NCBI GenBank assembly: GCA_001002765.1
Contig: LCMS01000010.1
Span: 123-64,122, forward strand
Length of the DNA stretch: 64,000 nucleotides
Source: Candidatus Uhrbacteria bacterium GW2011_GWE2_46_68
Lineage (GTDB): Bacteria > Patescibacteriota > Patescibacteriia > UBA9934 > GWF2-40-263
Direction: 5' to 3'
How positions within the stretch are numbered: the first letter of the stretch is position 1; every line of letters begins with the position of its first letter. Shown here piece by piece: positions 1 to 64,000 of this stretch. The position numbers and the translations under genes were made by a program. The notes under the pieces are model-generated. The model worked only from the letters and a program-made list of their open reading frames with translations, was not told the origin of the DNA and did no database searches.

Positions 1-220
1 GACCCCCTCATGCGATTCTTGAAAAAAATATGTGACCGGTTCGCGTAAGGTTCTTTGATCATCAAACCCGTAGGTCTTATCACCTTCTTTTGTTCCGCGA
101 AGAACAGCTGTGTGAAGTTTGCTGGGCATGCCTGACTCCTTTGGAAAGAACTAAAATGGATCGTCACTTCAAGAGTGTCCCCTTAAAGCAGCGGTGAAAA
201 AGGGACAGTCTTGCTGTCCC

Positions 221-1219
221 CTATACGTCGTGAGTAACCCCGTGACCATGATTGACACGGACTTGCGACCAAAATGTGCAATGATCTTGCGGCCGAACCC
301 TTACTTTTTCATCAAAAACCAATTGCGCAATCTCATTCTTTTGTCCGAAAAATTTCTCGAAATCCACAGAATCTGTCGAATTGAATACCGGAGCCACCTT
401 GTCGTACACGACCGTGGCACCCGGACATGAAGAAAATCCTTGCTCCTCCCAATTCCAGTGACGGGAAAGTCCCATCACACGATCTCCCACAAAAATCGCT
501 TCAGAAATAGCATGAGTCACAAGGAGAATGGTATGAGGTGCAGGTTTCCCCTGCCCCACAGCTTGAATATTTTCCTCGTAGAGAACAAGGAGCATACGCT
601 GCAAATCTTCACGCGTGGCCTCATCTAGTGCACCAAACGGCTCATCCAAAAGAAGGATTTGTGGTTTCATAATCAGGGCCTGGGCAATCGCCACGCGCTG
701 TCGCATACCTCCGGAAAGCTCGTGTGGATATTTGTGCACCGCATCCCCAAGACCAAATCGCACCAAGAGTTCTTCTGCATGTTTGAGATGTTCGCGCCGC
801 AAGCGTCGCCAAAATCCTGTCACTTGACCCCACATTCTCCTTGGAATGGTGGTCAGGTGAAGCTTGAGGCCAAACGCCACATTTTCCACGCTGGTCAAAA
901 ATGGATAGAGCCCGTAGGCCTGATACACAATGCCACGATCCGGACCTGGCCCAACAATCTCGGTCTCTTGCCCATCATAATTCACACTTACAATTCCTGA
1001 CGTAGAACGTGTGATGCCGGCGATGAGGTTTAGCAAAGATGTCTTTCCACACCCACTTGCACCAAGCACTCCAACGATTTGTCCGCGACCGATTGTGAAA
1101 TCCACCCCATGCAAAATATGCTGCTTCCTCACCTGAAACGATGCGTTTGAGACTGTAAGGATGGGCTTCACGAGACACCCCCCTTTGCGTACCAGGGGCA
1201 GAGCTTGCATTGAATCCAT
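221..1219 (-). CDS. ABC transporter ATP-binding protein, NitT/TauT (nitrate/sulfonate/bicarbonate) family
   Basis: Walker A GASGCGKTS, ABC signature LSGGMRQRVAIAQAL and Walker B LLLDEPFGALD in the 332-aa minus-strand ORF. It is immediately downstream of the permease and SBP genes on the same strand. Confidence 0.85.
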   Translation of the reverse strand: MDSMQALPLVRKGGCLVKPILTVSNASFQVRKQHILHGVDFTIGRGQIVGVLGASGCGKTSLLNLIAGITRSTSGIVSVNYDGQETEIVGPGPDRGIVYQAYGLYPFLTSVENVAFGLKLHLTTIPRRMWGQVTGFWRRLRREHLKHAEELLVRFGLGDAVHKYPHELSGGMRQRVAIAQALIMKPQILLLDEPFGALDEATREDLQRMLLVLYEENIQAVGQGKPAPHTILLVTHAISEAIFVGDRVMGLSRHWNWEEQGFSSCPGATVVYDKVAPVFNSTDSVDFEKFFGQKNEIAQLVFDEKVRVRPQDHCTFWSQVRVNHGHGVTHDV

Positions 1220-2016
1220 CGCATCCCCATGTCCATACCAAATCCAAACAGGGCAAGATAAGCAAGATAAGGGTAGACCACGTTCATGTTGAGCAATCGA
1301 GATTGCAGACGGATCCGATACCCGAATCCCACATCTCCCACCAAGACTTCAGCCGCAATGAGAAACACCATGGCCGGTCCGATCTGAAGCCTGATGGCAT
1401 CGAGAAGCTTGGGAAGAATCTGGGGGAACATGATACAAAAAATAATCTCAGTCGTACTCGCCCCAAGGGTACGGGCCTTATCAATACGCTCCTCAGCAAT
1501 ATCCTTAAGCCCCAAATAAATGGTCTGAGCCAAAGTGGGGATCACCCCAAAGGCAATGATCGCTCCGTACATCTTGAGTTCGGTTCCAAACAAAGTGAAG
1601 AACACTGCCATCATGGCTGTGGGAGGAATCTTTGCAAACAGAGAAAGGATCGGGAGGAAAAAGGCTTCCATCCATCGCCACACCCCCATGCTCATACCAA
1701 GAGCAAAGGCGATAAAGACTCCAATTCCAAGACCAAATCCCAGACGTGAAAGCGTGGCAAGCACATCTTCAACGATCCATCGGTCGCCTGTGCGCGGCTG
1801 GGCCGCAAAGATCTTGGAGATCCCCTCACTCATTTGCATCCATGTGGGAATCGTCGTGTCTGTGGGGTTGATCATATGCTGATGAATCGAAAGCCTGGTG
1901 TAGAGCGCAAGAAGAAGCAAGATGCTTGCGGTACCGATTACCCATGTTGCCTTACGGCTCATAGGCGCCCGAATACCTGTAAAGCATCGGAAAAGAAAAA
2001 AACGTTTTGTGGTCAC
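1168..2016 (-). CDS. ABC transporter permease (SsuC/TauC-like, BPD_transp_1)
   Basis: 282-aa ORF with multiple TM helices. It has an EAA-like loop (DIAEERIDKARTLGAS) typical of NitT/TauT permeases and overlaps the ATPase gene start by about 50 nt, as in an operon. Confidence 0.8.
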   Translation of the reverse strand: MTTKRFFLFRCFTGIRAPMSRKATWVIGTASILLLLALYTRLSIHQHMINPTDTTIPTWMQMSEGISKIFAAQPRTGDRWIVEDVLATLSRLGFGLGIGVFIAFALGMSMGVWRWMEAFFLPILSLFAKIPPTAMMAVFFTLFGTELKMYGAIIAFGVIPTLAQTIYLGLKDIAEERIDKARTLGASTTEIIFCIMFPQILPKLLDAIRLQIGPAMVFLIAAEVLVGDVGFGYRIRLQSRLLNMNVVYPYLAYLALFGFGMDMGMRWIQCKLCPWYAKGGVS

Positions 2017-2131
2017 AAGAACCTCCGGTTGGAAAGAACGGTTTTCCCTTAAGCCCTGAACACAAAATTAGTTCAAGTCTTAAGGAAAAGGGTTAGAGGT
2101 TTGCTCTAACCCGCGTGTAGGCGTGATTGGC

Positions 2132-3274
2132 CTACTTGTCAGGCGGAGGAATGATCGGGACATCCTGCGTGTAGACTCCCCCCCTCTGGACATCGAGCAT
2201 GTAGGAGGAATCGAAGACATAGGAAGGAGCAGTCGCCTCGGGTGTGCTCCACTGATGCCCATATCCGATCGTCGGAGACAAAGACACGATCTGGCGCCCC
2301 ACGCAGAACTGGCTCACAAGACCCATGGTCCCGGGGAGTCTACTTCCATCATACACGCCAAGCCCCAGGTCTGGGGTAGCGTAGAACTTGGTCTGCTTGA
2401 CCACGGTTTCCATGTCCTCAAGCCCCAGGTTGCTGAACTTGGAGCCGAGCGCAACGAGCATCTCGTTGTGACGGGCAGGGTCAGCCATGACCAGGTTGAA
2501 GGCGTAGTAGGCATCGATGACCGCACGAGCGAAGTTCTCACCGCCCGGCTTCTCGAGGCTTCCCCGCGCCATGACCACCATGTCGATCACCTCGCCGGGA
2601 ATCGTGGTGCTGTCGAAGAGCACATGCGTGTCAGCACGCCGCCGCAGGGTCTCGAGCACGAACGGATTCCAAACCATGATGGCTCGGATCTCCTGCTTCT
2701 GTTGAAGAGCCGTGGCGGCCGCGCCCGGATCCATGTTCGTGAAGGTGAAATCCGCAGGGTTGAGACCCTGGATGACCAGGTTGCGGGCGAACACGTACTC
2801 GGACACGCTCTTCGCCAGCCCGTACACAGGCACACCCTTCAGGTCATCCACGCTCTTGATCCCGCCATCCACGATCAGAGCGTCGGCCCCGAAGGATGTG
2901 GAAGTCGGAAGGATCGCGACCGTGGGTCGCGAGGCGGCGGGGATCAGGCTGTCCATGTTGGTGAGGGCTGCGGCATCGACCTCTCCGTTGCCATAGAGGT
3001 TGATGCAGGTGTCGTAGTCAGCTTCGCGCAGGACGATATCCACGCCCCAGCGCTCTTCGATCGGACCGACCTTGCCCTTGTCACCATCGATGATCCCGAT
3101 CTCGGAGGCAACCCCGAAGACGGACCAAGACGGGTACTCGCTCCAGGCGAGCGAGAAGCTCGGAAACTCGGCCGAAGGCTGTGAAGCCCCAGGATCGGTT
3201 GCCGGCGCATCCGCAGTCTTCGAAGAACAGGCGATGAGGAAACCCATGAGAGTCAGAGAGAACAGACGACGCAT
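2132..3274 (-). CDS. ABC transporter substrate-binding lipoprotein (NMT1/SsuA-like)
   Basis: The ORF track gives 2132..3427. The likely true start is the internal Met MRRLFSLTLMGFLIACSS (lipobox LIAC|S). The mature region resembles NMT1/THI5-type periplasmic binding proteins. It lies upstream of the permease and ATPase. Confidence 0.65.
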   Translation of the reverse strand: MRRLFSLTLMGFLIACSSKTADAPATDPGASQPSAEFPSFSLAWSEYPSWSVFGVASEIGIIDGDKGKVGPIEERWGVDIVLREADYDTCINLYGNGEVDAAALTNMDSLIPAASRPTVAILPTSTSFGADALIVDGGIKSVDDLKGVPVYGLAKSVSEYVFARNLVIQGLNPADFTFTNMDPGAAATALQQKQEIRAIMVWNPFVLETLRRRADTHVLFDSTTIPGEVIDMVVMARGSLEKPGGENFARAVIDAYYAFNLVMADPARHNEMLVALGSKFSNLGLEDMETVVKQTKFYATPDLGLGVYDGSRLPGTMGLVSQFCVGRQIVSLSPTIGYGHQWSTPEATAPSYVFDSSYMLDVQRGGVYTQDVPIIPPPDK

Positions 3275-3423
3275 GGAACACTCCTTCTGCGACGCGAAGC
3301 GACCAGGCTCCGCTTTGGTGAAATGAACGAAGGGCTTTGGAAAGCCCATGAGGGACGGTTGATCACCATAGTTGGAGGGTTTCCCCAACGCAGGTGGTAA
3401 AAAGAGGAAGAACGTAATCTCCC

Positions 3424-4170
3424 TCACGAAACGGTTTGCCTATACCCTTCTTGCCTGATGGCATGCGATCGCTGACTTTGATCCAATGTTTGCGCTCCGG
3501 CTTGCACACAGCGTTCCATTTCATCCACAATGCCATGCAATTCCATATCCACACTTTCCGCATGTTGAAGCGTGCGAATGCGAGTTAGAAGATCTCCAAG
3601 ACGCTCCACACTTGCCTGAACTTCTCCTATCACTTCTTCTCTGCGCGATTGGATCTTGCGGCGCACTTCGCGCTGCACAATCCCCTCGGCATCTTCAAAC
3701 AAATCATAGGAGATCTCGAGATAACGCACGGCATGGGCAAAAAGCTTATCAAACAAGGTAAGAAGATCTGCCCGCAGTTCATCATTGACACCCTTCCAAA
3801 GACGATCCTCATGCAAACGGCCGGCAATCGTTTCCAAATCACCCATGATGGTTTCGGTTCGATCATCACGATCGCGCGACAATTTTTCTTTGAGATCAAT
3901 CATGGCCTGCTTGCGCGCTTCTTGCACTTCATGTTCTTCTTCAGCCAACACGCCCTCGGTGATCTTTTCTCTGGCAAACAAGACGCGCAATGCCACGGCA
4001 GCTATGGCTCCGGTTGTACCCAGAATCCCTACCGCCAGCGGAATCGCCGGATTGGCAGCCACGAGAATCGCCATAAACCCCAGCATCCCGCCCGTAAACG
4101 GTGCCAGGGTCAGAGGATGACCCAAGAGGCGCTTGTACACCTCTCGCTTCCGTTGTTCGCGGGTTCGCAT
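3424..4170 (-). CDS. hypothetical membrane protein with N-terminal TM helices and long coiled-coil region
   Basis: 248-aa ORF. Hydrophobic segments (FTGGMLGFMAILVAANPAIPLAVGILGTTGAIAAVALRVLF) are followed by a charged heptad-like region rich in E/R/L. No recognisable domain. Confidence 0.45.
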   Translation of the reverse strand: MRTREQRKREVYKRLLGHPLTLAPFTGGMLGFMAILVAANPAIPLAVGILGTTGAIAAVALRVLFAREKITEGVLAEEEHEVQEARKQAMIDLKEKLSRDRDDRTETIMGDLETIAGRLHEDRLWKGVNDELRADLLTLFDKLFAHAVRYLEISYDLFEDAEGIVQREVRRKIQSRREEVIGEVQASVERLGDLLTRIRTLQHAESVDMELHGIVDEMERCVQAGAQTLDQSQRSHAIRQEGYRQTVS

Positions 4171-4179
4171 GGCTGCTCC

Positions 4180-5838
4180 TTAGTAGGACTTTTGGCCCAA
4201 AAGGAAACTGACGCTTTGGGACTCGCCACCCATGCCCACGGGAGGAGCCGCTTTGACGCGGATCCGGTGAGTGGGAATGCCTCGGGAGATGATCTGATCG
4301 GAAACGCTCTGTGCGCGGGCAAGCGCCAGCTTTTCGTTTTCAACCTGATCGCCGTCTGCACGCGCATGTCCCACCACGGTCAAGTAGAACGTGGGGTAGC
4401 TATGCAGTTGGCGCGCGATCTCATCCACGCTGCGCTGGCCCTGAAGGCTAAGCGCACTGGATGCCCGACGAAACTCGATCGCACAAATGCGCAAGTGCCC
4501 CACGGTCGAAAGCTTGTCCCAATCCTCGGCCGAAAGCTCGGGAAGAGTCTCGGCTACACGAACAGCTCCCAAATCTCCCTTGGGAACATCCACAACCCCA
4601 AGCTTGGAGCGAGGATGAAATCCTCCACTGTAGAGATCACGCAGCACGCCGTCGAAATAGAGTTCGCTTGGGTCTGCAACCGGCATGGCGGCAAACGCAC
4701 CTGAAGCTGTGAGCATACGCCCGATATTGAGAATCGTGTCGTGCAAGGTCGGAAGACCCGCAGACTCTCCGGTGGGAAGCAGACCAAACAGGGCATAGTT
4801 TTCCGTGGTGTTCCAAAAGCGAATTCCCTTGACCATGTTATGCGCTTCATCGCTTGAAATGATTTCTCCGGTCTTTTGACCGTCTTCGATGAGAAGAGCA
4901 GCAAACCCTTCATCCCCTCGCGACTGGTAGGAGTAGAGGGTTCGAAGATAAGCGGCAAGAACAACCTTTACCTGTTCAGGGTGATCGCGCAAAAATTCGC
5001 GACGGGCCAACAACACATCAACGATGATGCCGCGTACCTGGGAGGTATCCAGCAGACGATGCACGCCGGGAATCTTGAGCGACTTGGAAAGATAGGGCTC
5101 CCACAGAACAAACGCCTTGCGTTCGGTCGGCGAGGTGGCGCGCAAGAGATTGTAAATCCGCTCCTGGCTGGTCTCGGGGACAAACCAATCTTCGGGCATC
5201 TGGGGAAGGCTCATGTCTGCGCGCACCACTTGGACGAATGTCTCGCTGGGCGAGTCAGGCATGGCAACCACATGAGCGGTTGAGTGATCCAGGTCTTCGA
5301 TTGCGGCAAGTGCCTGCTTGTAGGCGACCATACCGTCTGCTCCGGCGCTTTCATCGATCGCCAGGACAATGGTTCCTGGGAACTGTTCGAGTTTGGCACC
5401 AGTCTTCAAGTTGGCATCAATCGTGATCACAGCCATATCCACATCACCCTTACGCAATGCCTTTTGACGTGCCGCGTAATCACCGCCGTCGTCAACGAGC
5501 TCGAGGGAAAAACCACTTTCGCGAAGTTCACCCGCAAACCCATCAGAACGGAAAACCGAATAGCCCTTGAAGCTGTCGGTGGCAATACGAATGGCATGCT
5601 CGTCAGATGACGTTTTCTTCACGCTTGTCTGTGCGATCAGATTGTCTTGCGCTGAAGGATGAATCACAAACTTCCACACGAGGATGCTCACAAAGGCAAG
5701 CAGAATGATGATCGCAGCACCTACAATGAGACGAAGTGAACGACGACCTTGAGAGGTAGGTTCCATGGAAGGACTCCTTGAGTGGGAAAGAAAGCCGGGT
5801 ATCAGCCGGCAAAAAAAGTTTCGGATTGAAAGGAACAT
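4180..5838 (-). CDS. OmpA C-terminal domain protein with N-terminal SBP-like (NMT1/SsuA-like) domain
   Basis: 552 aa. N-terminal TM helix. The central region is paralogous to the SBP at 2132..3274. The C-terminus (TVVGHARADGDQVENEKLALARAQSV...) matches the OmpA/MotB peptidoglycan-binding domain. The start may be the internal Met near 5766. Confidence 0.65.
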   Translation of the reverse strand: MFLSIRNFFCRLIPGFLSHSRSPSMEPTSQGRRSLRLIVGAAIIILLAFVSILVWKFVIHPSAQDNLIAQTSVKKTSSDEHAIRIATDSFKGYSVFRSDGFAGELRESGFSLELVDDGGDYAARQKALRKGDVDMAVITIDANLKTGAKLEQFPGTIVLAIDESAGADGMVAYKQALAAIEDLDHSTAHVVAMPDSPSETFVQVVRADMSLPQMPEDWFVPETSQERIYNLLRATSPTERKAFVLWEPYLSKSLKIPGVHRLLDTSQVRGIIVDVLLARREFLRDHPEQVKVVLAAYLRTLYSYQSRGDEGFAALLIEDGQKTGEIISSDEAHNMVKGIRFWNTTENYALFGLLPTGESAGLPTLHDTILNIGRMLTASGAFAAMPVADPSELYFDGVLRDLYSGGFHPRSKLGVVDVPKGDLGAVRVAETLPELSAEDWDKLSTVGHLRICAIEFRRASSALSLQGQRSVDEIARQLHSYPTFYLTVVGHARADGDQVENEKLALARAQSVSDQIISRGIPTHRIRVKAAPPVGMGGESQSVSFLLGQKSY

Positions 5839-5914
5839 TTCTTTAACCCGAGCTCACAGGAAAACCTATGGTCTCGGGAGAAAGGCCATCACCGTCTGTG
5901 ATGGCTTTGGGGGT

Positions 5915-6874
5915 CTAACCTTCGAGGATTATCCAGAGAAGGACGCCGAATACCCCGCAAATAACGATCATGAAAAAAAGAATCACCAGAAACGGAGTCT
6001 CCTCTTCTTTGACCGCTTCCGCACTCGGCTGGGATGGAGCGGCCGCCTGATCCACTTCCTCGGGAGGATCTTCCCCGATCGGATGGTTGCCTTGCACCGA
6101 AGTGCCAAGCCCCTTCACAACCGCCATGGCCACATCGGTTGAAAGTGGCGCGATGGTCAAGTAGGCATCAGTGGCGAGTTGCGGATCCCGCACAGAGGAA
6201 ACCTCAGCAAACACCTGACGCACGCGCTCTTCGAGTGCCTGCGCATTGTTTGCATTCTGATAGGTGTCGGCCTGGGTGGCCAAAGTGTGTTCAGTATTCA
6301 TGTCGATACCGACCGCGTGAATCAGGATCCCGCGCGAGCGAATCTCGGGCGTGAACCTTTCGACCATTTTTTCTTCTCGTGCCGGATTGGCCTGGCCATC
6401 GGTGAGCACCAAGAGGGTGTACATTCCCTCATTGTGTTGTGCCTCCCGCATGTACAGGAGTTCATCGGCAGCCGCCTTCATGAAGGTACCAAGCGGCGTG
6501 GATCTGTCCGGATTGATCGCCTGGAGAGATTGGAGAAGTGCAGCGTGATCCGAAGGTCCGAGCTTTTGGATCCATTCATACCGTTGTACACCGCTCATGA
6601 CGAGGACGCCGATATAGGTCTCCGGTGGTGCATTGCGGATCGCTTGCTCCAGGATGCGCTTGGCAGCGTCCATCCTGCTTTCTGATGCCTCTCCTCCCAT
6701 ACGCTCGTTCATGCTCCCCGAGGCATCGAGAAGCACGACAATGCAATCGTGGACACTCGTCTTTTCGATTGGCCGCGTGACCATCATTCCATCCATTTCC
6801 AAACCTGCGAAGGTCGGAAGACAGAAAAGCATCGAGACGAAAAGCAGACAAAGGATGCGACTGATGCCTCCCAT
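5915..6874 (-). CDS. von Willebrand factor type A (vWA) domain protein, secreted/membrane anchored
   Basis: Signal peptide MGGISRILCLLFVSMLFCLPTFAG. MIDAS motif in IVVLLDASGSMNE. C-terminal hydrophobic anchor (FLVILFFMIVICGVFGVLLWIIL). Confidence 0.7.
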   Translation of the reverse strand: MGGISRILCLLFVSMLFCLPTFAGLEMDGMMVTRPIEKTSVHDCIVVLLDASGSMNERMGGEASESRMDAAKRILEQAIRNAPPETYIGVLVMSGVQRYEWIQKLGPSDHAALLQSLQAINPDRSTPLGTFMKAAADELLYMREAQHNEGMYTLLVLTDGQANPAREEKMVERFTPEIRSRGILIHAVGIDMNTEHTLATQADTYQNANNAQALEERVRQVFAEVSSVRDPQLATDAYLTIAPLSTDVAMAVVKGLGTSVQGNHPIGEDPPEEVDQAAAPSQPSAEAVKEEETPFLVILFFMIVICGVFGVLLWIILEG

Positions 6875-6884
6875 GACTGCCTCC

Positions 6885-8792
6885 TTAGAAATCGAAGTCT
6901 GCGGTGGTGGATGCCTCGCCGGTCACACGCGTGAGAACGAACTCCACGCGGCGATTGGCTGCAGCTTCTTGCTCACTGCGTGGGCGGGCGACCATGGGCT
7001 CGCCAACACCTACACCATCAAAGGCGATCTGACTCTCGTCGATCCGCTTCCCTTTCTCTTCCGCAAACTGAAGGAAGGAGGAACGCACGGCCTCTGCCCG
7101 GTCACGGGTGAGCTTCTGTGCTTCCTGCAAGGTCTCACGAGGATTGGCGCCTCCGGTCTTGAACGTTCCGCTTGAAACAATCGCAATCACCTTGGCAATG
7201 GCCTCCAAAGCAAGCGGTTCACCATTGTAGAAGTACTGGTAGTCCGTCGGGCTCGTGCCTGTGCGCTTGAGCATACCGTTTTCGATCGCTGCATTGACGA
7301 AGTCACGCAGCACAGCCGTAGGATCCGCATGTCCGCGAATGACGAGGACCGCGCGGGGATACTTGTCGAGAAGCGTGAGAGCACGATCATACTGATCGCG
7401 ATACTGATCCTCCGAAAACGTCATCTGATTGGGCTCAAAGCTGATCGTGAAGGAAAGCATGCTGCGGCTGCCGAAACCTTCGGAGTCAAGGCCGCTGATC
7501 TCGGTGCGAACCGCTTCGGCATTGAACCTGGGCTTGGCCTCTACCGTGAGAGACTCAGACAAGGACTGCTTGAAGATCTCGTCTTGCCAGAAGGTATCCG
7601 GCACGCGGGCAAAGGCAATGGACTTGGTGGTCTGTCCCAAGCTCTCGGCCATCCTGTTTGCTTGGGTGGCGAGCGCATCGAATCCGTGTTCGTTTTTGGG
7701 ATCGATGAACGCCAGGTTGCCGGCATAGCCGACGAACTGGGCATCAAGGAGAAGTCCGTGAGCATCCTCGGAGGTGGGGAGCACACCCGTGCCCAGGATT
7801 TCCTGGGACAGGGCGAGGAGCCCCTGATACTCGGTCGAGCCGGAGACCTCATGCGCCTTGCGAAGCCTGATCACGGCTTCCACGGCTTCGAGGTAAGCGA
7901 CCGCAAAGGCGCGCACCTCATTGACATGGTCACGATAATAGGTCGGGTTGACCCAGTAGGTATCGGCGATCGTGAACACGCGCTGGGCCGTGGACACGAG
8001 AACACGGGCGTTCTTGACCGTGCCTTCAGCACCTGTGCCAACCACATCGAGACCGCCGGTCAAACCGATCATGTCGGGCGTGATCGCAAAGGCCGCGTCG
8101 GCCTGGCCGCTGCGCAGCGCTTCGATCGGACTTCCCTTGCCCGTCAGGGTATCGCACCACACGATCTGCACATCGGTCCACGACAGATGATCGTCGGTCA
8201 AAATCCCATAGAGCATGGACATGTGCGGGCCGCCGCGCTGGAGCGCGACGCGCTTACCCTTCAGATCCTTGATGGACTTGATCCCCTCTTGCACAACCAG
8301 ATGGTCGCCCTGCGACCAGGTCATCTGGAACGCGTAGAGGGGGCAGGTCGCGGGATCCGCGCACAGCCCCTGCTCGAAGATGGCATTGGTGACCATCTCA
8401 TAGGTGCCGCGCAGATAGGGTGTACGCCCTTCCTTGTAGGCCTGCGCCTGGAGCTTCATGTCATCGCCGGCAGCCAGCTGCAGGTTGAGGCCGTGCTTTG
8501 CAAAGATCGTGCCTTCGCGCGTGCGAAAACCGCCGTTGCCGTAGAAGGTGGCGTAGTCCCCACCCCAGGCGATGAAGCCGGTCTGGATGGGAGTGCCGTC
8601 AAACACCTTCCCTTGGAGGAAAGCGACGTCGCTTGGTGCGACTGCCTGCTCCTGTGAAGGCTTGATCTCGGGAGAAACGTTCTGAGAGGTTCCTGGCTGC
8701 GAGTTGTCGATCGGCATGCAGCCGACAAGGACGAAGATCAGGATCGCCAGAAAAAAACGGAGGTAGGAACAGGAAAAATAACGAGTGCACAT
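6885..8792 (-). CDS. OmpA C-terminal domain lipoprotein with SBP-like domain
   Basis: The ORF track gives 6885..8882. The probable start is the internal Met MCTRYFSC...LVGC (lipobox). The SBP-like middle region is paralogous to 2132..3274 and 4180..5838. The C-terminal OmpA-like domain reads RGHADPTAV...RDRAEAVRSSF...RRVEFVL. Confidence 0.65.
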   Translation of the reverse strand: MCTRYFSCSYLRFFLAILIFVLVGCMPIDNSQPGTSQNVSPEIKPSQEQAVAPSDVAFLQGKVFDGTPIQTGFIAWGGDYATFYGNGGFRTREGTIFAKHGLNLQLAAGDDMKLQAQAYKEGRTPYLRGTYEMVTNAIFEQGLCADPATCPLYAFQMTWSQGDHLVVQEGIKSIKDLKGKRVALQRGGPHMSMLYGILTDDHLSWTDVQIVWCDTLTGKGSPIEALRSGQADAAFAITPDMIGLTGGLDVVGTGAEGTVKNARVLVSTAQRVFTIADTYWVNPTYYRDHVNEVRAFAVAYLEAVEAVIRLRKAHEVSGSTEYQGLLALSQEILGTGVLPTSEDAHGLLLDAQFVGYAGNLAFIDPKNEHGFDALATQANRMAESLGQTTKSIAFARVPDTFWQDEIFKQSLSESLTVEAKPRFNAEAVRTEISGLDSEGFGSRSMLSFTISFEPNQMTFSEDQYRDQYDRALTLLDKYPRAVLVIRGHADPTAVLRDFVNAAIENGMLKRTGTSPTDYQYFYNGEPLALEAIAKVIAIVSSGTFKTGGANPRETLQEAQKLTRDRAEAVRSSFLQFAEEKGKRIDESQIAFDGVGVGEPMVARPRSEQEAAANRRVEFVLTRVTGEASTTADFDF

Positions 8793-9176
8793 GGCGCCTC
8801 CTTGGGAAACGGACGAAGTGTCCGATTGGTGAGTTGTTGACCCCTTGTAAGGAGCGTCAGAAGAGAGGTTTTTTGTCTCCAAACCCCTTCGTTCTGAACG
8901 CGAGACCTTAGGGTTTTTTGCCTAAAATGTCAACGATCTGTAGGCGAATCTTTAAGGAAAAAAACAAAAAAAGCCCATTTTTGGCCTCTTCTTGTTTATC
9001 CCTTTATCACACAGGATAAAACAGCAATGTTTGTAAAAAAATTCCACTTTGAATATTTGGTCTGATAATGTTCGTGATCTTTTAGGATAGCTACAGATGT
9101 GGTGTCAGGTCTGACACCAAAATACAAGAATACAAGGCAAAACAAAAAAGAACCTATAGGCTCTCTTTGAAAATTT

Positions 9177-9818
9177 CTATTCCCTTTTGGACGACCCTTG
9201 CTCTAACGTTTTATCTAAAAGGAACGTTTCGTCTCCTGCAAGTGAAGCAAGTGCGATGAAAACTGATCCGGACAACCTCACGGGAGTTTTAAGAATTTGT
9301 CCTAATGTCACGGCTGCCGCACGATGATGTCCTTCGACACAAACAATTTTTTTATGATCTTCACGCACAAGGCCTATCAACTCGGTCGGAGCAGGAAACT
9401 GCTTCATGAGTGACACAACGGCCGAATGATGAAGAAAAAAATCTTGCGGTTCGGGCAGGGCCAGCAACTCGGCAAACGATACTGTATTTTTCTCTTCTGT
9501 ATATTTCTGCCATCCGTTAAACGGCCCCATCAAAAGATTTGGCAAAAAAACTTGTGGATCTTTCACTTCGTATAATGCCCAAGCACGATCTTGAAGATGA
9601 AGTTGCAAAGCGGTGTGCACGCGCCAACTCTCCCAATTTGGCCACCCTTTGATCCTGGTCGCACACTCAACCCATGAAAAATTGTGTGCCTCGCGCTCTT
9701 TCCATCCTGCAAACACTTCTCCCCAACCAAGTGAACGGACAAAAGAAAGTTGTGATTCAAAATGGAACATAAGGAGGCTTCCAGTTCTTTTGAAAAATGG
9801 CCATGGAAAATAAGTCAT
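9177..9818 (-). CDS. hypothetical protein
   Basis: 213-aa ORF with local low-GC codon usage. No recognisable motifs. Confidence 0.4.
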   Translation of the reverse strand: MTYFPWPFFKRTGSLLMFHFESQLSFVRSLGWGEVFAGWKEREAHNFSWVECATRIKGWPNWESWRVHTALQLHLQDRAWALYEVKDPQVFLPNLLMGPFNGWQKYTEEKNTVSFAELLALPEPQDFFLHHSAVVSLMKQFPAPTELIGLVREDHKKIVCVEGHHRAAAVTLGQILKTPVRLSGSVFIALASLAGDETFLLDKTLEQGSSKRE

Positions 9819-10281
9819 GCCATCTTTTGTTTATGAATATTTCCTCTCTCATCCGCCCCTCCTCTACAAACCCCAAAAACTTATACAAACATATCGCTCG
9901 TTTATTTGCATCCACAACTCCCAAGTTCACCTTGTGTAATTTGAGTGTGCAAAATGCATAATCCAAAAGCCAAATCAATGCTTGCTTCCCATATCCTTTT
10001 CCGCGATACGCATCCTCTCCGATTGCGATAAAAAGTTCCGCGTTCCTGTTCATCTTCTGGATATTCGATAAGCCCATAAAACCAATGGGTTCATCGTCCA
10101 CACAAAAAGTAAAAAACTTTTTTTGTGAATTCTTTTTATAAGCCTCAAACCATTTTCTTTCTTTGGCAAGAGTTGTTTTCTCCCCAGAACAATCTCCAAT
10201 ATACTGACTGACCTGTGGGTTATTGAGCCACTTTACGCGAAGAGGAATATCAGATGATTTGTGTGGACGTACCTGCAACAT
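9757..10281 (-). CDS. GNAT family N-acetyltransferase (RimJ/RimL-like)
   Basis: Acetyl-CoA binding motif region (FIAIGEDAYRGKGYGKQALIWLLDYAF). The ORF track extends to 10353, but that would overlap the tRNA. The Met at MLQVRPH (ATG at 10279-10281 minus) is the more plausible start. Confidence 0.65.
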   Translation of the reverse strand: MLQVRPHKSSDIPLRVKWLNNPQVSQYIGDCSGEKTTLAKERKWFEAYKKNSQKKFFTFCVDDEPIGFMGLSNIQKMNRNAELFIAIGEDAYRGKGYGKQALIWLLDYAFCTLKLHKVNLGVVDANKRAICLYKFLGFVEEGRMREEIFINKRWHDLFSMAIFQKNWKPPYVPF

Positions 10282-10325
10282 AGGGTATCTTCTCACGGGT
10301 GCACACACCGTAAATTTTAGATAGT

Positions 10326-10401
10326 TGGTCGGGCTGGCGGGACTCGAACCCACGGCCTCTGCGTCCCGAACGCAGCGCTCTACCTGCTGAGCTACAGCCC
10401 G
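10326..10401 (-). tRNA. tRNA-Pro: tRNA-Pro (anticodon CGG)
   Basis: The reverse complement reads CGGGCTGTAGCTCAGCAGGTAGAGCGCTGCGTTCGGGACGCAGAGGCCGTGGGTTCGAGTCCCGCCAGCCCGACCA. It has a 7-bp acceptor stem with a C1-G72 pair (typical of bacterial tRNA-Pro), a D-loop AGCTCAGCAGGTAGAGC, an anticodon stem-loop CTGCG-TTCGGGA-CGCAG (anticodon CGG), a T-arm GGTTCGAGTCC and an encoded CCA. Confidence 0.8.
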
Positions 10402-10646
10402 ATATAAAAAATTTTATTTTCTCCGGATGCCCCCCATCATATCCGTCCTCCTTTCAAAAATCAACGGAACCGATCAAATATTGTATACTGAAAATCTATG
10501 GAAGACTCTCTTCATGAGATCATTCTTGATCTCGAAAAAACCTATAAGACCAAACGACTGATCAATCTTTTACTTGTCTGGATCGTAGGGTGCGCCCTTG
10601 TGGGAATACTCTCGTTTATCTTCTTTCCTCTCCTCCTTTTCTCTCA

Positions 10647-11618
10647 TCAATAATCCAAACCTTCCCGCGCTTTCACTCCAGAATAAAAATAATGTTTTTT
10701 CATCTGCACATCAGAGACAAGATGTGCGACATCTAATAACGCGGTAGGGGCATGACGTCCGGTTAAAATAAGCTCGACTCCTTCGGGCTTATTTTTTATA
10801 AGCGATAGCACTTCCTCCATGGTTATCAACCCGAGCGCTATACAGCTATTAATCTCATCCAGTAATACCACATCACACTCGGACGCAAAAAAATCTTGTG
10901 CGGCCCTCAACCCTCTCTGCGCCTCTTCGTGATCTTTTGGAGTTAAAGAAAAATCAAATCGCCCTGTGGTCGCATCCACCCGATCGCGACCCGTCACCAC
11001 ATAGGAAATTCCCAAACGATCGAGAGAAAAACGTTCGCTGTAATGTGATCCTCCTTTATCAAAATACACGACCCCTGCTTTTTTCCCCGCCCCATAGGCA
11101 CGAATAATTTCTCCAAGCGCCGCCGTAGTCTTTCCTTTCCCTTCACCTGTAAAAATTTGCACAAGCCCATATCCTTGTCGCCCGGCGATACGATCATCTG
11201 CTTTTGGGATTCCGCTCATGCGACGATACACCTTCAAAACCTCTCGCACATTTTCTTTGATCTCCTCGGGATCCGCGTCTTTAGGATCATGCCAAAGATA
11301 TTGACCATGTTCCTCGCTTAACAAAACTTCAACGTCAAGAACCTTGATCGCATAAAAAACTCCAAACACGCAATGAGTTTCTTCATTTCTCTGAAAAGAC
11401 CAAAGATCAGTATGAATGATCTGCGCGGCCTGCGGATCTGTCACGAGACCGGTCTCCTCTGCAATCTCACGAGCCAATGTTTCCAAAGGGTGATCCCCCT
11501 CCTCCATTCTTCCTCCGGGCAACTCCCATTGATGCGCACCCTTATTTTCCATCAACAGCAAAATCTTTCCCAAAGGATTCACTAAAAGAACTTTTTGTGC
11601 GATAAACGCTTGGATCAT
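10647..11618 (-). CDS. cobO: NUDIX hydrolase domain fused to cob(I)yrinic acid a,c-diamide / cob(I)alamin adenosyltransferase (CobO/BtuR-type)
   Basis: N-terminal NUDIX box GGRMEEGDHPLETLAREIAEETGL. C-terminal P-loop GEGKGKTTAALGEIIRA plus the rest of the CobA/CobO-family adenosyltransferase fold (VVLLDEINSCIALG...TGRHAP). Confidence 0.7.
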   Translation of the reverse strand: MIQAFIAQKVLLVNPLGKILLLMENKGAHQWELPGGRMEEGDHPLETLAREIAEETGLVTDPQAAQIIHTDLWSFQRNEETHCVFGVFYAIKVLDVEVLLSEEHGQYLWHDPKDADPEEIKENVREVLKVYRRMSGIPKADDRIAGRQGYGLVQIFTGEGKGKTTAALGEIIRAYGAGKKAGVVYFDKGGSHYSERFSLDRLGISYVVTGRDRVDATTGRFDFSLTPKDHEEAQRGLRAAQDFFASECDVVLLDEINSCIALGLITMEEVLSLIKNKPEGVELILTGRHAPTALLDVAHLVSDVQMKKHYFYSGVKAREGLDY

Positions 11619-11622
11619 AGCG

Positions 11623-12375
11623 TTATTTTTTTACCGCATCCACAAGAATAAAATTTGAAGTGAATAGATATTCTTTATCTCCTAACGTCACCTTTTCCGG
11701 TGGAACGAATGCAACGGTAAAATTGGTTCGCTCATCTTTGAAAACTTCCTTCAAAAAACTCAAAGCTTCTTCCTGTGTATAATTCGGCTCGTTTTCCACA
11801 ATCCAAAGACTACCATCAGGATAAGTACGTTTAATGTCTGCTGCGAAATCCATAATGATACGCCCTCCAGATTTCAAAACACGTCTCATTTCCAAAAAAA
11901 TGATTTGAAACACCTGCCTTGGAAAAAGATGCATCGTACCCACAGAAAAGACTCCAACAAATTCGCCGTCCTCAAAAGGAAAAGGCTCAACCACATTCAT
12001 GGTCTTTGTGATGAGTTTGTTTTTGAGATGGTCAGGTGTGACACGAACCAGTTTTTGTAAAGCGCCTTCGTCAATATCCACAGCCACAACCTCATCAGCT
12101 TTTTCCAATAACACATGATTAAATCTCCCATCGCCGGCGCAGAGATTCAACCATTTGCCTCCCGTCTCCATGTGGTTTAGTAAATTTGTCGTAGCCAAAT
12201 CTTCCGTCCCCCAAACAGAAGAATGAGAAAGGTCGGCATACTCAATCTCATCAGTGTAGATATATTTCTTTTCATCAGCTTTCATAAACGAGAAAACCCC
12301 GAGAAATACTTCGGGGTTTTGTTTTTTTAAGTAAAAATTTAGCTGCACCCGCTTGTTGCTCCACAATTCAGACAT
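11623..12375 (-). CDS. class I SAM-dependent methyltransferase
   Basis: SAM-binding motif I (LNLCAGDGRFNHVLLEKADEVVAVDIDE). 250 aa. Located between the cobO-like gene and nrdJ on the same strand. Confidence 0.65.
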   Translation of the reverse strand: MSELWSNKRVQLNFYLKKQNPEVFLGVFSFMKADEKKYIYTDEIEYADLSHSSVWGTEDLATTNLLNHMETGGKWLNLCAGDGRFNHVLLEKADEVVAVDIDEGALQKLVRVTPDHLKNKLITKTMNVVEPFPFEDGEFVGVFSVGTMHLFPRQVFQIIFLEMRRVLKSGGRIIMDFAADIKRTYPDGSLWIVENEPNYTQEEALSFLKEVFKDERTNFTVAFVPPEKVTLGDKEYLFTSNFILVDAVKK

Positions 12376-15300
12376 TTATAGCATGAACCGTTTCGCACCA
12401 TGATTGATCCGCAGGTCATACAGGCAGGAGCATCGGATTGATTATCAAACGTGGAGGTAAGACCGGTTGTTGTTTTCTCCGACTGCGCAAATAACGTGGA
12501 TTGTGCTTCAGGACTTTCTTCCACCGCCACGGTCACGACCTGTGGCTTGTTCACGGGCTCAGCCATGATATTACTGTCAGTCGGGTCTTCGGTGACATGC
12601 ACGCCCACGGTCATCTGCACATCCCGAGGTAAAAATTTCATGGCCAACCAACGAAACAAATAATCAATAATGGATTTGGCGATTCGAATTTGTGGGTTAT
12701 TCGTATAGCCTGATGGCTCAAAACGCATATGCACAAATTTATTGACCAACACTTCCAGCGGCACCCCATATTGCAATCCGATCGAAACCGATGTGGCAAA
12801 ACAATCCATCAACCCTCGAATCACTGACCCTTGCTTGGACATCGTGATAAAAATTTCCCCCGGCGTCCCATCATCATAGAGCCCCACATTGATATAGCCC
12901 TCATGACTACCCACACTAAACTTATGCGTGATCGAACGGCGCTCATCGGGCAAGCGGCGACGGCGCGGTTTATCCACAATGGATGGGGTAACTTTTGGCA
13001 CTACGGAAATCACGGATGCCGTGGTTTTTTCCGCCTCTCTAATCCCCTCTTCTTTTTGTCGATCCTCGTTTACCTTTTTGGAATCTTTTTCTTTTGTCGT
13101 CGTCAACGCTTGTTGACGTTTAGATCCATCACGATATACCGCAATCGCTTTGATCCCCATTTTCCATCCTTCCATATACACTTTTCCGATATCCTCCGGA
13201 GTAGAGTCGTGCGGCAAATTGACGGTCTTGGAAATGGCTCCGGAAATAAACGGTTGTACAGCCGCCATCATGCGCAAATGCCCCATATAGTGAATTGTGC
13301 GCTTTCCGTTGACGGGTTTGAACGCGCAATCAAAGACGGACAAATGCTCTTCTTTGAGATGTGGTGCACCTTCGATCGTATCATTGGTATCAATGTAAGT
13401 CGTGATATCGCGTTGCTGTTCCTCGGTATATCCCAATCGCTGTAAAGCTTCTTTCACACAACGATTCACAATTTTCATCATGCCACCACCCACAAGCCAC
13501 TTATATTTAACAAGCGCAATGTCGGGCTCCACTCCGGTCGTATCGCAGTCCATCAAAAAAGCAATAGTGCCGGTGGGAGCCAAAACGGAAATTTGCGCAT
13601 TGCGCGATCCATGCACTTCTCCATCCTCGACAACTTTATTCCAAATGAGACAAGATTCTTTGAGCAAAGCGGGATCAATCCCCTTCTCTTGCAAATGACA
13701 CGCTTCGTCGCGATGCATGCGCATCACTTGCAAAAACGAATCGCGATTCTTTTTATATCCCGCAAACGCTCCGCGCTTTTCCGCAATCTTTGTCGATTGA
13801 TGATAACAATATCCGCTCAACAGTGCTGTGATCGCTGCGGCAAGATTGCGACCTTCTTGCGAATCATAAGCATATCCGTGACTCATCAAAAGCGCACCGA
13901 GATTTGCATACCCAATCCCCAAGGAACGATAATCATGACTGTTGCGTTCAATCGCAGGGGTTGGATAACTTGAATTTCCCACAATGATTTCCATGGCTGT
14001 AATAATAATGCGGCTCACATGCTCAAATGCCTTTACATCAAACTCCATGCGACCGTTCACCTCTTTGCGCAACTTCATGAGATTCAGCGAGGCGAGATTA
14101 CACGCTGTGTCGTTAAGGAACATATATTCACTGCAAGGATTGCTCGCATGAATGCGATCGGTTCCTTTGCAGGTATGCCACGTATTGATGGTTGTATCGT
14201 ATTGAATCCCGGGGTCTCCGCACTGCCAAGCCGCATCACACATTTTTTTCATGAGATCTTTAGCACGATAACGCAAACTTTCTTTCCCTCCCACGACTTC
14301 ATGAGTGACCCATTCGCGATCATCTTCCACTGCGCGCATAAACTCATCGGTCACACGTACAGAGTGATTGGCATTTTGAAAAAACACGGAACTGTAGGCG
14401 TTGCCATCAATCGAACCGTCATACCCGGCATCCATAAGCGCCCAAGCTTTTTTTTCTTCAATCGCTTTTGCCGTAATAAAATCTTCAATATCAGGATGAT
14501 CGATATTCAAAATAACCATCTTGGCCGCACGACGCGTTTTACCACCGCTTTTTATCACCCCGGCAAAAGCGTCAAACCCACGCATAAAAGAAACCGGACC
14601 TGAAGCGCGCCCGTTGCTCCCGCGCAAATATTCTTGTTTGGAACGTAAAATGGAAAGATTCACTCCAGCCCCAGATCCTCCTTTAAACAACATGCCTTCG
14701 GTCACACACAAATTCAAAATGGACCGCATGTCGTCTTGCACCGCATTGATAAAACACGCAGAACATTGCGGATACGAATTCACACCCACATTAAACCAAA
14801 CCGGAGAATTAAATGCGGCCATTTGATTGGTAAGAATATACAAAAGTTCGTGCTCATACACGTCCGCATCTTCCTTGGTTTGAAAATATCCGTCACAACG
14901 CCCCCATTTTGCAATCGTATTGGCAACACGGGTCATGAGTTGTTTGACCGAAGATTCGCGTTCCGACTCCCCCACTTTTCCACGAAAATATTTTGACACC
15001 ACGATATTGGTGGCAGACTGCGACCACGATGCCGGAACCTCCACGCCTTTTTGTTCAAACACGGCCTCTCCTTTTTCGTTTGTGATGCGCGCATCGCGAA
15101 TATCCCAAACCATTTCATCAAAAGGATGCACTCCTTGGCGGGTAAAAAATCTGGAAATCACAAGCCCATCTCCATACACCGGCTCACGTGTACCAATGGC
15201 CGCCAGACTCTCGTACATGGCATAGTGTCTGGCCACATGAGGAAGGTTGTGATCAATAAAAGTAAGAGTAATCACGTCGCGGATATCGGAAAAACACGGT

Positions 15301-15563
15301 GTCATATGCCCGTTAAACCGTCGCACCAGTCGACTCACGATTTGTTCCACCATTTCTTTGACACTGCGCTCGTCTTCAATACCCGCCTCCTTCATGGTTG
15401 CACGAATGGAACGGGAAAGTTTCTGGAGCTCAAAAGGCTCCTCGCGTCCGTCGCGTTTACGAATCATTTTGACAGATGTCAGATAATCCCAAACGGACTC
15501 AGTGACATCCCCGGCTTGGGTTTGCACTTCGGTCTCTGCGGAACGAAACGTTGTGTCAGACAT
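12339..15563 (-). CDS. nrdJ: adenosylcobalamin-dependent ribonucleoside-diphosphate/triphosphate reductase (class II RNR, NrdJ) with N-terminal ATP-cone
   Basis: 1111-aa ORF (track end 15674; the probable start is MSDTTFRS near 15563). ATP-cone (VKMIRKRDGREEPFELQKL), RNR catalytic barrel motifs (NPCSEY, thiyl-radical loop) and a C-terminal Zn-ribbon CMTCGS...CYKCLNCG. The large size and lack of a class I beta-subunit partner fit class II. Confidence 0.9.
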   Translation of the reverse strand: MSDTTFRSAETEVQTQAGDVTESVWDYLTSVKMIRKRDGREEPFELQKLSRSIRATMKEAGIEDERSVKEMVEQIVSRLVRRFNGHMTPCFSDIRDVITLTFIDHNLPHVARHYAMYESLAAIGTREPVYGDGLVISRFFTRQGVHPFDEMVWDIRDARITNEKGEAVFEQKGVEVPASWSQSATNIVVSKYFRGKVGESERESSVKQLMTRVANTIAKWGRCDGYFQTKEDADVYEHELLYILTNQMAAFNSPVWFNVGVNSYPQCSACFINAVQDDMRSILNLCVTEGMLFKGGSGAGVNLSILRSKQEYLRGSNGRASGPVSFMRGFDAFAGVIKSGGKTRRAAKMVILNIDHPDIEDFITAKAIEEKKAWALMDAGYDGSIDGNAYSSVFFQNANHSVRVTDEFMRAVEDDREWVTHEVVGGKESLRYRAKDLMKKMCDAAWQCGDPGIQYDTTINTWHTCKGTDRIHASNPCSEYMFLNDTACNLASLNLMKLRKEVNGRMEFDVKAFEHVSRIIITAMEIIVGNSSYPTPAIERNSHDYRSLGIGYANLGALLMSHGYAYDSQEGRNLAAAITALLSGYCYHQSTKIAEKRGAFAGYKKNRDSFLQVMRMHRDEACHLQEKGIDPALLKESCLIWNKVVEDGEVHGSRNAQISVLAPTGTIAFLMDCDTTGVEPDIALVKYKWLVGGGMMKIVNRCVKEALQRLGYTEEQQRDITTYIDTNDTIEGAPHLKEEHLSVFDCAFKPVNGKRTIHYMGHLRMMAAVQPFISGAISKTVNLPHDSTPEDIGKVYMEGWKMGIKAIAVYRDGSKRQQALTTTKEKDSKKVNEDRQKEEGIREAEKTTASVISVVPKVTPSIVDKPRRRRLPDERRSITHKFSVGSHEGYINVGLYDDGTPGEIFITMSKQGSVIRGLMDCFATSVSIGLQYGVPLEVLVNKFVHMRFEPSGYTNNPQIRIAKSIIDYLFRWLAMKFLPRDVQMTVGVHVTEDPTDSNIMAEPVNKPQVVTVAVEESPEAQSTLFAQSEKTTTGLTSTFDNQSDAPACMTCGSIMVRNGSCYKCLNCGATSGCS

Positions 15564-15864
15564 ACGGCGAGTACGAAAGAAAGAGTAAGAGATAAGAAAA
15601 GATCTTCGTGATTCTTCTTTTATCTCCCTCCCTTTGGAAGGTTGAAAAACTCCCCCTAAGACACGAAAAGACAATCCCCACGGATTATCTTTTTATGTCA
15701 TGAAGAAAGAAGGACGTCTTTCTTCTTTTCCTCCATCGAAGCGACAAACCACTCGTCCGTACGTTCTACCATATGTTGTGGTCTGCTCTTATTTTAGACC
15801 ACGACATATGGGGTGTCAAAAGAAAAACTTATCCACAGAATCGCACAAAAAACGACGCTCAAAA

Positions 15865-16512
15865 TCAAAACGGCATGGTGAGATTGATAACAGGTTGAGG
15901 GGCTATTTTTAAGGCAAAATCCACGGGAATCGCCTTTCTTTCTCCGCTCCTGTCCTCAAACGCGAGGGCTTGATACTTAAGTCCATACTCATACACCTCT
16001 TTGGTAACCCGCACATCGTCCAAACAGTATTGTTTGATCTTGTCCACTTCTCCCTGTTTCCACCACTCGATTGCCTGTAGGCCATGCCCTGTTTTTCGAT
16101 GCCCCACACTTGCGGCGGCTACATCATCCAGCTTGAGCCGAAACCCCAAGGCCTTTTGGATTTCCTCCAAAATATCGAGTTGTGGAAGCTTGAGGAGATC
16201 GCCTGCATAATAGTTATTCATGATAGGCAAATCAAAACTGCGAGAGTTATACCCGATCACTCGATCACAACGCTCCAACCGCGCCCAAAGGCGAGACAAT
16301 TCATGTTCCTCAAAGACCTCGAACGTATTGGTCTCGTAAAAATAAACGCCGACAACCGAGATTTTAAACTTTGTGTAGTCATTCTCGACGTCGGCAAAAC
16401 TATTTTGCGTTTCAATGTCCAATACCACTTCGTGCTTCATACGCGGCACAGTATAACGCAAGGAAGCGATTGGATCAAAATCAAATCTCCACAACAAAAC
16501 GCGAACCCGCAT
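15865..16512 (-). CDS. DEDD-family (DnaQ-like / RNase H-fold) 3'-5' exonuclease
   Basis: Exo I LDIETQN, Exo II GYNSRSFDLP and Exo III YCLDDV motifs in the 215-aa ORF. Confidence 0.6.
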   Translation of the reverse strand: MRVRVLLWRFDFDPIASLRYTVPRMKHEVVLDIETQNSFADVENDYTKFKISVVGVYFYETNTFEVFEEHELSRLWARLERCDRVIGYNSRSFDLPIMNNYYAGDLLKLPQLDILEEIQKALGFRLKLDDVAAASVGHRKTGHGLQAIEWWKQGEVDKIKQYCLDDVRVTKEVYEYGLKYQALAFEDRSGERKAIPVDFALKIAPQPVINLTMPF

Positions 16513-17736
16513 CGGTCGAAACGTAATCCTCCGGATTGTCTACTCTTGTAACAATCCGCTTATCGGTGTGATCCCAAAAAATATTTGGAACACCTTTTGC
16601 CATAAGGGACATACACCCCGCTACATTCATTGCCAAGCTCTTTTGATATTCATACTCGTCCAAAGGTTTTCCTGTAACCTCAAGATGGGTCATGAAAGCC
16701 GTGATCCAATCCTCAAGCGTCATACCCGACTCACCAAAATAAGGAGAGCTGGGGTCTTGTCTGGAGGCTTCAAGAAAATCAATGTCATGCTGAGGTGCGT
16801 ATCTTCCCTCTCGATCAGGCCGTGGGTTCCCCCCCCCCGCACCATTCCGATCTTTTCTTTTGTAATACCGCAAAATCCCGGGGCATCATCGTGTGGAGCC
16901 TGGAGAAGAAGGACTCGCCAGCCGGAAGCGAGTTTCCCTTGATCTTGATCTTCGGCTTCAAGGATTTCTTTTTTTGTTTTTCCACCATGCCCGGGAACGT
17001 AAAAACCGGCAGACGTTGGATGATACACGACGTTATCTATAATCAAGTCATGATCTTTAAAAATAAAACGAAAATGAGTTAAGACAAAATCAGGATGTTT
17101 CTTTCTATATTCCACCAAAAACTCTTGCACCACAGAAACAAAAAAGCCTAATCCCGTGGCAAAAGGAACGAGGAGGAGCCGTGTGAATCCTTGATCTTGT
17201 TTGATTTCGAGTGTTTCGCGACGTTCGTACAATCGTTTGGCGATTTGCTCCAAAGTGGGCACGGGTCGGGAAAGATTTTTCATGTGATCCAAAAAACCTT
17301 CCTTATGTAAAAGTTCAATTTGATCCTCGTATTGTTCACGAAGATTGTAAAAATTCTCGGCATACTCGAGAGTCTCTGCCAGACTCAACTCTTCTTTTGC
17401 CGGTTCTTTGTGTTTCACGAGATATTCAAAACGCTCAAGAAGATCGGCAAGTCGTTCGAGATCTGGAGTGGAGAGTTTACTGGTCGCCTCACGGAGAGCG
17501 GCAGGTTTGGTAAGGGATTCTTTGGAAATCCCGTGAGCTTTTGTAAAATCAATGATCTCTTGCCGCAGAGTTTCAAAGTGTGCGCGATGTTGTTCGGGCA
17601 AAGAATCACGGACACTTGAAACCGAATCCATGATGGCTTCGCCAAGAATTTCCGAAGTGCGTTTGACCCCCACCTCCGCAGGGGTGGCAGAGGAAAAAGA
17701 TTCTGAAGTTGGTCGAAAAAAAGAAACCATATTCAA
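16481..17736 (-). pseudogene. member of the multi-copy paralogous family, split by a frameshift at a G10 homopolymer (minus strand)
   Basis: ORF 16720..17736 encodes the conserved N-terminal domain (EAIMDSVSSVRDSLPEQHRAHFETLRQEIIDFTKAHGI...). ORF 16481..16873 encodes the family C-terminus (DPSSPYFGESGMTLEDWITAFMTHLEVTGKPLD) in another frame. They overlap at a run of 10 C (16829-16838). Confidence 0.6.
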
Positions 17737-18785
17737 TTCGTTTGTCCTCCAAATATCTTTCCAGCTTCATTCCATAGCCCATCAAATCCATGAACCTTCA
17801 AATAATACCACCACTCCGCTCCCCACAAATACACCTCGGACACACCTATCTCTTCGGAAAAATGAACACGATCACGCAAGGCTTTCTCATCAAACAACCC
17901 ATACCATTCCTCAAGCGGCCGATCTCCCAATGACATCGTAAACCATGGCTCGGCTTGAAGCTCGGAAACAACGACCTGATCGGTCCAAAAAGAAGCTGCA
18001 AGCACACGCAGGCGATAAAACAAAGGAGAAATGGGATACACAAAATATCCTGTCGTATCACTCCAGGTGACTTGATAAAGAGAAAATCCCAGTACATCGC
18101 TCATGCGTGCAAGCGGCCACCAAAACTCTAATTCCCCGCTCACAGTCAATTGAATGGGATGATCATCTTGTGCGCGCACAAGAGCCAAAGTTTCTTGAAG
18201 ATTCTCAGAGTCAATCGTCGGACACACTCCATAATCAAAAAGTGGTTCATTTTCTACTTGCCAACGCACAAGAGCTGGAGAATTTTTATAACGTGTGATC
18301 GCTTGTTGCACATAGATGGAAAACGACTCCCAACGCTCATGGTCGGGAAGAGACAGCGCCCAAGATGGAATATGACATTCAGGCCAACGCGGAACTTTTT
18401 GACCAATGACAAGAGTAATCTTCATGTCATAATCCTCTGCGATCGCCAGAAGCGCATCCATTTCTTTCCAATCATACTGTCCCTCCTCTTGTTCAATGTG
18501 ATTCCAGTAGAGAGGTATGCGTGCAAATCGGACGTTTTCTTCCTTTGCAAGAGCGCTAAAAACTTCCTCTGGACTCAATCCAAGTTCTCGCGCATACGCG
18601 GAAGAAAAAGTGATGCCAAACTTTGGCAAAGGTTGGGGATGAAAAATCCACCACATCATTCCTCCGGCCAAAAGAAAAAAAAGCACCGCTCCTCCTATGA
18701 TCCAGAGATGTTTTTGAAAACGTTGGCAACAAAACATAGCAGGCCTTAAATCTCCTCTTTCTTTTCTCGTAAAAAGGCGAGCCAA
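17733..18785 (-). CDS. putative glycoside hydrolase (TIM-barrel, GH5/GH42-like)
   Basis: N-terminal TM anchor. QVENEP motif typical of the retaining GH clan A acid/base catalyst. 350 aa. Confidence 0.4.
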   Translation of the reverse strand: MARLFTRKERGDLRPAMFCCQRFQKHLWIIGGAVLFFLLAGGMMWWIFHPQPLPKFGITFSSAYARELGLSPEEVFSALAKEENVRFARIPLYWNHIEQEEGQYDWKEMDALLAIAEDYDMKITLVIGQKVPRWPECHIPSWALSLPDHERWESFSIYVQQAITRYKNSPALVRWQVENEPLFDYGVCPTIDSENLQETLALVRAQDDHPIQLTVSGELEFWWPLARMSDVLGFSLYQVTWSDTTGYFVYPISPLFYRLRVLAASFWTDQVVVSELQAEPWFTMSLGDRPLEEWYGLFDEKALRDRVHFSEEIGVSEVYLWGAEWWYYLKVHGFDGLWNEAGKIFGGQTN

Positions 18786-20335
18786 CTTTCGATAATCCCA
18801 ATGGCAGCTTTAAACGGCGCTTCCACGATAAAATCAAAAAAGAAAAGAAAAATGTTCACACGTGGTGCACGCATGGCCATCCATCGCCCGGCACGCACAA
18901 TGGGCAAAAAGACAATATCGGCGATAAAGGTGAAAAGTCCTCCGGCGGTTTCCACGACCACCAAATCTTTTTTCGTCTGCCGGATCTTGAGACCGAAAAA
19001 CGCCACCAACATAAAAAAGAAAATGAAAAAGAGAATGGAAACAACGTTAAAAGCAAACAAATGAAGAATAAAAGAAATCACGCTTAATGTGAGAATAAAC
19101 GCGCCAACGTACAACACATTGAACACCATACCCAAAGCCCCTTTGGTCCAAGAACGACGCATCTTAAAGAGCACTAAAAAATCTTCTCCCCATCCGAATA
19201 ATCCTCGCGCTTCTTCCAAAATCTTTTCCGTATTACGTTTTCCCGGAACTTGAACGGTAAATCCAAGAAATGCCAAAAGAGCCGGAGGAAAAATAATATT
19301 CACAAACAGCGGGACGTAGTTGGTGGTGTGCAAGATGAACGTTTCGTATGGTGCTTCCAAAACAAGGGCCAACAACATCTTGGTAAAAAAGAGGAACACG
19401 GTAGCGCGAATCACTCCACGCGCCAATCGAGAACGAAAACGACTATATCGTTCTTGCGCCGCGCGCGTAAGCGCCGTCTCGATTTTTTCTTTTTGTGTAT
19501 TTTCAAATGCCTGATTAAATGCGTCCGGATCATCTTGAGTGATGTCGCGCAATAGATGGAACACGACGGCGTGACGGCGCATAAGACGATACAAAGAATC
19601 GCTCCCGGGATGTTGTAATTGATGCTCTGCGGTTTCCACAAACGCACTGAAGTTTTGTTCTACTTCTGCCACAACGGGATCTCCGGCTTGAGCTTTGCGC
19701 CACGTGGGAAAATACAACGTGAGCAAGCGAAACCGTAACATAGCGGGATTGGCTTTTAAAACAGAGCGATGAATCGCGATGAACAATTGAAGATCGCGAT
19801 CCTCTTCGGTCACAATCTTTGTGCTCCATTGCACACGTTTACGCATCTCCTGATACGCATATTGTGTCAGTGCCTCATCAACAAGCGGAGGATCCAACAG
19901 ATATTCGATTTCACACGTAAGCACGTCAAGGAGCCAATCATAATGGTCCTGACCTTTTTTGGAATCTTCGGGGAGTCCTGCAAAAAGTCCTTGATATTTG
20001 GAAAGAATTTGCGCAAGCTCCTCAATCTTTCTCTCCGGAATTTTTTTATTGGGAAAATAACGGGCCCAAATGAGCTCACGCAACAGATTGGTGGCAAGAT
20101 TGCGGTCCATCCCCTCTCCCATACGTCGTTTCAAAATGCGGCGAATCGCATTGCGCCGCAACAAATGATCCTCATCATACTCAAGTGTATTGCGCACAAT
20201 CTCATAGGCTGAGGCCGCAACCGAGAGTGTCTCATTGACTGTAATGACTTCTTCTTTGGGAGCCTCTTGCGCATCTTGTTTTACCCGCACAATGGTGCGC
20301 AGTAGGTGGTGGAGTGTTTGATCCATATAAAACAT
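18746..20335 (-). CDS. hypothetical polytopic membrane protein
   Basis: 529 aa. Soluble N-terminal half, C-terminal half with several hydrophobic helices. No recognisable domain. Confidence 0.5.
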   Translation of the reverse strand: MFYMDQTLHHLLRTIVRVKQDAQEAPKEEVITVNETLSVAASAYEIVRNTLEYDEDHLLRRNAIRRILKRRMGEGMDRNLATNLLRELIWARYFPNKKIPERKIEELAQILSKYQGLFAGLPEDSKKGQDHYDWLLDVLTCEIEYLLDPPLVDEALTQYAYQEMRKRVQWSTKIVTEEDRDLQLFIAIHRSVLKANPAMLRFRLLTLYFPTWRKAQAGDPVVAEVEQNFSAFVETAEHQLQHPGSDSLYRLMRRHAVVFHLLRDITQDDPDAFNQAFENTQKEKIETALTRAAQERYSRFRSRLARGVIRATVFLFFTKMLLALVLEAPYETFILHTTNYVPLFVNIIFPPALLAFLGFTVQVPGKRNTEKILEEARGLFGWGEDFLVLFKMRRSWTKGALGMVFNVLYVGAFILTLSVISFILHLFAFNVVSILFFIFFFMLVAFFGLKIRQTKKDLVVVETAGGLFTFIADIVFLPIVRAGRWMAMRAPRVNIFLFFFDFIVEAPFKAAIGIIESWLAFLREKKEEI

Positions 20336-21676
20336 CTAAACGATCAAAGGAAGAGGATGGATAACATCCGGTTTTCCCAAAACAATATTTTCAATGCGAT
20401 ACGTGCCGTGGGTCGGCGCCTCAACAAATCCGCTCCAAGCCATGCGCGCCACACCCCCTGACTGGATCCAATCAAATAACCATTCGTTTGTGTACCGAGG
20501 ATCGGCTTGCGGAATTCCGCCCCCCACATACTGCAACCATACTTGGTTGAACACTTCTTGAGACCCGATGGGGGGTGCAATGATAATGGGAATTCCAAGC
20601 CCGGTATAAAAAGACAGCTCACTTGGTTTGGTCCAAAGAATATCGGTTTCCTTAAGCCAATCGGTAAACCCATCAAAATATTCTTTGCGCGATGAATAGG
20701 AGGGAATGAGGATCGATTGTCCCAACTCTTGTTTGAGCCCAAGATCCAAAACAGCATCTTGAAAAAAACGCGCGACATCTTTGCGAGTGCCCGCCATCAA
20801 TATCAAACGAAGTTTCCCCTGTTTAAGTTCGCCCTTCAAACTGTTCAAAATATCCACGGCGATTTTTCGCTGCGCTCCGGCTCCTCCCACGCTATACAAA
20901 AGCGTAAGTGGACGATGACCGTCTTGTGTGATGCAAAACGATTTTCCCAGTTCGGCCTGAAGCGTTTTGAGATAACGATCTGTAAAAATACCTTGCGGAT
21001 CCAAGTGACACAGACGCTCGCGCATCCGTTCTTTAAGCGCGCCTGCGCGAGGACCGCCAATTAATTCTTTTGGAAGAGGAAAACCCGTTAAATGAATTTG
21101 TTCGGAACGTACACCATACAGTTTCAACCGCTCGGCGACGCGACCATTGGATGCAAAATAAATAATGCGACTCCGTTTAGGATCCAGGGGCGCCCAAGAA
21201 CGACTGACATCTGCGTCGGTTGTGATGCAATAAATCTTCCCGGGATAGTCAAAATAATCCGCGGCAAAGGCGGGAAGAAAAAACGTCGTCACCAGTGGCA
21301 CGGGATTTTCGCTTATCTTTTCAATCAAATGTTTGCCCATGCCTTTCTTAATCAAATGATACATTTCCCGCAACTGAATATTTGGTCTTGAAAGATCGCG
21401 CCGAGGATAAAAAGACGGAATCTGCTGCAAACGATCCATAGCGCCAAAAAGCATATCACCTACAACCGGAAGAGGTTTGAGTCTGGAAATCTTTTCATAC
21501 GCTTCACGGCTTTTACGCCAACGTTCTTTGTCTTCATCCGGAATCCCTTCATAATTATTCGCGGAAATCACTTCCCCACCTCCAAGATCGCGTAGTGCGT
21601 GCGCAGCACGGCTATGCCCATAGCCCATGTCCACATCCACCACCCAAGCCTGACGCGTTGTTTTTTTGACGGCCAT
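20336..21676 (-). CDS. putative GT28-like glycosyltransferase (MGDG synthase / UgtP / MurG-like fold)
   Basis: N-terminal G-rich loop VVDVDMGYGHSRAAHAL and a C-terminal TKPSELS...GIPIIIAPPIGSQE region, resembling MGD/UgtP-family lipid glycosyltransferases. The assignment is from motif resemblance only. Confidence 0.4.
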   Translation of the reverse strand: MAVKKTTRQAWVVDVDMGYGHSRAAHALRDLGGGEVISANNYEGIPDEDKERWRKSREAYEKISRLKPLPVVGDMLFGAMDRLQQIPSFYPRRDLSRPNIQLREMYHLIKKGMGKHLIEKISENPVPLVTTFFLPAFAADYFDYPGKIYCITTDADVSRSWAPLDPKRSRIIYFASNGRVAERLKLYGVRSEQIHLTGFPLPKELIGGPRAGALKERMRERLCHLDPQGIFTDRYLKTLQAELGKSFCITQDGHRPLTLLYSVGGAGAQRKIAVDILNSLKGELKQGKLRLILMAGTRKDVARFFQDAVLDLGLKQELGQSILIPSYSSRKEYFDGFTDWLKETDILWTKPSELSFYTGLGIPIIIAPPIGSQEVFNQVWLQYVGGGIPQADPRYTNEWLFDWIQSGGVARMAWSGFVEAPTHGTYRIENIVLGKPDVIHPLPLIV

Positions 21677-21681
21677 AAAAA

Positions 21682-22449
21682 TTAAAATAACGTGCGTTCC
21701 TCGGAATCTTTAATAAAAGCAAATGCCTCCTCTGCCGTATCCACGATGGAGACAAGATCCAGATCACCGGGCGCAATCGCTTGTTGAGTTTCCAATACTT
21801 GTGTCTTTATCCAAGCCCATAGAGGATCCCAATACTCCTTCCCCACCAAAATAACCGGGGTCTTTTGCATTTTGTGTGTTTGGATCAAGGTGATGATTTC
21901 AAAACATTCATCCAAAGTTCCAAACCCGCCGGGAAAATAAATATAGGCTTGAGCCGAAGCGGCAAGCATCACTTTGCGAGTGAAAAAATAATAAAACCCC
22001 CGACTGCGCTTTACATACGGATTGATGCGCTGTTCGGTAGGTAATTGAATATTAAGTCCGATGGATTCTCCTCCGTTCTCAAACGCTCCTCGATTGGCTG
22101 CTTCCATGATACCCGGGCCTCCGCCAGTGATCACCGTAAACTTATGCCTAGCCAACAGACTGCCAAGAGTGTATGCCTCGTTATACCAACGACTTCCTTC
22201 TCTTGTGCGTGCCGAGCCAAAAATTGTTACCTCACGGCTCGACTCGGATAAAAATTGAAACCCTTCCACAAACTCGGCCATAATACGAAAAATACGCCAA
22301 GTGATGTCATTCATGTTGGGCGGCTGTTTTGTCTCTTCGTGCTCCATGGTTGGAAGAGGAATGCGCACAGAGCCTTCTATCTTTTCCATGGTCTTTTCCA
22401 ACTCTTTGTGATGATTTTTTTTATGAAACATACGCTCCCATGATACCAC
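21682..22449 (-). CDS. LOG family protein (TIGR00730 Rossmann-fold nucleotide-binding / nucleotide 5'-monophosphate nucleosidase-like)
   Basis: Signature GGGPGIMEAANRGA...IYFPGGFGTLDE. Confidence 0.8.
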   Translation of the reverse strand: MVSWERMFHKKNHHKELEKTMEKIEGSVRIPLPTMEHEETKQPPNMNDITWRIFRIMAEFVEGFQFLSESSREVTIFGSARTREGSRWYNEAYTLGSLLARHKFTVITGGGPGIMEAANRGAFENGGESIGLNIQLPTEQRINPYVKRSRGFYYFFTRKVMLAASAQAYIYFPGGFGTLDECFEIITLIQTHKMQKTPVILVGKEYWDPLWAWIKTQVLETQQAIAPGDLDLVSIVDTAEEAFAFIKDSEERTLF

Positions 22450-22476
22450 ACCGCCCCTTTCCCTCTGTGTACAGAA

Positions 22477-22965
22477 TTATTCTTCTTGGATCAGAAAAGA
22501 CATGAGAATCCATACACCTTCTGCGTCGGTCAAAGGAATTTCTTCGTTCGATGTTGTGACAACGGCATAACAGACTTCTCCTGCAAAAACTTTTCGCTGG
22601 AGCGAGATGGAAACATCTTCGTGCAATCCTTCTTTCAATGCTGCCGACCCGATCAGTTTTCCCGGCGCACCGTCGTCATTATCAAAAATCGCTATAAATC
22701 CTGTTTGGGATATCGTAACCGATGCAACGGTTACTTCTTGTCCTTCTGGTTGATCAGCCATCAATACACCTGATCTTGTCTGTGTGATCATGGACGCATA
22801 ATGATCTTCGCGCAATTGCCACTGGGTTTCATCGAGTGCATCTTTTGTGGGATCACTTATGGGAACCGAGGGTTGGCTTAGAAGAATTCCGATAATCGCA
22901 ATCGCAATGACACCAAGCCATAAAGTCCACGTCAAAGGAATGATGGGTTGTTTTTTGAAAAACAT
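22477..22965 (-). CDS. hypothetical small membrane-anchored/secreted protein
   Basis: 162 aa. N-terminal TM helix (LTWTLWLGVIAIAIIGILL). Confidence 0.4.
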   Translation of the reverse strand: MFFKKQPIIPLTWTLWLGVIAIAIIGILLSQPSVPISDPTKDALDETQWQLREDHYASMITQTRSGVLMADQPEGQEVTVASVTISQTGFIAIFDNDDGAPGKLIGSAALKEGLHEDVSISLQRKVFAGEVCYAVVTTSNEEIPLTDAEGVWILMSFLIQEE

Positions 22966-22977
22966 AAGGGACGGGGG

Positions 22978-24287
22978 TTAAACGATCACAGAGGAGCGAA
23001 CGCCGATGTTCTCATTCTGATCACCAGAACCTTCTATACCGAGGCAAACACAACGAACGCCATGATTCCAAAACGCGCTTAGTACAAGGACGGAGGAAGA
23101 AAAAAAAGCGCCTGTAAGACAACTGTAACTTTCAGTGTTTATTACATTATATGCATCATCAAGCGGCTCCTCTCTCTCAGAAAAGTGTGTCATAAAAGCC
23201 ATGATCCAGTCCTCTGGAGTCATACCGAACTCTTGAAAGTAAGGTGAGTCTGGATCGTCTTGAGCGTTTTGAAGAATGGAAAGATATTCATTGGGGGTTT
23301 TGTTTGCTTCAAGAGGAGGACGTGAAGTGAGCTTTCCTTGGGGTGTTCCTTGACCTTGTCGGGGAATAGAAGAAAAACCTATGGGAGTCTCCATGTCTTG
23401 GTCATCTAGGTTTGAAGGTTGAAAAAGATGAACGGTCCAACCGGGGGTTCCCAATCCCTTCTCTCCTGCCACCCCTGCGGAGGCAGGGGTCCATCGTCCT
23501 TCTGTTTGTTCTTCGAGTATCTGTGCTTTTGTTTTCCCCCATGACCTTTTTTTTGTAAAAGACTGTGGATAATAGACAAGGTTTGGAGAATCCCCCATGT
23601 CTGCTCCTTGATAGTCTTCCCACGTCCAGAGAGGATTGTTGATATCCAAATAAAAATCAGGATGGGACCCCTTATATCTAAGAATGAATCGTTTAAACGT
23701 TTCACAAAGGGAATCAAGGCTCATACCAAAGGGAACAAGGAGGAGTTTAGTAAAGCCTTGATCGTGTTTGGTGTGGAGAGTCTCACGGCGTTCAAACAGA
23801 CGCATGGCGATACTCCTTCTTTAAGTATTCCCGCTTCTTTAAGAAGGTTGAATTGAAAAGTGTATTGTTCACGAAGATGGTAAAACTCTTCGGCATACTC
23901 GAGGGCTTCGGCATAGTCTTCTTTCTTTGGTTCCCCATTCTTGAGAAGATATTCAAAACGTTCGAGAAGATTGGCAAGTCGTTCAAGGTCTTGGGTGGAG
24001 AGTTTGCTAGTAGCCTCACGGAGAGCGGCAGGTTTAGCAAGAGCAGCTTTGGGAATCCCATGAGCTTTTGTAAAATCAATGATCTCTTGTCGCAGAGTTT
24101 CAAAGTGTGCGCGATATTGTTCGGGCAAAGAATCACGAACACTTGAAACCGAATCCATGATGGCCTCATGGAGAGTAGCGGATAAAGGAGGTTCAGAAGA
24201 CAGCGTCCCCCTTCGTCCCGCCGTTGGCGGGACTTCGGAGGGACAGTTTTCACTTTTTGTGAAAACTGTTGGTCGAAAAAGAGACAT
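22978..24287 (-). pseudogene. member of the multi-copy paralogous family disrupted by an internal deletion/frameshift
   Basis: The N-terminal part (23721..24287) and C-terminal part (22978..23805) are in different frames. Alignment with the intact copy near 56400 shows loss of about 50 nt around 23800. Confidence 0.55.
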
Positions 24288-24398
24288 AAAATTAAGATAG
24301 CAACCTTAAAAATATTTTCTCAAATTAAGGAGCATCTCTATGGTACAGAAAAAAATCCTGAAGGTCATGCGTTTTCTTCACAATCCAGCCTAAATCCC

Positions 24399-24427
24399 TT
24401 GCCAAAACAAAGACCTTTGGTTATACT
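24399..24427 (+). promoter_or_regulatory. sigma70-like promoter candidate for rpmB (TTGCCA-N17-TATACT)
   Basis: TTGCCA at 24399-24404, 17-nt spacer, TATACT at 24422-24427, about 25 nt upstream of the rpmB ATG (24452). Confidence 0.4.
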
Positions 24428-24451
24428 CCTGCCATACTATCGAACATATTT

Positions 24452-24691
24452 ATGACAAAAACTTGCGTTGTTACCGGTAAAAAAATCACTATGGGATTCA
24501 ATGTGAGCCATTCCAAGCGCCACACCAAAAAGATTTTACGCCCCAATCAAATCAAACGTAGCCTATTAAATCCTGCCACGGGACGTATGGTCACCGTAGT
24601 CATCTCCTCCCGCGGTCTGCGCACACTCAAAAAATGGCAACGGGAAGGAAAAATCTACAATCTTGCTGAAATGGCAAAAAAGGGTCTATAA
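24452..24691 (+). CDS. rpmB: 50S ribosomal protein L28
   Basis: 79 aa. MTKTCVVTGKK...HSKRHTKK...RMVTVVISSRGLRTL matches the L28 family pattern. Confidence 0.85.
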   Translation: MTKTCVVTGKKITMGFNVSHSKRHTKKILRPNQIKRSLLNPATGRMVTVVISSRGLRTLKKWQREGKIYNLAEMAKKGL

Positions 24692-24697
24692 ACAAAC

Positions 24698-24722
24698 TGC
24701 CGGGAAACCGGCAGCTTTTGTT
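24698..24722. terminator. bidirectional rho-independent terminator between convergent rpmB and hflX
   Basis: CTGCCGG-GAAA-CCGGCAG hairpin followed by CTTTTGTT on the plus strand and TTTGTTTAT on the minus strand. Confidence 0.55.
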
Positions 24723-24724
24723 AC

Positions 24725-25810
24725 CTACAGTTTTGATTCAATCATTTCTATCAAATCTCCTATCCCCTTTTCTTCTTGAGAAGAAACCCAAACGTGCACA
24801 GTATCTCCCAATTTTTGATCTATTATTTTACGTTGCTTTGAAGTGACTTGATCGGACTTGTGACAAATCAAGATACGAGGTTTATCACTAATCCCCAATC
24901 GTTTAAGAATGTCTTCCACCACCTGAAGATGTTGCCAAAGATGAGAATCTGAAGCATCAAGAACCTGAAGAAGGATGTCCGCCTCGACAGCCTCAGAAAG
25001 TGTGGAGGTAAAAGCACTGATCAATTCGGGTGGAAGTTGTTTGATAAAACCGATGGTATCAGAAACCAAAATCTTGGATTGCACATGAGGAAGCCAAAGA
25101 GATCCTACACGAGTATCAAGCGTAGCAAACAATTTATTGGCCGCATATTCGCGACGACCGGTAAGCGCATTTAGTAAAGTGGTTTTGCCCGCATTGGTAT
25201 AACCGACAATGGAAATGGTCTTTAATCCTTTCCTGCGGCGAAAAATACGATGACCTTCGCGCACCACCTGACACTTATCAAGCTTTTCTTTGATCAACTT
25301 TTCTCGTTCGCTTAAATGTCTCCGCATAATCTCGGTATTGGTTTCTCCAATGCCCGAGGTGCCAATACCTCCTCCCTGGCGAGATAATTCCATCCCCATG
25401 CCAAATATCCGCGGCCCCATGTGACGAATGCTTGCGAGTTCGATTTCCAACTTCGCTTCTGTCGTATGTGCATGCTTGGCAAAAATCTTTAAAATAAGAT
25501 CAATGCGGTCCCACACTTCAATTTTTACCGAACGCAATTGTTCGCTGATTTCATAAATCTGTCTTGGCTTCAAAAGATCGTTGATAACCAAAAGATCAGC
25601 GTGCAGAAGTTTCCCTTCCTCTCCTAGCTGTTTGATTTTTCCTGTTCCCAAAAAAGTTTTTGGATGAGGAGCAAATCGCCGCTGAAATGTTTTTACGACA
25701 ACAATGCCTCCGTAGGTGGAAACGAGTTCTTCCAATTCTTGCATGCGCTCCAAACTCTGCACTCCACGCATACAAGGATGAATCACATCTGCTAAAATTG
25801 CCTTACGCAT
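24725..25810 (-). CDS. hflX: GTPase HflX
   Basis: N-terminal HflX domain plus G-domain with G1 GYTNAGKTTLLN, G3 DTIGF and G4 HKSD. Confidence 0.85.
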   Translation of the reverse strand: MRKAILADVIHPCMRGVQSLERMQELEELVSTYGGIVVVKTFQRRFAPHPKTFLGTGKIKQLGEEGKLLHADLLVINDLLKPRQIYEISEQLRSVKIEVWDRIDLILKIFAKHAHTTEAKLEIELASIRHMGPRIFGMGMELSRQGGGIGTSGIGETNTEIMRRHLSEREKLIKEKLDKCQVVREGHRIFRRRKGLKTISIVGYTNAGKTTLLNALTGRREYAANKLFATLDTRVGSLWLPHVQSKILVSDTIGFIKQLPPELISAFTSTLSEAVEADILLQVLDASDSHLWQHLQVVEDILKRLGISDKPRILICHKSDQVTSKQRKIIDQKLGDTVHVWVSSQEEKGIGDLIEMIESKL

Positions 25811-25828
25811 ATAACGCCAGTCTCACAA

Positions 25829-25858
25829 AAGCAGAGGCTTTGGGCCTCTGCTTTTTTC
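25829..25858. terminator. hairpin terminator candidate downstream of hup
   Basis: AGCAGAGGC-TTTG-GGCCTCTGCT stem-loop flanked by T-runs (TTTTTTC on plus, TTTTGTG on minus). Confidence 0.45.
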
Positions 25859-25864
25859 TTTGTG

Positions 25865-26146
25865 TTAAAGAACGGCGTCCTTCACCTGCTTTGCAACACG
25901 GAACTTCACGACAGTCTTGGCTGGAATATTGATCGTGGCTCCTGTGGCTGGATTGCGGCCCATGCGAGCAGCACGTGACTTTTTTACAAGCTTTCCAAGT
26001 CCTGGGAGACTAAACTCGCCGCTGGCTCGCACTTCGCGATATGCCATTTCAACAAGCTTGTCCCACGCCGTGGTGGCTGTCTTTTTTGGAACGCCGAGCG
26101 TCTCGGATAATGCGTTCATGAATTGACCTTTGGTCATCTTTGCCAT
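25865..26146 (-). CDS. hup: DNA-binding protein HU
   Basis: 93 aa. MAKMTKGQFMNALSE...GEFSLPGLGKL...RMGRNPATGATINIPAK is typical of the HU/IHF fold. Confidence 0.85.
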   Translation of the reverse strand: MAKMTKGQFMNALSETLGVPKKTATTAWDKLVEMAYREVRASGEFSLPGLGKLVKKSRAARMGRNPATGATINIPAKTVVKFRVAKQVKDAVL

Positions 26147-26407
26147 ATATGAAAAACTTAAAAATTACGCAAATATCGTAACATATTGCGAGATTCCTGC
26201 CTATCAAAAAGCAAGGGTAAACTGTCGGAGGGTATAAACAAAAAATAATTCCAAAAGGAAAAACGTATGGATAAAAAGGTTTTGTAAACAAAAAATGGCT
26301 AAAAAGAGCCATTTTATCTCATACTTTTAAAAATCTTTCTTGAAAATATTTTATCCACTTTTCTCTTTCCTTTTTTCTAAAATCTCCAAAAATATCCACA
26401 ATCCCCT

Positions 26408-26917
26408 TCATCTTTTCCATGTTTTCACTCTTTCCAAAGCAAGGTGGATAATCGGTCGCACATCCACATAACTTGACTCTTTAAGCACATCTTGTGCGGG
26501 GACCCAACGCGTTTCATAGGTATGTTCGGAAGGAACGGGATGGATCTTGGCATCCTCTGGCGCTTCAAAAAGAAAGTAGTGGATATCCTTATGTACAAGC
26601 GCTCCTTTTTTCTCAAATCGATCTTTAAACCAAATATCAATCTTCCCTAAATACTCAACGAGCTGAATCCGTTCAAGTCCAAGCTCTTCCATGGTTTCAC
26701 GCGCTGCAGCATCCTCAAGTTCCTCGCCCTTTTCCACTCGACCTTTTGGAAAAGACCATTGGCCGTAAGAATCTTTCATAATCGCGAACACAAAACCGTC
26801 TCTCCATCGCTTGACGACTATTCCGCCGGCAGAAATTTCGGATACATGAGGAGGTCGGCGTCGTGGAGGTAACGCTTGTTTATTCTTGGGCAAACGTGCT
26901 TTCGAGGGTGCTTTCAT
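26408..26917 (-). CDS. NUDIX hydrolase
   Basis: NUDIX box GRVEKGEELEDAAARETMEELGL. The track ORF extends to 27061, overlapping ctp. The start was adjusted to the internal Met MKAPSKAR. Confidence 0.6.
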   Translation of the reverse strand: MKAPSKARLPKNKQALPPRRRPPHVSEISAGGIVVKRWRDGFVFAIMKDSYGQWSFPKGRVEKGEELEDAAARETMEELGLERIQLVEYLGKIDIWFKDRFEKKGALVHKDIHYFLFEAPEDAKIHPVPSEHTYETRWVPAQDVLKESSYVDVRPIIHLALERVKTWKR

Positions 26918-28178
26918 AACTGTGCAAAAGAATGTCGATGGCTTTATCTTTTTGAGGATCAATCCCTGCTTGATATTCCTCAAGCGTATACTCCACTTCA
27001 ATATCAGGAGCAATTCCTGTTTCGTTAATGGAACGACCATTTGGCGTATACCACTGTGCAATCGTCACTTTGACAGCCGAACCGTCCGGCAACTCTTGAT
27101 AGTCCTGAACCGACCCTTTTCCAAACGTCTGTGCCCCGACCAAAATTGCGACATGATAATCTTGCAAAGCCCCGGAAACAATTTCAGAGGCAGAAGCGCT
27201 CCCTTCATTCACTAAAATAACGGTGGGGACCCCCTCAAGACGTGCGGAAAGAAAGCCCGCATAGGCTTGAGCGTTTTCTTGCGCTTTCTCGATTACGATT
27301 ATTTCGTCTCCCACCCAAAGAGAGGCAATGTCGATTGCCGAAGTGAGAAGACCTCCCGGATTTCCACGTACATCTAAAATGATTCCTTGGACATTGGATG
27401 TGAGAGCTTCATTCACGGCCTCTTGGAATAACGCCAGTGTATCAGAATTAAAAGTGGAAATTTTTATAGTCATGAGACGGTTCTCATCTGTTTCCCATCG
27501 CACACTATCCACGACAATGGTATCTCGAGTGACGGAAACTTCTACAATCTCCACCCCTCCTTGACGGCCAATCGTAAGAACAACTTGAGTTCCACCCTCT
27601 CCGCGAATTTTTGAAACTGCTTCTTCCACAGCCATTCCCGTTGTCATAACGTCATCGATCGCCAGAATCCAATCTCCGATTAGAAGCCCCGCTTTTTCTG
27701 CAGGAGTCCCTGGAAGCGGAGAGACGATTTGGAGTTGATCGTTTTTCACACCAATCTCTGCTCCAATTCCTTCAAAGGTTCCGTTGATCTCATTGATAAA
27801 CTTTTCCGCCTCCTCCGGAGTAAAAAAAGTGGAGTAATCATCTTCAAGTCCGTTGAGCATTCCTTGCATGGCGCCGTAATACAAATCAGTTTCCGAAACC
27901 GGCTGTTTGTAATATTGTTCTTTGATGTAATTCCAGACATCCCAAAATTGTTGAAAATCAATATCTTCGGATATATCTTTGGGCGTATCGTTTTTATTAA
28001 CAACCTCTCCCTCTCCCGCAGGAACTTCACTACGACGCTCGTGTAATTCGCCTGTGTACCACCCCACACCAAATGACGTGATGGTGCTGAAAAGAAAAAA
28101 AAGAAGAAGAATGGAAAAAGAGATGCGTGAATGTGAATGGATCATAAAAATATGCTCCCAGGATACCGTGTGAAACAA
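26880..28178 (-). CDS. ctp: carboxy-terminal processing (tail-specific) peptidase, S41 family, with PDZ domain
   Basis: N-terminal TM. PDZ region (GLLIGDWILAIDD). Catalytic-region motifs ILDVRGNPGG and SASASEIVSGALQD. Confidence 0.8.
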   Translation of the reverse strand: MFHTVSWEHIFMIHSHSRISFSILLLFFLFSTITSFGVGWYTGELHERRSEVPAGEGEVVNKNDTPKDISEDIDFQQFWDVWNYIKEQYYKQPVSETDLYYGAMQGMLNGLEDDYSTFFTPEEAEKFINEINGTFEGIGAEIGVKNDQLQIVSPLPGTPAEKAGLLIGDWILAIDDVMTTGMAVEEAVSKIRGEGGTQVVLTIGRQGGVEIVEVSVTRDTIVVDSVRWETDENRLMTIKISTFNSDTLALFQEAVNEALTSNVQGIILDVRGNPGGLLTSAIDIASLWVGDEIIVIEKAQENAQAYAGFLSARLEGVPTVILVNEGSASASEIVSGALQDYHVAILVGAQTFGKGSVQDYQELPDGSAVKVTIAQWYTPNGRSINETGIAPDIEVEYTLEEYQAGIDPQKDKAIDILLHSYESTLESTFAQE

Positions 28179-28247
28179 GGTGCGTCAAAAAGAAAAATTA
28201 AGCGTGACGAAAGCGTAGAGGTTCGCTACAATGCCAATATTCTTTCT

Positions 28248-29576
28248 ATGCCTCCCCTTTTCCGACGTATTCTCTTTTATCTCTTTCTTTTTTGCTTTCT
28301 TATCTCCGCTCCGCTGGCTGTGCTTTATACTGCCGGTTATCGGTATGATGTCGGTTCGGGCATGGTCATAAAAACCGGTGTGCTCTCACTTGAAAGCGCT
28401 CCCAAAGGAGCCACCGTACGTATTGATGATATTGAGGCAAAAGAAAAAACTCCTGCGATTATTAATACTATCATCCCCGGAGAACATGACGTTCAAATCA
28501 TAAAAGACGGCTATCTCCCATGGGAAAAAACGCTCAGGGTTCAAAGTAATCAGACAACCTTTGCCTCTGCCACACTTTTTCTTGTCGATGCTCCACAGCT
28601 CTTTTCCTCGCTTACCCCCACATTTGCAACGACATCACCCAATCGAGAAGAAGTCGCCTTTGTAACAAGAAACGAGGAAACCACTGATGTCTGGCGACTC
28701 ACGGCAAATGCGACATCTCCTTTTCTTATCGCCTCATTTCCCTCTTCCAAAAAAATAACCAAAATTCTGTGGTCACCCGAGGCACGGTATTTGCTCCTTC
28801 AAACAACCGACTTGGAAAAACCTTTTTCAATTTACACACGCGATGGCGATTCTCTCCTCAATCCTTCTCAACTTTTTGAAACAATTACTGCGCTTTGGTG
28901 GGATGTGGGACAAGACGGTTTTCTTTTTTTGACAACGGATACGAAACAGGTTCGCCTCAATATCGCCAATGGTCTTTTTGATTTCCTCGATCTTCCTTGT
29001 GAAGCTGCTCGCACTGTCTCACAAGGCCTCGTCATAGTTCAACAGACCATAGAACGCGCCTCACTCATCCGTACCCAAAACGGAGAATCCACGATTCTCG
29101 CTTATCTTCCTTCCGGAAATTATCAATTTCACTCCTCTCCGGATCATGTATTTCTTTTGGAAGATACTCGACACCAACGCATCCTTCTTCTGGATGCCCG
29201 TGGCGGTGACCAACCAATCTTATTGAACGACGAGGCGACATTATGGCAGTGGAATCAACAAGGACACCTTTTGGTAAGTGATGGATTTGATCTGCATGTC
29301 TATGACAGCTACGCGCATACAGACACCCTTCTCACCCGTACCAGTGAACACATGTCCGCTTTGATCTGGTATGCCACAGGAACCGATGTCGTCTTTTGTC
29401 TCCCTTCGACTATTCAGGCTGTGGAAATCGATGAACGCGGATCGCGCCATGCCCCTCTTCTTGCCGTCGATACTTCTTGCACCAATCTTTGGATGGATAC
29501 GGACGGAAAAACACTTTCATTCTTTGGAACGATTGGGGGGGAACGGGGGTGGTTTGAAAAAAAGATGCAGGAATAA
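28248..29576 (+). CDS. hypothetical membrane-anchored PEGA-domain protein with beta-rich C-terminal region
   Basis: The track ORF starts at 28137. The start at MPPLFRR is preferred so as to avoid overlapping the divergent ctp 5' end. TM helix. PEGA-like motif (KGATVRIDDIEAKEKTPAIINTIIPGEHDVQIIKDGYLPWEKTLRV). Confidence 0.5.
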   Translation: MPPLFRRILFYLFLFCFLISAPLAVLYTAGYRYDVGSGMVIKTGVLSLESAPKGATVRIDDIEAKEKTPAIINTIIPGEHDVQIIKDGYLPWEKTLRVQSNQTTFASATLFLVDAPQLFSSLTPTFATTSPNREEVAFVTRNEETTDVWRLTANATSPFLIASFPSSKKITKILWSPEARYLLLQTTDLEKPFSIYTRDGDSLLNPSQLFETITALWWDVGQDGFLFLTTDTKQVRLNIANGLFDFLDLPCEAARTVSQGLVIVQQTIERASLIRTQNGESTILAYLPSGNYQFHSSPDHVFLLEDTRHQRILLLDARGGDQPILLNDEATLWQWNQQGHLLVSDGFDLHVYDSYAHTDTLLTRTSEHMSALIWYATGTDVVFCLPSTIQAVEIDERGSRHAPLLAVDTSCTNLWMDTDGKTLSFFGTIGGERGWFEKKMQE

Positions 29577-29624
29577 CATCCACAGTAAAAAAATCCGCTC
29601 GGTTCAATTCCGGGCGGATATTTT

Positions 29625-30719
29625 TTATAACTCCACACTGCTGTTTTCTCCAATCACCATGCGGTGGCCGGATCGAGGATGGGTTCCTTGCACATCCACC
29701 ACCTGTGCATTCTTTCCGATAATGCTATCAATGATGCGACGACGTGTATCAATAAACACGTTTGGAAACACAATGGAGTGTTCGACTTCGGATCGCACAA
29801 TCTTTGCTCCATCCCCAATCGATGTATACGGTCCGATATACGATCCTTCAATGTGACAGTTGCTTCCAATAACCACGGGTCCACGAATCAAACAATCCGG
29901 TGTGATCACTGTATTGATTCCAATCTTCACCAACCCTTGCACCTGTGCTTCGATCGGCACTTCGCTTTCCACCGCATAATGATTCTTCGGTAAATCATCT
30001 TTGATGAGCGCGTTGCCTTCGAGTAACGCTTCCGGAGTTCCCGTATCTTTCCACCATCCGGTAATTTCCTCATATCCCACGCGCCCGTGATCAATAAACC
30101 AGGTATTCACATCAGTAATCTCGTATTCTCCGCGTGCGGAAGGTTGGATGTTTTGATACGCCTCAAAAAATCGATCGTTGTAAAAATAAATTCCTGTGAC
30201 TGCAAAATCGGAAGGAGGTTGCACGGGTTTTTCAACCACACGTTTGAGTGTGCCGTCTTCGCGAAACTCGGGCACACCAAAACGCTGCGGGTCTTTCACG
30301 CGGGAAAATGCGAGAAGACAGTCCAAATCCTCCCGTAAAAATCGTTCCACAAACGGTCGCAAACTTCCTAAAATAATATTGTCTCCCAAAAAGAAAAGAA
30401 ACTTGTCCCCGCGCAAATATTCCTCTGCATTGGCAACCACATGGGCGACTCCGCGCGCACCACCTCGCTGTTCCACATAGGTAATATGCGCTCCCCAAGC
30501 TTCCCCATCTCCCAGGGCTTCCCGCATCACCTCCTGTTCTCCCGGATTCACATTGACATAAATATCCTTGATGCCGGCCTCAACAATTTTTGTTATGACA
30601 TGCCAAAGCATGGGTTTATTGGCAAGCGGAATCAAATGTTTATTGATGGTCCAGGTGATGGGGCGCAAACGTGTGGCCCGTCCACCGGCCGCAATAAGTG
30701 CTTTCATAGTGATGTTCAA
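29625..30719 (-). CDS. sugar-phosphate nucleotidyltransferase (long-form glucose-1-phosphate thymidylyltransferase-like) with C-terminal left-handed beta-helix
   Basis: N-terminal MKALIAAGGRATRLRPIT...KHLIPLANKPM (the G-x-G-x-R nucleotidyltransferase signature). C-terminal hexapeptide repeats. Confidence 0.75.
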   Translation of the reverse strand: MNITMKALIAAGGRATRLRPITWTINKHLIPLANKPMLWHVITKIVEAGIKDIYVNVNPGEQEVMREALGDGEAWGAHITYVEQRGGARGVAHVVANAEEYLRGDKFLFFLGDNIILGSLRPFVERFLREDLDCLLAFSRVKDPQRFGVPEFREDGTLKRVVEKPVQPPSDFAVTGIYFYNDRFFEAYQNIQPSARGEYEITDVNTWFIDHGRVGYEEITGWWKDTGTPEALLEGNALIKDDLPKNHYAVESEVPIEAQVQGLVKIGINTVITPDCLIRGPVVIGSNCHIEGSYIGPYTSIGDGAKIVRSEVEHSIVFPNVFIDTRRRIIDSIIGKNAQVVDVQGTHPRSGHRMVIGENSSVEL

Positions 30720-30755
30720 AGGTTACTCGAACCGTCCCTTGCACGTCAACCGCGC

Positions 30756-31652
30756 CTATGATCCGCAACACCCACATCCCCCATCACAATCTTCACATCG
30801 GCAGCTTTGTTTTGCCCGTGCATATTTTTCAAGTGTGTCTCTCAAAGCTTCTTTGATAGGGCGCATCGTGATCCCCAATTCGGCCAAACGTTCTGAGGCC
30901 AAAAAATTATTGGATCGCCCTTTCTTTGCCAGTCCTCGTTTCACGAGATCTTCATTCGTTATCCAATGACAGGTATGCTCGGGATCCACAATTTCATGAT
31001 ACAGATCCAAAATCTCGCGATGGCGAATCGTTCCGGGATTGGTCACATGAAAAATCCCCTCCCCTTTCTTTTCGATAAGCTGACGAAATACCTCGACCAT
31101 ATCATCGACAATCGTCACACTGTTTTCCACATCGATCACTTCAGGGTAGCTCACGATTTTATCAATGAGATTTCCCGGGCTGGGTTTGCTATCAAGCGGC
31201 ATGCGAATGCGCGCAATGCCCACATTCTTAAATGTCGCCAAGGCAAGATCGGCCGCATATTTTGATCGTGAATACACAACACTTGGATTGGCGTGATCGT
31301 GCTCACGCCACAATTTATCCGCATGGGAAGAATCCCCGTAGTACACACAACCGGATCCGATATGCAAAAAATAAACATTTTCTTGTTGGCAAGCGTCGGC
31401 GATCAGCAAAGGTAAAACTGTGTTCCCACGAATCGTTTCCAGGACATGATCTTCACACCAATCCACATTGGGTGTTCCTTTCACTCCTGCGGCATTAAAA
31501 ACCGCTTCGGGCTTGTGCGTATGAATCCCGCGGAGCGCATCTTCGACGGATTGAACGCGGATGGGAGAAACGATCACTTCATGTCCCTCATGTATCCATT
31601 CCTCTGCACAACGATTCCCCAAATACCCCGCACCAAAAATTAAAATCTTCAT
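30756..31652 (-). CDS. NAD(P)-dependent sugar epimerase/reductase (RmlD-like dTDP-4-dehydrorhamnose reductase family) with Cys-rich C-terminal tail
   Basis: Rossmann motif MKILIFGAGYLG. 298 aa. Unusual C-terminus CRCEDCDGGCGCCGS. Confidence 0.55.
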   Translation of the reverse strand: MKILIFGAGYLGNRCAEEWIHEGHEVIVSPIRVQSVEDALRGIHTHKPEAVFNAAGVKGTPNVDWCEDHVLETIRGNTVLPLLIADACQQENVYFLHIGSGCVYYGDSSHADKLWREHDHANPSVVYSRSKYAADLALATFKNVGIARIRMPLDSKPSPGNLIDKIVSYPEVIDVENSVTIVDDMVEVFRQLIEKKGEGIFHVTNPGTIRHREILDLYHEIVDPEHTCHWITNEDLVKRGLAKKGRSNNFLASERLAELGITMRPIKEALRDTLEKYARAKQSCRCEDCDGGCGCCGS

Positions 31653-31655
31653 AGA

Positions 31656-32660
31656 TTAACGTGTAACATATTGTTTTTCATAATAATCTTGATACGCACC
31701 TGAACGCACCTCATCCACCCAGGCCTGATGATTGGCATACCAATCCACGGTATTTTTTAAACCCTCATCAATCCCAATCGTCGGTTCCCAACCAAGTTCA
31801 CGTTGCGCTTTGGAATAATCGATTGAATAACGACGATCGTGCCCAGGACGGTCTTTCACATACTCAATAAAACTCTCATCACGATCAGTCAGCGCCAAAA
31901 GTTTTTTCGTAAGTTCCAAATTGGAAATCTCACTTTCCTTTCCGCCCAGACAATACGTTTCGCCCACCCGACCCTTTAACAAAATCGCCTCGATGCCTCG
32001 GCAATGATCTTCCACATGAATCCAATCGCGCACATACAGACCGTCCCCATACACGGGTACCTTTTTTCCTTCTCTCAAGTTACAGATAAAAAGTGGAATG
32101 ATTTTTTCCGGAAAATGATAGGGACCGTAATTATTGGAACAATTGGAAATCGTGATAGGTAAACCGTGGGTGTGATAGAACGCTCGCACAAAATGATCAG
32201 AAGCCGCTTTGGAAGCGGGATAAATGCTGCGCGGAGCATAAAGGCTTTGCTCGTTAAAACTGCCTCCATCAAGAGGAAGATGACCAAAAACCTCATCTGT
32301 GGACACATGATGGAAACGTTTTATCTGGTGTTGTCGTGCGGCATCCAACAGGTTATACGTGCCGAAAATGTTGGTGCGTAAAAACGATTCCGGATCCATT
32401 GCCGCTCGGTCATTGTGAGACTCTGCAGCAAAATGAACGATCCTATCAACATCTTTCACAAGGGAAAAAACCAACTCGTGATCACAAATATCACCTTTGA
32501 CAAAACGGATCTTGTTCGCGACCGATTCCAAATTGCGCAAATTGCCCGCATACGTGAGCTTATCCAAAACAATGATACGATCCTCCGGATGATGCGCCAC
32601 CCAATAATGTACGAAGTTGGAGCCAATAAATCCGGCTCCACCGGTTACAAGTATGGTCAT
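31656..32660 (-). CDS. rfbB: dTDP-glucose 4,6-dehydratase
   Basis: MTILVTGGAGFIGSNFV Rossmann motif. Catalytic YxxxK within YAASKAASDHF. The track ORF extends to 32801, but ATG at 32658-32660 (minus) gives the canonical N-terminus. Confidence 0.85.
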   Translation of the reverse strand: MTILVTGGAGFIGSNFVHYWVAHHPEDRIIVLDKLTYAGNLRNLESVANKIRFVKGDICDHELVFSLVKDVDRIVHFAAESHNDRAAMDPESFLRTNIFGTYNLLDAARQHQIKRFHHVSTDEVFGHLPLDGGSFNEQSLYAPRSIYPASKAASDHFVRAFYHTHGLPITISNCSNNYGPYHFPEKIIPLFICNLREGKKVPVYGDGLYVRDWIHVEDHCRGIEAILLKGRVGETYCLGGKESEISNLELTKKLLALTDRDESFIEYVKDRPGHDRRYSIDYSKAQRELGWEPTIGIDEGLKNTVDWYANHQAWVDEVRSGAYQDYYEKQYVTR

Positions 32661-32670
32661 AGATAAAAAA

Positions 32671-33207
32671 TTATTTTTTAAAAAAAAGTTTAGCAATGGC
32701 CCATGCGGAGATAGAAACTCCATCCCACATCTCGCCTCGAAAAATGGCTGTGTCAATTTCCTCGGGCGATAAACGCATGTGTTCAAATTCTTCAGTCTCA
32801 TCTTTTTCTGAAGTCATAAACGATAAATCTTTCGCTATAAAAACCTTCACGACATCATCTAACAAACCGGTTCCAACGGCAAAACTTCCAACCTCTTCTA
32901 AAATTTTCGCTCTCACTCCGATTTCTTCGGCCAGCTCGGCGGTTGCTGCTTCACGTGGAGTCTGATCCGGTTTAATGCCTCCGGCAGGACATTCTAGACT
33001 CTCTCGGTCAAAAATATAACGATATTGTCGATGCAACAAAATCTTCCCCCCTGCATCAATCGCGATAATCGCAACCGATCCTCGAGTTTTCATGTAATGA
33101 TATTCTCCCTTCGCTCCATTTGGTAATTCAAACTCATCAAGCTGATATTTCCACCAAGGATTTTCATGAACGGTTTTTGAAGAAAGTTGTTTCCAAGATT
33201 GAATCAT
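32671..33207 (-). CDS. NUDIX hydrolase (ADP-ribose pyrophosphatase-like)
   Basis: NUDIX box PAGGIKPDQTPREAATAELAEEIG. Start adjusted to MIQSWKQ to avoid a 150-nt overlap with the HIT gene. Confidence 0.65.
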   Translation of the reverse strand: MIQSWKQLSSKTVHENPWWKYQLDEFELPNGAKGEYHYMKTRGSVAIIAIDAGGKILLHRQYRYIFDRESLECPAGGIKPDQTPREAATAELAEEIGVRAKILEEVGSFAVGTGLLDDVVKVFIAKDLSFMTSEKDETEEFEHMRLSPEEIDTAIFRGEMWDGVSISAWAIAKLFFKK

Positions 33208-33608
33208 AGGGACATGCGAATCTGTTCTGCGATGGCAACAAAATCGGGCACCTCCTTCATTTCTCCCCAAAGCGTATGACCATCTCCAGAGAAACGAGGA
33301 ATGATGTGGATATGCGTGTGAAAAATCATTTGACCTGATCCTTGTCCGATATTGCACATAAAATTGCAGGCCTCGGCTCCCACTGACTTCATCACCCCTT
33401 TGCTTATTTTTGCTACGACCATCATCACCACCTCACGGTCTTCCGCTTCCATTTCCAAAAAATTTTCCGAATGTGCTTTGGGCACCACCAGGACGTGACC
33501 CAGATTGACCGGATGAATATCTAAAAAAGCCAGGACTTTCTCATCTTCGTACACTTTGTAGCTGGGAATGTCCCCGGCAATAATTTTGCAAAAAAGACAG
33601 TCGGACAT
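33204..33608 (-). CDS. HIT family (histidine triad) nucleotide hydrolase
   Basis: HxHxHxx motif FHTHIHIIPR. N-terminal CLFCKII. Confidence 0.8.
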   Translation of the reverse strand: MSDCLFCKIIAGDIPSYKVYEDEKVLAFLDIHPVNLGHVLVVPKAHSENFLEMEAEDREVVMMVVAKISKGVMKSVGAEACNFMCNIGQGSGQMIFHTHIHIIPRFSGDGHTLWGEMKEVPDFVAIAEQIRMSL

Positions 33609-33625
33609 AAAAAAATAATCAAAAG

Positions 33626-34876
33626 TTAAACGATTACCGAGGTACGTATACCAAGGTACCCGGAACGACTGCGATAGTTAGACCAGACGAAATTCACTTT
33701 CTGATCATTACAGTCCCAGTATGCACACGGTACTGAACTGATAAAAGAATATACAGCTCCTAAGAAACAACTATGACCTTCTATTCTTGTAGGGTTCCAT
33801 ATATCATCAAGAGGTTTTCCTGTTTCTTGAAGATGAGTCATAAAAGCTATGATCCAATCCTCGAGAGTCATACCGGATTCATGGGAGTAAGGGGAATCTT
33901 CCTTGTCTTTGCATGCTTGAAGAGTAGAAAAATATTCATTGGCGGATTGACCTATCTCAAGAGGAGGACGCGGGGTGAGGTCTCCTTGGAGTTTTCCTTT
34001 ACCTTGAGGAGGAATAAAAGCAAAACCTAAAGAGTTTGAATCTGACGGATTTGAGGGTTGGAGAAGATGAACCGTCCAGCCATTGAAAGAATCTGGATTG
34101 TTGTCTTGTGTCTCAAGTATCTGTGCCTTTGTCTTCCCTCCATGTCTATCTTCTGTAAAAGACTGTGGCTTATAGACAAGATTGGGAAAATTTCCTGTAT
34201 CTGCTCCTTGATATCCTTCTTCTTGTATCAAAAAAGAATCATTGGTTTTAGGGGCAAAGGTTGGATGAAATTGTTTGTAAGAGAGTAAGAATTGATCAAG
34301 GGTTTTTATAAGGACGTCAAGGCTCATGCCAAAGGGAACCAGAAGAAGTTTAGTGAAACCTTGTTCGTGTTTGGTTTGGAGAGTCTCACGGCGTTCGAAA
34401 AGACGGGAAGCGATTTGTTCGAGAGTGGGGATGGGGTACTTCTTACCGTCTATCCCTGTAATCGCTCCTTCTTTGAGAATACCTGCTTGTTCAAGGAGAG
34501 CGACTTGGGAAGTGTATTGTTTTTCGAGATGATAAAACTCTTCGGCATACTCACGAGCTTCGGAAAGTTTCTCTTTCATGGGTTCTTTTTTGACAATCAG
34601 ATACTTAAAGCGTTCGAGAAGATTGGCTAGTCGTTCAAGATCGGAAGTGGGGAGTTTGCTGGCAGCCTCGCGGAGAGCATCAGGTTTGGAAAGTAATTCT
34701 CTTGGAATATCGTGAGATGCTGCAAAATCAATAATCTCTTGTCGCAGAATGTTAAAATGTTCGTGGTGTTCTTTGGGAAGAGAATCACGGACACTTGAAA
34801 CCGAGGCAAGGACGGCTTCATGGAGAGCCGGTTCTATGGAATGAGCGGATTCGGGAGACGGTCGAGAAAAAGACAT
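33626..34876 (-). CDS. multi-copy paralogous family member (intact, 416 aa)
   Basis: Conserved family N-domain (LPKEHHEHFNILRQEIIDFAASHDI..., KHEQGFTKLLLVPFGMSLD, GWTVHLLQPS, GMTLEDWIIAFMTHLQETGKPLD). Variable C-terminal region. Terminal motif GIRTSVIV. Confidence 0.7.
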   Translation of the reverse strand: MSFSRPSPESAHSIEPALHEAVLASVSSVRDSLPKEHHEHFNILRQEIIDFAASHDIPRELLSKPDALREAASKLPTSDLERLANLLERFKYLIVKKEPMKEKLSEAREYAEEFYHLEKQYTSQVALLEQAGILKEGAITGIDGKKYPIPTLEQIASRLFERRETLQTKHEQGFTKLLLVPFGMSLDVLIKTLDQFLLSYKQFHPTFAPKTNDSFLIQEEGYQGADTGNFPNLVYKPQSFTEDRHGGKTKAQILETQDNNPDSFNGWTVHLLQPSNPSDSNSLGFAFIPPQGKGKLQGDLTPRPPLEIGQSANEYFSTLQACKDKEDSPYSHESGMTLEDWIIAFMTHLQETGKPLDDIWNPTRIEGHSCFLGAVYSFISSVPCAYWDCNDQKVNFVWSNYRSRSGYLGIRTSVIV

Positions 34877-34879
34877 ATA

Positions 34880-35245
34880 TCACGAAACGCGGCGGATAAG
34901 TAGATAAAAAATCCAGGGGGTGAGGAGGCCGAATAAGACAAGCCAGACACGCAGTATTCCCAAATCCACTCCCACGATCCAACACAAAATCCCGACCAAA
35001 ATCGAGAAAAAACAGCAAAAAACATAAGAAAGCCAAGATCGCTCCTTCCATGAGGATACCGCACTCCCAAACCAGGCACCAGACAAAATACCCACAAGTA
35101 AAAAAAGGTGAACAGAAAGGTAGCGCGAGACAAACCCCGGTCGCAGTGCATCTAAAATCCAAAACACGATGTAGCTCACAAGGCTTGTGAAAAAAATCGT
35201 GCCTGCCAATTGTTCACTGATCGTATGTTGTTTATGGAAAAACAT
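34880..35245 (-). CDS. hypothetical small membrane protein (4 TM)
   Basis: 121 aa, almost entirely hydrophobic helices. Confidence 0.4.
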   Translation of the reverse strand: MFFHKQHTISEQLAGTIFFTSLVSYIVFWILDALRPGFVSRYLSVHLFLLVGILSGAWFGSAVSSWKERSWLSYVFCCFFSILVGILCWIVGVDLGILRVWLVLFGLLTPWIFYLLIRRVS

Positions 35246-36701
35246 AAGCTCTCAAAAATTGCCAAAAAGAGGACCATGTGAAAGCCTCGCGCATCCATAT
35301 CATGCGAATCTTCCCTACATCCACAGATCCTTCTTGTTCTAAAATTCTCGGTAAAGAAAACGCAAACTTCCACGCGCCTTGTTCTTGTGCCAACATCGAG
35401 GCGTCAAAACTCGCTTCCGCCACCCACCATTCCCCTTCACGACGTGGAGGCATATAAGTTGCCAAAATATAATCCACTCCCAAGGTGTCCAAATCACTTG
35501 ATGCAACAAGTGAAACGGGATCGGGTTGAAAAAATGTTCCTGCCGATGTTGCAATCATGCCATCACTTTGTATTTCTATGTCTCCCAATGGCACGGAAAG
35601 AATCGCAAGCCCGGGTTGGATAATCGTCTGCGTCACAGTTTCAAAAGGAGCAGTCACGGACACGCTTTGCCCTCCAATCTCCACCTCTTGCACTCCTTCC
35701 GCATGCCTCGTTTCAAAAGAAAACTGTTTGCCGTTTGTCACCAATTGCGTTCCCATCGGCGTATCGCGATATCCCACCTCATCGGCCAAAAATAGTGATC
35801 GGACAAACACCCATTTTTGTTGCGGGGTCGCAATCGAACGGAAAAAAATATCCCGCCCCACATTGAGTTCTATTTTGTACACGCCTTCGGACAAATCTGA
35901 AGCACTGACAGTGATCGTCTGTAAAAAGGAAGGAAGGGCGGTTGCCTTGGTGACTCCATCATCGGTCATGCGTGCTTCTGCCACGGCCTGATCTTCCTCA
36001 TTAAATACAAGAATTTGCACAGAATCATCCCCCTCTTCTCTATTCATATCCATATAGGCAAAGGAAAAAGAGAGCGTTTCGTCTTTCACATATGTCTTGA
36101 TCGTATGATGCCCGCGAAAACTCAAATCCGTGATTTGCATCACAGAAGATGAAGTGTAAAACACCGGCTCATAGGAAATCGACCAATCATCATGATAGGT
36201 TGCAACTTGTTCGACCGGAGGCGGGGATGCAAAAAAATCTTCCAAAGAATGATAGGTAAGCTCGCGTTGCAATAAGAGACGATCCCCTTCTTGAATCCGC
36301 GACCAAGAAGATTGATCCAATAAAAGATTTTGAAGAGGATGCAAATCAAACGCCTGATGATCTGCAAAAACCAATCCTCCAAACTCGATAATGGGAACGT
36401 TTGCATTCTTAAACCAAATCTCCGCGGTGATGGTCTCAAAAGATCGATGAGGATGAACAAAAAGATACACCGGATCTCCGGTTAACACTTGTACGAGATC
36501 CCCTTGCGCATCTGTTTTGGATGATGAGGCACGAGATCCCGGAATAAGATCATCCAAAAAAGGTGAAGAAGTGCCTGGAGTTTTTTCCACAACAAAAACT
36601 CCGGAAGGAACCAACTCTTGCCACAACAACCAGCCCCCAAAAATAAAAGGAGCCCCTATGATCAACCCTTGAGTAAACCGTAAAAAAAGTTGGGTCTTCA
36701 C
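35232..36701 (-). CDS. hypothetical secreted/membrane-anchored protein
   Basis: 489 aa. N-terminal signal/anchor (LIIGAPFIFGGWLLW). No recognisable domain. Confidence 0.45.
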   Translation of the reverse strand: MKTQLFLRFTQGLIIGAPFIFGGWLLWQELVPSGVFVVEKTPGTSSPFLDDLIPGSRASSSKTDAQGDLVQVLTGDPVYLFVHPHRSFETITAEIWFKNANVPIIEFGGLVFADHQAFDLHPLQNLLLDQSSWSRIQEGDRLLLQRELTYHSLEDFFASPPPVEQVATYHDDWSISYEPVFYTSSSVMQITDLSFRGHHTIKTYVKDETLSFSFAYMDMNREEGDDSVQILVFNEEDQAVAEARMTDDGVTKATALPSFLQTITVSASDLSEGVYKIELNVGRDIFFRSIATPQQKWVFVRSLFLADEVGYRDTPMGTQLVTNGKQFSFETRHAEGVQEVEIGGQSVSVTAPFETVTQTIIQPGLAILSVPLGDIEIQSDGMIATSAGTFFQPDPVSLVASSDLDTLGVDYILATYMPPRREGEWWVAEASFDASMLAQEQGAWKFAFSLPRILEQEGSVDVGKIRMIWMREAFTWSSFWQFLRAYVFP

Positions 36702-38380
36702 AAAGAATAAAAATGATACAAAGACTCTTCGTAAAACGTTTCTACCTGTTCGATCTGAAGTCCGTATTCCTTAAGCTTGCGAGTATTCAAATAATCCACA
36801 TCCTCCTGCGGCAAGGTGATGCCATAATAATATACCGAGCTGTGTAGGATAAGTCGCGGCAAAAGATCATAGGTCGTATCACTGCGCAGTGGATAGATGA
36901 CATGACGATACGGAAAAAAAATTTTGTCCGCGCGATCCACCACAATCACAGATTCGGAATCCGTGATTCCAAGCACATATTCCCGCACCTCGGCATCTTC
37001 TCTCCAGGTGGAAGCAACGCGAAAGAGTCCGTCATCTCCACGGAAAAAAACCGTATAGACGTTGAGAAAAAAACATACCGTAAGAAAAAAAACGACGGTG
37101 GCTTTCTTAAGCCATCCTGTATTGGCATGTCGCGCAAACCAATCAATAAAAAGAGCGGCAAGTGGAGTGCTTAGCACAAACATCGGCAACCAATAGCGGA
37201 CATAGGAATTGGCAATGGTGATTTGTGTGGGATCGGGATTGTCATAAAACGTCCAACTCCCATAGAGAAGCGCGAGCCATGATCCGACAAACAGAAAAAG
37301 TAAACCATAGGTGCTGTATCGTTGGCGACGTTCGGGAGAGCGATGTTGACGTGGAAAAAACAGAAGAGCAAATCCACCCAAGCAAAGCACGGTCATCCAC
37401 CAAAATAATTGCAGACCGTACTGCCATACATGGGTCGCTACGCTCCACAGATGAATCCCAAAAGGAAAAATCCAAGTGGCGGGAGGAGTGGTGCTGAAAC
37501 GCTCCCATGCAGAAAGAGATATAGTGACTGTTTCAAGAGCTGACGTTGTGTTTCCCCCCAAAGTATATCCTGTGGTAAACCAGCCTCCGTAGGTCCAATA
37601 TTGAAACAGAAGAAGCGGCACAAAACCGCAAAGAATCCATCCAAAAAGCAAAGCTACCAAATCTTTCCATTTCCATGTATGACGAAATGAGAGAGCAAGA
37701 AGTCCAAGGGCTCCCGCGATCCAGATAAACTCGGAAGGCCTCACAAAAAAACAAAGTCCTAAAAACACTCCGGCAAAAAAGAAATCAAAAATGTGTGTAG
37801 AGAAAAAAGGAAATCGTAAAATGTGAAGATGCGGGGTGACTTTTTCCCTCCAAGGTCGGACGATCAAAAAACAGCAAGCAAAAATAAGCAAGCTTGTAAA
37901 TAATACATTGGGCATGAGACTGCGCGCGCTGTAATACCACCAAGCCGGATGAAGAGCAAGAAGAAGTGTGGCATAAAACGCCACGGTTTGATCAAAACTT
38001 TTGCGAACAATTGCATACCAAGCCAAAACAGCCAAAAGTGCAATAAAAGGAGTGATCCAAGGGAGAACGTCTGTACTTAACATGTTGATCACCCATCCAT
38101 ACAAAACAGGAAGTCCTAAAAAACCCGCAGGAACCAAACGACCTTCTTTGGAAAGAATGCTGCGAGGATGAATCAAGTCATCAAACGTGGATGAGAGACT
38201 GTCAAAAGAAAATACATGTCCGGTTGCGGCAAACGTCTCGGAAAAAAAAGCATTCGCGGTTTCATCGGGCGACACATACATCCCTTGATGACGCAACAAA
38301 ACTCCCGCACCAAAAAAAGCGATGAGCAGAAATGCTATAATCCACAGAACTTCTTTTTTTTGTGAAAAAAGTTGGCGCAT
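36698..38380 (-). CDS. polytopic membrane glycosyltransferase, GT39/GT83-like (PMT/ArnT fold)
   Basis: 560 aa. About 11-13 TM helices in the N-terminal two thirds, then a soluble C-terminal domain. The architecture is typical of lipid-linked-sugar-dependent GT-C enzymes. Confidence 0.5.
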   Translation of the reverse strand: MRQLFSQKKEVLWIIAFLLIAFFGAGVLLRHQGMYVSPDETANAFFSETFAATGHVFSFDSLSSTFDDLIHPRSILSKEGRLVPAGFLGLPVLYGWVINMLSTDVLPWITPFIALLAVLAWYAIVRKSFDQTVAFYATLLLALHPAWWYYSARSLMPNVLFTSLLIFACCFLIVRPWREKVTPHLHILRFPFFSTHIFDFFFAGVFLGLCFFVRPSEFIWIAGALGLLALSFRHTWKWKDLVALLFGWILCGFVPLLLFQYWTYGGWFTTGYTLGGNTTSALETVTISLSAWERFSTTPPATWIFPFGIHLWSVATHVWQYGLQLFWWMTVLCLGGFALLFFPRQHRSPERRQRYSTYGLLFLFVGSWLALLYGSWTFYDNPDPTQITIANSYVRYWLPMFVLSTPLAALFIDWFARHANTGWLKKATVVFFLTVCFFLNVYTVFFRGDDGLFRVASTWREDAEVREYVLGITDSESVIVVDRADKIFFPYRHVIYPLRSDTTYDLLPRLILHSSVYYYGITLPQEDVDYLNTRKLKEYGLQIEQVETFYEESLYHFYSL

Positions 38381-38390
38381 GAAAAAAATT

Positions 38391-39650
38391 TTAAATCATC
38401 ACCGAGGTGTGAACACCAAAAAGCTCGCTTCGACGGTTGGTGCCACTCTGACCAATCTCTACCCGTCGCCATGTATGATTCCAACACGCGTCTGATAAAG
38501 AGACAGCGTAAGGAAAAAGAGATCTCATAAGATAAGAAGCGCTTTCTGTATTGTTTACAATATTATCCAAAGGTTTTCCTGTTTCTTGAAGATGAATCAT
38601 AAAGGCTATAATCCAATCCATGGGAGTTAATCCGGACTCTAGAAAATAAGGGGAATCAGAATTGTTTTGAACCTCCCGAAAAATAGAAAAATACTCCGAG
38701 GGCGACTTTCCCGCCTCAAGAGAAGGGCGACCTCCTTGGGATGTCCCTTGACCTTCGCGAGGAATAGAAACAAAACCTTTGGAATACTGATCGGAGGGAT
38801 CCGAGGGTTGAAAAAGATGAACCGTCCAACCTGAAAAAAAATCTTCAGCATCTCTTTGTTTGTTAAGAATCTCTGTCTTCGTTTGACCCTGATGAGACCT
38901 ATCGAGAAACAATGGATCGTAAATAATTACGTTAGATCCTTTGGTATCCACTCTTTCGGAAAAACTTATAAAAAAAGGATTATTTGCATTGAGATCAAAA
39001 GAGGGGTGAACCTCTTTGTAGTCACGAAGAAATTGTTTAAGAACATCCGCAAGAACTTCGATGCTCATGCCAAAGGGAACAAGAAGGAGTTTGGTGAAAC
39101 CTTGGTCATGCTTGGTTTTTAGTTTCTCACGACGCTCAAACAAACGAACAGCGATTTGTTCCAAAGTGGGGATGGGATAGGTACGTTTATCTATACCTCG
39201 GATGGCTCCTTCTTCGAGAATACCGACTTGTTCAAAAAAGGAAACCTGAGAATTATATTGTTCCTTGAGGTGATAGTATTTCTCGGCATATTCAAGAGGA
39301 TCGGTAGGTTCTTTGGGTTCTTTCTTTACAATCAGATACTGAAAGTGCTCAAGAAGATAAGTGAGTCTCTCAAGGTCTGGGATGGAAAGTTTGCTGGTCA
39401 CCTCGCGCAGGAGGTCGGGTTTGGCGAGGGATTTTTTTGTGATCCCGTGAGCTTTTGTAAAATTAATGATCTCTTGTCGCAGAGTTTCAAAATGCGCGCG
39501 GTGTTGTTCAGGAAGAGAATCACGAATACTTGAAACCGAATCCATAATGGCTTCGCCAAGGATTTCCGAAGTGCGTCTAACCCCTACCTCCGCAAGGGCG
39601 GCAGACGGGGAAGATTCCAAACTTGGTCGAAAAAGAGACATAGATATCAA
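38391..39650 (-). CDS. multi-copy paralogous family member (intact, 419 aa)
   Basis: Family N-domain (EAIMDSVSSIRDSLPEQHRAHFETLRQEIINFTKAHGI...). C-terminal motif GVHTSVMI. First of three tandem copies. Confidence 0.7.
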   Translation of the reverse strand: MISMSLFRPSLESSPSAALAEVGVRRTSEILGEAIMDSVSSIRDSLPEQHRAHFETLRQEIINFTKAHGITKKSLAKPDLLREVTSKLSIPDLERLTYLLEHFQYLIVKKEPKEPTDPLEYAEKYYHLKEQYNSQVSFFEQVGILEEGAIRGIDKRTYPIPTLEQIAVRLFERREKLKTKHDQGFTKLLLVPFGMSIEVLADVLKQFLRDYKEVHPSFDLNANNPFFISFSERVDTKGSNVIIYDPLFLDRSHQGQTKTEILNKQRDAEDFFSGWTVHLFQPSDPSDQYSKGFVSIPREGQGTSQGGRPSLEAGKSPSEYFSIFREVQNNSDSPYFLESGLTPMDWIIAFMIHLQETGKPLDNIVNNTESASYLMRSLFPYAVSLSDACWNHTWRRVEIGQSGTNRRSELFGVHTSVMI

Positions 39651-39653
39651 AAG

Positions 39654-40946
39654 TTAAAGCATCACCGAGGAACGCACACCAGTATCCACAACCCAACCAA
39701 GAAGACTATTCCCGAAGAGATGAATCCGACGACTGCCACGGCTCCAACGCGCTCTTGGCACAAGGTAGGAGAAAAGAAAAAAAGCACCTGTAAGATTAGA
39801 GGCGCTCTCTATGCCATTTAGATAGTCATCCAGTGGTTTTCCTGTTTCGGAAAGATGAATCATAAAGGCTGTGATCCAATCTTCCGGAGTCATACCTGTT
39901 TCACCATGATAGGGAGAATCTTTATCGTCTTGAGCATTTTGAAGAATGGAAAGATATTCATTGGGAGTTTTGCTTGCTTCAAGAGAAGGACGAGGGACGA
40001 GGTCTCCTTGGGATGTTCCTTTACCTTGTCGGGGAATATGAGCAAAGCCCATGGGAGCTTCAGTATCTTGTGAGTCAGAGTTTGATGGTTGAAAAAGATG
40101 AACCGTCCAACCGGGAAAGGAATCTTGATTGTCTTCTTGTTCCCTAAGTATCTCCATCTTGGTCTTTCCTTGATGACCCTTTTCATCAAAAGACTGTGGA
40201 TAATAGAAAAGATTTGGAGAATCCCCCGTGTCTGCTCCTTGATAGTCTCCCGATGTGAAGAGAGGCATGCTGGTATCAAGATCAAAAGAGTGGGACTTTT
40301 TATATTTGATGAAAAATTGTTTGATGGTTTCTTGGAGAGCATCAAGGCTCATCCCAAAAGGAACGAGAAGAAGTTTGGTAAAACCTTGGTCGTGTTTGGT
40401 TTTGAGAGTCTCGCGGCGTTCAAACAGACGAGAAGCTATTTGTTCGAGAGTTGGCACGGGATATTCATGACCGTCTATACCTAGGATGACTCCTTCTTTG
40501 AGGATGCCCACTTCCTCAAGAAGCTCTACTTGAGAATCGTATTGCTCACGAAGATGATAAAACTTCTCTCCATACTCAATGGCTTTGGCAGGGTCTATCT
40601 CTTCTTTCTTTGGTTCTCCATTCTTGAGAAGATATTCAAAGCGTTCGAGAAGGAGAGCGAGTCGTTCAAGGTCTTGGGTGGAGAGTTTGCCGGTCACCTC
40701 GCGCAGGAGATCAGGCTTGCCAAGAGATTCTCTTGGAATCCCGTGAACCTCGGTAAAAGTGATGATCTCTTGTCGCAGAGTTTCAAAGTGCGCGCGATGT
40801 TGTTCGGGCAAAGAATCACGGACACTTGAAACCGAATCCATGATGGCCTCACCAAGGATTTCCGAAGTGCGTCTAACCCCTGCCTCCGCAGGGACGGCAG
40901 AGGAAAAAGATTCTGAAGTTGGTCGAAAAAAAGACATAGATATCAA
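39654..40946 (-). CDS. multi-copy paralogous family member (intact, 430 aa)
   Basis: Family N-domain. Terminal motif GVRSSVML. Separated by 3 bp from both flanking paralogs. Confidence 0.7.
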   Translation of the reverse strand: MISMSFFRPTSESFSSAVPAEAGVRRTSEILGEAIMDSVSSVRDSLPEQHRAHFETLRQEIITFTEVHGIPRESLGKPDLLREVTGKLSTQDLERLALLLERFEYLLKNGEPKKEEIDPAKAIEYGEKFYHLREQYDSQVELLEEVGILKEGVILGIDGHEYPVPTLEQIASRLFERRETLKTKHDQGFTKLLLVPFGMSLDALQETIKQFFIKYKKSHSFDLDTSMPLFTSGDYQGADTGDSPNLFYYPQSFDEKGHQGKTKMEILREQEDNQDSFPGWTVHLFQPSNSDSQDTEAPMGFAHIPRQGKGTSQGDLVPRPSLEASKTPNEYLSILQNAQDDKDSPYHGETGMTPEDWITAFMIHLSETGKPLDDYLNGIESASNLTGAFFLFSYLVPRARWSRGSRRIHLFGNSLLGWVVDTGVRSSVML

Positions 40947-40949
40947 AGG

Positions 40950-42299
40950 TTAAATGATCACCGAGGAACGAGCGCCGGCGTTCTTGTCGTCATCACGAAG
41001 ACTGCTCCTACTGAGGCAAGCTTGTCGTTCAAAACGCCCCCAACATGCATTCGATGTAGGAATGGAAAGAGGGAAAAAAACTCCTGCAAGACAAGAAATG
41101 CTTTCTTTATTATTTTGCCAGTTATCCAATGGTTTTCCTGTTTCAGAAAGATGAATCATAAAGGCCATGATCCAATCTTCCGGAGTCATGCCTGTTTCAC
41201 CGTGATAGGAAGAGTCTTTATCACCTTGAGCTTTTTGAAGAATGGAAAGATATTCAATGGGAGATTTTCCTGTTTCAAGAGGAGGTCGAGGGACGAGGTC
41301 TCCTTGAGGTGTTCCTTGTCCTTCTCTGGGAATAGAAGAAAAGCCCGGGGAATGTGGATTGGAAGGATCAGAAGGCTGGAGAAGATGAACGGTCCAACCG
41401 GGGGTTCCCTCTCCCTTCTCTCCTGCCACCCCTGCAAAGGCAGGGGTCCATCGTCCTTGGGCTTGTTCCTTAAGTATCTCCATCTTGGTCTTCCCCCCAT
41501 GACCCTCTCTTGTAAAAGACTGTGGATAATAGACAAGATTTGGGGAATCCCCTGTGTCTGCTCCTTGATATCTTGGCCATGTCCAGAGAGGAATACTGGT
41601 ATCAAGACCAAAAGAGGAGTGGGACTCTTTATATTTGATGAGAAATTGTTTGAGTGTTTCTCTGAGAGTATCAAGACTCATCCCAAAGGGAACAAGAAGA
41701 AGTTTGGTAAAACCTTGGTCGTGTTTGGTTTTAAGTTCCTCACGGCGTTCAAACAGACGTATGGCGATTTGTTCCAAAGTGGGGATGGGATAGATTTTAC
41801 CGTCTATACCTAGGATAGCTCCTTCTTTAAGTATTCCTGCTTCCTCAAGAAGCTCTACTTGAAAATTATATTGTTCACGAAGATTGTAAAGACGTTCAAT
41901 TTCTTGAAGATGTTTCGGAAGTTTTTCTTTCTTTGGTTCCCCGTTCTTGAGAAGGTATTCAAAACGTTCGAGAAGATCGGCAAGTCGTTTGAGATCTGGA
42001 GTGGAGAGTTTGCCGGCGGCCTCGCGGAGAGCGGAGGGTTTGGAAAGTGTGTCTTTGAAAATCCCATGAACCTTTGTAAAATCAATGATCTCATGTCGCA
42101 GAGTTTCAAAATGCGCTCGGTGTTGTTCGGGAAGAGAATCGCGGACACTTGAAACAGAATCCATGATGGCTTCACCAAGAAGTGCAGAAGACACCGGATC
42201 CCCGCCTGTGCGGGGATGACGGTTGCGGGAAGAGTGTGACTCCACAGGGGTAACGGAGGAACGAGGAGAAAATTCAGGAGATGAACGAACGAAAGACAT
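40950..42299 (-). CDS. multi-copy paralogous family member (intact, 449 aa)
   Basis: Family N-domain with a divergent leader. Optional insert GRWTPAFAGVAGEKGEGTP. Terminal motif GARSSVII. Confidence 0.7.
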   Translation of the reverse strand: MSFVRSSPEFSPRSSVTPVESHSSRNRHPRTGGDPVSSALLGEAIMDSVSSVRDSLPEQHRAHFETLRHEIIDFTKVHGIFKDTLSKPSALREAAGKLSTPDLKRLADLLERFEYLLKNGEPKKEKLPKHLQEIERLYNLREQYNFQVELLEEAGILKEGAILGIDGKIYPIPTLEQIAIRLFERREELKTKHDQGFTKLLLVPFGMSLDTLRETLKQFLIKYKESHSSFGLDTSIPLWTWPRYQGADTGDSPNLVYYPQSFTREGHGGKTKMEILKEQAQGRWTPAFAGVAGEKGEGTPGWTVHLLQPSDPSNPHSPGFSSIPREGQGTPQGDLVPRPPLETGKSPIEYLSILQKAQGDKDSSYHGETGMTPEDWIMAFMIHLSETGKPLDNWQNNKESISCLAGVFFPLSIPTSNACWGRFERQACLSRSSLRDDDKNAGARSSVII

Positions 42300-42311
42300 A
42301 GTGTCTCCTCC

Positions 42312-42920
42312 TTAAAGCGAGTAAGTAAATAAACTGATAATTGCAAACACGATGGCCAAAGAAAATGTGCCGATGGAAAAAGGAATGAACAAATCAATCC
42401 CCGCCCAGACAGCAATAAGAAGCAGTGCGACTCCGATCACTTGCAACACCATTTTTATTTTTCCAAACACGTTGGCCGAAGTGATAGTTCCATTGCTCTT
42501 TCGAAAATATCCGACAAACACAATAATGGATTCGATCATCACGATCAAAATCCCAAAAACAATATTGATATGTTTGACAACAATGAGAAGCACGACCGTG
42601 GAAATTAAAAGCTTGTCCGCCACAGGATCATACAGGGTTCCCCAATCCGTGATTTGTTTACGAATACGTGCCAGACTTCCATCCACCGCATCGGTCAGTG
42701 CGGAAAATAAAAAAAGCGGCGCCCCAACCGCATAATTTCCAATATACAAAAAATAGAGCACAAACGGGATGGTGAGAAAACGCAACACGGTGACCATGTT
42801 GGGAGAAATAAAACGAGGAATGAGAGGAATAATGGTATAACGCATGACATAATCATGCGGATACCACTTGGAGGGATCGCGGTGCATTTTCTCCATACAA
42901 CTTGCAATGATACAATACAT
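42312..42920 (-). CDS. CDP-alcohol phosphatidyltransferase family protein
   Basis: Motif DAVDGSLARIRKQITDWGTLYDPVADK, i.e. D-x2-DG-x2-AR-x8-G-x3-D-x3-D. 202 aa with multiple TM helices. Confidence 0.75.
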   Translation of the reverse strand: MYCIIASCMEKMHRDPSKWYPHDYVMRYTIIPLIPRFISPNMVTVLRFLTIPFVLYFLYIGNYAVGAPLFLFSALTDAVDGSLARIRKQITDWGTLYDPVADKLLISTVVLLIVVKHINIVFGILIVMIESIIVFVGYFRKSNGTITSANVFGKIKMVLQVIGVALLLIAVWAGIDLFIPFSIGTFSLAIVFAIISLFTYSL

Positions 42921-42925
42921 TTACT

Positions 42926-45052
42926 ATGTTTCTTCGCCTCTACTCTACCACGTTCACTTTCCTGTTTCTAGGAATCTTTCTTGCGAATGTCTTAATTTTT
43001 CATCAACCGCTTCTTGGAGGAATCTTATTGGGAACCGCTCTCCTCTTTTACGGAAAACTCTTGGCACACCGCCTTTCCCCCAAACATCTTTGGCTCGGTA
43101 TCTTTTTCCTTTTAAGTTCTCTTGTCTGCGTCGGATCGTTTGCTTATTATCTTCTCCCCTTTACCTCCGAAGTTGCGCTGGCTGTTTTTCTTTTTTGTCT
43201 CCCCCTTTGGTTATGGTTCGGATCGCACGGGCATCCGCAGGAAAAAGAATCCTCTCCTACGCAACAAAAACTTCCCATGTGGTTTTGGATCGCCACTGCC
43301 TTTGTTGCGCTTGGATGCGTGGCAGGATTTTTCCTTCTTGTCACACACACGACAACAGAAGCCATTCGCACTCCTTGGGATCAAATACCCTCGGCATTTT
43401 TTCTCATCATCTTCTTGAGCTTCCTTCTTTTATCCGGCCTTCTTTTTTTGGGACAAGGTCGATCTGTCACACATCTTCTTACCAGCGGAATGCTTTTTCT
43501 CTTTTTAACAATCGCTCTCATTATCTATCCGCTTGGATACGGGTTTGATACCTTTATTCATCAAGCGACCGAACAACATATCGCCACTTTTGGTTCCATC
43601 ACTCCCCAACCTCTTTATTACACCGGACAATACGTGCTTGTATTACTCACCCATCATCTCTTTTTTCTTCCTGTCATTTGGGCAGATAAACTCCTCGTTC
43701 CACTCCTGGCCGCTCTCCTGCTCCCGTTGGCTTGGTATCATGCGGCTCTGCGACTCCTTCATGATAAACGCATTGCCACCGCTTCACTGATCGGCCTTTT
43801 CCTTCTTCCTCTTTCTTCTTGGATTGTGACGACTCCACAAGGATTGGCAAATCTTTTTGTACTTTTGACGATCTTGGCTTCGGCCCCTCTTTTGATCGCA
43901 AGAGAAGGGCCGCGACCGTTCCAGCTGTTACTGCCCACACTGGCCACTTTGCTCATCCATCCCCTTGCCGGTATTCCCCTTCTTCTGTATCTCGCGTTCT
44001 TATTGAGTCGACCTTCCGAGGTTCAAAAACAGCAAGAACGTTTTGCACGCATCTTCTCCGTGATTATTTTTGTGCTTACCTGTCTGGCACTTCCTTTAAG
44101 TTTTCTCTTGAATGCTCTCGTGGCCCATCAAACCATTGCCTTTTCATGGGATCGACTTTGGCATCTTGAAGGTATGGAAACCCTGGTTTCCTTTTTTTCG
44201 TTCCATCGTATCTTTACTCCACTTCTTGATGGCGTCTATTCTTTCGGCTCCGCACTTCCTCTTATCTTCTGCGCAATCGCTCTTGTGGCTTGGTGGATTG
44301 GTAAACGATCACTTGATGGACGACTGCGACCACTTGGCCTTATCTCCATGGCTCTCTTTTTGAATTATGTCTTCTTGTCCACGGTCGTGGAGTTCACTTT
44401 TTTGATTGAATACGAACGCGCTAATTATGCAGATCGTTTACTGCCGCTATTACTTTTTTTCCTCACTCCTTTTGTGATTGCGGGTCTTGGCATGGCCATG
44501 GCAAAAGCGAAAACATGGCCGATTTCTTTGCGTGCCCTGTTTCTGATTTTTTTATGTGGCCTTGCACTTTCAAATCTCTATCTCACCTATCCGCGCGATG
44601 ATGCGTGTATCACGGGACATAATATCAACACGAGCCAAGCGGATATGGAGGCTGTGTCTCTTGTCGCTTCCGATGCGGGAGATGATTCTTATCTTGTACT
44701 TGCAAACCAAAGTGTTTCCGCTGCCGCCATCCGCTTGCTTGGTTTTGAAGAACACTACTTCGGATCACAATATCGTTATCCGATTCCCACGGGCGGAACG
44801 TTGTATCATTTTTTTCTTGCAATGAATGAGAACCCCTCGCAAGAGACAGCACTCCAATCTGCGTCATTGGTGCGTGGACTTTGTGCGACCGATCTTTCCT
44901 GCACACAAGATCGTGTGATCCATGTGTACTTTATTGTAAATACGTATTGGTGGGATAGTGCACGCATCATTGAAACGGCAAAAGGAACAGCTAACAAATG
45001 GATGAGTGCGGGAAACGGAAAAAATTATATTTTTCGATATGATCTTGAGTAA
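42926..45052 (+). CDS. large polytopic membrane protein (hypothetical; possibly a GT-C-like or polymerase-like envelope enzyme)
   Basis: 708 aa with more than 12 predicted TM helices. One of only three plus-strand genes in the window. Confidence 0.5.
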   Translation: MFLRLYSTTFTFLFLGIFLANVLIFHQPLLGGILLGTALLFYGKLLAHRLSPKHLWLGIFFLLSSLVCVGSFAYYLLPFTSEVALAVFLFCLPLWLWFGSHGHPQEKESSPTQQKLPMWFWIATAFVALGCVAGFFLLVTHTTTEAIRTPWDQIPSAFFLIIFLSFLLLSGLLFLGQGRSVTHLLTSGMLFLFLTIALIIYPLGYGFDTFIHQATEQHIATFGSITPQPLYYTGQYVLVLLTHHLFFLPVIWADKLLVPLLAALLLPLAWYHAALRLLHDKRIATASLIGLFLLPLSSWIVTTPQGLANLFVLLTILASAPLLIAREGPRPFQLLLPTLATLLIHPLAGIPLLLYLAFLLSRPSEVQKQQERFARIFSVIIFVLTCLALPLSFLLNALVAHQTIAFSWDRLWHLEGMETLVSFFSFHRIFTPLLDGVYSFGSALPLIFCAIALVAWWIGKRSLDGRLRPLGLISMALFLNYVFLSTVVEFTFLIEYERANYADRLLPLLLFFLTPFVIAGLGMAMAKAKTWPISLRALFLIFLCGLALSNLYLTYPRDDACITGHNINTSQADMEAVSLVASDAGDDSYLVLANQSVSAAAIRLLGFEEHYFGSQYRYPIPTGGTLYHFFLAMNENPSQETALQSASLVRGLCATDLSCTQDRVIHVYFIVNTYWWDSARIIETAKGTANKWMSAGNGKNYIFRYDLE

Positions 45053-45117
45053 AGTTGATCTTGTAGAGGATCAACCGTGTGTAAGCATCTAAACGGTTAC
45101 GAAGAGGGGGTCAAAGA

Positions 45118-45307
45118 GGGGGTCAGGTCGTGAATCGTAGCATGCGTTTATTTTGAACTATAAAACATTAAAATTTTACTCCTTTAACTCTTCAATAAAA
45201 TTCACGGCCATTCTGTTTGTTATTTTTTTCTTGAAAATACTCAAATAATGAGTTATTTTTGCAACCCGGAGTTTATATAAGACGCTACGATTCACGACCT
45301 GACCCCC
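45118..45307. repeat. MITE-like element: 24-bp perfect terminal inverted repeats GGGGGTCAGGTCGTGAATCGTAGC flanking about 142 bp of AT-rich non-coding DNA
   Basis: Left TIR 45118-45141. Right TIR (reverse complement) 45284-45307. The left end is preceded by a direct duplication of GAGGGGGTCA. Confidence 0.6.
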
Positions 45308-45337
45308 TAACTGATCTCTAACAAAAAAGGAGCATGG

Positions 45338-46543
45338 TTATGCCCCTTTGATCAATTGCTCCAGTCGATCCACATATGCCTTGAGAGAATGATGTTGGAT
45401 CTCTTCTTGAAACTCTACGCAGGTTTGCGACAAGGGCCACGGAGAATCGAGAAAACGCAAAAAAGCTTTCTTGAGTGCCTCGCCGTCTCCGGCCGGAACC
45501 AAAAATCCATTTTTCCCATCATGCACCAACTCTCCCACTCCTCCGATATGTGAAGCCACAACCGGCACGCCCGCCTGAAGACTTTCATAAATCACGGTCG
45601 GAGAATTTTCATAACATAAAGAAGGAACCACACTGACATCACAAATCCCAAATAAATCCTCTAGATGCTCAAAAGAAACAAATCCGTGATAATGCACATG
45701 AACATCGAGATTGGATCGCTCTGTAATAAAATCCGCAAGGGATCCCTCTCCTGCAATATGGAGTTCAATCTTTCCCTCCATCTGCCGCGCCACATCCATG
45801 AGTAACAAAATCCCTTTATGTTTTTCCAATTGTCCCGCAAATAAAACGTGCAGGGCTTTTTTGGTTTGAGGACAACAAGTCCTTGTGGGAAGTTTGATGT
45901 CCGGCGCCGGATTGGGAATAGTCTCTATTCGACTGTCGGTAAAAAAATGTCGTTTCTTATAAAACTCCGCTAAAAAATGGGAAGGAGAAATCACCACATC
46001 GGGTGACCGCACCATTTTTTGCACTTGTCGCTCATACCACTTCCGTAAAAAAGAAGTTTGAATCCACGCTTGTTCTTGTCCGGCAAGTAAAAGTCCGCTT
46101 GGAAGAGAAAGTTGCACATCATGAATGGTGTGGATATGCCGGATCCCGCTTTCATGCGCCACGCGAAAGGCCTGCATGCCCAATCCTTTCAAGTTATGTG
46201 TCAAAATAACATCCGGTTTTTCTTTGGCTAAAATCTTTCGTACACACCACGTCGTTTGCGGATTCCAAAGATCAATCAAATGCCAAAATGCACGGAATAC
46301 AAAAGGAACTGATGTGTCAGAAAGTGTGTGATACAAATTCAACGGATAAAAACGATAAATTTTTTCGATCTGTTGCTCGGTCACTCGGGGAAAAAAAGAC
46401 CAAAATCCGTCAAAAGGCATGGAGGAAACAATCGTCACTTTATGCCCGCGTCCAAGGAGTTCCTGTGCCACGCGTCGTGCAATAATCTCCGCACCCCCAC
46501 GCGCATATGGACGATACAAATTGGAAAGAAGAAGAATGTTCAT
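45338..46543 (-). CDS. glycosyltransferase family 4 (GT-B)
   Basis: C-terminal GT4 signature E-x7-E region (CYENSPTVIYESLQAGVPVVASHIGGVGELV). Confidence 0.75.
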   Translation of the reverse strand: MNILLLSNLYRPYARGGAEIIARRVAQELLGRGHKVTIVSSMPFDGFWSFFPRVTEQQIEKIYRFYPLNLYHTLSDTSVPFVFRAFWHLIDLWNPQTTWCVRKILAKEKPDVILTHNLKGLGMQAFRVAHESGIRHIHTIHDVQLSLPSGLLLAGQEQAWIQTSFLRKWYERQVQKMVRSPDVVISPSHFLAEFYKKRHFFTDSRIETIPNPAPDIKLPTRTCCPQTKKALHVLFAGQLEKHKGILLLMDVARQMEGKIELHIAGEGSLADFITERSNLDVHVHYHGFVSFEHLEDLFGICDVSVVPSLCYENSPTVIYESLQAGVPVVASHIGGVGELVHDGKNGFLVPAGDGEALKKAFLRFLDSPWPLSQTCVEFQEEIQHHSLKAYVDRLEQLIKGA

Positions 46544-47697
46544 ACGGGATAAAAACGTTTGCTTTGTTGTTGTGTCACAGACAAATATGTTTGCTCAAGT
46601 TTTGTAATCAAAGGATCCCAGGCAAAAACTTGTTCAGATCGCAAGCGAGCTGACCTTCCCAACCGTTCCCGCAATAATGGTTGTTCCAAAAGAAGAGACA
46701 AAGCGCGTGCAAGAGCGCGTGCATCCCCAGCGGGTTCCAAAAGTCCGGTTTCTCCATTAAGCACCACTCCGCGCACACCTGGCAAATCCGATGCGATCGT
46801 GGGAAGACCGCTGGCCGCTGCCTCCAATGCCACCATACCAAAAGCCTCTGCACGTTTTGTGGAAGGAAACAGATGCACATCCGCAGCTTGATAATATCTT
46901 GGAAGATGTTCTTCGGAAACCTTTCCTGTAAAATGCACGCGTGAAGCGTAGGGCAGCCCATGTACGATTGCTTCATACCCCGTTTTCAAGCTCCCCTCTC
47001 CCACAAGTAAAAGATGCCAATCTTTTTGTCCTAGACGTTCCAATGCCTCCAAAAGAATCGGCACTCCCTTGAAATGATGCGCCTCGTCCATGCCGCCGAC
47101 AAACAAAAAAACAGGTGCCTCTTTTGGAATCTTCCACTGTTTTTTTATCTCCTCATCTTTCCTTGGATGAAACCGATCAAGATCCACTCCAAACGGATGG
47201 ACTTCCACGCGATCAAAAATATGTGGAATATCGCAAAGGGCTGACGTCTCGGCGTACTCTTTAGAGCTCACCAAAATACGATCTGCCCGATTCATAAGCC
47301 AAGGAAACAATAATCGACGATGAGCACTATGAATCACCCCACGAATTCCGGTCACACACGCATCGTGATGATAGGTGATGACAAGCCCCTGATGTGCTTG
47401 CAGAGCTTTGCGCACAATCACAGGTTCGGCCCCACCAAAAAAAGGGTAGTGCAAATGAACAAGATCGAAACCTTTCAGTCGATAAAATAAAGAAGGAGTA
47501 ACCCCGGCGTTTCCCACATGTAAAGGAGAAGGAACGCGATGCACGTAGTCGGGATCTCCACTCACTGATGCGTAGCGTGGTGTGTATACATGTACATGGT
47601 GTCCGCGTGCGCGTAAACGCTCGGTATATTCAAAAGCGACTCGGCCAATACCGCCGGCGTACGGAGGATAGGTGCAGGTGACATGCGCGATTTTCAC
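46540..47697 (-). CDS. glycosyltransferase family 4 (GT-B)
   Basis: EAFGMVALEAAASGLPTIASDLPGVRGVV. 385 aa. 4-bp overlap with the upstream GT4. Confidence 0.75.
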   Translation of the reverse strand: MKIAHVTCTYPPYAGGIGRVAFEYTERLRARGHHVHVYTPRYASVSGDPDYVHRVPSPLHVGNAGVTPSLFYRLKGFDLVHLHYPFFGGAEPVIVRKALQAHQGLVITYHHDACVTGIRGVIHSAHRRLLFPWLMNRADRILVSSKEYAETSALCDIPHIFDRVEVHPFGVDLDRFHPRKDEEIKKQWKIPKEAPVFLFVGGMDEAHHFKGVPILLEALERLGQKDWHLLLVGEGSLKTGYEAIVHGLPYASRVHFTGKVSEEHLPRYYQAADVHLFPSTKRAEAFGMVALEAAASGLPTIASDLPGVRGVVLNGETGLLEPAGDARALARALSLLLEQPLLRERLGRSARLRSEQVFAWDPLITKLEQTYLSVTQQQSKRFYPV

Positions 47698-47698
47698 A

Positions 47699-48775
47699 TT
47701 AACGAATCAGGGGTTTTAAACATATCCACAAAAAAGAAAGCGCCTTGTCTCCCATTTTCGTTAATCGTGAAAAAGGAAGTTCTTGATAGGCAATCGCCCC
47801 TGTCCAGATACGAACAATTTCTCGATCGGAAATCGTACGCAACAACGCAGAGTCTCGACGTTTCTTTTTGAGATACGTCCAGGTCTTTGGAGAAAACCAT
47901 ATACACCAGGCTAAAAGCTTCTCTTTCATCCACCCTCCTTTGATCGCCAAAATAAAAAGTGTGACTTCCAGTCCTAAAAGCCAAGGAGCCAAAAGAATCA
48001 ATGTGGAATAACGGCCATGAGAACAAAGCACGAGCCCGCGATTACGCTCCATCCAAAAATATTTTTTAATGGATCGTTGAAACTCGTAATGATGATATGC
48101 AATGGAGGACGCACAAAGTACATTGCGGTATCCGGCCAGTCTCATGCGCCAACCCAATTCCAAATCTTCGTGATACAAAAAAAGAAACGGGTCTAATAAT
48201 CCCACGGTTTGCAGTACGTGTGCGCGCAAGAGCACACCCGCGCCGCTTGCGTAAGCGATTTCTTCCCCATCACTCATAGAAACTTGGTTCAAAGGAATGC
48301 CATTATGTCTCGCATATCCCAATCCCAAAAAATGTTGCATACCTCCAGAGCTATTGATGACGTCCGGTTGTTGCCACAACAACAACAACGATTGAACAGA
48401 TCCAATCGTCGGATCACTTTCCGCCATGGCAACGGCGCGATCCATTGCCTCGGGATGAAGCTTGGCGTCATTATTGAGAAGATAGACATAATCACATCCA
48501 TCCAAAAGGGCACGCTCTATCCCGATATTATTCCCCCTGGCAAACCCGGTATTTTTTTCTTGCGGCAACAGAATCATTTGTGGAAGTGTCCCTTGAGATT
48601 TTGGGAGATACTCTTTGCGGATACGCTCTGCGCTTCCGTCAGACGATGCGTTGTCAACGACAATAAGACGCAGCCGATCTTTCGGATACTGTAATCTCTC
48701 CAAAGAAGTAAATACTTCATCAAGATAAGGAACCGCATTGTAGGAAAGATACACGATGGCAACCAATGGTTTCAT
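47699..48775 (-). CDS. glycosyltransferase family 2
   Basis: N-terminal VAIVYLSYNAVPYLDE...IVVDNASSDGS (GT-A, DxD-type). Confidence 0.7.
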   Translation of the reverse strand: MKPLVAIVYLSYNAVPYLDEVFTSLERLQYPKDRLRLIVVDNASSDGSAERIRKEYLPKSQGTLPQMILLPQEKNTGFARGNNIGIERALLDGCDYVYLLNNDAKLHPEAMDRAVAMAESDPTIGSVQSLLLLWQQPDVINSSGGMQHFLGLGYARHNGIPLNQVSMSDGEEIAYASGAGVLLRAHVLQTVGLLDPFLFLYHEDLELGWRMRLAGYRNVLCASSIAYHHYEFQRSIKKYFWMERNRGLVLCSHGRYSTLILLAPWLLGLEVTLFILAIKGGWMKEKLLAWCIWFSPKTWTYLKKKRRDSALLRTISDREIVRIWTGAIAYQELPFSRLTKMGDKALSFLWICLKPLIR

Positions 48776-49119
48776 AGATCTTTTTTCGATGCATCCTCCT
48801 TTGCATTCAAAGCGATCATGCGTACAAGTTTTGTGATCTCGCGCTCCACTCCCTCAAGCCGCGCATATAAACGAAAAAGCAAATAAAATAAACTGACGAT
48901 GGCCAGATATATCACAACGTCCACTCCTCTTCCTACGCCGACCAACCGCGCGGCTATGTCTGTCGTTTGTGGCAATAAAACCATGACTCCCGCTCCGACC
49001 CAAACAATAACCCAGAGCAATGTCCAATGCACGGGAAGTTGGTGAGCGCGAAATTGTTTCATCGTGCGCAAAAGCGCAAAGACAAAAAAGAAAAGAAGAA
49101 AGATTTGAAGAAATGACAT
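48772..49119 (-). CDS. small membrane protein, DUF2304-like (GT2-associated)
   Basis: 115 aa, 3-4 TM helices. Motif TDIAARLVGVGRGVDVVIYL. Immediately between two GT2 genes, the usual context for DUF2304. Confidence 0.5.
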   Translation of the reverse strand: MSFLQIFLLFFFVFALLRTMKQFRAHQLPVHWTLLWVIVWVGAGVMVLLPQTTDIAARLVGVGRGVDVVIYLAIVSLFYLLFRLYARLEGVEREITKLVRMIALNAKEDASKKDL

Positions 49120-49125
49120 AAGGGT

Positions 49126-49788
49126 TTACATGAACCGGCGCAGAACCAATTTGCCCAAAGTTTTCAATCCGACAAAAAAATTCTGTCCTTTTGATAATGA
49201 ATATGTGGTGTAAATCGCACGGATGGGAATTTCCGCAAATCGCAACCGTTTTTGTTTTGCTTGCGCGATCAACTCGGAGGAAACCTCCATGCGATTAGTG
49301 CGTACCTCGATTTGTTCAAGTGCGCGTCGTGAAAATGCGCGAAATCCCGATTGGCTATCTGTGACCCACATCCCAAATAAAATAAAGGTGACGATATTTC
49401 CCAAAAAATTCGCGACTTGACGATACCAAGGCATTCCTGTGCGCGTGAGCATACGAGACCCTACGACCATTTCAGCCCCCTCCTCAAGAGCATCTACAAA
49501 ACGAGGAATTTCGGAGGGATCATGCTGTCCATCCGCATCCAAGGTAACGGCCACATCCGCATTCAAACGTTTTGCCACTTCCATCCCCGTACCGATCGCT
49601 GCTCCCAATCCACGATTCATTGAATGAGAAACCACGTATGCGCCACTCTCCTTGGCGATCTTTTTTGTTTCATCACTTGATCCATCATCAATCACAATCA
49701 CCCTATCCACAAACGGTTTGGTGCGTTTGATGACCTCCGCGATCGTTGTCGCTTCATTGTAAGCAGGTATCAAGGCGATCACACGCAT
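49126..49788 (-). CDS. glycosyltransferase family 2, dolichyl/polyprenyl-phosphate sugar synthase-like (DPM1-like)
   Basis: MRVIALIPAYNEATTI...VIVIDDGSSDET...LDADGQHDP. Confidence 0.75.
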   Translation of the reverse strand: MRVIALIPAYNEATTIAEVIKRTKPFVDRVIVIDDGSSDETKKIAKESGAYVVSHSMNRGLGAAIGTGMEVAKRLNADVAVTLDADGQHDPSEIPRFVDALEEGAEMVVGSRMLTRTGMPWYRQVANFLGNIVTFILFGMWVTDSQSGFRAFSRRALEQIEVRTNRMEVSSELIAQAKQKRLRFAEIPIRAIYTTYSLSKGQNFFVGLKTLGKLVLRRFM

Positions 49789-49791
49789 ACT

Positions 49792-50805
49792 CTAGGCTTC
49801 GGTCAAAAGAATGTTATTGGCTTTAAGATATTCAATCGTACGCGCCAATCCATCTTCCAAACGCACAAGGGGAATCCATCCCAATTGTTTCGCCTTCGTT
49901 GTACACGGCAAGGCAAGCTCGGACAAAAATACATAATTTTCTCCGGCCACAATCTTTGAAGAAGATCCAATCATGGCGATAATTTTCTTGGCAATATCTT
50001 CAAGACGCAAATCCACATCGCTTCCGATATTCACCGGGCCATCATAGGATGGCGACTTCATGAGACGTACAATACCGTCAGTGACGTCCGTGACATACAA
50101 AAGAGACGTACGAAAATCCAATCCTCCGTTGAGCACCAAATCTTTTCCATCGAGTGCGTTCAAAATAAAATCGGGAATCAAATGTCCGTCCGACAACGGC
50201 ATCCGCGGTCCATAGGTACGAAAAATGCGTGCGATACGGGTATCCAGTCCATAGACCTGACGGTACGTTTCAAACATGGTTTCGGCAAAACGCTTTCCTT
50301 CGTCATAACATGCACGTCCGGAAAGATGATCCACGCACCCGATTGCGCTTTCCTCGACAAACGGTTCTTCCTTTTGTCTCCCCCCATACACCACCGAACT
50401 GGAAGTCAATAAAATTTTTGCACGATAGGTGCGCGCCAATTCCAAAATAGAAGATGTGCCCACGGAATTTGCCAATAAGGTCTGAACTTTAAATTGATCA
50501 AAGCGGGCAATCGAGGTGGGACAAGCAAGATGATAAATTTCTTGAATACCTTGAAAAGGAATCTTAAATGCGGACAACTCTTGAAACATCTCCAAGTCAA
50601 ACGATGTGTTGATATCCTGTCGTAAAAAACGAAAAGCAGGATGTTGCAACAACGGATTGATATTGGCGGAGGAACTGGTGGAAAGATTATCGAGACAGAT
50701 AACCCGATGCCCCTCGCGGAGAAATTGTTCGCACAGATGGGAGCCGATAAATCCTGCACCTCCTGTGACAAGAATATTTTTTGTTTGCACGATTTGGTTG
50801 ATCAT
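49792..50805 (-). CDS. UDP-glucuronate decarboxylase / UDP-xylose synthase-like NAD-dependent epimerase/dehydratase
   Basis: ILVTGGAGFIGSHLCEQFLREGHRVICLDN. Catalytic YDEGKR (YxxxK). Start adjusted to the internal Met MINQIV (track 50916). Confidence 0.75.
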   Translation of the reverse strand: MINQIVQTKNILVTGGAGFIGSHLCEQFLREGHRVICLDNLSTSSSANINPLLQHPAFRFLRQDINTSFDLEMFQELSAFKIPFQGIQEIYHLACPTSIARFDQFKVQTLLANSVGTSSILELARTYRAKILLTSSSVVYGGRQKEEPFVEESAIGCVDHLSGRACYDEGKRFAETMFETYRQVYGLDTRIARIFRTYGPRMPLSDGHLIPDFILNALDGKDLVLNGGLDFRTSLLYVTDVTDGIVRLMKSPSYDGPVNIGSDVDLRLEDIAKKIIAMIGSSSKIVAGENYVFLSELALPCTTKAKQLGWIPLVRLEDGLARTIEYLKANNILLTEA

Positions 50806-50866
50806 AGGAAAAAAATTACAAGGTCTCACTTCAGTGTACGAGAAAAGAGACGCTCTCTCAATAGGT

Positions 50867-52924
50867 CTAATAGCTCCATGCCCCCACAAAAATACCACCA
50901 CGATCTTCCTCCACATCTGTAAAAAATGTACCGATCAAAGCGGCATGATCATTAAACACGCGAATATGCGGTCCACCTCCGGGTCCCGCAGCTGTGATAA
51001 TAGAAGCCGCGCCTTCCACTTCATCGCTCAAATTCCCCACCGCTACGCGCACCCCTCCGCGAAACGCTTCATCATAAGCAAAAAATGTTCCCATGTGTTG
51101 ACCGAAGCCCGTATAGATTTGCACATGGGGTCCTCCCCCTTGATCAGTTCCTGTGACAATTTCATCAAGTCCATCCCCATTGATATCTCCGGAAGAAACA
51201 TACACACCGTTACTATACGTTTGTGCATAGACAAGAAAGGAAGCGGTCTTTGTTCCGTCAGCTTTATACACATCAATCCACGGCTCGGTTCCCGGACCAT
51301 AACTCAAAATAATCTCATCACGTTTATCACCATCCATGTCCCCCGTGGCAACACGAACGGCCGCATCTTCGTAACGATCAACCGAAATCTGTGAGACTTC
51401 TTCACCTTCCTCATTAAACACACGCACCTCGCTCGATCCGCCCGCCTCGGTACTCACCACAATCTCCTCTTTTCCATCTTGATCCACATCCCCTGTCGCT
51501 ATATAGCATCCTGATGTCATTGTGTATTTGAACGCATCAAACCCTTTTTGCATAGTTCCATCTTGTTCAAACACGCGGATATCCGGTCCGCCTCCTGGCC
51601 CTGGAGCGGAAACAATTTCATCTTCTCCGTCCCCATCCACATCTCCCACAGCCACACGCACCCCACCCGTAAACGTAGAATCGTACGCAAGAAATTCTTT
51701 GAGCAAAACACCAGACTTTGCAAATACACGGATCAATGGCGGAGCACCTGCGGCCGGCACGACAATAATATTTGTGCTTGGAATAATGGTGACCTCATCC
51801 ACACTGACCGAAGAAACGGGCTCGGCAAAATTTGCCGCAATCTCAAACGCACGCTCCACATTCACACGCCCTGCCCCCATATCTGCGTGTTTAATCGGAC
51901 CCGACTCCACCACAGGATCCACGGATATTTTCAAAATAGTCTGTATCTCCCCCACAGTGAGACTGGGATAATAACTCCACAAAAGCGCGGCGGCCCCGGA
52001 AATCACAGGTGCGGCCAAAGAGGTTCCTGACCACTGCCCCATGTATTCTTCTTCATCAAACCCTTCCCAATCCTCATCAAAATAATAGGTGGAATAAAAA
52101 TTCTCTCCGGGTGCGGAAATATCCACACAGGTGGAACCATAATTGGAAAATATCGTCTTCTCATCCTCTGCATTTGTAGCCGCAACTCCCAGTACCCAAT
52201 CATCATCACTTTGACTTCCAAAACATGCGGGGTAGACGGGTTGTACATTTGTGTTTACACCACCCGAACTTAAATTACCGACCGCAGCGACCACCAAAAC
52301 ACCGGCCTCATACGCCTCGCGCACAGCTGCACGCAAACGGTTATCTGCGTCATACCCGGAAAAACTCAAATTAATGATCTTCGCCCCCTGTGCCACAGCA
52401 TACTCAATCGCCTCGGTTACATCTGTGGATAATCCGGCTCCATAATTATCCATCACGCGCAACGCCATAATTTTTGAATTCCAACTCATACCCGCCACCC
52501 CCTTGTCATTATCTGTCACAGCTGCAATGACACCTGCAATCATCGTGCCATGAGGAACCGAACCCTCATCAAACCCTTCTTCCACGTCCGGAGTAGGCGT
52601 TGCGTCTTCTCCCACAAAATCCCAACCATAGACATCATCAATATATCCATTGTCATCATTATCGATTCCGTCCCCCATTTTTTCTTCTTCATTAATCCAT
52701 ATATGCTCTTCCAAATCCTCGTGATCCAAATCCACACCTGTATCTAAAACCGCCACTATGATCTCATCGGATCCTGTCGTCGTATCCCACACGTTTGAAA
52801 CACCGATAAAATTCAAATACCATTGATCGAGATAATAAAAATCATTGGGCACTTGAGCGAAGACAGGATGTGCCACAAGAAAAAAAATCACAAGAAGAAA
52901 AAAACTTTTTTGAAAATACTTCAT
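50867..52924 (-). CDS. subtilisin-like serine peptidase (S8) with C-terminal FG-GAP/beta-propeller-like repeats
   Basis: Signal peptide. Asp region VAVLDTGVDLDHEDL, His region HGTMIAGVIAA and Ser region GTSLAAPVISGAAALL. The C-terminal 300 aa carry repeated GGxxxRVF...DG..DE units. Confidence 0.8.
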   Translation of the reverse strand: MKYFQKSFFLLVIFFLVAHPVFAQVPNDFYYLDQWYLNFIGVSNVWDTTTGSDEIIVAVLDTGVDLDHEDLEEHIWINEEEKMGDGIDNDDNGYIDDVYGWDFVGEDATPTPDVEEGFDEGSVPHGTMIAGVIAAVTDNDKGVAGMSWNSKIMALRVMDNYGAGLSTDVTEAIEYAVAQGAKIINLSFSGYDADNRLRAAVREAYEAGVLVVAAVGNLSSGGVNTNVQPVYPACFGSQSDDDWVLGVAATNAEDEKTIFSNYGSTCVDISAPGENFYSTYYFDEDWEGFDEEEYMGQWSGTSLAAPVISGAAALLWSYYPSLTVGEIQTILKISVDPVVESGPIKHADMGAGRVNVERAFEIAANFAEPVSSVSVDEVTIIPSTNIIVVPAAGAPPLIRVFAKSGVLLKEFLAYDSTFTGGVRVAVGDVDGDGEDEIVSAPGPGGGPDIRVFEQDGTMQKGFDAFKYTMTSGCYIATGDVDQDGKEEIVVSTEAGGSSEVRVFNEEGEEVSQISVDRYEDAAVRVATGDMDGDKRDEIILSYGPGTEPWIDVYKADGTKTASFLVYAQTYSNGVYVSSGDINGDGLDEIVTGTDQGGGPHVQIYTGFGQHMGTFFAYDEAFRGGVRVAVGNLSDEVEGAASIITAAGPGGGPHIRVFNDHAALIGTFFTDVEEDRGGIFVGAWSY

Positions 52925-52926
52925 AC

Positions 52927-55008
52927 TTATAATGCAATGGTTCCGCCGAAACGGGATGACTCATCTCCCACAAAAAATCCACCGATGACATCACCGTTTT
53001 TATTAAACACTCGGACATGCGGTCCTCCGCTTGAAACGGGAATCGTGTAAATTTCACTCTCCCCATTTTGATCAAGATCACCCACAACTGTCTGCACCCC
53101 GCCTAAAAAATCGATGGGATAGGTAATGAAAGATTGCTGCAGCGCTCCAAACGCATCATGCACAAACACGCGTGAAACCGTTCCCTGACCAAAAGAAATC
53201 ACAATATCATTGTGTCCGTCTCGATCCACGTCTCCCACGCTCACCAAACGCTCGCTTGTGTGTAACCCCAGAGGATCATCGAGCGTGGACACATACTTTC
53301 CTGTCCCTTCGTACACGCGCACAGCCCCCTCGCTCCCCCCCCGACAGACAACAAGTTCGTCCGCGCTATCCTCGTCCAAATTTCCAGCCTCCACACGAAC
53401 AGATGCGCTCGTCCGATCAAAAGGACTGAAAAATCCAATCAATACTCCATCTTTTGTAAAATAACGAACTTGTCCTGTTCCACCCTCATCTTGCGACACA
53501 ATAATTTCTTGCAATCCATCTCCATTGATATCCCCGGTTGTCACAAACAATCCCGATCGATCATCTTCATCAAAAGCAAAAAATTGTGAAAGCACTCGAC
53601 CACTTGGATCAAACACGCGCACCTGCGGACCTCCTCCCGGACCTGGTACTGTCACAATCTCTCCGTCTCCGTCCCCGTCGGTATCGGTAACGGTCATGCG
53701 CACTCCTCCCAAAAATGATTCCGCATAGGCGAAAAAAGAATGCAACACATCCCCATCTTTTGTTACCTCAAAAATCAACGGAGCAGATCCTGCACCTTGA
53801 GCAAAGATAAGCTGAGAAGAAAGATAACCATCAGTGACAACGCGACCCTCTCCTTTTTCCATCAATTGTCTGGACACATCCAAGGCACTGGCAATATCAA
53901 GACGACCATTTCCCATAGCTTGGCGCGCCAAAGCTGAAGATTCTTCCACAGGGTCAGCGGAAAGACGCAATAAGCGAATAATCTGCTCGGGTGTCAACGT
54001 GGGATAGGCGGCTTTCATGAGTGCAGCCGCTCCGGCAACTAAAGGAGCCGCGACCGATGTCCCCTCCCAAGGTCCGCCATAGGGAGTGGAAAGCAAAAGA
54101 TAATCCGGATCATGATACACCGTGCCGAGTATATCTATTCCCGGAGCGGAAATATCCACGCAACCTTTTCCATAATTGGAAAAAGAAACTTTCGCATCTG
54201 TGCGATCGGTTGCCCCAACCCCGATCACCATATTCTCGCTTTGAAATAAATCATAACAAGCGGGAAAAACCGGAGACAATAAAAGATCCGTGTTGTCATT
54301 TCCAACCGATGTGACAATCACAACCCCCTGGTCATACGCCCAACGAATGGTTTCCAAAAGTTGAGTGTCTTGTTGCGTGGTGGTAAAACTCAAATTGATG
54401 ACATCCGCGCCATTATCAACCGCGTAGCGAATCGCCTGACGCACATCATACGTATACCCTGTCCCATCGGTGTTCAAAATACGTAGTGGCATAATTTCCA
54501 CATCCCAAAGAATGCCCGCAATCCCTTTTCCATTATCTCCTACCGCACCGATAAGTCCTGCCACCAAAGTCCCGTGAGAAACAATGGTGTCGGAAAAATT
54601 TTCCGTGATCTCGGGAGAAGGGTTCCCATTCCCGCTCACAAAATCCCATCCATCATAATCATCTTCAAAACCATTGTGATCATTATCAATACCATCTTCG
54701 GGAATCTCATTTTCATTTTTCCAAAGATTGCCTTCCAAATCGGGATGATCCAGATCAATACCTGAATCGAGAACGGCTACAATGACATCGGAGGAACCTG
54801 TGGACATATCCCAAGATGCCGGGGAACGCAACGTTTCCAAATACCATTGTCCTGAATACAAAAAATCATTTGGCACCAAAGCCGCAGTAGTAAGAGGAAA
54901 AAAGAGAAAAATAACGCTTAAAATTGTGAGGATCTGTCGATACAGCCTTTGCATAACGATTCGTATTGTAGCTTGGGATGTCTTAATTGGAAACCTTGAC
55001 CGCTTCAC
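52927..55008 (-). CDS. subtilisin-like serine peptidase (S8) with C-terminal FG-GAP/beta-propeller-like repeats (tandem paralog)
   Basis: VAVLDSGIDLDHPDL, HGTLVAGLIGA, GTSVAAPLVAGAAALM. Same architecture as the upstream gene. Confidence 0.8.
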   Translation of the reverse strand: MKRSRFPIKTSQATIRIVMQRLYRQILTILSVIFLFFPLTTAALVPNDFLYSGQWYLETLRSPASWDMSTGSSDVIVAVLDSGIDLDHPDLEGNLWKNENEIPEDGIDNDHNGFEDDYDGWDFVSGNGNPSPEITENFSDTIVSHGTLVAGLIGAVGDNGKGIAGILWDVEIMPLRILNTDGTGYTYDVRQAIRYAVDNGADVINLSFTTTQQDTQLLETIRWAYDQGVVIVTSVGNDNTDLLLSPVFPACYDLFQSENMVIGVGATDRTDAKVSFSNYGKGCVDISAPGIDILGTVYHDPDYLLLSTPYGGPWEGTSVAAPLVAGAAALMKAAYPTLTPEQIIRLLRLSADPVEESSALARQAMGNGRLDIASALDVSRQLMEKGEGRVVTDGYLSSQLIFAQGAGSAPLIFEVTKDGDVLHSFFAYAESFLGGVRMTVTDTDGDGDGEIVTVPGPGGGPQVRVFDPSGRVLSQFFAFDEDDRSGLFVTTGDINGDGLQEIIVSQDEGGTGQVRYFTKDGVLIGFFSPFDRTSASVRVEAGNLDEDSADELVVCRGGSEGAVRVYEGTGKYVSTLDDPLGLHTSERLVSVGDVDRDGHNDIVISFGQGTVSRVFVHDAFGALQQSFITYPIDFLGGVQTVVGDLDQNGESEIYTIPVSSGGPHVRVFNKNGDVIGGFFVGDESSRFGGTIAL

Positions 55009-55586
55009 AATTCTTCATCAAAAATCCCCTCTGCGACATGCGATGCGGGATCGGAATTTTCATCATAAACCTCAAGGGTAATGATGACCCGGGTATAGCC
55101 ATTATAGGAAACTGCTTTCTCCGGTGCATCCCATTCCAAAACAAACTCACCAAGATCATTCGTTATCATTTCTCCGGCGGAAAAATAAGCGTAAGGAATT
55201 TGTTGCAAAAGCCACACCTCATAAAACTGTGATTCACGATCAATCATAGGGAGTGCTGTTTTGACGCGAAGATAATAGGCCCCGTCTTTTTCTCCGCGTC
55301 TCGCCTCTCCTATCTCCTCTCCCGTGCCAAGCCAATACAAAATCGCTTCACGACTTTGTATGTCCACGGCGCGTTCGATAAGCTCAACGGAAACAGGAGT
55401 GGGTGTGAGTACATCGGTGATTGAATCCACGATTTCTTCCGATGGAGCGGATTTGGAAGATCGAAACCAAGCGACCAAAACCACAAAAAGAACAACAAGC
55501 AATAACATAGCCACTCCTGTTCCAAGAATCGGCTTGAAACGCCACCGACGATGAGAGGATTGATGATAACCCGAAAAAAAACGCAT
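55005..55586 (-). CDS. hypothetical membrane-anchored protein
   Basis: 193 aa. Single N-terminal TM (VAMLLLVVLFVVLVAWF). Confidence 0.4.
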   Translation of the reverse strand: MRFFSGYHQSSHRRWRFKPILGTGVAMLLLVVLFVVLVAWFRSSKSAPSEEIVDSITDVLTPTPVSVELIERAVDIQSREAILYWLGTGEEIGEARRGEKDGAYYLRVKTALPMIDRESQFYEVWLLQQIPYAYFSAGEMITNDLGEFVLEWDAPEKAVSYNGYTRVIITLEVYDENSDPASHVAEGIFDEEL

Positions 55587-55591
55587 AGAGG

Positions 55592-56752
55592 TTAGATGAG
55601 AACCGAGGTGCGAATACCTCTATACCAATAAGTACCGTACCCTTCATCCAATATTGCCTCATGGCAATCTCTATCCCAATAGGCTAGAGGTAAGTAAAGA
55701 GCAAAAGGAAAAAAGGCCCCGATAAGATAGGATTGTTTTTCCATACCGTTTTTATAATCATCCATTGGTTGTCCCTTTTCTGTAAGGTGGGTCATAAAAG
55801 CAATGATCCAATCTTCGGGAGTAAGTCCTGTTTCACCATGATAGGGAGAGTTTTTATCACCTTGAGCTTTTTGAAGAATGGAAAGATATTCATTGGGAGA
55901 TTCTCCTGCTTCAAGAGGAGGTCGAGGGACAAAGTCTCCTTGGGGTGTTCCTTGGCCTTTGCGGGAAATGGAAGCAAAGCCCGGGGAATCTGAATCAGAA
56001 GGATTCGAGGGTTGGAAAAGATGAACAGTCCACCCTGGAAAGGAATCTTGATTGTCTTCTTGTTCTTTGAGTATCTGTGCTTTTGTCTTTCCTTGATGAC
56101 CTGTCAGATCAAAAGACTGTGGCTTGTAAACAAGGTTTGGGGAATCTCCTGTGTCTCCTCCCCACAATGCACAAAGAGATTCATGGGCATTGAGATTAAA
56201 AAAAGAATTCTTTTGTTTGTAAGCAATAAGAAATTGTTTGAGGGTTTCTTGGAGAGCATCAAGGCTCATCCCGAATGGAACAAGGAGGAGTTTGGTAAAA
56301 CCTTGGTCGTGTTTAGTAGAAAGTTCCTCGCGGCGTTCAAACAGACGCATGGCGACTTGTTCCAAGGTGGGGATGGAATAGGTATTACCATCTATGCCTA
56401 GGATAGCTCCTTCTTTGAGTATTCCTACTTCCTTAAGAAGGTTAAATTGAAAAGTGTATTGTTCACGAAGACTATAAAGACGTTCAATTTCTTGAAGATG
56501 TTCAGGGAATTTTTCTTTCTTTGGTTCCCCATTCTTAAGAAGATACTCAAAGCGTTCAAGAAGGAGAGCGAGTCGCTCAAGATCTGAAGTGGAGAGTTTG
56601 CTAGTAGCCTCGCGCAGGAGGTCAGGCTTACCAAGAGATTCTCTAGAAATCCCGTGAGCTTTTGTAAAATCAATAATCTCTTGTCGTAAAGTTTCAAAGT
56701 GTGCGCGATATTGTTCGGGCAAAGAATCACGGACACTTGAAACCGAATCCAT
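55592..56752 (-). CDS. multi-copy paralogous family member (386 aa; leader removed by deletion, starts at the conserved MDSVSS)
   Basis: Family N-domain and terminal motif GIRTSVLI. Upstream remnant MSLCGTKGDSVF* shows a deletion relative to the leader of the copy at 24287. Confidence 0.65.
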   Translation of the reverse strand: MDSVSSVRDSLPEQYRAHFETLRQEIIDFTKAHGISRESLGKPDLLREATSKLSTSDLERLALLLERFEYLLKNGEPKKEKFPEHLQEIERLYSLREQYTFQFNLLKEVGILKEGAILGIDGNTYSIPTLEQVAMRLFERREELSTKHDQGFTKLLLVPFGMSLDALQETLKQFLIAYKQKNSFFNLNAHESLCALWGGDTGDSPNLVYKPQSFDLTGHQGKTKAQILKEQEDNQDSFPGWTVHLFQPSNPSDSDSPGFASISRKGQGTPQGDFVPRPPLEAGESPNEYLSILQKAQGDKNSPYHGETGLTPEDWIIAFMTHLTEKGQPMDDYKNGMEKQSYLIGAFFPFALYLPLAYWDRDCHEAILDEGYGTYWYRGIRTSVLI

Positions 56753-56837
56753 GATGGCTTCGTGGAGAGTAGCGGATAAAGGAGGTTCAGAAGACAGAGT
56801 CCCCCTTCGTCCCGCAAAGAGACATAAATATCAAAGG

Positions 56838-58109
56838 TTAAACCACCACCGAAGACCGCAAACCAATGGCCCCAACCCGAGTACGAGGACCACCCCTGTC
56901 GAGGTTAGCCCGACAGCTATCACGGCTCCAAGACACGCAAGGCACACGGGAGGAGAAGCGAAAAAAAACTCCTGTAAGGTAAGAGATACTTTCTTTGTTT
57001 GTGGGATTCCATGCATCATCAAGAGGTTGTCCTGTTTCAGAAAGATGAATCATAAAAGCTGTGATCCAATCTTCGGGAGTCATGCCTGTTTCACCATGAT
57101 AGGGAGAGTCTTTGTCACCTTGAGCTTTTTGAAGAATGGAAAGATATCCATTGGGGATTTTACCTGCTTCAAGAGGAGGTCGATCCCTCCCTTCGCGAAG
57201 GGAGGGATGGGGTGTTCCTTGGCCTTCTCTGGGGATGGGAGCAAAGCCTTTGGGAGTTTCAGTGTCTTGTTCGTTCGGGTTTGATGGTTGAAGAAGATGA
57301 ACAGTCCAACCGGGGGTTCCCAATCCCTTCCCTCCTGCCACCCCTGCAAAGGCGGTCCCGCCTGTGGCGGATCCCGCCGTAGGCGGGAGGGTCCATCGTC
57401 CTTTGGCTTGTTCCTTAAGCATCTCCATCTTGGTCTTTCCTTGATGATCTTTCGGATCAAAAGACTGTGGATAGTAGACAATGTCTGGAAAATCTCCTAT
57501 GTCTGCTCTTTTATATCCTTCACCCGTCCAGAGAGGATCTTCGGTATCAAGATCAAATGAGGAGTGGGACTCTTTATATTTGAGTAGGAATTGTTTGAAG
57601 GTTTCTCGGAGAGTATCAAGGCTCATGCCAAAGGGAACAAGAAGAAGTTTGGTAAAGCCTTGGTCGTGTTTAGTCTCGAGAGTCTCACGGCGTTCAAACA
57701 GACGCATGGCGATTTGTTCCAAGGTGGGGATGGGATAAGTGTTACCGTCTATGCCTAGGATGGCTCCTTCTTTGAGGATGCCTACTTCTTTAAGAAGGTT
57801 AAATTGAAAAGTGTATTGTTCACGAAGATTGTAAAGACGCTCAACTTCTTGAAGATGTTTAGGGAGTTCTTCTTTCTTTGGTTCCCCATTCTTAAGCAGA
57901 TATTCAAAACGTTCAAGAAGGAGAGCGAGTCGTTCAAGATCTTGGGTAGAAAGTTTTTTTGTAGCCTCGCGCAGGAGGTTAGGCTTGCCAAGAGATTCTC
58001 TGGAAATCCCATGAACTTTTGTAAAATCAATGATCTCTTGTCGCAGAGTTTCAAAATGTGCGCGATATTGTTCAGGTAAAGAATCGCGAACACTTGAAAC
58101 AGAATCCAT
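56838..58109 (-). CDS. multi-copy paralogous family member (423 aa, starts at MDSVSS)
   Basis: Family N-domain. Insert with tandem palindromic units (TLPPTAGSATGGTAFAGVAGGKG). Terminal motif GLRSSVVV. A leader remnant without a start codon abuts the uvrD stop. Confidence 0.7.
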   Translation of the reverse strand: MDSVSSVRDSLPEQYRAHFETLRQEIIDFTKVHGISRESLGKPNLLREATKKLSTQDLERLALLLERFEYLLKNGEPKKEELPKHLQEVERLYNLREQYTFQFNLLKEVGILKEGAILGIDGNTYPIPTLEQIAMRLFERRETLETKHDQGFTKLLLVPFGMSLDTLRETFKQFLLKYKESHSSFDLDTEDPLWTGEGYKRADIGDFPDIVYYPQSFDPKDHQGKTKMEMLKEQAKGRWTLPPTAGSATGGTAFAGVAGGKGLGTPGWTVHLLQPSNPNEQDTETPKGFAPIPREGQGTPHPSLREGRDRPPLEAGKIPNGYLSILQKAQGDKDSPYHGETGMTPEDWITAFMIHLSETGQPLDDAWNPTNKESISYLTGVFFRFSSRVPCVSWSRDSCRANLDRGGPRTRVGAIGLRSSVVV

Positions 58110-58192
58110 GACGGCTTCGTGGAGAGTAGCGGATAAAGGAGGTTCAGAAGACAGAGTCCCCCTTCGTCCCGCCGTTGGCGGGACTTCGTTTA

Positions 58193-60262
58193 TTATAACT
58201 CCTCCACACTGCGAAGAAAGCTCCCTTTTGATTTACGTGGGGGCGAGGATGGGCGTTCCCCAAGATCATCAAGCACAATCACCGGATCTTCGTTTTGCCA
58301 ATTCGCACCGGTGGAAAGAGAAGGGGGTAAACGCGAAGCTTCCAAAAATTGTGAGGGAATCTCTTCCAAAAACAACGAGGGCTGTTGGAAAAGTGTGCTC
58401 TCTCCATTGCCCATCATAGGATAGGTGTAATACAAACGACGACGCGCGCGGGTAGTGGCTACATAAAAAAGACGGCGCTCTTCCTCCAACCCTTCCTCTT
58501 CCTCAAGCGCGCGCGGATGCGGAAATTTATCTTGCGCCAAATGTATTAAAAACACGGTATTCCATTCCAACCCCTTGGCTTGATGAATTGTGGATAAAAC
58601 CATGCGATCCTGATCCCCTCTTTGCTCGTTTGCTTGAAATGTTTCCGTAAGCGCAATCTCATCTAAAAATATTTGCGTCTCTTTATACCCCTCCGCAAAC
58701 ACTGCGAACTGTTCAAGATCATCCAAACGATCGCGAAAATCGGGATATTCTCCTTGCGCATAATCTTCGTAAAAATGGGCCACGGTTGCACGGATCATAT
58801 CAGAAGGAAGTTGATTGCCTGAAAGGATATGACGAAGCGCGCCGACAAAAAGATTCCATCCGGACTGCGCTCGACGATCAATGACAAATGTTCTCTCACA
58901 AATCTCTTCAAGTTTTCCGATCCCCTGCACTTGCATGATAATTTTTTGCGCGGTGGTCGCTCCCACACCGGGTAACATCTCCAATACACGCATCCATGAC
59001 GCCGTATCTTTTGGATTGGAAACGAGACGCAAAAAACTTACCACATCTTTAATGTGTGCGCGCTCAAAAAACTTCATCCCCCCGCGATACTCGTAGGGAA
59101 TATTGCGTTTGATAAGTTCGAACTCGAGCGCTTGCGAATGAAACGCCGCACGAAACAAAACCGCCATCTCACGAAGTGGTTCTCCCCTGCGATGATGATC
59201 ACGAACTTGAGAGACAATATAATCTGCCTCCTTGGCCGCGGAAAGAGCCGGGGCCAATCGCGGTTTTTCAAAAGAAGGACAATGAGCCTGTAGATGTTTT
59301 TCAAACTGATGCACATTGTGGGTGATACTTGCATTGGCCACATGGAGAATCTCGGGAGAGGATCGGTAATTGGTAGTGAGACGAAAGGTGCGTGTCCCGG
59401 GAAACAGCTCGGGAAATCGCAAAATATTTTTGATCTCGGCCGCGCGAAAACTGTAAATGCTCTGGGCATCATCTCCCACAATAAGGACGTTGCGATGGAC
59501 TTGGGCTAAGAGGCGCACAATATCCGCCTGCACAATATTAGTGTCCTGGTATTCATCCACCAAAATGTATTGAAACTGATGGGAAAGATGCTGTGCCGTT
59601 TCGGGATGGTTCAAAAGAAGATCGCGCAGATGCAAAAGCAAATCATCAAAATCCATGACATCGGCCTCGTGTTTTTTCATGGCATACACATCAGCGAGTC
59701 GTTCGAGAACGGGAATCAAATCATAAAAATTGTGCAAACGCTTTTCCACAACCTCACGAATCGGACGATTGGCATTGCGGCTGTAACTGATCAAATCTTG
59801 TACGCTCGAAGGAGAAGGGAAACGACGAGCGGACGTATCAAGTTGCATCTCTTTGATGCAGGACTTGATAAGACTGCGGCTGTCTTCCTGATCTAAAATC
59901 GTAAAATTTTGCGTGAAGCCGATTTTGGGAGCGTAGTGGCGCAAGAGTCGATTAGCGATCGAATGGAATGTGCCCGACCATAATCCCTGTGGATGAAATC
60001 CCAAAAGGGATTCCACGCGCTCCAGCATTTGTTTGGCTGCCTTATTGGTAAAGGTGAGCAAAAGAATACGCGATGGGATCACACCTTTGGAAAGAAGATA
60101 AGCGACGCGATAGGTAATGGTTCTTGTTTTTCCTGATCCGGCTCCGGCAAGGACAAGACAAGGTCCGTCACCATCACGCACAACTCCCCATTGTTCGGTG
60201 TTGAGTTCGTGTTCAAAATCGATGGGGGAAACAAGGTTCATAATGACAGTATGGTAACACAT
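58193..60262 (-). CDS. uvrD: ATP-dependent DNA helicase, UvrD/PcrA/Rep family (SF1)
   Basis: Walker A AGAGSGKT, helicase motifs II (VDEYQDTN), III, V and VI (VATTRAR). 689 aa. Confidence 0.85.
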   Translation of the reverse strand: MCYHTVIMNLVSPIDFEHELNTEQWGVVRDGDGPCLVLAGAGSGKTRTITYRVAYLLSKGVIPSRILLLTFTNKAAKQMLERVESLLGFHPQGLWSGTFHSIANRLLRHYAPKIGFTQNFTILDQEDSRSLIKSCIKEMQLDTSARRFPSPSSVQDLISYSRNANRPIREVVEKRLHNFYDLIPVLERLADVYAMKKHEADVMDFDDLLLHLRDLLLNHPETAQHLSHQFQYILVDEYQDTNIVQADIVRLLAQVHRNVLIVGDDAQSIYSFRAAEIKNILRFPELFPGTRTFRLTTNYRSSPEILHVANASITHNVHQFEKHLQAHCPSFEKPRLAPALSAAKEADYIVSQVRDHHRRGEPLREMAVLFRAAFHSQALEFELIKRNIPYEYRGGMKFFERAHIKDVVSFLRLVSNPKDTASWMRVLEMLPGVGATTAQKIIMQVQGIGKLEEICERTFVIDRRAQSGWNLFVGALRHILSGNQLPSDMIRATVAHFYEDYAQGEYPDFRDRLDDLEQFAVFAEGYKETQIFLDEIALTETFQANEQRGDQDRMVLSTIHQAKGLEWNTVFLIHLAQDKFPHPRALEEEEGLEEERRLFYVATTRARRRLYYTYPMMGNGESTLFQQPSLFLEEIPSQFLEASRLPPSLSTGANWQNEDPVIVLDDLGERPSSPPRKSKGSFLRSVEEL

Positions 60263-60323
60263 TTACAGATCCCCTATGACCCCTAAGACCTGTCTTTGGA
60301 GGATAAGAAAAACCCCGAGCACT

Positions 60324-60713
60324 TCAGATGCAGGGGGCGCGTGGAAAAAAGGCAATATAGGTAAGACGTTGTGATAATTCGTGATGCTGTGCACAAAGGA
60401 TCATCAAAGAAAGCAAGACCTTACTTTTTTCTTTTTCTCCCAAGAGATGGGCATCGCGTATTCCTACATCTACGATCATCCGTCGCCTTCTGTGCGTGCA
60501 AGCGATCATACGCCGCACCTCGACCGATCCGTCTTTGGAACAAAGAACATATTGGCGCAACGCCGCTTGGTCGAAAAAAAAGATTTCCTCATGTGCCCCA
60601 ATCACGATCTCTCTTCCTTCCCATCCGTGGAAAAAATAGCGCTCAAAAAATCCAAATCCATACCGTCGCTTTGTAAACCATCGCACCCCGACCAAATGAG
60701 CAGACGAAGTCAT
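60324..60713 (-). CDS. hypothetical protein
   Basis: 129-aa ORF. A 171-aa plus-strand ORF overlaps it, so the coding strand is uncertain. No motifs recognised. Confidence 0.25.
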   Translation of the reverse strand: MTSSAHLVGVRWFTKRRYGFGFFERYFFHGWEGREIVIGAHEEIFFFDQAALRQYVLCSKDGSVEVRRMIACTHRRRRMIVDVGIRDAHLLGEKEKSKVLLSLMILCAQHHELSQRLTYIAFFPRAPCI

Positions 60714-60747
60714 GATGCACCTCTGAAAGGATTGGGGGGTCTATTGG

Positions 60748-60803
60748 GGGGTCAGGTCCGGACATCGGACTTTTTCCAAAAAGTCCGATGTCCGGACCTG
60801 ACC
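60748..60803. repeat. 56-nt near-perfect palindrome (28-nt arms) sharing the GGGGGTCAGGTC end motif with the 45.1-kb MITE-like element
   Basis: GGGTCAGGTCCGGACATCGGACTTTTT | CCAAAAAGTCCGATGTCCGGACCTGACCC. It is preceded by a TGGGGGGTC direct duplication and lies between mltG and the downstream ORF. Confidence 0.6.
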
Positions 60804-60808
60804 CTACA

Positions 60809-61837
60809 TTATTTCAAATACCTATACTTATGCGCGATGTGTTCCTCATACGTCTGTGCATATTTCATGTCCCCTTCAGGTGTGGTCAAAAAATAAAAAT
60901 ATGCGGTGGGTGTTGGCTCCAATACCGCGTTTAGCGCATTCATCCCCGGATTACCAATGGGGCCAGGCGGCAAGCCCACCACTTGATAGGTGTTGTACGG
61001 CGAGTTGATCGCCTGATCTTCCGCACTCACTCCTGGATCATTTTTTCCCGTAATAAAATTAACGGTTGAACACGCTTGCAGGGCCATACCGATTTCCAAA
61101 CGCTTCAAAAAAATTCCGGCCACAATTTTCATATCTTCTTCCGTAGCCGCTTCTTTTTCCACGATCGAGGCCACGGTCAATAATTCATGAAAAGTAAGTC
61201 CATTTTCCATCACCAAATCATCCGGAATCACCACTCCCGTTTCAGACAACCGACGCTTTAACGTTAAAACCATAGTCTCGGCGATCACGTCGGCTGTTAC
61301 ATCTGTACGAAAACGATAGGTATCAGGAAACAGATATCCTTCGAGTCCTTGTCCCTTCGGAATCCCTCCAAGAATATGCGTTCCCGACGCAAACAAAGAA
61401 CTCTCGACCCCTGTGGCCACCTCCCAAAGAGAAGAAGAAAAATTCGGGAACGCTACCATAATCACCTCCTCCATATTTTTGAGTGTGTATCCTTCGGGAA
61501 ATGTCACTCGCACCTCTTGCGCTTGCGCATTGGTAAGTACAGCAACCAGGGTGCGGTAACTCAATCCGGGTTCCAAGGAAAACATACCGGACTGAAAATC
61601 GGTTTGTGTTCCCGTAAGCCATACATACCACTCAAAAAATCGCGGACTGACGAGCAGGCCCTCTTGTTTCAATCGCTCGCTGATCACCTTCACACTTTCT
61701 CCACTATTCACAACAAAAGTCGTAGCGGAAATATCTCCGGAAGGAGAAGCTAAAAAGGCATCCCATACAAAGGCGCCACTCAAGACCGTTCCCGCCAAAA
61801 GCAAAGTAGCAAAAATCACAAGACATCCTCGTATCAT
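60809..61837 (-). CDS. mltG: endolytic murein transglycosylase MltG (YceG-like)
   Basis: N-terminal TM. C-terminal YceG signature (YNTYQVVGLPPGPIGNPGMNALNAVLEPTPTAYFYF). Confidence 0.75.
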   Translation of the reverse strand: MIRGCLVIFATLLLAGTVLSGAFVWDAFLASPSGDISATTFVVNSGESVKVISERLKQEGLLVSPRFFEWYVWLTGTQTDFQSGMFSLEPGLSYRTLVAVLTNAQAQEVRVTFPEGYTLKNMEEVIMVAFPNFSSSLWEVATGVESSLFASGTHILGGIPKGQGLEGYLFPDTYRFRTDVTADVIAETMVLTLKRRLSETGVVIPDDLVMENGLTFHELLTVASIVEKEAATEEDMKIVAGIFLKRLEIGMALQACSTVNFITGKNDPGVSAEDQAINSPYNTYQVVGLPPGPIGNPGMNALNAVLEPTPTAYFYFLTTPEGDMKYAQTYEEHIAHKYRYLK

Positions 61838-62919
61838 AAAAGATGTTGATGACCACTTTGGGCCAAGAGTTGAACAATTTCTTTCACACGTTGTGCTTGA
61901 TCTTTTCGACAGACGAGCAAAGCATCCTTTGTATCCACGATGATCAAATCTTGTACCCCCAATACCGTCACTTTTTTTTCGGGAACTCCATAAACTAAAG
62001 ATCCTGTGCTATCAAGGACAAGGCAATCCCCTTTCACGACGTTTTGATATCCATCCTGTGAAAGACAGTGGTACAAGGTGTCCCAAGCACCAATATCACT
62101 CCACCCAAAATCTCCGCGAATCACAAGCACATTTTGCGGATCCATTTCTTCGGTCACTGCATAGTCAAAAGAAATTTTTGGAAGCTCTCCGTACAAAACA
62201 ATAGCATGTGCACATCCTTCTTGTGTTTTCTCACGTAAACATTCCTGAATCTGACGAAACACTTCCCCCATCTTTGGAGCACATGTGTCAAACGCTTCCA
62301 TGAATTTACGCGGCGTCCACATGTAATAATTGGCGTGCCACAAATAATCACCTTGCGCCAAATATTGTTTAGCGATTTCATAAGACGGCTTTTCGGTGTG
62401 TCCCAAAAAAGTATACACGCGAATATTTTCTTTTTCTTCAAAGACCTCTCCCACATGCGTATAGCCAAGCACCGTGCTTGGAAATTGCGGCTCGATGCTG
62501 ATATCCAAAAGTTTCCCTGTTTCCAAAATCAACCTCTCTCCTGTTTGCAGACAATACAAAAACATTTCCTCATCCTTGATGTAATGATCGGATGGAACAA
62601 ACACGATCGGTTCATCCGGATCGGAAAGTTCCAGGAGGGCGGCCACATATCCCATAGCCGGGCCGGTATCGCGTTTTTCCGGCTCGATAAAAATGCGCTC
62701 CGGCGGAACCTCGGGAAGATGCGTATGCAAGTGTTCCTCAAACCCCGGAGAAATGGAAAAATAAATTTTTTCCTGCGGGAGCCATCGCAGAAGTCGGCGA
62801 TAGGTATCACAAATCAATGATTCCTCCCCTATCAAATCCGTAAATTGCTTGGGGTGTGTACTGCGGCTCATGGGCCACAGCCTTGTCCCCGCTCCGCCGG
62901 CAAGAATAATAGCTTTCAT
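61834..62919 (-). CDS. manC: mannose-1-phosphate guanylyltransferase
   Basis: MKAIILAGGAGTRLWPMSRSTHPKQF, the sugar-nucleotidyltransferase G-x-G-T-R-L-x-P signature. 361 aa. Confidence 0.8.
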   Translation of the reverse strand: MKAIILAGGAGTRLWPMSRSTHPKQFTDLIGEESLICDTYRRLLRWLPQEKIYFSISPGFEEHLHTHLPEVPPERIFIEPEKRDTGPAMGYVAALLELSDPDEPIVFVPSDHYIKDEEMFLYCLQTGERLILETGKLLDISIEPQFPSTVLGYTHVGEVFEEKENIRVYTFLGHTEKPSYEIAKQYLAQGDYLWHANYYMWTPRKFMEAFDTCAPKMGEVFRQIQECLREKTQEGCAHAIVLYGELPKISFDYAVTEEMDPQNVLVIRGDFGWSDIGAWDTLYHCLSQDGYQNVVKGDCLVLDSTGSLVYGVPEKKVTVLGVQDLIIVDTKDALLVCRKDQAQRVKEIVQLLAQSGHQHLL

Positions 62920-62925
62920 AGTTAT

Positions 62926-64000
62926 TTAAATGATCACTGAGGAACGTAAGCCAAATCCAATATCTGCAATATCACAACGATGACTTCCCGCATAGACCTG
63001 TAACAAACTGGAGTTCCAATCCATAAAAGGCGTACGAAGAGAAGAAGGAAAAAAAGCTCCCGTAAGATAAGAGGTATTTATGTCGCGAGTTAATGATGCA
63101 TCTATGGGTTTTCCCGTTTCTACAAAATGTGTCATAAAAACCATGATCCAATCTTCAGGAGTGAGGCCGGATTCTTGGAAGTAGGGGGAGCTAGAGTTGC
63201 CTCGAGCTTCTTCAAGAATGGAAAGATATTCCGTGGGAGTTTTGTTTGCTTCAAAAGGGGGACGGAAATTCTCGTCTCCTCGGAGTGTTCTTTGGTCTTT
63301 TTGGGAAATGGTGGCAAAGCCTTTGAGAGTTTTGGTATTTGAGGGTTGAAAGAAATGAGCCGTCCAGCCTGGAAAAAAATTTTGGTTATCCTCTTGTCCC
63401 TCAAGTATCTGCATTTTGGTCTTTCCTCGATGACCATTTTCTTCAAAAAACTTTGGATAATAAACAAGACTGGGAGTATCTCCTCTGTCTGCTCCTTGAT
63501 AACGCTTCTGAATGGCAAAAGAATAGGAATCGCTAATATCAAGATCGGGATGAGACTCTTTGTAAGAAAGAAAAAATTGTTTGAACGTTTCTATGAGAAC
63601 ATCAAGGCTCATACCAAAGGGAACGAGAAGGAGTTTGGTAAAGCCTTGGTCGTGTTTGGTGCGGAGGATTTCTCGGCGTTCAAAGAGACGAATGGCGATT
63701 TGTTCGAGTGTGGGGATGGGATAGGTATTACCATCTATGCCTTTGATCGCATCACCCATGAGAATCCCGACTTGTTCAAGAAGTTCGACTTGAGAATCGT
63801 ATTGTTCTTTGAGGCGATAGTGTTCCTCGGCATACTCAAGGGCTTCTTTGTTTGTCCAAGGTTCCTTCTTAACAATGAGGTGTTCAAAGCGCTCAAGAAG
63901 ATTGGCAAGCCGCTCGAGGTTGGGAGTGGAGAGTTTCTCGGCAGCTTTGCGGAGGAGATCGGGTTTGGCAAGCGCTTCTCTTGGAATCCCTTGAGCTTGT
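62926..64000 (-). CDS. multi-copy paralogous family member, 5' end beyond the window edge
   Basis: The reading frame is open from 62926 to the window end. The upstream in-frame translation (…LSTPNLERLANLLERFEHLIVKKEP…) matches the family N-domain. Terminal motif GLRSSVII. Confidence 0.6.
   Translation of the reverse strand, partial: QAQGIPREALAKPDLLRKAAEKLSTPNLERLANLLERFEHLIVKKEPWTNKEALEYAEEHYRLKEQYDSQVELLEQVGILMGDAIKGIDGNTYPIPTLEQIAIRLFERREILRTKHDQGFTKLLLVPFGMSLDVLIETFKQFFLSYKESHPDLDISDSYSFAIQKRYQGADRGDTPSLVYYPKFFEENGHRGKTKMQILEGQEDNQNFFPGWTAHFFQPSNTKTLKGFATISQKDQRTLRGDENFRPPFEANKTPTEYLSILEEARGNSSSPYFQESGLTPEDWIMVFMTHFVETGKPIDASLTRDINTSYLTGAFFPSSLRTPFMDWNSSLLQVYAGSHRCDIADIGFGLRSSVII

Follow-up and report, generated by a model that had tools for sequence, protein, structure and literature searches.

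Nine paralogous genes of an Uhrbacteria genome as a probable dispersed and largely frozen repertoire of DGR target proteins

The window, by which is meant the whole stretch of 64,000 nucleotides of DNA from Candidatus Uhrbacteria GW2011_GWE2_46_68 that was analysed, contains nine genes which are, with a probability of roughly 85%, paralogues of the target family of diversity-generating retroelements (DGRs) of the CPR (Patescibacteria), forming a dispersed and largely frozen repertoire that is reshuffled between paralogues. In a DGR, a reverse transcriptase (RT) and the accessory protein Avd copy the RNA of a template repeat (TR), misincorporating opposite adenines, and the resulting cDNA overwrites a variable region (VR); codons of the types AAY, TAY, GAY, CAG and AGG are thereby randomised while the scaffold stays fixed, and the ligand-binding surface changes. 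What a sequence-only reading of the window had described as a hypervariable C-region followed by a conserved tail is such a VR, carried on a C-type-lectin-like fold.

That reading had proposed nine homologous minus-strand genes occupying about 17% of the window. The ORF list, the translations and a tblastn inventory bear this out: all of the copies (9/9) lie on the minus strand where it had placed them, and they sum to 11,228 nt, or 17.5% of the 64 kb. Their features are listed here.

16481..17736, minus strand: copy 1, disrupted near 16,840 by a single frameshift; tblastn finds it as two HSPs, one over query residues 4-314 and the other over 306-408, in frames -1/-2
22978..24287, minus strand: copy 2, disrupted near 23,811 by a single frameshift (or small deletion); its tblastn HSPs lie in frames -2/-3
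22978-23122: VR of copy 2
23437-23478: GC-rich insertion in copy 2
33626..34876, minus strand: copy 3, 416 aa, intact ORF; VR about 33626-33775
38391..39650, minus strand: copy 4, 419 aa, number 1 of a tandem triplet; VR about 38391-38540
39654..40946, minus strand: copy 5, 430 aa; VR 39654-39800
40950..42299, minus strand: copy 6, 449 aa, number 3 of the tandem triplet; VR 40950-41096
41394-41441: GC-rich insertion in copy 6
55592..56752, minus strand: copy 7, 386 aa from its ATG; VR about 55592-55735, with a 2-codon deletion
56838..58109, minus strand: copy 8, 423 aa; VR 56838-56984
57306-57401: GC-rich palindromic insertion in copy 8
62926..64000, minus strand: copy 9, cut by the window end, beyond which its N-terminus lies; VR about 62926-63075

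Against the first copy, the seven readable copies show 54-59% identity, and mean column identity is 65% in alignment A1, where all the conserved blocks quoted in the sequence-only reading are found; the copies are therefore true paralogues and not assembly duplicates. Homology persists upstream of the ATG in copies 7 and 8, and the sequence P0050 is identical to copy 7 with an N-terminus longer by 43 aa, while P0073 is an intact orthologue of copy 2 with an identical tail. Copy 3 is solitary, flanked by sugar-nucleotide genes and unidentified ORFs. A motif TAAC[CT]TTTGAT lies 3' of the stop codon in four copies. A second locus of the same lineage, the sister locus, holds four further copies amid housekeeping genes. 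The family is, as had been claimed, expanded, diversifying, partly pseudogenised (two frameshifted copies) and absent from curated domain libraries.

N-terminally, the proteins have a helical region that is specific to the subfamily (about residues 20-145); then come a family-wide core (about 130-430), which contains a divergent FGE/C-type-lectin-like region, and the VR in the final 45 residues or so. The conserved N-domain that had been proposed holds within the Uhrbacteria subfamily, to which the N-terminal 120 aa or so (EAIMDSVSS...) are specific, but the wider family conserves residues of about 130-430 instead, the supposedly variable tail included. Similarly, the variable segment is present, but it is not a stretch of 40-50 aa that varies throughout: it spans about 32-45 aa in which invariant scaffold residues (VP, W, L, G.R.SV) are interleaved with hypervariable positions.

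Neither the window copies nor 62 diverse relatives match any model in Pfam, NCBIfam or PADLOC, in agreement with the earlier claim that no Pfam domain or TM segment is recognisable; the family shows no significant HMM match to FGE-sulfatase (PF03781) or to other annotated CLec domains, and no copy has a TM-like segment (maximum Kyte-Doolittle 19-mer below 1.5). Sequence and profile searches of the PDB with the copies, the family profile and the TR-encoded peptide as queries returned nothing. An N-terminal ATPase domain of the AAA_5 (McrB/MoxR) type occurs in none of the window copies, in 5 of the 62 distant members in alignment A4 (P0188, P0204, P0246, P0247, P0260) and in P0280, and an AAA_5-fused family member is likewise a DGR target. 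Copy 5 served as the reference for searches and for structure modelling. AF2 with a shallow alignment, in which all sequences were more than 58% identical, gave a pLDDT of 55, and after distant homologues were added the final model reached a pLDDT of 89.8 and a pTM of 0.77. A Foldseek search of the PDB with this model gave no significant match; its best structural neighbours are OvoA, EgtB, SUMF2 and PvdO, with TvpA and Mtd also among the matches. In the predicted structure the VR sits on a C-type-lectin/FGE-like fold, as in DGR target proteins.

Adenine mutagenesis has left its spectrum in the VRs of the subfamily to which the window genes belong. Upstream, A is the conserved base in 46 of the 129 columns conserved at 90% or more, whereas it is so in none of the 23 such columns of the VR and tail (Fisher p=1.4e-4). 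Within the VR, variable columns fall preferentially at codon positions 1 and 2, while position 3 keeps T/C, and single columns show Y/F/C/S, D/G/V/A, Q/R/L and R/G/W spectra, which correspond to TAY, GAY, CAG and AGG codons respectively. Over 106 non-redundant sequences, the share of K/E/Q/M/W among the residues is 4.9% at hypervariable VR columns, while upstream columns of equal variability have 29.3% (p=8e-79).

Homologues of the window genes are DGR targets. In locus L002, three family genes accompany a bAvd gene, an intergenic TR and an RT that bears the motifs IGNLTSQ and YGDD, and the TR-VR mismatches of the three genes fall on TR adenines in 14/15, 17/21 and 24/39 cases. L085, a locus of an Uhrbacteria MAG, has a complete cassette with 23 of 26 mismatches on A. 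The domains bAvd (PF22296) and RVT_1 adjoin family genes in these two loci, in L086 and in about 40 further loci, and the order family gene, Avd (minus), RT (plus) is found in 10 of 34 loci. A TR-type DNA pattern, inferred in part from the VR profile of the window, was scanned against metagenomes and matched 46 loci, about 40 of which lie some 100 nt from Avd/RT. Over 25 cognate TR-VR pairs, adenines are mismatched in 385 of 738 cases (52%) and non-adenines in 28 of 2143 (1.3%). In the reference genomes a single-protein scan yielded no loci, while an alignment-based scan found family loci, the window's own close subfamily not being among them. The sequence-only reading had taken the genes as the best candidate for a previously undescribed system, which is not supported, since these homologues are bona fide CPR DGR targets with adenine-specific TR/VR mismatches beside bAvd and RT.

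The window itself contains no TR detectable by blastn of all nine 3' ends or by an Asn-rich six-frame scan, no tblastn match to RT or Avd with E<0.04, and no neighbouring ORF with RVT_1 or bAvd in a Pfam scan; the sister locus has no RT or Avd within 10 kb and no TR in 21 kb. Among the window, the sister locus and the 46 metagenome TR loci, no TR qualifies as cognate to the window VRs at about 2% non-A mismatch or less, and the best real TR or other sequence compared with them shows at least 19%. The TR of L085 was considered as the cognate and rejected, since it serves a different subfamily, and a single TR shared by all window VRs was rejected because few VR columns are conserved.

Deviation was expressed relative to a subfamily TR reconstructed from the VR consensus (…GCN TAY TGG AAY CGN GAY AAY CGN CAR GCN AAY CTN … CGT TCC TCG GTG), a procedure which is partly circular and uncertain at synonymous sites, and from this scaffold the window VRs deviate by 12-34% at non-A positions. 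Copies 8 and 5, which conform best, differ from the inferred TR at 57-60% of A and 12-15% of non-A positions. Copy 8, whose VR conforms best to the DGR scaffold (VPCVSWSRDSCRANLDRGGPRTRVGAIGLRSSVVV*), has mismatches at 20/35 A and 13/112 non-A positions, copy 2 at 19/35 and 22/110, and copy 3 reaches 34% at non-A positions. Scaffold residues are broken in several copies: the VR scaffold of copy 4 is degraded (LMRSLF..SLS..GVHTSVMI), and copy 1, which has the most divergent C-terminal tail (..GSRFVVEI*), has a VR that scarcely aligns to the inferred template.

Independently assembled near-orthologues carry identical VRs. The sequence P0079 differs from copy 4 only in residues 17-156, its VR being identical; L035 holds a VR identical to that of copy 6; and P0296 is 98.8% identical to copy 3, the one difference in the VR being a 4-aa deletion. 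Allelic differences consist of blocks 100% identical to other paralogues. The difference between the VRs of copy 5 and its L035 allele resembled fresh DGR homing, a reading that was rejected because the VR of the allele is 100% identical to the paralogue P0034 and differs at T/C third positions. The identity of VRs across assemblies may reflect a single aquifer population, and minority variants are lost from view in a consensus assembly; likewise, chimerism of metagenome contigs could have produced the mosaic alleles, some of the contigs being just 1.3-2.3 kb long.

Several other explanations of the family must be weighed against this evidence. If the subfamily had no retroelement and its C-terminal hypervariability arose by point mutation under diversifying or relaxed selection after duplication, then a window without TR, RT or Avd and the substantial non-A divergence between copies would be accounted for, but the lack of conserved A in the VR (0/23 as against 46/129), the NNY pattern of the codons, the fact that K/E/Q/M/W are depleted 6-fold (p=8e-79) and the homology to proven DGR targets with the same scaffold would all be left unexplained; the column spectra fit single-codon adenine randomisation instead, and the explanation is highly improbable. 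It is the implicit model of the sequence-only reading. A polymorphic enzyme family, which that reading had also suggested, here taken as FGE-like or sulfoxide-synthase-like, finds its argument in OvoA, EgtB, SUMF2 and PvdO as the best structural neighbours of the model. It is nevertheless quite improbable, given that the sequences match neither FGE-sulfatase nor any enzyme family, that the same fold is the standard scaffold of DGR variable proteins (TvpA and Mtd being among the matches), that randomisation affects the C-terminal surface, which is also the case in binding proteins, and that the genomic linkage is with DGR cassettes and not with biosynthetic genes. The suggestion of anti-defence effectors is, like that of enzymes, unsupported here.

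It is hardly credible that the copies are assembly artefacts, produced by collapsed or duplicated reads of one locus. Mosaic variants on short metagenome contigs may be chimeras, but the copies are just 54-72% identical, their flanking genes differ, and the arrangement recurs in independent NCBI, JGI and ENA assemblies on contigs of up to 230 kb; the duplication case that the sequence-only reading had itself raised is thereby ruled out. A larger, though still doubtful, possibility is that the nine copies are active remote targets, rewritten in trans by one or a few DGRs elsewhere in the Uhrbacteria genome. The subfamily has a strong adenine-mutagenesis footprint, copies 8 and 5 mismatch the inferred TR far more often at A than at non-A positions, DGR RT/Avd/TR cassettes occur in Uhrbacteria, and remote DGR targets exist and are overlooked by cassette-centred surveys (Roux et al. 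2021, PMC8144416). The search for a cassette was confined to the window and the sister locus, and a DGR acting in trans may therefore exist. Set against this are the non-A mismatch of the window VRs, which far exceeds the 1.3% or so of the family's cognate pairs, the broken scaffold residues, the identical VRs of near-orthologues from independent assemblies, the sole allele whose VR differs, that VR matching another paralogue's exactly, and the failure to find a cognate TR in the window, in 21 kb of the sister locus or among the 46 TR loci.

On the preferred reading of a dispersed and largely frozen repertoire, the copies in this genome, nine in 64 kb and others on further contigs, would stand without an adjacent cassette, and most of the window VRs would no longer be rewritten, given their drift at non-adenine positions and their stability from one assembly to another. 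Their primary diversity would have been written by reverse-transcription mutagenesis and not by recombination, with further variation coming from whole-block sequence exchange between paralogues. The proteins are probably soluble variable ligand-binding proteins, putatively recognising host, partner or phage molecules, in view of the known role of the family and because neither a TM nor a signal sequence is present; the earlier suggestion of a variable interaction repertoire serving an epibiotic lifestyle accords with the standard reading of such proteins. Two forms of organisation can be put forward tentatively. One is a germline-like stored library of dozens of fixed, retroelement-written VRs, in which paralogues scattered amid housekeeping genes would be re-assorted by block exchange, a shift away from on-the-fly hypermutation that possibly followed loss of the retroelement. 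The other is a single DGR with more than 20 remote targets, which would be unprecedented.

The assignment turns about 17% of the window, together with several hundred CPR "hypothetical proteins", into a defined class of DGR-written variable binding proteins. The tests for conserved-A and K/E/Q/M/W depletion provide a means of recognising orphan DGR targets independently of a TR. An expanded repertoire without cassettes poses the question of the fate of DGR targets once the retroelement has been lost or has moved, and it bears on the upkeep of recognition diversity in ultra-small episymbionts.

DGR variable proteins of the CPR (Patescibacteria) were reportedly the subject of work by Paul et al. 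in Nat Microbiol in 2017. CPR DGR targets without recognisable domains or a TM segment have already been described, as have remote targets (Roux et al. 2021, PMC8144416). The window family resembles the targets of CPR DGR clade 2 in its lineage, in the cassette of its homologues (target, TR, Avd, RT), in the C-terminal VR with adenine-specific TR/VR mismatches and in the lack of a TM or recognisable domain; it differs in that the window subfamily has an extra N-terminal helical region of about 120 aa, is expanded to many dispersed copies per genome with no adjacent cassette, and has VRs which have drifted at non-adenine positions and are apparently static. TvpA of Treponema denticola (PDB 2y3c) and Mtd of the Bordetella phage BPP-1 (PDB 1yu0) are the archetypal C-type-lectin-fold DGR variable proteins, and they share with the window family a VR at the extreme C-terminus, an AAY-rich template and an interspersed invariant scaffold ending in G-x-R. 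Their sequence identity to it is, however, 7-12%, with no sequence-level match and no significant Foldseek match, and whereas TvpA is a lipoprotein and Mtd a phage tail-fibre tip, the window proteins have no export or anchoring signal.

DGRs with multiple or remote targets are known in, for example, cyanobacteria and Legionella, and there too a genome has several paralogous target genes, some of them distant from the RT. To our knowledge, the remote VRs in those cases stay near-perfect matches to the TR at non-A positions, whereas the window VRs do not, and no TR was found for them. Gene-conversion repertoires, in which cassettes are exchanged for antigenic variation, offer only an analogy: near-identical alleles differ by exact paralogue blocks and the copies are both tandem and dispersed, but neither an expression site nor silent cassettes are in evidence, and an assembly chimera could account for the exchange. 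The family belongs to a known kind of system, here unusually expanded and apparently frozen, and is not a new molecular mechanism.

The hypervariable C-terminal region and conserved tail that the sequence-only reading described in this family are genuine as to their variability, but their meaning has changed, since both an adenine footprint and the existence of homologues that are targets of diversity-generating retroelements (DGRs) identify the variable stretch as a DGR variable region (VR). In distant members this stretch is rich in Asn over a fixed scaffold (e.g. GAYFPSSGNAPNAYWNRDNRQANVDRNNPDNRNDNCGVRPAVRV), which has the look of a VR in the sequence. Proof is provided by L002, a locus from another genome or metagenome that carries three family genes, a bAvd accessory gene and a reverse transcriptase (RT) with IGNLTSQ and YGDD motifs, together with an intergenic template repeat (TR) of 130 nt that matches the 3' ends of all three family genes; the TR-VR mismatches lie on TR adenines in 14/15, 17/21 and 24/39 cases for the three genes. 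A degenerate TR pattern built from L002 and the VR column profile of the window copies matched 46 contigs from metagenomes, and Avd/RT is located roughly 100 nt from the match in about 40 of them. Among 25 cognate TR-VR pairs, mismatches occur at 385 of 738 adenines (52%) compared with 28 of 2143 other bases (1.3%). The gene order target, TR, Avd (-), RT (+) is found at 10 of 34 loci, and an Uhrbacteria MAG (L085) carries a complete DGR cassette, in which A accounts for 23 of the 26 mismatched positions. These homologues are rewritten by RT/Avd from the TR with adenine-specific errors. In L002 (4057-5081) and L084 (798-1849) the DGR RT is encoded by two overlapping ORFs that lie in different frames, and elsewhere (e.g. 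L048, 4296-5417) by a single ORF; the split could reflect a frameshift, sequencing error or decay.

No RT, Avd or TR was found in the window, or within 10 kb of the four further copies at a second locus of the same Uhrbacteria lineage. Tests that are independent of a TR nevertheless show that adenine mutagenesis wrote the window VRs. In 12 sequences of the Uhrbacteria type, 8 of them from the window, columns with at least 90% conservation have A as the conserved base in 46 of 129 cases upstream and in 0 of 23 cases in the VR and tail (p=1.4e-4). Variation within the VR falls preferentially at codon positions 1 and 2, with T/C retained at position 3. Adenine mutagenesis of AAY cannot yield K, E, Q, M or W. 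In 106 non-redundant subfamily sequences these residues make up 4.9% at 16 hypervariable VR columns, compared with 29.3% at 13 upstream columns of equal variability (p=8e-79), and the residue sets of single columns are precisely those predicted for TAY (Y/F/C/S), GAY (D/G/V/A), CAG (Q/R/L) and AGG (R/G/W).

To assess whether the window VRs are still being rewritten, they were compared with a template rebuilt from the subfamily consensus. They differ from it at about 50-60% of its A positions, and non-A mismatch ranges from 12% (copy 56838; copies are named by low-end coordinate) to 34% (copy 33626), 10-25 times the 1.3% of cognate pairs. All of these figures are approximate, because the rebuilt template involves some circularity and its synonymous sites are uncertain. 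Scaffold residues have been lost in several window copies. VRs are identical in near-orthologues from other assemblies (P0003, P0004, P0047, P0050, P0073, P0079 and the L035 copy of 40950). Near-identical alleles (P0004, P0005, P0047 and P0079 against copies 39654, 56838 and 38391; L035 1037-2227) differ solely within continuous stretches (residues 63-155, 180-252, 375-430 and 17-156), and these match other paralogues at 95-100% identity: P0004 matches P0025 in its N-terminal block, P0047 matches P0057 and P0028 in its middle block, and P0005 matches P0034 across the entire VR, each at 100% identity. New retro-mutagenesis was therefore rejected as the source of the allele differences, which by their sequence point either to gene conversion among paralogues or to chimeras in the metagenome assemblies. 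It is conceivable, if rather doubtful, that a DGR elsewhere in the genome targets the window VRs in trans; we favour a dispersed, largely frozen repertoire of DGR-written VRs, because of the non-A drift, the identity of VRs across assemblies and the paralogue-derived allele blocks.

All nine minus-strand genes that had been proposed (low-coordinate ends at 16481, 22978, 33626, 38391, 39654, 40950, 55592, 56838 and 62926) were recovered at the coordinates given for them in the ORF list, translations and tblastn, and sum to 11,228 nt, or 17.5% of this strand-biased CPR window. They are true paralogues, since the readable copies align to the first at 54-59% identity and sit among genes with unrelated housekeeping or cell-envelope roles (class II ribonucleotide reductase, HflX-type GTPase, S41 protease, sugar-nucleotide enzymes, glycosyltransferases, two subtilases, UvrD helicase, YceG). 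Copies 16481 and 22978 each contain one frameshift (tblastn), and copy 39654-40946 is hypothetical protein UX57_C0010G0042 of Candidatus Uhrbacteria bacterium GW2011_GWE2_46_68 (100% identity). No copy matched Pfam, NCBIfam, PADLOC or PDB sequences or has a TM-like segment, in agreement with the earlier report of neither a Pfam domain nor a TM segment. Resemblance to the N-terminus of the family reaches upstream of the annotated ATG in copies 55592-56776 and 56838-58184 (…AGRRGTLSSEPPLSATLHEAI/V-MDSVSS), and the true starts are uncertain because P0050, an orthologue in the databases, has 43 additional aa. Two paralogous subtilases (Peptidase_S8) whose C-termini carry FG-GAP repeats are encoded in tandem (50867-52924 and 52927-55008) immediately upstream of copy 55592; nearby ORFs at 35232-36701, 36698-38380, 18746-20335 and 42926-45052 have no family match. 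G+C is 0.55-0.58 at 2001-8000 and ~0.45 in the remainder of the window.

Some copies also contain repeated sequence:

57306-57401, 23437-23478 and 41394-41441: GC-rich, internally palindromic in-frame insertion, at the equivalent position in three of the nine copies
24216-24232 and 58167-58183: 17-nt piece of this insertion, repeated in the N-terminal leaders of two copies

The insertion (…CCCGCCTACGGCGGG…CCGCCACAGGCGG…), which encodes GRWT(LPPTAGSATGGT)AFAGVAG.KG.GTPGW, resembles a small palindromic repeat element that coding sequence can accommodate. Directly 3' of the stop codon, below their low-coordinate ends, copies 33626 (which no other family gene follows), 39654, 40950 and 56838 share TAAC[CT]TTTGAT…, a sequence that may derive from a DGR cis element (IMH) or belong to a translation-initiation region common to them.

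A word-indexed search returned more than 329 relatives, the best 120 of which are 58-100% identical; none of these 120 is annotated, most come from Uhrbacteria, and single genomes hold many of them. The profile search that had been proposed, run exhaustively, yielded 738 clusters (50% identity; E<=1e-3), and reference genomes place the family in several CPR lineages: Uhrbacteria, Magasanikbacteria, Saccharibacteria, Berkelbacteria, Gottesmanbacteria and Staskawiczbacteria. The region common to all members (profile positions ~107-411, residues ~130-430 of the window proteins) takes in the variable tail, while the N-terminal ~120 residues are restricted to the Uhrbacteria subfamily. An N-terminal AAA_5 ATPase (McrB/MoxR/dynein type) is fused to the domain in distant members (P0188, P0204, P0246, P0247, P0260, P0280 and L086 58-2247), comprising 5 of the 62 diverse aligned relatives as well as P0280; at least the L086 member is itself targeted by a DGR, whose TR, bAvd and RT lie downstream. 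The fusion hints that some variable proteins may have an intracellular, ATP-driven role. Cassette-less expansion is not unique to the window's genome, since Magasanikbacteria, an independent CPR lineage, has in MAG Mag-100m-18 at least 12 dispersed family loci (L008, L009, L014, L017-L019, L023, L025-L027, L030, L034) with no RT/Avd within 10 kb. Contigs binned as uncultured Gammaproteobacteria (L003-L005, L007, L029) also encode members with 40-49% identity to the window protein, probably through misbinning of CPR DNA or horizontal transfer.

AlphaFold2 prediction, suggested earlier together with Foldseek, reached pLDDT 89.8 and pTM 0.77 with a diverse alignment (55 with a shallow one). The modelled fold appears to be a C-type-lectin-like (CLec-like) one, and a divergent variant, since Foldseek and sequence profiles detected nothing; this agrees with Roux et al. 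2021 (PMC8144416), who describe CPR targets as having no recognisable domains and predicted novel C-Lec variants in CPR. The window proteins are probably soluble.

The copy number, cassette-less dispersal, drifted and static VRs and mosaic exchange stand out as unusual, putatively biological features that are worth follow-up. The family had been put forward as a previously undescribed system; because CPR DGRs and their unannotated targets are already established, it is instead a new subfamily of known CPR DGR targets. By likeness to Mtd and TvpA, in which the VR is the ligand-binding face, the window VRs would form the ligand-binding face of the CLec-like domain, and the repertoire would give an episymbiont many recognition specificities.

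Follow-up and report, generated by a model that had tools for sequence, protein, structure and literature searches.

Nine paralogous genes of an unannotated family, all located on the minus strand of the window (the whole 64-kb stretch of Uhrbacteria DNA analysed here) and coding for proteins of about 430 aa, probably exchange segments by gene conversion, and we consider this the main explanation for the similarity of their 5' ends. Exchange occurs along the whole gene and is most homogenising at the 5' end. The process, known as concerted evolution or segmental gene conversion, is familiar; what is new is an example from a CPR family that lacks annotation and is akin to DGR variable proteins. 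The preliminary description of this DNA had proposed ongoing non-reciprocal recombination among the paralogs. This is supported by the synonymous divergence (pS) of the 5' core, by an excess of similarity within samples, by the PHI test and shared tracts, by a shuffled gene of another sample (L011) and by substitution patches distinguishing near-clonal assemblies.

The paralogs occupy about 18% of the window and are partly arranged in tandem (arrays C-D-H and E-F), partly dispersed between housekeeping genes (Table 1). Nearly every gene of the window is on the minus strand. The neighbours are ordinary and include genes for ribonucleotide reductase, HflX, a CtpA-type protease, glycosyltransferases, S8 peptidases, PcrA and YceG; look-up of the gene at 21682-22449 returned no record. 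No recombinase, transposase or reverse transcriptase was found among the window's genes, and the only part of the homologous recombination machinery seen within the window is a PcrA/UvrD-type helicase. Searches of Pfam and NCBIfam with the paralogs gave no family match, Rfam found only tRNA over the window and nothing at the 5' core, and our literature search brought up no work that deals with gene conversion or with multigene families for Uhrbacteria or Patescibacteria.

Table 1. Paralogs, 5' cores, substitution patches and palindromes in the window
Feature	Position	Strand	Remarks
Paralog A	16481..17736	-	Type I leader; likely start is ATG at 17730
5' core of A	17552..17650	-	99 nt, encodes ...EAIMDSVSSVRDSLPEQHRAHFETLRQEII
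Paralog B	22978..24287	-	Type II leader; window copy split, 47-nt gap at about 23810
5' core of B	24079-24177	-	Equivalent 99 nt
B patch	24165..24204	-	40 nt, leader directly upstream of MDSVSS; 9 substitutions vs L100
GC-rich palindrome GTCCCGCC-NNN-GGCGGGAC	24215..24233	-	B type II leader; in frame 'PPTAG'
Paralog G	33626..34876	-	Most divergent copy; short leader without palindrome cassette
5' core of G	34731-34829	-	Equivalent 99 nt
Paralog C	38391..39641	-	Type I leader; first gene of array C-D-H
5' core of C	39466-39564	-	Equivalent 99 nt
Paralog D	39654..40937	-	Type I leader; 100% identity to UX57_C0010G0042 of Candidatus Uhrbacteria bacterium GW2011_GWE2_46_68
D patch	39885..39937	-	53 nt, codons ~334-351 (3' third); 9 substitutions vs L091
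5' core of D	40762-40860	-	Equivalent 99 nt
Paralog H	40950..42299	-	Third-type leader, palindrome ATCCCCGC-ACAG-GCGGGGAT; mid-gene cassette too
Mid-gene palindrome cassette of H	41423..41460	-	CCCCTGC-AAAG-GCAGGGG, in frame, encodes GRWTPAFAGVAGEKG
5' core of H	42085-42183	-	Equivalent 99 nt
Paralog E	55592..56815	-	ORF from MDSVSS 55592-56752; type II leader remnant upstream
5' core of E	56673-56771	-	Equivalent 99 nt
Paralog F	56838..58184	-	ORF from MDSVSS 56838-58109; type II leader remnant upstream
Palindrome related to that of the B leader	57372-57388		F mid-gene cassette
5' core of F	58030-58128	-	Equivalent 99 nt
Copy of the GC-rich palindrome of the B leader	58166-58184		F leader
Paralog I	62926..64000	-	5' end past window end; 437 aa in NCBI contig

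A complete ORF, including a start codon and a leader, is present in at least six copies. The body of paralog A is divergent and lies in two overlapping frames (ORFs 16720-17736 and 16481-16873), a split that is identical across four assemblies. Paralog B is intact in another assembly, L100 (452 aa), the leader ATG of paralog E stands out of frame in the window but the NCBI version has it in frame, and a complete in-frame leader of paralog F is found in L093.

The protein consists of four parts: a cassette leader, an N-terminal domain, a shared core and a hypervariable C-terminal end. The N-terminal domain is helical, covers about 120 codons, is specific to Uhrbacteria and is absent from more distant homologues, while the protein core is common to many other Patescibacteria. 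Identity among the nine copies is only 38-63% in the last ~30 codons, where pN/pS is 0.7-0.9.

Six 5' cores had been listed in the preliminary description, and four of them (17552, 24079, 39466 and 58030) are correctly placed. Two are slightly off (40759 instead of 40762 and 56690 instead of 56673), and the list was incomplete: the cores of G (34731) and H (42085) had been missed. The ninth paralog, I, runs off the end of the window. The excess similarity of these cores is real, but the 5' ends are not nearly identical, and their likeness over about 180 nt had been overstated. Pairwise identity over the first 99 nt ranges from 0.80 to 0.95 for A, B, C, D, E, F and H, whereas pairs of G with these seven show 0.74-0.78 (overall mean 0.84); the mean falls to 0.75 in the next 81 nt and to 0.68 in the following 99 nt. 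The cores of A and D are 0.95 identical and share a 56-nt exact match at 17582-17637, yet the body of A, despite this D-like core, is only 45-70% identical to the other copies.

Protein conservation does not fully account for this similarity. In the codon alignment the core IMDSVSSVRDSLPEQHRAHFETLRQEIIDF has pS of 0.30-0.35 and pN of 0.07, whereas the equally conserved HDQGFTKLLLVPFGM motif combines pN of 0.04 with pS of 0.56, and pS in most other windows along the gene is 0.5-0.68. As the core pS is below that of the equally conserved motif, the similarity of the cores exceeds what protein constraint explains. Third-position identity is about 0.75 in the core vs about 0.56 in the next 90 codons. 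Where the amino acids are identical, the rate of codon differences within the window is 0.23 for the core vs 0.37 for the rest (p = 0.02). The same measure is 0.21 vs 0.32 in comparison with closely related samples (p = 0.01) and 0.30 vs 0.37 in comparison with distant ones, where the difference is not significant (p = 0.12).

The region involved was delimited by comparing copies within and between samples. For this, 123 distinct family genes from 14 samples were taken from 80 metagenome loci, the sample serving as a proxy for the genome. Identity within samples exceeds that between samples by 0.037 in HMM columns 28-62 and by 0.074 in columns 62-105 (label permutation p = 0.001), and in this 5' region the excess is also significant at third positions. 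Over the remaining 320 codons the excess is +0.006 and +0.001 and is not significant. In a 20-codon sliding window the signal is limited to columns 20-120 and peaks at columns 60-80 (z = 8.3). The within-sample excess is thus limited to the first ~120 codons (p ≤ 0.003; 123 copies, 14 samples), and its size is moderate, 3-10 points of identity. In the 3' two-thirds of the gene third-position identity is 0.58 within samples and 0.57-0.58 between them.

Higher similarity of a segment within lineages than between them, synonymous sites included, is the hallmark of concerted evolution in a multigene family, and this is what we observe in the 5' third of the genes. The pattern agrees with concerted evolution of this part but not with a nucleotide constraint acting universally. 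Recent duplication within single lineages disagrees with it as well, because this would raise synonymous similarity within a lineage everywhere. The homogenised 5' ends proposed earlier do evolve in concert, but the zone extends over the whole N-terminal domain (~360 nt) and its peak lies downstream of the core cited at the time. Uniform synonymous divergence without mosaic blocks had been named as the finding that would speak against recombination; the sliding-window and synonymous-site comparisons gave divergence that is not uniform along the gene, and mosaic blocks are present.

The mosaic structure of the genes was analysed directly as well. Both the PHI test on the six intact copies (p < 0.0005) and a Sawyer-type runs test give evidence of recombination, the latter finding significant shared tracts between H and E (codons 370-383), E and F (codons 141-154) and D and E (codons 283-316), with global p of 0.007-0.04 for the three pairs. 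The runs test on the 5' half alone yields no globally significant pair; the pairwise p for A-D is 0.0007. In a nearest-neighbour scan the partner of each copy changes repeatedly along the full length, with blocks of 90-100% identity against a background of 60-75%. These mosaic tracts and the partner switching over the full length imply that exchange is not restricted to the 5' end. Conversion at the 5' ends, as originally suggested, is supported, but patches are also present in the 3' two-thirds of the gene.

Shuffled combinations of gene parts had been expected in other strains or populations, and one was found: L011, from another sample, joins a D-like body (85%) to a C-like 5' core (96%, and 97% at third positions). 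Exact matches of 40-60 nt are of the length expected to support homologous recombination. The longest ones between the window's copies are 60 nt (E-F), 56 nt (A-D), 52 nt (A-E), 48 nt (D-E), 42 nt (B-E) and 40 nt (B-F), all in the leader or core, where most of the longest perfectly identical stretches shared by two copies are located.

Strain-level differences are concentrated in the family as well. L091 and L100 belong to another assembly, evidently of the same population (ANAN16-1 scaffold_748), and together span positions 17615-50841 of the window. All 18 substitutions separating these near-clonal assemblies from the window in about 33 kb are located in two patches within family genes. Over 21,188 nt, L091 and the window disagree at 9 positions, each of them in the D patch; L100 departs from the window by 9 substitutions in 14,062 nt, which are all in the B patch and cause a single amino-acid change. 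The alternative D-patch allele is found in identical form in L009, L011 and L022, and the alternative B-patch allele in L022; the window alleles recur in L089 and L090 (D patch) and in L098 and L099 (B patch). No exact donor for the window allele of either patch was present among the sequences compared. Clustered, mostly synonymous patches of several substitutions in 40-55 nt, set in otherwise identical genomes, would be the expected product of short-tract gene conversion.

The leaders were described earlier as mosaic and falling into two classes, and the division into A/C/D and B/E/F stands, with H and G adding two further types. The ends of the leader are constant: it begins with MS(L/F)FRP and finishes with L(G/H)EAIMDSV. 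Between them G has no insert, A, C and D carry SSAxPAEAGVRRTSEI, B, E and F carry VFTKSENCPSEVPPTAGRRGTLSSEPPLSAT, and H has a third type. The inserts are in-frame, palindrome-bearing cassettes (palindromes include GTCCCGCC-AACG-GGCGGGAC, CCCTGC-GGAG-GCAGGG, ATCCCCGC-ACAG-GCGGGGAT and the AT-rich ACAGTTTTCAC-AAAAA-GTGAAAACTGT). The leader types recur across samples, where composite and nested forms also exist.

A second cassette site is located in the middle of the gene, between the GKTK and PGWT(V/I)H motifs, and accommodates at least five discrete insert types of 0 to 36 extra residues, some of which share palindromes with the leaders. In H the cassette lies between GKTK and PGWTVH; the same site is also filled in B (about 23466-23500) and F (about 57335-57395). 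When 600 kb were scanned with four hairpin patterns, 105 of the 113 matches fell in or beside family genes, which does not agree with a genome-wide mobile hairpin element of the MITE type. Rickettsia palindromic elements insert in frame into genes. The Uhrbacteria modules resemble them in being short palindromic modules within ORFs, translated as an extra peptide in either orientation, but are much shorter (about 20-60 nt), nearly confined to one family and restricted to two fixed sites. We speculate that the palindromes promote recombination or switch expression.

Taken as a mechanism, short-tract, non-reciprocal homologous recombination, presumably of the RecA type, would keep the leader and the N-terminal domain alike within a lineage. 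The leader and 5' core, with their perfect runs of 40-60 nt, would be the best sites for strand invasion, and the palindromes may promote the process. Smaller conversion patches would shuffle segments further 3', while the C-terminal two-thirds retain old paralog-specific divergence. The expected outcome is a standing repertoire of variant binding proteins with a common N-terminal module.

Conservation of the core by selection at the mRNA level, e.g., for a translation-controlling hairpin at the start, together with strong protein constraint, could in principle produce similar 5' ends with no recombination at all. The D core region indeed folds better than its shuffled versions (z = -2.3), a consensus hairpin is 88-90% paired over 116 distinct sequences, mainly through wobble-preserving changes, and the family-wide core pS of 0.42-0.49 is slightly under that of most other windows. 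Yet covariation under a covariance model of 123 instances is 0.165 vs 0.162 in shuffles, with 78 of 500 shuffles reaching the observed value, and Rfam has no match at the core, so a structured cis-regulatory RNA in the 5' core was rejected in spite of the fold score. The synonymous deficit of the core is not significant relative to distant lineages. Moreover, constraint predicts equal similarity within and between lineages, whereas the observed within-sample excess is confined to the N-terminal ~120 codons and peaks downstream of the hairpin, and constraint leaves the clustered patches of nine substitutions and the shuffled core/body combinations unexplained. We therefore regard selection on the mRNA as an unlikely substitute for gene conversion, while constraint at the nucleotide level (RNA structure) may contribute a little. 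The tandem arrays C-D-H and E-F might instead suggest recent lineage-specific duplications whose 5' ends have not yet diverged while the rest diverges fast under diversifying selection, in line with the pN/pS of the last ~30 codons. But pS downstream of the core, at 0.5-0.68, is near saturation, hence divergence is not confined to replacement sites; third-position identity in the 3' part is equal within and between samples, which makes the paralogs older than the lineage splits; and D has clear orthologues elsewhere among the samples (L009, 96%; L011, 85%). Recent duplication is thus largely refuted and, in our opinion, highly improbable.

All the data are metagenome consensus assemblies, which break at these repeats, and the quality of metagenome assembly at the repeats is the main uncertainty of this work. 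The mosaic blocks, leader differences and patches might accordingly be artefacts of assemblers collapsing or crossing near-identical repeats. Signs of such trouble are present: L093 has NN gaps within 5' cores, the contigs L094 and L095 stop at E's core, and indels separate the window from the NCBI contig and assemblies from each other. The window matches LCMG01000012.1 (GCA_001002565.1) save for a few indels; compared with the NCBI contig there is a 35-nt indel at 44616-44649, deletions of 27 and 22 nt in the F and E leaders, respectively, and a 16-nt difference in the middle of B. L098 and L100 contain the 47 nt missing from the window's B, which leaves B intact there, and the F leader has three states among otherwise identical assemblies. 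As other assemblies of the same population show neither the deletion in the E leader nor the loss of the F start nor the B frameshift, these truncations may be either assembly artefacts or real population variants; the E leader, reported earlier as partly deleted, is so in the window, but the deletion is maybe an artefact. Some of the mosaicism could likewise be due to chimeric assembly. However, each allele of the two patches is matched perfectly by two to four assemblies, which originate from different projects and samples, the contrast within vs between samples rests on 123 copies spread over many contigs and varies with the gene region, and chimeras between differing copies cannot yield reduced pS. 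An assembly origin of the whole pattern thus appears quite improbable. In practical terms, repeats of this kind distort metagenome assemblies, and apparent pseudogenes in this family may not be real.

Two kinds of programmed variation were also considered and rejected. An expression site with silent cassettes does not agree with at least six complete ORFs having a start and leader, nor with B being intact elsewhere. A shufflon or another invertible cassette system does not agree with the uniform orientation of all copies and with the lack of a recombinase among the window's genes.

Gene conversion among paralogs has well-studied counterparts. In Helicobacter pylori outer-membrane protein paralogs (babA/babB/babC, sabA/sabB) exchange segments in this way. 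Like them, the Uhrbacteria genes are full-length dispersed copies (separately expressed in H. pylori) in a small genome, their conserved ends supply homology for non-reciprocal exchange, and the variable part is putatively ligand-binding. The proteins themselves are unrelated, and in Uhrbacteria only the 5' third evolves in concert; moreover, H. pylori is a pathogen, whereas the window comes from an environmental CPR bacterium of groundwater, and the surface location of its proteins is putative. Borrelia hermsii vsp/vlp and Anaplasma msp2/p44 undergo segmental gene conversion into an expression site via conserved flanking homology. These systems resemble the Uhrbacteria family in the short conserved block at the beginning of the gene, in the small size of the conversion tracts and in the set of divergent copies; unlike the latter, with its at least six complete ORFs and no evident expression site, they combine a single expression site with silent copies that lack a promoter or are truncated. 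Mycobacterial PE/PPE proteins combine an N-terminal module with variable C-terminal parts and their genes recombine. They share with the Uhrbacteria family a helical conserved N-terminal module (about 100-180 aa), highly variable C-terminal parts and many recombining copies. In PE/PPE this module is a secretion signal, and the likeness is one of layout. The H. pylori babA/babB/babC and sabA/sabB genes and the gene-conversion systems of Borrelia and Anaplasma are covered in a review (PMC4534519).

Homology to DGR targets gives an indication of what the proteins may do. A deep alignment, which took in homologues from Magasanikbacteria, Colwellbacteria, Wolfebacteria and others, produced a confident AlphaFold model (pLDDT 90.2, compared with 52 for a shallow alignment). 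Profile searches of PDB sequences returned only spurious helical matches, Foldseek gave no match among PDB and viral structures, and a scan of genome contigs found distant relatives only and no Uhrbacteria genomes. The superfamily comprises 992 representative clusters, in which the domain is almost always C-terminal. The two distant homologues that were examined in their contigs, L104 and L106, both lie in DGR loci. L104 encodes bAvd and an RVT_1 reverse transcriptase and has a template repeat at 13151-13261, and all 16 mismatches between this repeat and two family genes have A in the template. In L106, too, bAvd and a reverse transcriptase accompany a template repeat, and 20 of its 22 mismatches are A-specific. 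At a third locus, L003, which also encodes a bAvd homologue, the 3' ends of tandem copies show 11 differences, of which 10 involve an A in one copy. The family matches known DGR targets by homology or fold, and its variable region is likewise C-terminal.

DGRs are common in CPR bacteria, and their variable proteins with a C-type-lectin/FGE-like fold include Mtd of a Bordetella phage and Treponema TvpA (PMC8144416, PMC11661182). The script that detected the reverse transcriptases, bAvd genes and template repeats of L104 and L106 found none of these parts in the window and the 80 Uhrbacteria loci (about 550 kb), which led us to reject a DGR as the source of the window's variation; the rest of the genome may still carry one. 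Unlike in DGR systems, the variable ends of the nine copies are too dissimilar for one shared template, and diversity is spread across paralogs. The Uhrbacteria family is probably an expanded branch of the DGR-target superfamily, in which diversity is kept in paralogs and reshuffled by recombination, and its members would be variable ligand or host binders.

CPR bacteria, whose genomes measure about 1 Mb, presumably live attached to hosts. The present family, unannotated so far, related to DGR-diversified binding proteins and bearing the signs of a recombining repertoire, makes a concrete candidate, amenable to testing, for variable proteins that Uhrbacteria would use at the surface or in contact with hosts. 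Within one superfamily, two routes to protein diversity can moreover be compared, retroelement mutagenesis and paralog expansion plus gene conversion. A bolder and rather doubtful idea is that Uhrbacteria may have swapped retroelement hypermutation of a C-type-lectin-like binder for a germline repertoire of tens of paralogs that share an N-terminal module and are constantly shuffled by short-tract gene conversion, in which the in-frame palindromic cassettes of the leaders would serve to initiate recombination or to switch genes on and off by way of the frame or the start codon, the whole being a system of host- or ligand-recognition variation in a CPR episymbiont.

A recurrent antisense ORF, MISCRRVSKCAR..., accompanies the 5' cores. 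It had been considered spurious, and we agree: pN/pS in the sense frame is 0.22 and the antisense ends differ between leaders, which is at variance with a real gene. It occurs six times (at 17552, 24079, 39466, 40762, 42085 and 58030), rather than five as counted before, and in E its ATG is changed to ATA.

The window and the NCBI contig that it matches (LCMG01000012.1) differ in length at four places, three of them within paralogs B, E and F, where the window is the shorter. In other assemblies the versions are longer again, with B and F intact. Either the assembly produced these length differences or they are genuine indel variants, altering the frame or the start codon.

The repeated 5' cores (99-nt segments near the starts of the family genes) are sites at or near which independent assemblies break or hold gap fillers, as in three other metagenome loci carrying family genes (L093, L094 and L095). 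Public MAGs therefore probably under-count the family and join its members wrongly.

All four assemblies show paralog A (window 16481-17736) split into two overlapping frames. In its middle part, identity to the other copies is only about 45-58%; despite this divergence, its leader and core rank among the closest to those of D and E. Another sample (ORJL) also contains an A-like subtype.

Each paralog carries a hypervariable cassette site bounded by GKTK and PGWTVH motifs. At least five discrete insert types can be distinguished there: none, PT-repeats, GDDG-repeats, GRWTPAFAGVAG... and GRWTLPPTAGSATGG.... As these types are common to different samples, their distribution is independent of lineage.

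The reading frames of the family also contain short GC-rich palindromes with stems of 6-8 bp and loops of 3-5 nt. They occupy two fixed sites, one in the leader and the other mid-gene, are found in either orientation, and give low-complexity linkers (PPTAG..., AGVAGEKG...) when translated. The 600 kb of loci contain 113 palindrome matches; 105 of these lie in or adjoin family genes.

In another Patescibacteria genome (locus L003, 1-4200), two family copies are arranged in tandem, with a homologue of bAvd, a component of DGR systems, positioned between them. The copies share a 470-nt stretch at 100% identity, flanked on its 5' and 3' sides by divergent parts. Towards the 3' end, copy 2 has A at 10 of the 11 mismatches; it also has no stop codon at the end point of copy 1, and the reading frame of copy 2 stays open well past there. 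This region of L003 may represent a gene-embedded template repeat.

Features of the window and of compared assemblies (window coordinates unless stated otherwise)
Feature	Position	Details
Extra in window vs NCBI contig	44616-44649	35 nt
Missing from window vs NCBI contig	56790-56815	22 nt, E leader
Missing from window vs NCBI contig	about 58175	27 nt, F leader
Missing from window vs NCBI contig	about 23810	16 nt, mid-B
NN gap fillers	L093, about 7636 and about 8872	
Contig ends of L094 and L095	56668 and 55882	
Mid-gene cassette site, examples	41400-41480; 57330-57400	H; F
GC-rich palindromes	24215-24233, 58166-58184, 57335-57395, 41423-41460, 23466-23500, 40878-40893, 42200-42215, 17665-17695	within family genes
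Four ORFs without Pfam match	34880-38380, 42926-45052	121, 489, 560 aa, minus strand; 708 aa, plus strand
tRNA gene, single	10329-10401	minus strand; only Rfam match in window

Four sizeable ORFs adjoin the paralog arrays, in the interval from G to C and next to H. None of them has a Pfam match, and the 560-aa product gave a faint STT3-like hit. In window 1-10000, G+C is 0.50-0.58 vs 0.43-0.48 in the remainder. This part encodes ABC transporter components and OmpA-, VWA- and NMT1-like proteins; its origin may be foreign, or it may be under different constraints.

Follow-up and report, generated by a model that had tools for sequence, protein, structure and literature searches.

The longest homopolymer of the window (the whole 64-kb stretch of Candidatus Uhrbacteria DNA analysed here) is a run of ten C on the plus strand, in the context ...GGGTTCCCCCCCCCCGCACC..., corresponding to G10 on the coding minus strand; the ten C that the earlier note had placed here were read directly. 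The next-longest G/C runs are C8 at 53335-53342, C7 at 2178 and G7 at 29535. The tract occupies nt 899-908 of a gene of 1,256 nt, i.e. 71% along, and lies inside the overlap of two minus-strand ORFs, 16720-17736 and 16481-16873 (130 aa). These ORFs had been described as overlapping exactly at the run: the frame does change at the tract, but the overlap is 154 nt wide, and the wording was loose in this respect. The broader claim, that one member of a gene family is frame-broken at the G10 tract, is borne out by both the ORFs and the paralogue comparison. The features of the gene and the copies of its family are listed in Table 1.

Table 1 The disrupted gene, its pieces and the other copies of its family in the window
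Feature	Position	Strand	Description	Evidence
G10 homopolymer, site of frame change	16829..16838	-	codons 300-303 counted from TTG	G10 in L001-L005, L009, L014
Whole disrupted family gene	16481..17736	-	418 aa with G11 (416 from ATG 17730)	colinear with paralogues and orthologues P0001, P0002
Upstream ORF as it stands	16720..17730	-	336 aa from ATG, 338 aa from TTG 17736	
Native-frame C-terminal segment	16481..16828	-	~115 codons, detached from N-terminal part	no stop codon
Residual 80-aa ORF (MTLEDW...VVEI)	16481..16723	-		separate gene by gene finders
Second disrupted paralogue	22978..24287	-	split by non-repeat internal deletion of ~50 nt	no homopolymer
Family copy	33626-34876	-		tblastn
Family copy, intact, tandem	38391-39650	-		tblastn
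Family copy, intact, tandem	39654-40946	-		tblastn
Family copy, intact, tandem	40950-42299	-		tblastn
Family copy	55592-56752	-		tblastn
Family copy	56838-58109	-		tblastn
Family copy	62926 to window end	-		tblastn

When the tract was set to G11 in silico, an uninterrupted frame of 418 aa (416 from the ATG) was obtained, with the peptide ...IGMVRGGGNPRPDR... across the tract. G8 likewise yields 417 aa (415 from the ATG); G9 and G12 lead to a stop four codons past the glycines, and G7, G10 and G13 to a 36-codon out-of-frame tail. The gene is thus one indel away from the full-length 418-aa product, as had been proposed, and that indel must be +1.

A bare run of ten is somewhat unusual at most, with roughly one per Mb expected by chance: C10/G10 was present in 7 of 100 dinucleotide-preserving shuffles of the window, and G/C run counts drop about five-fold per extra base. 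The part not attributable to chance is the coincidence of G10 with the sole frame break in a gene that is colinear with its paralogues and orthologues across the tract.

The product of the upstream ORF consists of ~300 native residues followed by the out-of-frame tail THGLIEREDTHLSMTLIFLKPPDKTPALLILVSRV. In the family alignment, the tract position is a variable loop directly ahead of a nearly invariant RP..E motif, and the detached C-terminal segment carries the most conserved motif of the family, SPY..E.GMT.EDWI.AFM.HL. Lacking this motif, several predicted core strands and with them the conserved C-terminal third of the core domain, the truncated product is probably non-functional. No obvious signal peptide or membrane segment was seen in the product when the sequence was read by eye, without a predictor. 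At 16720-16723, the ATG of the 80-aa ORF overlaps the TGA of the shifted upstream ORF in an ATGA, and this ATG is the conserved Met of GMTLEDW. The overlap needs no special explanation, since the family encodes Met-Thr (ATG ACN) at this point, so that a TGA falls there in the shifted frame. In the databases, the 336-aa product is annotated as hypothetical (KKU32976.1, KKU40773.1, HBK34175.1), and four NCBI records hold the 80-aa fragment (KKU32975.1, KKU40772.1, HBK34174.1, HCB19437.1).

Elsewhere in the window, a near-consensus sigma-70-like promoter (TTGACA, 17-nt spacer, TAAAAT) is found on the minus strand at 15791-15819, within a gap of 190 nt that precedes the class II ribonucleotide reductase gene (12339-15674). 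An Rfam search of the whole window returned no RNA element except one tRNA at 10329-10401.

An expanded orphan family with turnover of copies

Searches with the repaired protein (tblastn) revealed about ten copies of the family, all on the minus strand of the window and 44-53% identical to the target. The copies (~420 aa) are scattered among housekeeping genes over the 64 kb. No Pfam, NCBIfam or PADLOC model matched any window copy above threshold, and the homologues, found in Candidatus Uhrbacteria from groundwater metagenomes, are hypothetical proteins; the family is an orphan one, expanded in this lineage of the Candidate Phyla Radiation (CPR). A profile search of 1.84 billion representatives identified 776 relatives at E <= 0.001. 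The conserved core comprises the C-terminal ~300 residues, and in some distant relatives (P0189, P0207, P0256, P0260, P0266) it is placed after an AAA_5 ATPase domain. The AlphaFold2 model of an intact orthologue (pLDDT 70) consists of an N-terminal helical part and an alpha/beta core, with no significant structure match in PDB or BFVD.

The second disrupted paralogue comprises an N-half ORF at 23721-24287 (188 aa) and a C-half ORF at 22978-23805 (275 aa), and its deletion removes the segment that corresponds to AILGIDG..YPIPTLEQ of the paralogues. With a perfect GAAGGAG 7 nt ahead of the ATG of the C-half, both halves might still be translated. A conserved two-gene (split-domain) architecture of the family was considered and rejected, as the break falls at a different place in each of the two broken copies and the orthologues are single genes.

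Several further irregularities were observed among the copies. Two paralogues, 55592-56752 and 56838-58109, start at the conserved MDSVSS and have no start codon for the variable N-terminal ~35 residues; in-frame homology runs upstream of both (tblastn reaches 56776 and 58184, respectively), and they may be N-terminally shortened copies. Locus L010, an ANAN16 scaffold, is 100% identical to the window over 46894-56815 and diverges at 56815 (position 11429 of L010) inside a tandem family array, with a different paralogue upstream; this reflects either recombination between paralogues or chimeric assembly. Locus L009, a variant haplotype of the disrupted gene, shows nine clustered differences from the window at 17638-17685, a 48-nt N-terminal patch within which its product, P0003, matches the N-terminus of paralogue 39654-40946, as a result of either gene conversion between paralogues or assembly cross-talk. 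The family thus shows turnover: a second copy is internally deleted, arrays differ at 56815, and N-terminal patches move between copies.

Origin of the tract and selection on the gene

The best full-length relatives of the broken gene, P0001 (79% identity, 434 aa) and P0002 (77% identity, 412 aa), are both intact. The locus of P0001 (L006) is syntenic with the window: in both, an RNase H-like gene and a class II ribonucleotide reductase gene come after the family gene, and the DNA is 86% identical over 5.2 kb. At the tract site, L006/P0001 and L007/P0002 read CGAGGGATAAAAAAACC and have no tract; the codons are CGA GGG ATA AAA AAA CCT/TCT (R-G-I-K-K-P/S), i.e. GGGATAAAAAAACC. The window has CGG GGG GGG GGA ACC at this site and is exactly 1 nt shorter than the orthologues. 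A further 22 family genes were compared, drawn from the window and loci L006, L007, L010, L011 and L013. The loop has the length of the G11 version in 20 of them, and a G/C run of at most 6 was found in all 22. Within ~123 kb of non-redundant Uhrbacteria DNA, there is no other G/C run above 8, and nothing between 8 and 10. Given the tract-free orthologues and family genes and the prevailing loop length, the tract is a lineage-specific novelty, and G11 is its natural in-frame length. Related genomes had been proposed as a place to look for tract-length polymorphism; the syntenic orthologues proved intact and free of the tract, which leaves the contingency reading without support from that side.

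Another important question is whether the sequence past the tract shows signs of decay. The 114 downstream codons contain no stop codon and no second lesion, and their dN/dS is 0.198 against L006 and 0.191 against L007. Upstream of the tract, the values are 0.286 and 0.157, respectively, and the pair of intact orthologues gives 0.192 upstream and 0.211 downstream; the dN/dS test is low-powered for a recent event. The further inactivating mutations by which the earlier note would have recognised a fixed pseudogene were thus not found; the downstream frame is clean, with divergence resembling that under purifying selection. Such an undecayed frame fits either a very recent break or continued use.

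As to how a run of ten G could have arisen here, a few A-to-G changes in an ancestral CGA GGG ATA AAA AAA would have produced a run of G6-7, which slippage would then have lengthened at the cost of the A run, giving an in-frame G11 intermediate. A -1 slip from G11 to G10 would break the frame and silence a redundant copy. G10 could also slip back during replication; reversion is physically possible, and the locus may therefore act like a switch. Two other sources of the run were considered and rejected. For the A-to-G cluster, an origin in adenine-specific mutagenesis by a diversity-generating retroelement is at odds with the confinement of the changes to ~12 nt and the conservation of adjacent adenines, and no reverse transcriptase is among those window genes that were annotated. 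Gene conversion from a paralogue would require a G-rich donor, and no paralogue is G-rich at the site.

Tract length in public assemblies

These observations raise the question of whether the length of ten is a property of the genome or an artifact. G10 was found in all seven loci read (L001-L005, L009 and L014), which come from several assemblers and several read sets, and 13 public contigs code for precisely the 336-aa truncated product. Five loci that carry the exact product (L001-L005; from ENA, JGI, NCBI, an ANAN16 scaffold and an SRR1658468 assembly) match the window at 99.97-100% identity along as much as 7 kb; these assemblies represent one near-clonal groundwater population that was sequenced and assembled many times. 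Since all of them come from essentially one clonal population, their agreement on G10 reveals little of how stable the tract is in evolution. G10 is also present in the variant haplotypes L009 and L014, and the allele P0124 (SRR3989339) has the same shifted tail.

Locus L014 differs from the window in two further respects. A G-to-A change at window position 16857 (3874 of L014), which replaces Glu with Lys, creates an in-frame A9 19 nt upstream of G10. In addition, a 72-bp block of L014 (~1921-1992; window 18739-18809) is exchanged for unrelated, equal-length, G+C-rich sequence at the junction of genes 17733-18785 and 18746-20335, altering the C-terminus of the upstream gene. A small inversion as the cause of this exchange was not supported.

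No in-frame protein of at least 90% identity was found in the homologue search, and exact look-ups of the G7, G8, G9, G11, G12 and G13 products among ~15 billion proteins returned none of them. The 80-aa fragment, a gene call that arises only from a broken frame, occurs on 11 contigs. Pattern scans (variable-gap and flank-only) of the metagenome contig collection and of the genome contig collection gave no match to the locus; as the same pattern does match the window and the retrieved loci, those collections do not contain this locus. The tract length is therefore invariant at the consensus level, at which minority G11 cells would be invisible.

As a control for sequencing error, the other 20 long homopolymers of the window (A/T runs of at least 8, G/C runs of at least 7) were inspected, and none of the 20 interrupts a gene. 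The assembly is thus not generally unreliable at homopolymers. One of these runs, the C8 at 53335-53342 (G8 on the coding strand), is in frame inside the S8 peptidase / FG-GAP gene 52927-55008. It was not retained as an independent control of stability, since L010 represents the same genome in this region. Taken together, G10 in every independent assembly, the identical product of 13 contigs and the 20 undisturbed runs make the simple assembly error that the earlier note had offered as an alternative unlikely.

Discussion

The best explanation of these data, to which we assign a probability of about one half, is that a genuine recent -1 slip, from G11 to G10, in a poly-G tract found only in this lineage inactivated one redundant member of the family. 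In the same reading and at the same odds, the gene can be regarded as a pseudogene of recent origin or, which amounts to the same, as a copy locked OFF, in a near-clonal groundwater population of Candidatus Uhrbacteria. The frame is disrupted relative to intact orthologues, and the state is the same across the population, as expected of a pseudogene. Further lesions or relaxed constraint downstream, which would also be expected, are not seen (dN/dS 0.19-0.20, like the intact controls), so that a pseudogene here must be a very recent one. Nothing indicates selection maintaining the tract as a switch. Two points weigh against this reading. The formation of ten G from GGGATAAAAAAA needs several changes within 12 nt, which could be a hint of selection for a mutable tract, and the downstream dN/dS is also what would be expected of a gene still in use.

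As it stands, the lesion is of an ordinary kind in an unusual organism and an unusual gene family. If the break is indeed a recent slip, the annotation is affected: KKU32976.1 (336 aa) and KKU32975.1 (80 aa) would be two pieces of one homopolymer-broken gene, and their counterparts in three other MAG records would likewise be pieces of one gene. The case also shows that a large family specific to Uhrbacteria gains and loses copies.

A different possibility is that the gene is a true contingency locus, in which slippage between G10 (OFF) and G11 (ON) at high frequency varies one family member and the sampled aquifer population happens to be OFF. We consider this unlikely. Only two structural features of contingency loci are present here: a slip-prone repeat (a G/C run of ~8 or more) in the coding region, and a repeat number that toggles between full-length (G11, G8) and truncated (G9, G10, G12) products. 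G10 is well above the length at which known poly-G tracts slip in Campylobacter, Neisseria and Bifidobacterium breve (PMC8355987, PMC3786947, PMC9187656). Moreover, one +1 step would lead to the ON state, which equals the loop length of the family, the C-terminal frame is fully kept with a dN/dS of ~0.2, the changes that formed the tract are clustered in an unusual way, and the family is large, variable and lineage-specific, of a kind often tied to host or phage interaction. Against this stands the absence of any length difference, at the consensus level, in the seven loci, the 13 contigs or the protein collection, and thus of variation between strains, samples or assemblies. The tract is kept in neither the orthologues nor the 22 other family genes, which gives no sign of conserved mutability, and it is the only long G/C run in ~123 kb, so that long tracts are not enriched in the genome either. 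Its position 71% into the gene would be wasteful for an ON/OFF switch; a 5' bias is known for poly(A)/poly(T) tracts (PMC2831843). Neither a signal peptide nor a membrane segment is obvious in the product, and searches against restriction-modification and defence models gave no match. Of the earlier description of the gene as a candidate phase-variable switch, the tract structure and the one-base restoration therefore stand, whereas the lack of length variants in public assemblies, the absence of the tract from relatives and its late position speak against it.

Patescibacteria cells have tiny genomes and are presumably host-dependent. Were the tract a true switch, such a cell would gain stochastic variation in a host- or phage-facing function, contingency-locus biology would reach uncultured ultra-small bacteria, and the orphan family would be one that is worth varying for the cell. 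In the literature searched, no paper was found that links phase variation with Patescibacteria; the sole paper containing both terms concerns archaeal DNA methylation. It is nevertheless rather improbable that this is the first phase-variable locus based on a simple sequence repeat in the Candidate Phyla Radiation (Patescibacteria), i.e. a new poly-G switch toggling one member of an orphan family.

Still less probable, in our estimation, is a systematic miscall, by which the genome would truly be G11, the gene intact and all Illumina assemblies one base short. All public data are short-read assemblies of one population, and the gene has no defect besides the one base. PCR and sequencing slippage at G tracts are biased, and annotated G-tract lengths differ from error-corrected ones; in Bifidobacterium breve, error-corrected sequencing showed that database lengths can misrepresent the true length distribution (PMC9187656). 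For such a miscall, however, the majority of reads in each sample would have to err the same way. The length is equal in different read sets and assemblers (judged by record names), and the other 20 long homopolymers, C8 included, leave genes intact; the call is thus reproducible, though it might reflect a shared systematic bias.

The last explanation, recoding, by which full-length protein would be made from G10 through RNA polymerase slippage (+G) or -1 ribosomal frameshifting on G GGG GGG, is to be regarded as highly improbable: a slippery heptamer X XXY YYZ is formally present in the zero frame (CG G GGG GGG GGA), where a -1 shift would read R-G-G-G-N-P, identical to the G11 protein, and the downstream frame is intact, but a stimulatory structure is lacking past the tract (folding of the downstream 89 nt is weaker than that of shuffled sequence, z = +1.69, and folding of the tract context is unremarkable, z = +0.67), no Shine-Dalgarno-like stimulator was seen upstream, and the frameshift site is not conserved, the orthologues being in frame. 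In endosymbionts and IS elements, frameshifts at long homopolymers, mostly runs of A/T, are rescued by transcriptional slippage; in E. coli, G-only heptamers are poor -1 sites and G/C runs are poor sites of transcriptional slippage. Some transcriptional slippage on the G10 run is conceivable.

Comparison with known systems

The surface-glycan genes of Campylobacter jejuni and the hmbR/hpuAB and pgtA genes of Neisseria (PMC8355987, PMC3068675, PMC3786947, PMC2193922) resemble the present case in that a coding G/C run of at least 9 sets the frame and a one-base change toggles between full-length and truncated products. However, those tracts vary between isolates and within cultures, recur in many genes and are kept in orthologues, whereas the Uhrbacteria tract is unique, absent from relatives, invariant in public assemblies and located late in the gene. 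Their products are surface or modification proteins, in contrast to the orphan protein without an obvious export signal described here.

The pilus G-tract switch of Bifidobacterium breve (PMC9187656) is similar in other respects: it is found in a non-pathogen whose reference sequence has a G tract between two ORFs, the annotation corresponds to the OFF state, and the ORFs become one when the G count changes suitably. The differences are that equivalent G tracts occur across that genus and that heterogeneity was established by error-corrected sequencing and linked to pilus production; the tract in Uhrbacteria shows neither conservation nor, at the consensus level, heterogeneity. In Mycobacterium tuberculosis, the 7C tract of glpK (PMC10334774; bioRxiv 10.1101/717272) exemplifies ordinary cytoplasmic genes whose frame is reversibly shifted at short G/C runs, and variants of this type were recognised from population genomics and not from surface-antigen biology. 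There, independent isolates repeatedly vary at the tract, in contrast to the invariant tract studied here.

A further comparison is with the homopolymer microevolution of Bordetella pertussis (PMC1891110) and the GeneTack classes of frameshifts (PMC3711429). Typical pseudogenes gather further lesions and relaxed dN/dS, none of which is detectable in the present gene. The likeness lies in a single homopolymer frame break that is restricted to one lineage while the orthologues are intact, and the Uhrbacteria family, as is the case with homopolymer frameshift pseudogenes, also loses copies by other lesions.

Follow-up and report, generated by a model that had tools for sequence, protein, structure and literature searches.

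A tandem-arrayed gene family of an Uhrbacteria genome as probable targets of diversity-generating retroelements

Three genes lie head to tail at 38391-42299 of a 64,000-nt stretch of DNA (the window) from Candidatus Uhrbacteria bacterium GW2011_GWE2_46_68 (LCMS01000010.1:123-64122, GCA_001002765.1), a tiny bacterium of groundwater. Their encoded proteins are alike over most of their length and differ near the C terminus, which raises the question of what kind of family this is and what makes one end of its proteins vary. The genes very probably belong to a CPR-wide protein family whose members are the variable-protein targets of diversity-generating retroelements (DGRs). A DGR ordinarily works through a reverse transcriptase (RT) and its partner Avd, which copy a template repeat (TR) into cDNA with misincorporation opposite template adenines; this cDNA replaces the variable region (VR) of a target gene. 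To our knowledge, DGRs are the only known natural prokaryotic system that purposely rewrites the binding surface of a protein. CPR bacteria are rich in DGRs, and the targets in these bacteria lack domains and are apparently cytoplasmic.

The paralogs, their arrays and their age

The five open reading frames singled out by the sequence-only reading (38391-39650, 39654-40946, 40950-42299, 55592-56752 and 56838-58109) are all present on the minus strand and are clearly paralogs; their whole-ORF amino-acid identity to copy A is 56-61%, and mean column identity across the five is 70%. The family is larger than these five. The window holds nine members, every one on the minus strand and two with frameshifts, and at least 13 copies occur in ~85 kb of the same strain when contigs beyond the window are included.

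The triple array is opened by paralog C (40950..42299, minus strand; 449 aa), whose start ATG follows an AAGGAGG and lies 12 nt past the stop of a CDP-alcohol phosphatidyltransferase gene. It continues with B (39654..40946, minus strand; 427 aa from the ATG at 40937; UX57_C0010G0042) and is closed by A (38391..39650, minus strand; 416 aa from the ATG at 39641). The spacers of 3 bp first described for this array hold as long as the frames are called from TTG starts, but a conserved ATG with the motif MS[LF]FRP, 9 nt downstream of these mechanically called starts, gives a spacer of 12 nt with the layout TAA-CYTTTGATATCT-ATG. Most junctions in the arrays of related strains have the same 12 nt. 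Within the triple array, a strong Shine-Dalgarno sequence occurs only before the first gene, C, and this feature, the 12-nt spacers and the shared strand make co-transcription plausible.

The gap of 85 bp between D (55592..56752, minus strand; 386 aa) and E (56838..58109, minus strand; 423 aa) was described correctly. Both genes start at MDSVSS; the 85 nt upstream of D are what remains of the N-terminal leader, degenerate and out of frame, and the leader ATG of E is missing through a deletion of ~57 nt relative to L084 and L085. Paralog F (33626..34876, minus strand; 416 aa) has an upstream ATG start (MSFSRP), and this MS.. ATG must be its start because Leu replaces Met at its MDSVSS position. 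Paralog G (62926..64000, minus strand) runs off the window's end; L085, a contig of the same strain, shows it as gene 4, the last of a four-copy tandem array that extends past the window. Paralog H (22981..24287, minus strand) is probably a pseudogene, given a frameshift and deletion near 23800. Two perfect palindromes lie in the H leader. Paralog I (16484..17736, minus strand), of a divergent subfamily with the intact L077 as its closest relative, is split by a frameshift near 16860-16885 and is probably also a pseudogene.

Misassembly of repeat families is common in short-read metagenomes and two copies are frameshifted, which might suggest that the array is an artefact of assembly or annotation, in which repeats were collapsed or joined as chimeras or the ORFs called are no true genes. 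We give this explanation practically no weight, because order and sequence recur in the assemblies of other samples: an independent metagenome assembly (L001) has the same C-B-A array and is colinear with the window across 21,188 nt at 99.958% identity, and the right-hand end of the window recurs without a mismatch in L084 and L085 (100% over 5.8 kb). Hundreds of homologs with a body under purifying selection (dN/dS 0.25-0.32) and a confident structure model also argue against it. The array is genuine.

Its origin by recent tandem duplication, as had been proposed, does not agree with a mean body pS of ~0.5 (dS ~0.8) and an amino-acid identity of only 53-64% among A, B and C; these values indicate old arrays. 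Gene conversion has kept the arrays mosaic. All nine differences between the window and L001 over 21,188 nt sit inside 53 bp of B (39885..39937, minus strand), and this strain-specific patch is a short gene-conversion tract. In L084 the E ortholog has been swapped out between flanks that are 100% identical, identical cassettes sit on different bodies in L039/L049 and in L048/L064, block swaps are visible in P0004 and P0005, and the recombination statistic is significant (PHI p = 0.002). Clustered differences, block swaps and PHI together demonstrate that the family is a gene-conversion mosaic. The VR and 3' tail of B (last 48 codons; 39657..39800, minus strand) are 94% identical in nucleotides to those of L040, and the gene bodies of the two are far more diverged than this cassette (pS 0.34). 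A, B, C and F have identical VRs in the window and in L001, which gives no direct sign of ongoing turnover in these copies.

Protein architecture and the variable region

No signal peptide or membrane segment is predicted in the family proteins. They consist of an N-terminal helical region, which is restricted to this Uhrbacteria lineage, a conserved alpha/beta core of ~300 residues and a C-terminal beta-hairpin that carries the VR. Searches of Pfam, NCBIfam, PADLOC and PHROGs gave no match to the core domain, and Foldseek found no solved or viral structure that resembles it. The only matches of profile searches among PDB sequences, of the full-length profile to HP0242 and of the C-terminal one to ubiquitin, were spurious. 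An AlphaFold model from a diverse alignment, with a pLDDT of 87.4, supersedes an earlier model from a shallow alignment (pLDDT 52.7) and places the VR on strands 392-399 and 404-411. Along these strands, entropy shows conserved and hypervariable residues in alternation, and the randomised residues presumably occupy one solvent-exposed face of the modelled hairpin. A C-type lectin fold was not detected in the VR-bearing domain by Foldseek or by profile search. The distant members P0179, P0192, P0238, P0239 and P0243 carry an N-terminal AAA_5 domain, and the neighbourhoods of distant single-copy homologs showed no conserved partner gene. In the CPR targets that Paul et al. 2017 reported, according to a later study (10.1101/2023.09.22.558884), the variable domain is joined to an N-terminal AAA ATPase. 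The window copies have no ATPase domain and are thus ATPase-less relatives of proteins with that architecture.

The sequence-only reading described a conserved N-terminal part followed by about 50 completely different residues. The body is indeed conserved (64-70% identity) and the tail is variable, but the VR covers only ~35 residues (about 100 nt) and is followed by a conserved terminal strand, G.RSSV.I. Over the 21 residues from an invariant W to the terminal G.R.SV, identity among the window copies is 15%. The last ~25 nt (GGN GYG CGN TYY TCG GTG RTG RTT TAA) are conserved in all copies, decayed ones included, and so are the 12 nt past the stop. This 3' tail also encodes the final beta-strand of the model.

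The dN/dS contrast between body and C-terminal region that had been suggested as a check fails on the window copies, which are saturated (VR pS 0.73, dN/dS 0.40), but is informative among cassettes that share a backbone, where dN/dS is ~2. In these alignable cassettes, pS is 0.16 in the VR versus 0.31-0.55 in the body and pN is 0.28 versus 0.11-0.22; some pairs differ by 20-23 non-synonymous changes and by no synonymous change. Because the synonymous divergence of the cassettes is lower than that of the gene body, selection alone is insufficient. Diversification is focused on the C-terminal module, as had been proposed, but its cause is most likely adenine mutagenesis by a DGR rather than diversifying selection.

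The adenine signature was drawn from 13-16 backbone-sharing paralogs, with the DNA of 44 close relatives, as the window's own copies alone mismatch at almost every VR column. Diversity at codon positions 1, 2 and 3 is 0.32, 0.44 and 0.17 in the VR versus 0.21, 0.15 and 0.35 in the body (13 shared-backbone cassettes, including E of the window). Adenine is found in none of 54 invariant VR columns, versus 144 of 423 (34%) in the body (Fisher p = 1.5e-9), and among the 72 invariant columns of 16 intact VRs it occurs in only two, both in the stop codon. These counts demonstrate a variation that is specific to adenines. Ordinary mutation is also seen, in 18 columns that have two states, neither of them A, and in 10 third positions that vary. 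The 97 relatives fall into 82 distinct cassette clusters versus one body cluster.

The match of each VR to the common skeleton separates the copies. E, at 98%, is apparently a live DGR target of the window; its VR and conserved 3' tail (56841..56984, minus strand; ...VPCVSWSRDSCRANLDRGGPRTRVGAIGLRSSVVV) differ from other intact cassettes at the inferred template-adenine columns. B, at 84-89%, looks recently targeted with decay begun, and the VRs of A (0.68), C (0.71), F (0.64), G (0.66) and H (0.75-0.79) look decayed and off the skeleton. The VR of D is two residues shorter and diverged, and was left unscored owing to the indel. Judged by these matches, the three genes of the triple array (A 0.68, B 0.89, C 0.71) would be mostly decayed or following other templates. 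Three copies just beyond the window, on the same-strain contig L085, match at 1.00, 0.98 and 1.00 and, like E, look currently or recently targeted; in one sample, 8 of 12 VRs retain at least 95% of the skeleton.

Templates, the retroelement and competing explanations

Rebuilding the template by placing A at the variable columns gives the peptide YWNRDNRQANINRND, with the stretch ...VPYEYWNRDNRQANINRNDPHNQDENIG..., in agreement with the actual TR peptides of L014 and L032 (VPNAYWNRDNRQANLNRNDVDNRNDNCG). TR/VR pairs lie downstream of family members in L014, L017, L023, L026, L029 and L032, and in these loci and L091 template adenines account for 90-100% of the TR/VR mismatches. L026 has one TR and two VRs. 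L091, an Uhrbacteria MAG, combines a VR-TR pair in which 22 of 23 mismatches are at A with bAvd and an RT (PF00078). Avd and/or RT are present in most of the seven template-bearing loci, with the RT motif IGN[LI]TSQ...YGDD and with PF00078 in the full-length RT of L032 and its relatives, and in 8 of 31 other CPR loci tblastn with RT and Avd placed them beside members of the family. The linkage of the family to DGRs is demonstrated in these other genomes. A C-terminal VR whose differences fall on template adenines is seen directly in the homologs, and the indirect but specific evidence from the window's lineage indicates the same there.

In the 64-kb window and in all loci of its lineage among the ~470 kb compared, no TR was found. 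Pfam searches of large ORFs and tblastn with RT and Avd detected neither protein in the window; tblastn against the ~470 kb likewise found neither in this lineage, long contigs of related strains included, and no RT from the window's lineage is among the 120 matches listed in the RT search. One viral contig matched the VR skeleton, but this single match, in an unrelated GC-rich phage gene, was due to chance. As no template or RT was found in the window, the element must act in trans, and a working RT and TR would be expected elsewhere in this genome; the element could perhaps also have been lost, the pattern then being a relic.

An ordinary multigene family, in which tandem duplicates accumulate point mutations under diversifying selection on a C-terminal binding loop with no retroelement involved, would be in keeping with the dN/dS of ~2 in alignable cassettes, the exposure of hypervariable residues on a single hairpin face and a window without RT or TR. 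Under such selection, however, cassettes would not be expected to show less synonymous (0.16 vs 0.31-0.55) and third-position (0.17 vs 0.35) divergence than the body, and selection cannot account for invariant columns free of adenine (0/54 vs 34%). Moreover, the A-substituted consensus gives authentic TR peptides and real TR/Avd/RT cassettes adjoin homologs, so that we consider this explanation highly improbable.

Somewhat more weight, although still little, is due to a shuffling of cassettes as in antigenic variation, with gene conversion as the main source of diversity and the DGR signature as a relic of a lost element. Conversion is observed directly and supported by PHI (p = 0.002), the same cassette occurs on different bodies, four VRs are unchanged between two strains, most window VRs have decayed, and the lineage's own RT and TR were not found in ~470 kb or among the 120 RT matches listed. 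Conversion by itself, however, would carry the variable residues along, whereas many VRs have a perfect skeleton (1.00), each with its own variable residues, while their bodies differ at pS 0.3-0.5. Perfect skeletons with differing variable residues require that one template was copied repeatedly and recently, with randomisation at its adenines, and 82 distinct cassettes in 97 relatives are far above what a reshuffled fixed repertoire would hold.

For the family as DGR targets, the following course can be proposed. The conserved 3' end (the G.RSSV.I-stop tail) would guide the cDNA into the VR, and randomisation at adenines would alter one face of the hairpin and leave the scaffold intact. The proteins may serve as variable ligand binders or sensors. 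The family has grown in this lineage into head-to-tail arrays with 12-nt spacers, and gene conversion between paralogs shuffles blocks, up to entire cassettes. The many copies with a common VR skeleton imply a single trans-acting template outside the window. A typical CPR genome has ~1 Mb. A bolder and rather doubtful extension is that one trans template in an ultrasmall genome serves at least a dozen dispersed targets in tandem arrays, predicted to be cytoplasmic, as a repertoire of intracellular binders, with conversion moving fresh cassettes, copies continually decaying and a VR domain that is not a recognisable C-type lectin. If true, the set would rank with the largest known to be served by one template, and the domain would be a scaffold new to DGR hypervariation.

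Significance and comparison with known systems

DGRs in CPR bacteria are already known, and what is moderately interesting here is the scale and the mixture of live and decayed targets. A whole family of hypothetical proteins can be recognised as DGR targets with no retroelement nearby, from invariant columns that lack adenine, a reversal of the diversity among codon positions, and variation from which the template can be rebuilt. Such recognition matters because the published DGR survey pipeline, by its own statement, misses remote targets (PMC8144416). The family receives a function-level label for ~770 unlabelled protein clusters (50% identity), and at least 13 such genes take up a sizeable share of the coding capacity of the genome. 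Live and decayed targets with gene conversion on top provide a natural system for the gain, keeping and loss of targets.

The closest parallels are the DGR targets of CPR/Patescibacteria, both those of Paul et al. 2017 and those of clade 2 in Roux et al. 2021, a clade that is restricted to CPR and has targets without recognisable domains (PMC8144416). Features in common are a VR at the extreme C terminus, adenine-specific variation, TR, Avd and RT beside homologs, the absence of a signal peptide, of membrane segments and of any recognisable domain, the fusion of some relatives to an AAA ATPase, and several targets per genome, remote ones included. Different here are the lineage-specific helical N-terminal region in place of an ATPase, the tandem arrays (at least 13 copies in ~85 kb) with intact and decayed VRs mixed, a template that was not found in the window or compared loci, and a C-type lectin fold that was not detected.

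The prototype DGR variable proteins, Mtd of Bordetella phage BPP-1 and TvpA of Treponema denticola (cited in PMC7159879), have a C-type lectin/FGE-like fold. The present family shares with them a conserved scaffold, a dozen or more randomised residues from AAC/AAT-type template codons near the C terminus and the motif plan W...R..R....P..R....G.R..V, but has no detectable sequence or Foldseek similarity to them. It comprises many paralogous targets predicted to be cytoplasmic, whereas Mtd and TvpA are single targets on a phage tail and as a surface lipoprotein.

In Thiohalocapsa PB-PSB1, multi-target DGRs diversified in trans have been proposed as antigen sensors with a link to MoxR/STAND NTPases (10.1101/2023.09.22.558884). 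There, as here, several targets share one TR and match it wherever it has no adenine, some loci have no RT or no TR of their own, targets are unequal in activity, many are cytoplasmic and an association with MoxR-type AAA+ ATPases exists. Thiohalocapsa PB-PSB1 differs in being a multicellular gammaproteobacterium with DGRs of clade 5 and clear C-type lectin domains, in contrast to the ultrasmall CPR host, the tandem paralogs and the window without an NTPase partner.

Borrelia vls, Neisseria pilS/pilE and Anaplasma msp2 are contingency gene families driven by gene conversion. They resemble the present family in their many paralogs, segmental non-reciprocal exchange, mosaic genes and some pseudogenes. 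Here, however, no single expression site is fed by silent cassettes, most copies are full-length with starts, a surface location is not predicted, and mutagenesis by a retroelement would be the main source of diversity.

Gene copies, starts and setting

The five open reading frames proposed in the sequence-only reading are present in the window, all on the minus strand: copies A (38391-39650), B (39654-40946) and C (40950-42299) of the C-B-A array, and the pair of D (55592-56752) and E (56838-58109). They are indeed paralogs: over whole ORFs, the other copies are 56-61% identical to copy A at the amino-acid level, and column identity averages 70%. Five is an undercount, as tblastn of the window recovered a further four, also on the minus strand: copy F (33626-34876), copy G (62926 to the window end), copy H (22981-24287), which is broken by a frameshift and a deletion, and copy I (16484-17736), broken by a frameshift. 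The array is not an assembly artefact: L001, assembled independently, aligns colinearly with window 29654-50841 (21,188 nt, 9 mismatches, 0 gaps). Window 58189-64000 shows 100% identity in two further loci, L084 and L085.

The 3-bp spacers reported between the array genes arose from TTG starts chosen by mechanical ORF calling. A conserved ATG, opening MS[LF]FRP, lies 9 nt downstream of the TTG starts, and the spacers measured from it are 12 nt long (TAA-CYTTTGATATCT-ATG), a length also found at most array junctions of related strains. Copy F carries a leucine in place of the internal methionine of the MDSVSS motif found in other copies, so the upstream ATG is its only possible start. Between E and D lie 85 nt of degenerate sequence, left over from the N-terminal leader and no longer in frame. 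The leader ATG of copy E is gone, as window 58110-58192 lacks about 57 nt that in L084/L085 (20015-20071) sit right after the UvrD stop codon; window copy E thus begins at the internal MDSVSS methionine. Its annotated length in other assemblies is 455-466 aa.

Family members are repeatedly located 3-12 nt past the stop codon of unrelated, co-oriented housekeeping genes, such as those for an HtrA-like protease, PolA, PGK, or CDP-alcohol phosphatidyltransferase (L006/L007 9997-10001; L089 9995-10001; L084 9995-10001; window 42299-42312). This placement suggests that they could be expressed by read-through from host operons, or that it reflects a preferred mode of insertion.

Copy B corresponds to public protein UX57_C0010G0042 of Candidatus Uhrbacteria bacterium GW2011_GWE2_46_68 (CPR/Patescibacteria), and all named matches among its relatives are annotated as hypothetical or uncharacterized. 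Searches of Pfam, NCBIfam, PADLOC, and PHROGs gave no match for the core domain. When 1.84 billion representative proteins were searched with a profile, 774 clusters were recovered, which share a core of the C-terminal ~300 residues; in several long members, an N-terminal AAA_5 ATPase precedes it. Homologs occur CPR-wide, usually as single genes amid housekeeping genes without a conserved partner, and the window paralogs have housekeeping as well as envelope genes around them. The family, otherwise restricted to the CPR, was also found at about five copies each in several MAGs labelled “uncultured Gammaproteobacteria” (CAZCLT01, CAYPRR01, and others; L008-L013, L024, L025, L028, L030, L033, L035, L036), labels that may result from mis-binning or misclassification.

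No reverse transcriptase (RT) or integrase was found among the large window ORFs tested, and no copy contains a hydrophobic segment suggestive of a signal peptide or membrane helix. Window 1-10000 has a G+C content of 0.50-0.58, versus 0.43-0.48 in the remainder, and may be a foreign or differently evolving segment. Its genes include those for an OmpA-domain protein, a VWA protein, and ABC transporter components, along with two ORFs without a Pfam match (2132-3427 and 3424-4170). The window also holds a subtilase fused to FG-GAP repeats (52927-55008) and a VWA-domain protein (5915-6874). Conflict systems linked to ATPases, as discussed for targets of diversity-generating retroelements (DGRs), typically have VWA and MoxR-type partners; no link was established between the paralogs and these subtilase/FG-GAP or VWA-domain proteins of the window.

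Age of the copies and the variable C-terminal tail

The sequence-only reading attributed the arrays to recent tandem duplication. The copies are old, with a body pS of ~0.5 and dS of ~0.8, and body dN/dS is 0.25-0.32 among window copies. Gene conversion is evident at several levels. The window and L001 differ at nine sites over 21,188 nt, all inside 53 bp of copy B (39885-39937), where several alternative bases are the states of other paralogs. Compared with E, its L084 ortholog has 32 mismatches and 6 gaps in 800 nt, and the flanking 5.8 kb are identical. Near-identical family proteins differ in whole blocks, the same cassette occurs on different bodies (L039 with L049; L048 with L064), and the PHI test for copies A-F gave p = 0.002.

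A first AlphaFold model, built on a shallow alignment, was poor (pLDDT 52.7). With 19 distant homologs added to the alignment, a second model reached a pLDDT of 87.4 and a pTM of 0.74. In it, a helical N-terminal region leads into an alpha/beta core, and the C-terminus forms a beta-hairpin (strands 392-399 and 404-411) followed by a last strand (423-426). Residues K181, Q184, D236, Y245, K260, R316, E346, E352, D353, and D370 of the core domain are conserved. Foldseek searches of the PDB and viral models returned nothing similar, and a profile of the C-terminal 115 residues matched no solved C-type lectin DGR protein.

Variability is concentrated in this tail. At 70% identity, 91 of 97 close relatives fall into one cluster by their gene bodies, while the 21 residues between invariant W398 and G420 split the 97 into 82 clusters. 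Entropy alternates along both hairpin strands, with V393, A396, W398, I405, and L407 conserved and L392, R395, R397, S399, H406, F408, and N410 hypervariable (up to 2.5-3.7 bits); the hairpin thus presents one hypervariable face on a scaffold that is itself conserved. A dN/dS comparison of tail and body had been proposed as a check for diversifying selection. In the window copies alone it was uninformative (pS 0.73, dN/dS 0.40), as the tail is saturated, and the window contains no additional repeat that could be a template. A retroelement was at first discounted on these two grounds, and the reading was revived by the DNA of 44 close relatives from metagenomes.

In the alignable cassettes of these relatives, pooled synonymous divergence is 0.16, below the 0.31-0.55 of the body, and non-synonymous divergence is 0.28, above the body's 0.11-0.22, resulting in a dN/dS of ~2. 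Certain cassette pairs show 20-23 non-synonymous and 0 synonymous differences. Among 13 backbone-sharing cassettes, including window copy E, diversity at codon positions 1/2/3 is 0.32/0.44/0.17, versus 0.21/0.15/0.35 in the body, and the columns take the forms NN(C/T), GNT, GNG, CNT, and CNG. Adenine occupies 0 of 54 invariant cassette columns, compared with 144 of 423 in the body (Fisher p = 1.5e-9); across 16 intact cassettes, the 72 invariant columns hold two adenines, both of the stop codon. With A placed at the variable columns, the predicted template peptide reads ...VPYEYWNRDNRQANINRNDPHNQDENIG.... As nucleotides, the predicted template is approximately GTG CCT WAC GAG TAT TGG AAC CGT GAC AAT CGG CAG GCA AAC ATC AAC AGG AAT GAT CCT CAT AAT CAG GAT GAG AAC ATT GG, and 38 columns are read as template adenines.

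Retroelement cassettes beside family members

All fetched loci were scanned for repeat pairs with adenine-biased mismatches. Template repeats (TRs) were found 250-400 nt downstream of the C-terminal variable region (VR) of distant family members in L014, L017, L023, L026, L029, and L032, where template adenines take 90-100% of the mismatches. In L026, one template serves two paralogs. Genes for an Avd-like RT partner and an RT (motifs IGN[LI]TSQ and YGDD) follow the template, and PF00078 was detected in the RT of L032 and in its relatives. L091, an Uhrbacteria MAG contig, carries a complete cassette of family member with VR, TR, bAvd, and RT, with 22 of 23 TR/VR mismatches at adenines. The template rebuilt for the window lineage from variability alone is in close agreement with the authentic template peptides found in L014 and L032 (VPNAYWNRDNRQANLNRNDVDNRNDNCG). 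By these sequence signatures, the family is a DGR target family.

The Saccharibacteria DGR of L014 (2859-3512) looks degraded, as its TR is directly followed by a fragment with only RT motifs 5-7 (RYGDDFIVIS...) and a partial Avd; 15 of 15 TR/VR mismatches are still adenine-specific. A second family member, L016, lies directly upstream of this locus. The VRs of L018 (~2300-2409; NAYWNRDNRQANVDRNNPDNRNDNCG) and L023 (2217-2338) are nearly as asparagine-rich as a template, and such limited diversification points to a target that is inactive or was reset recently.

Intact and decayed variable regions in the window

By skeleton match, the fraction of shared invariant VR columns retained by a copy, E ranks first (0.98), followed by B (0.89), H (0.79), C (0.71), A (0.68), G (0.66), and F (0.64). 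The VRs of A, C, F, and G count as decayed; the cassette of D is two residues shorter and has no score. L085 is identical to the window across aligned stretches and thus represents effectively the same strain. It carries three further intact cassettes (1.00, 0.98, 1.00), located at L085:3370, L085:11165, and L085:12491, and a decayed cassette scoring 0.70. At least 95% of the skeleton was kept by 8 of 12 cassettes in one sample, with different variable residues in each. Between the window and L001, copies A, B, C, and F do not differ in their VRs, so turnover is unsupported in those four copies. Similarity between some decayed cassettes (VPSTFWDRNFHYAHFGYNSPHDLSGNM and VPSIFWNYNFPHACFDLVSPRDLSGNM; L084/L085 13844, L056 1147) raises the possibility of a second skeleton group and, with it, of a second template in the window lineage.

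GC-rich, short-loop hairpins occur in the N-terminal leader regions of A (39560-39610), B (40860-40905), C (42190-42240), and H (24190-24280), and upstream of E (58150-58190). The hairpin of A, B, and I is CCCTGC-GGAG-GCAGGG, with G-T wobble variants, that of C is ATCCCCGC-ACAG-GCGGGGAT, and that of E and H is GTCCCGCC-AAC-GGCGGGAC. H has a second element, CAGTTTTCAC-AAAAA-GTGAAAACTG, a 10-bp palindrome without mismatches. Where copies stand in tandem, the hairpins lie ~60 nt downstream of the preceding copy's VR. They might be small palindromes that were inserted, structures in RNA, or hairpin/cruciform elements that aid DGR homing.

Neither the window nor any examined locus of its lineage contained a template, an RT, or an Avd, and none of the matches listed in the RT search came from this lineage. 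Unless it was lost recently, the retroelement of the window targets would thus have to lie elsewhere in the genome and act on them in trans. Tandem paralogy and a hypervariable C-terminus, both proposed earlier, were borne out; recent duplication with diversifying selection was not. The window genes are better explained as an expanded family of DGR variable proteins, most likely arranged as tandem arrays of remote targets in which intact and decayed VRs adjoin. Gene conversion is overlaid on the retro-mutagenesis proposed for these arrays.

DGR variable proteins are an already-known kind of system in CPR bacteria. One DGR clade is restricted to them, its targets lack recognisable domains, and remote targets are undetectable by the published DGR pipeline (PMC8144416). 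Elsewhere, trans action was inferred from VRs that match the template at all non-adenine sites (10.1101/2023.09.22.558884). The assignment of the family as a DGR target fits this literature. A role as a variable intracellular binder or sensor is favoured for the window proteins, a proposal based on their likeness to ATPase-linked DGR targets.
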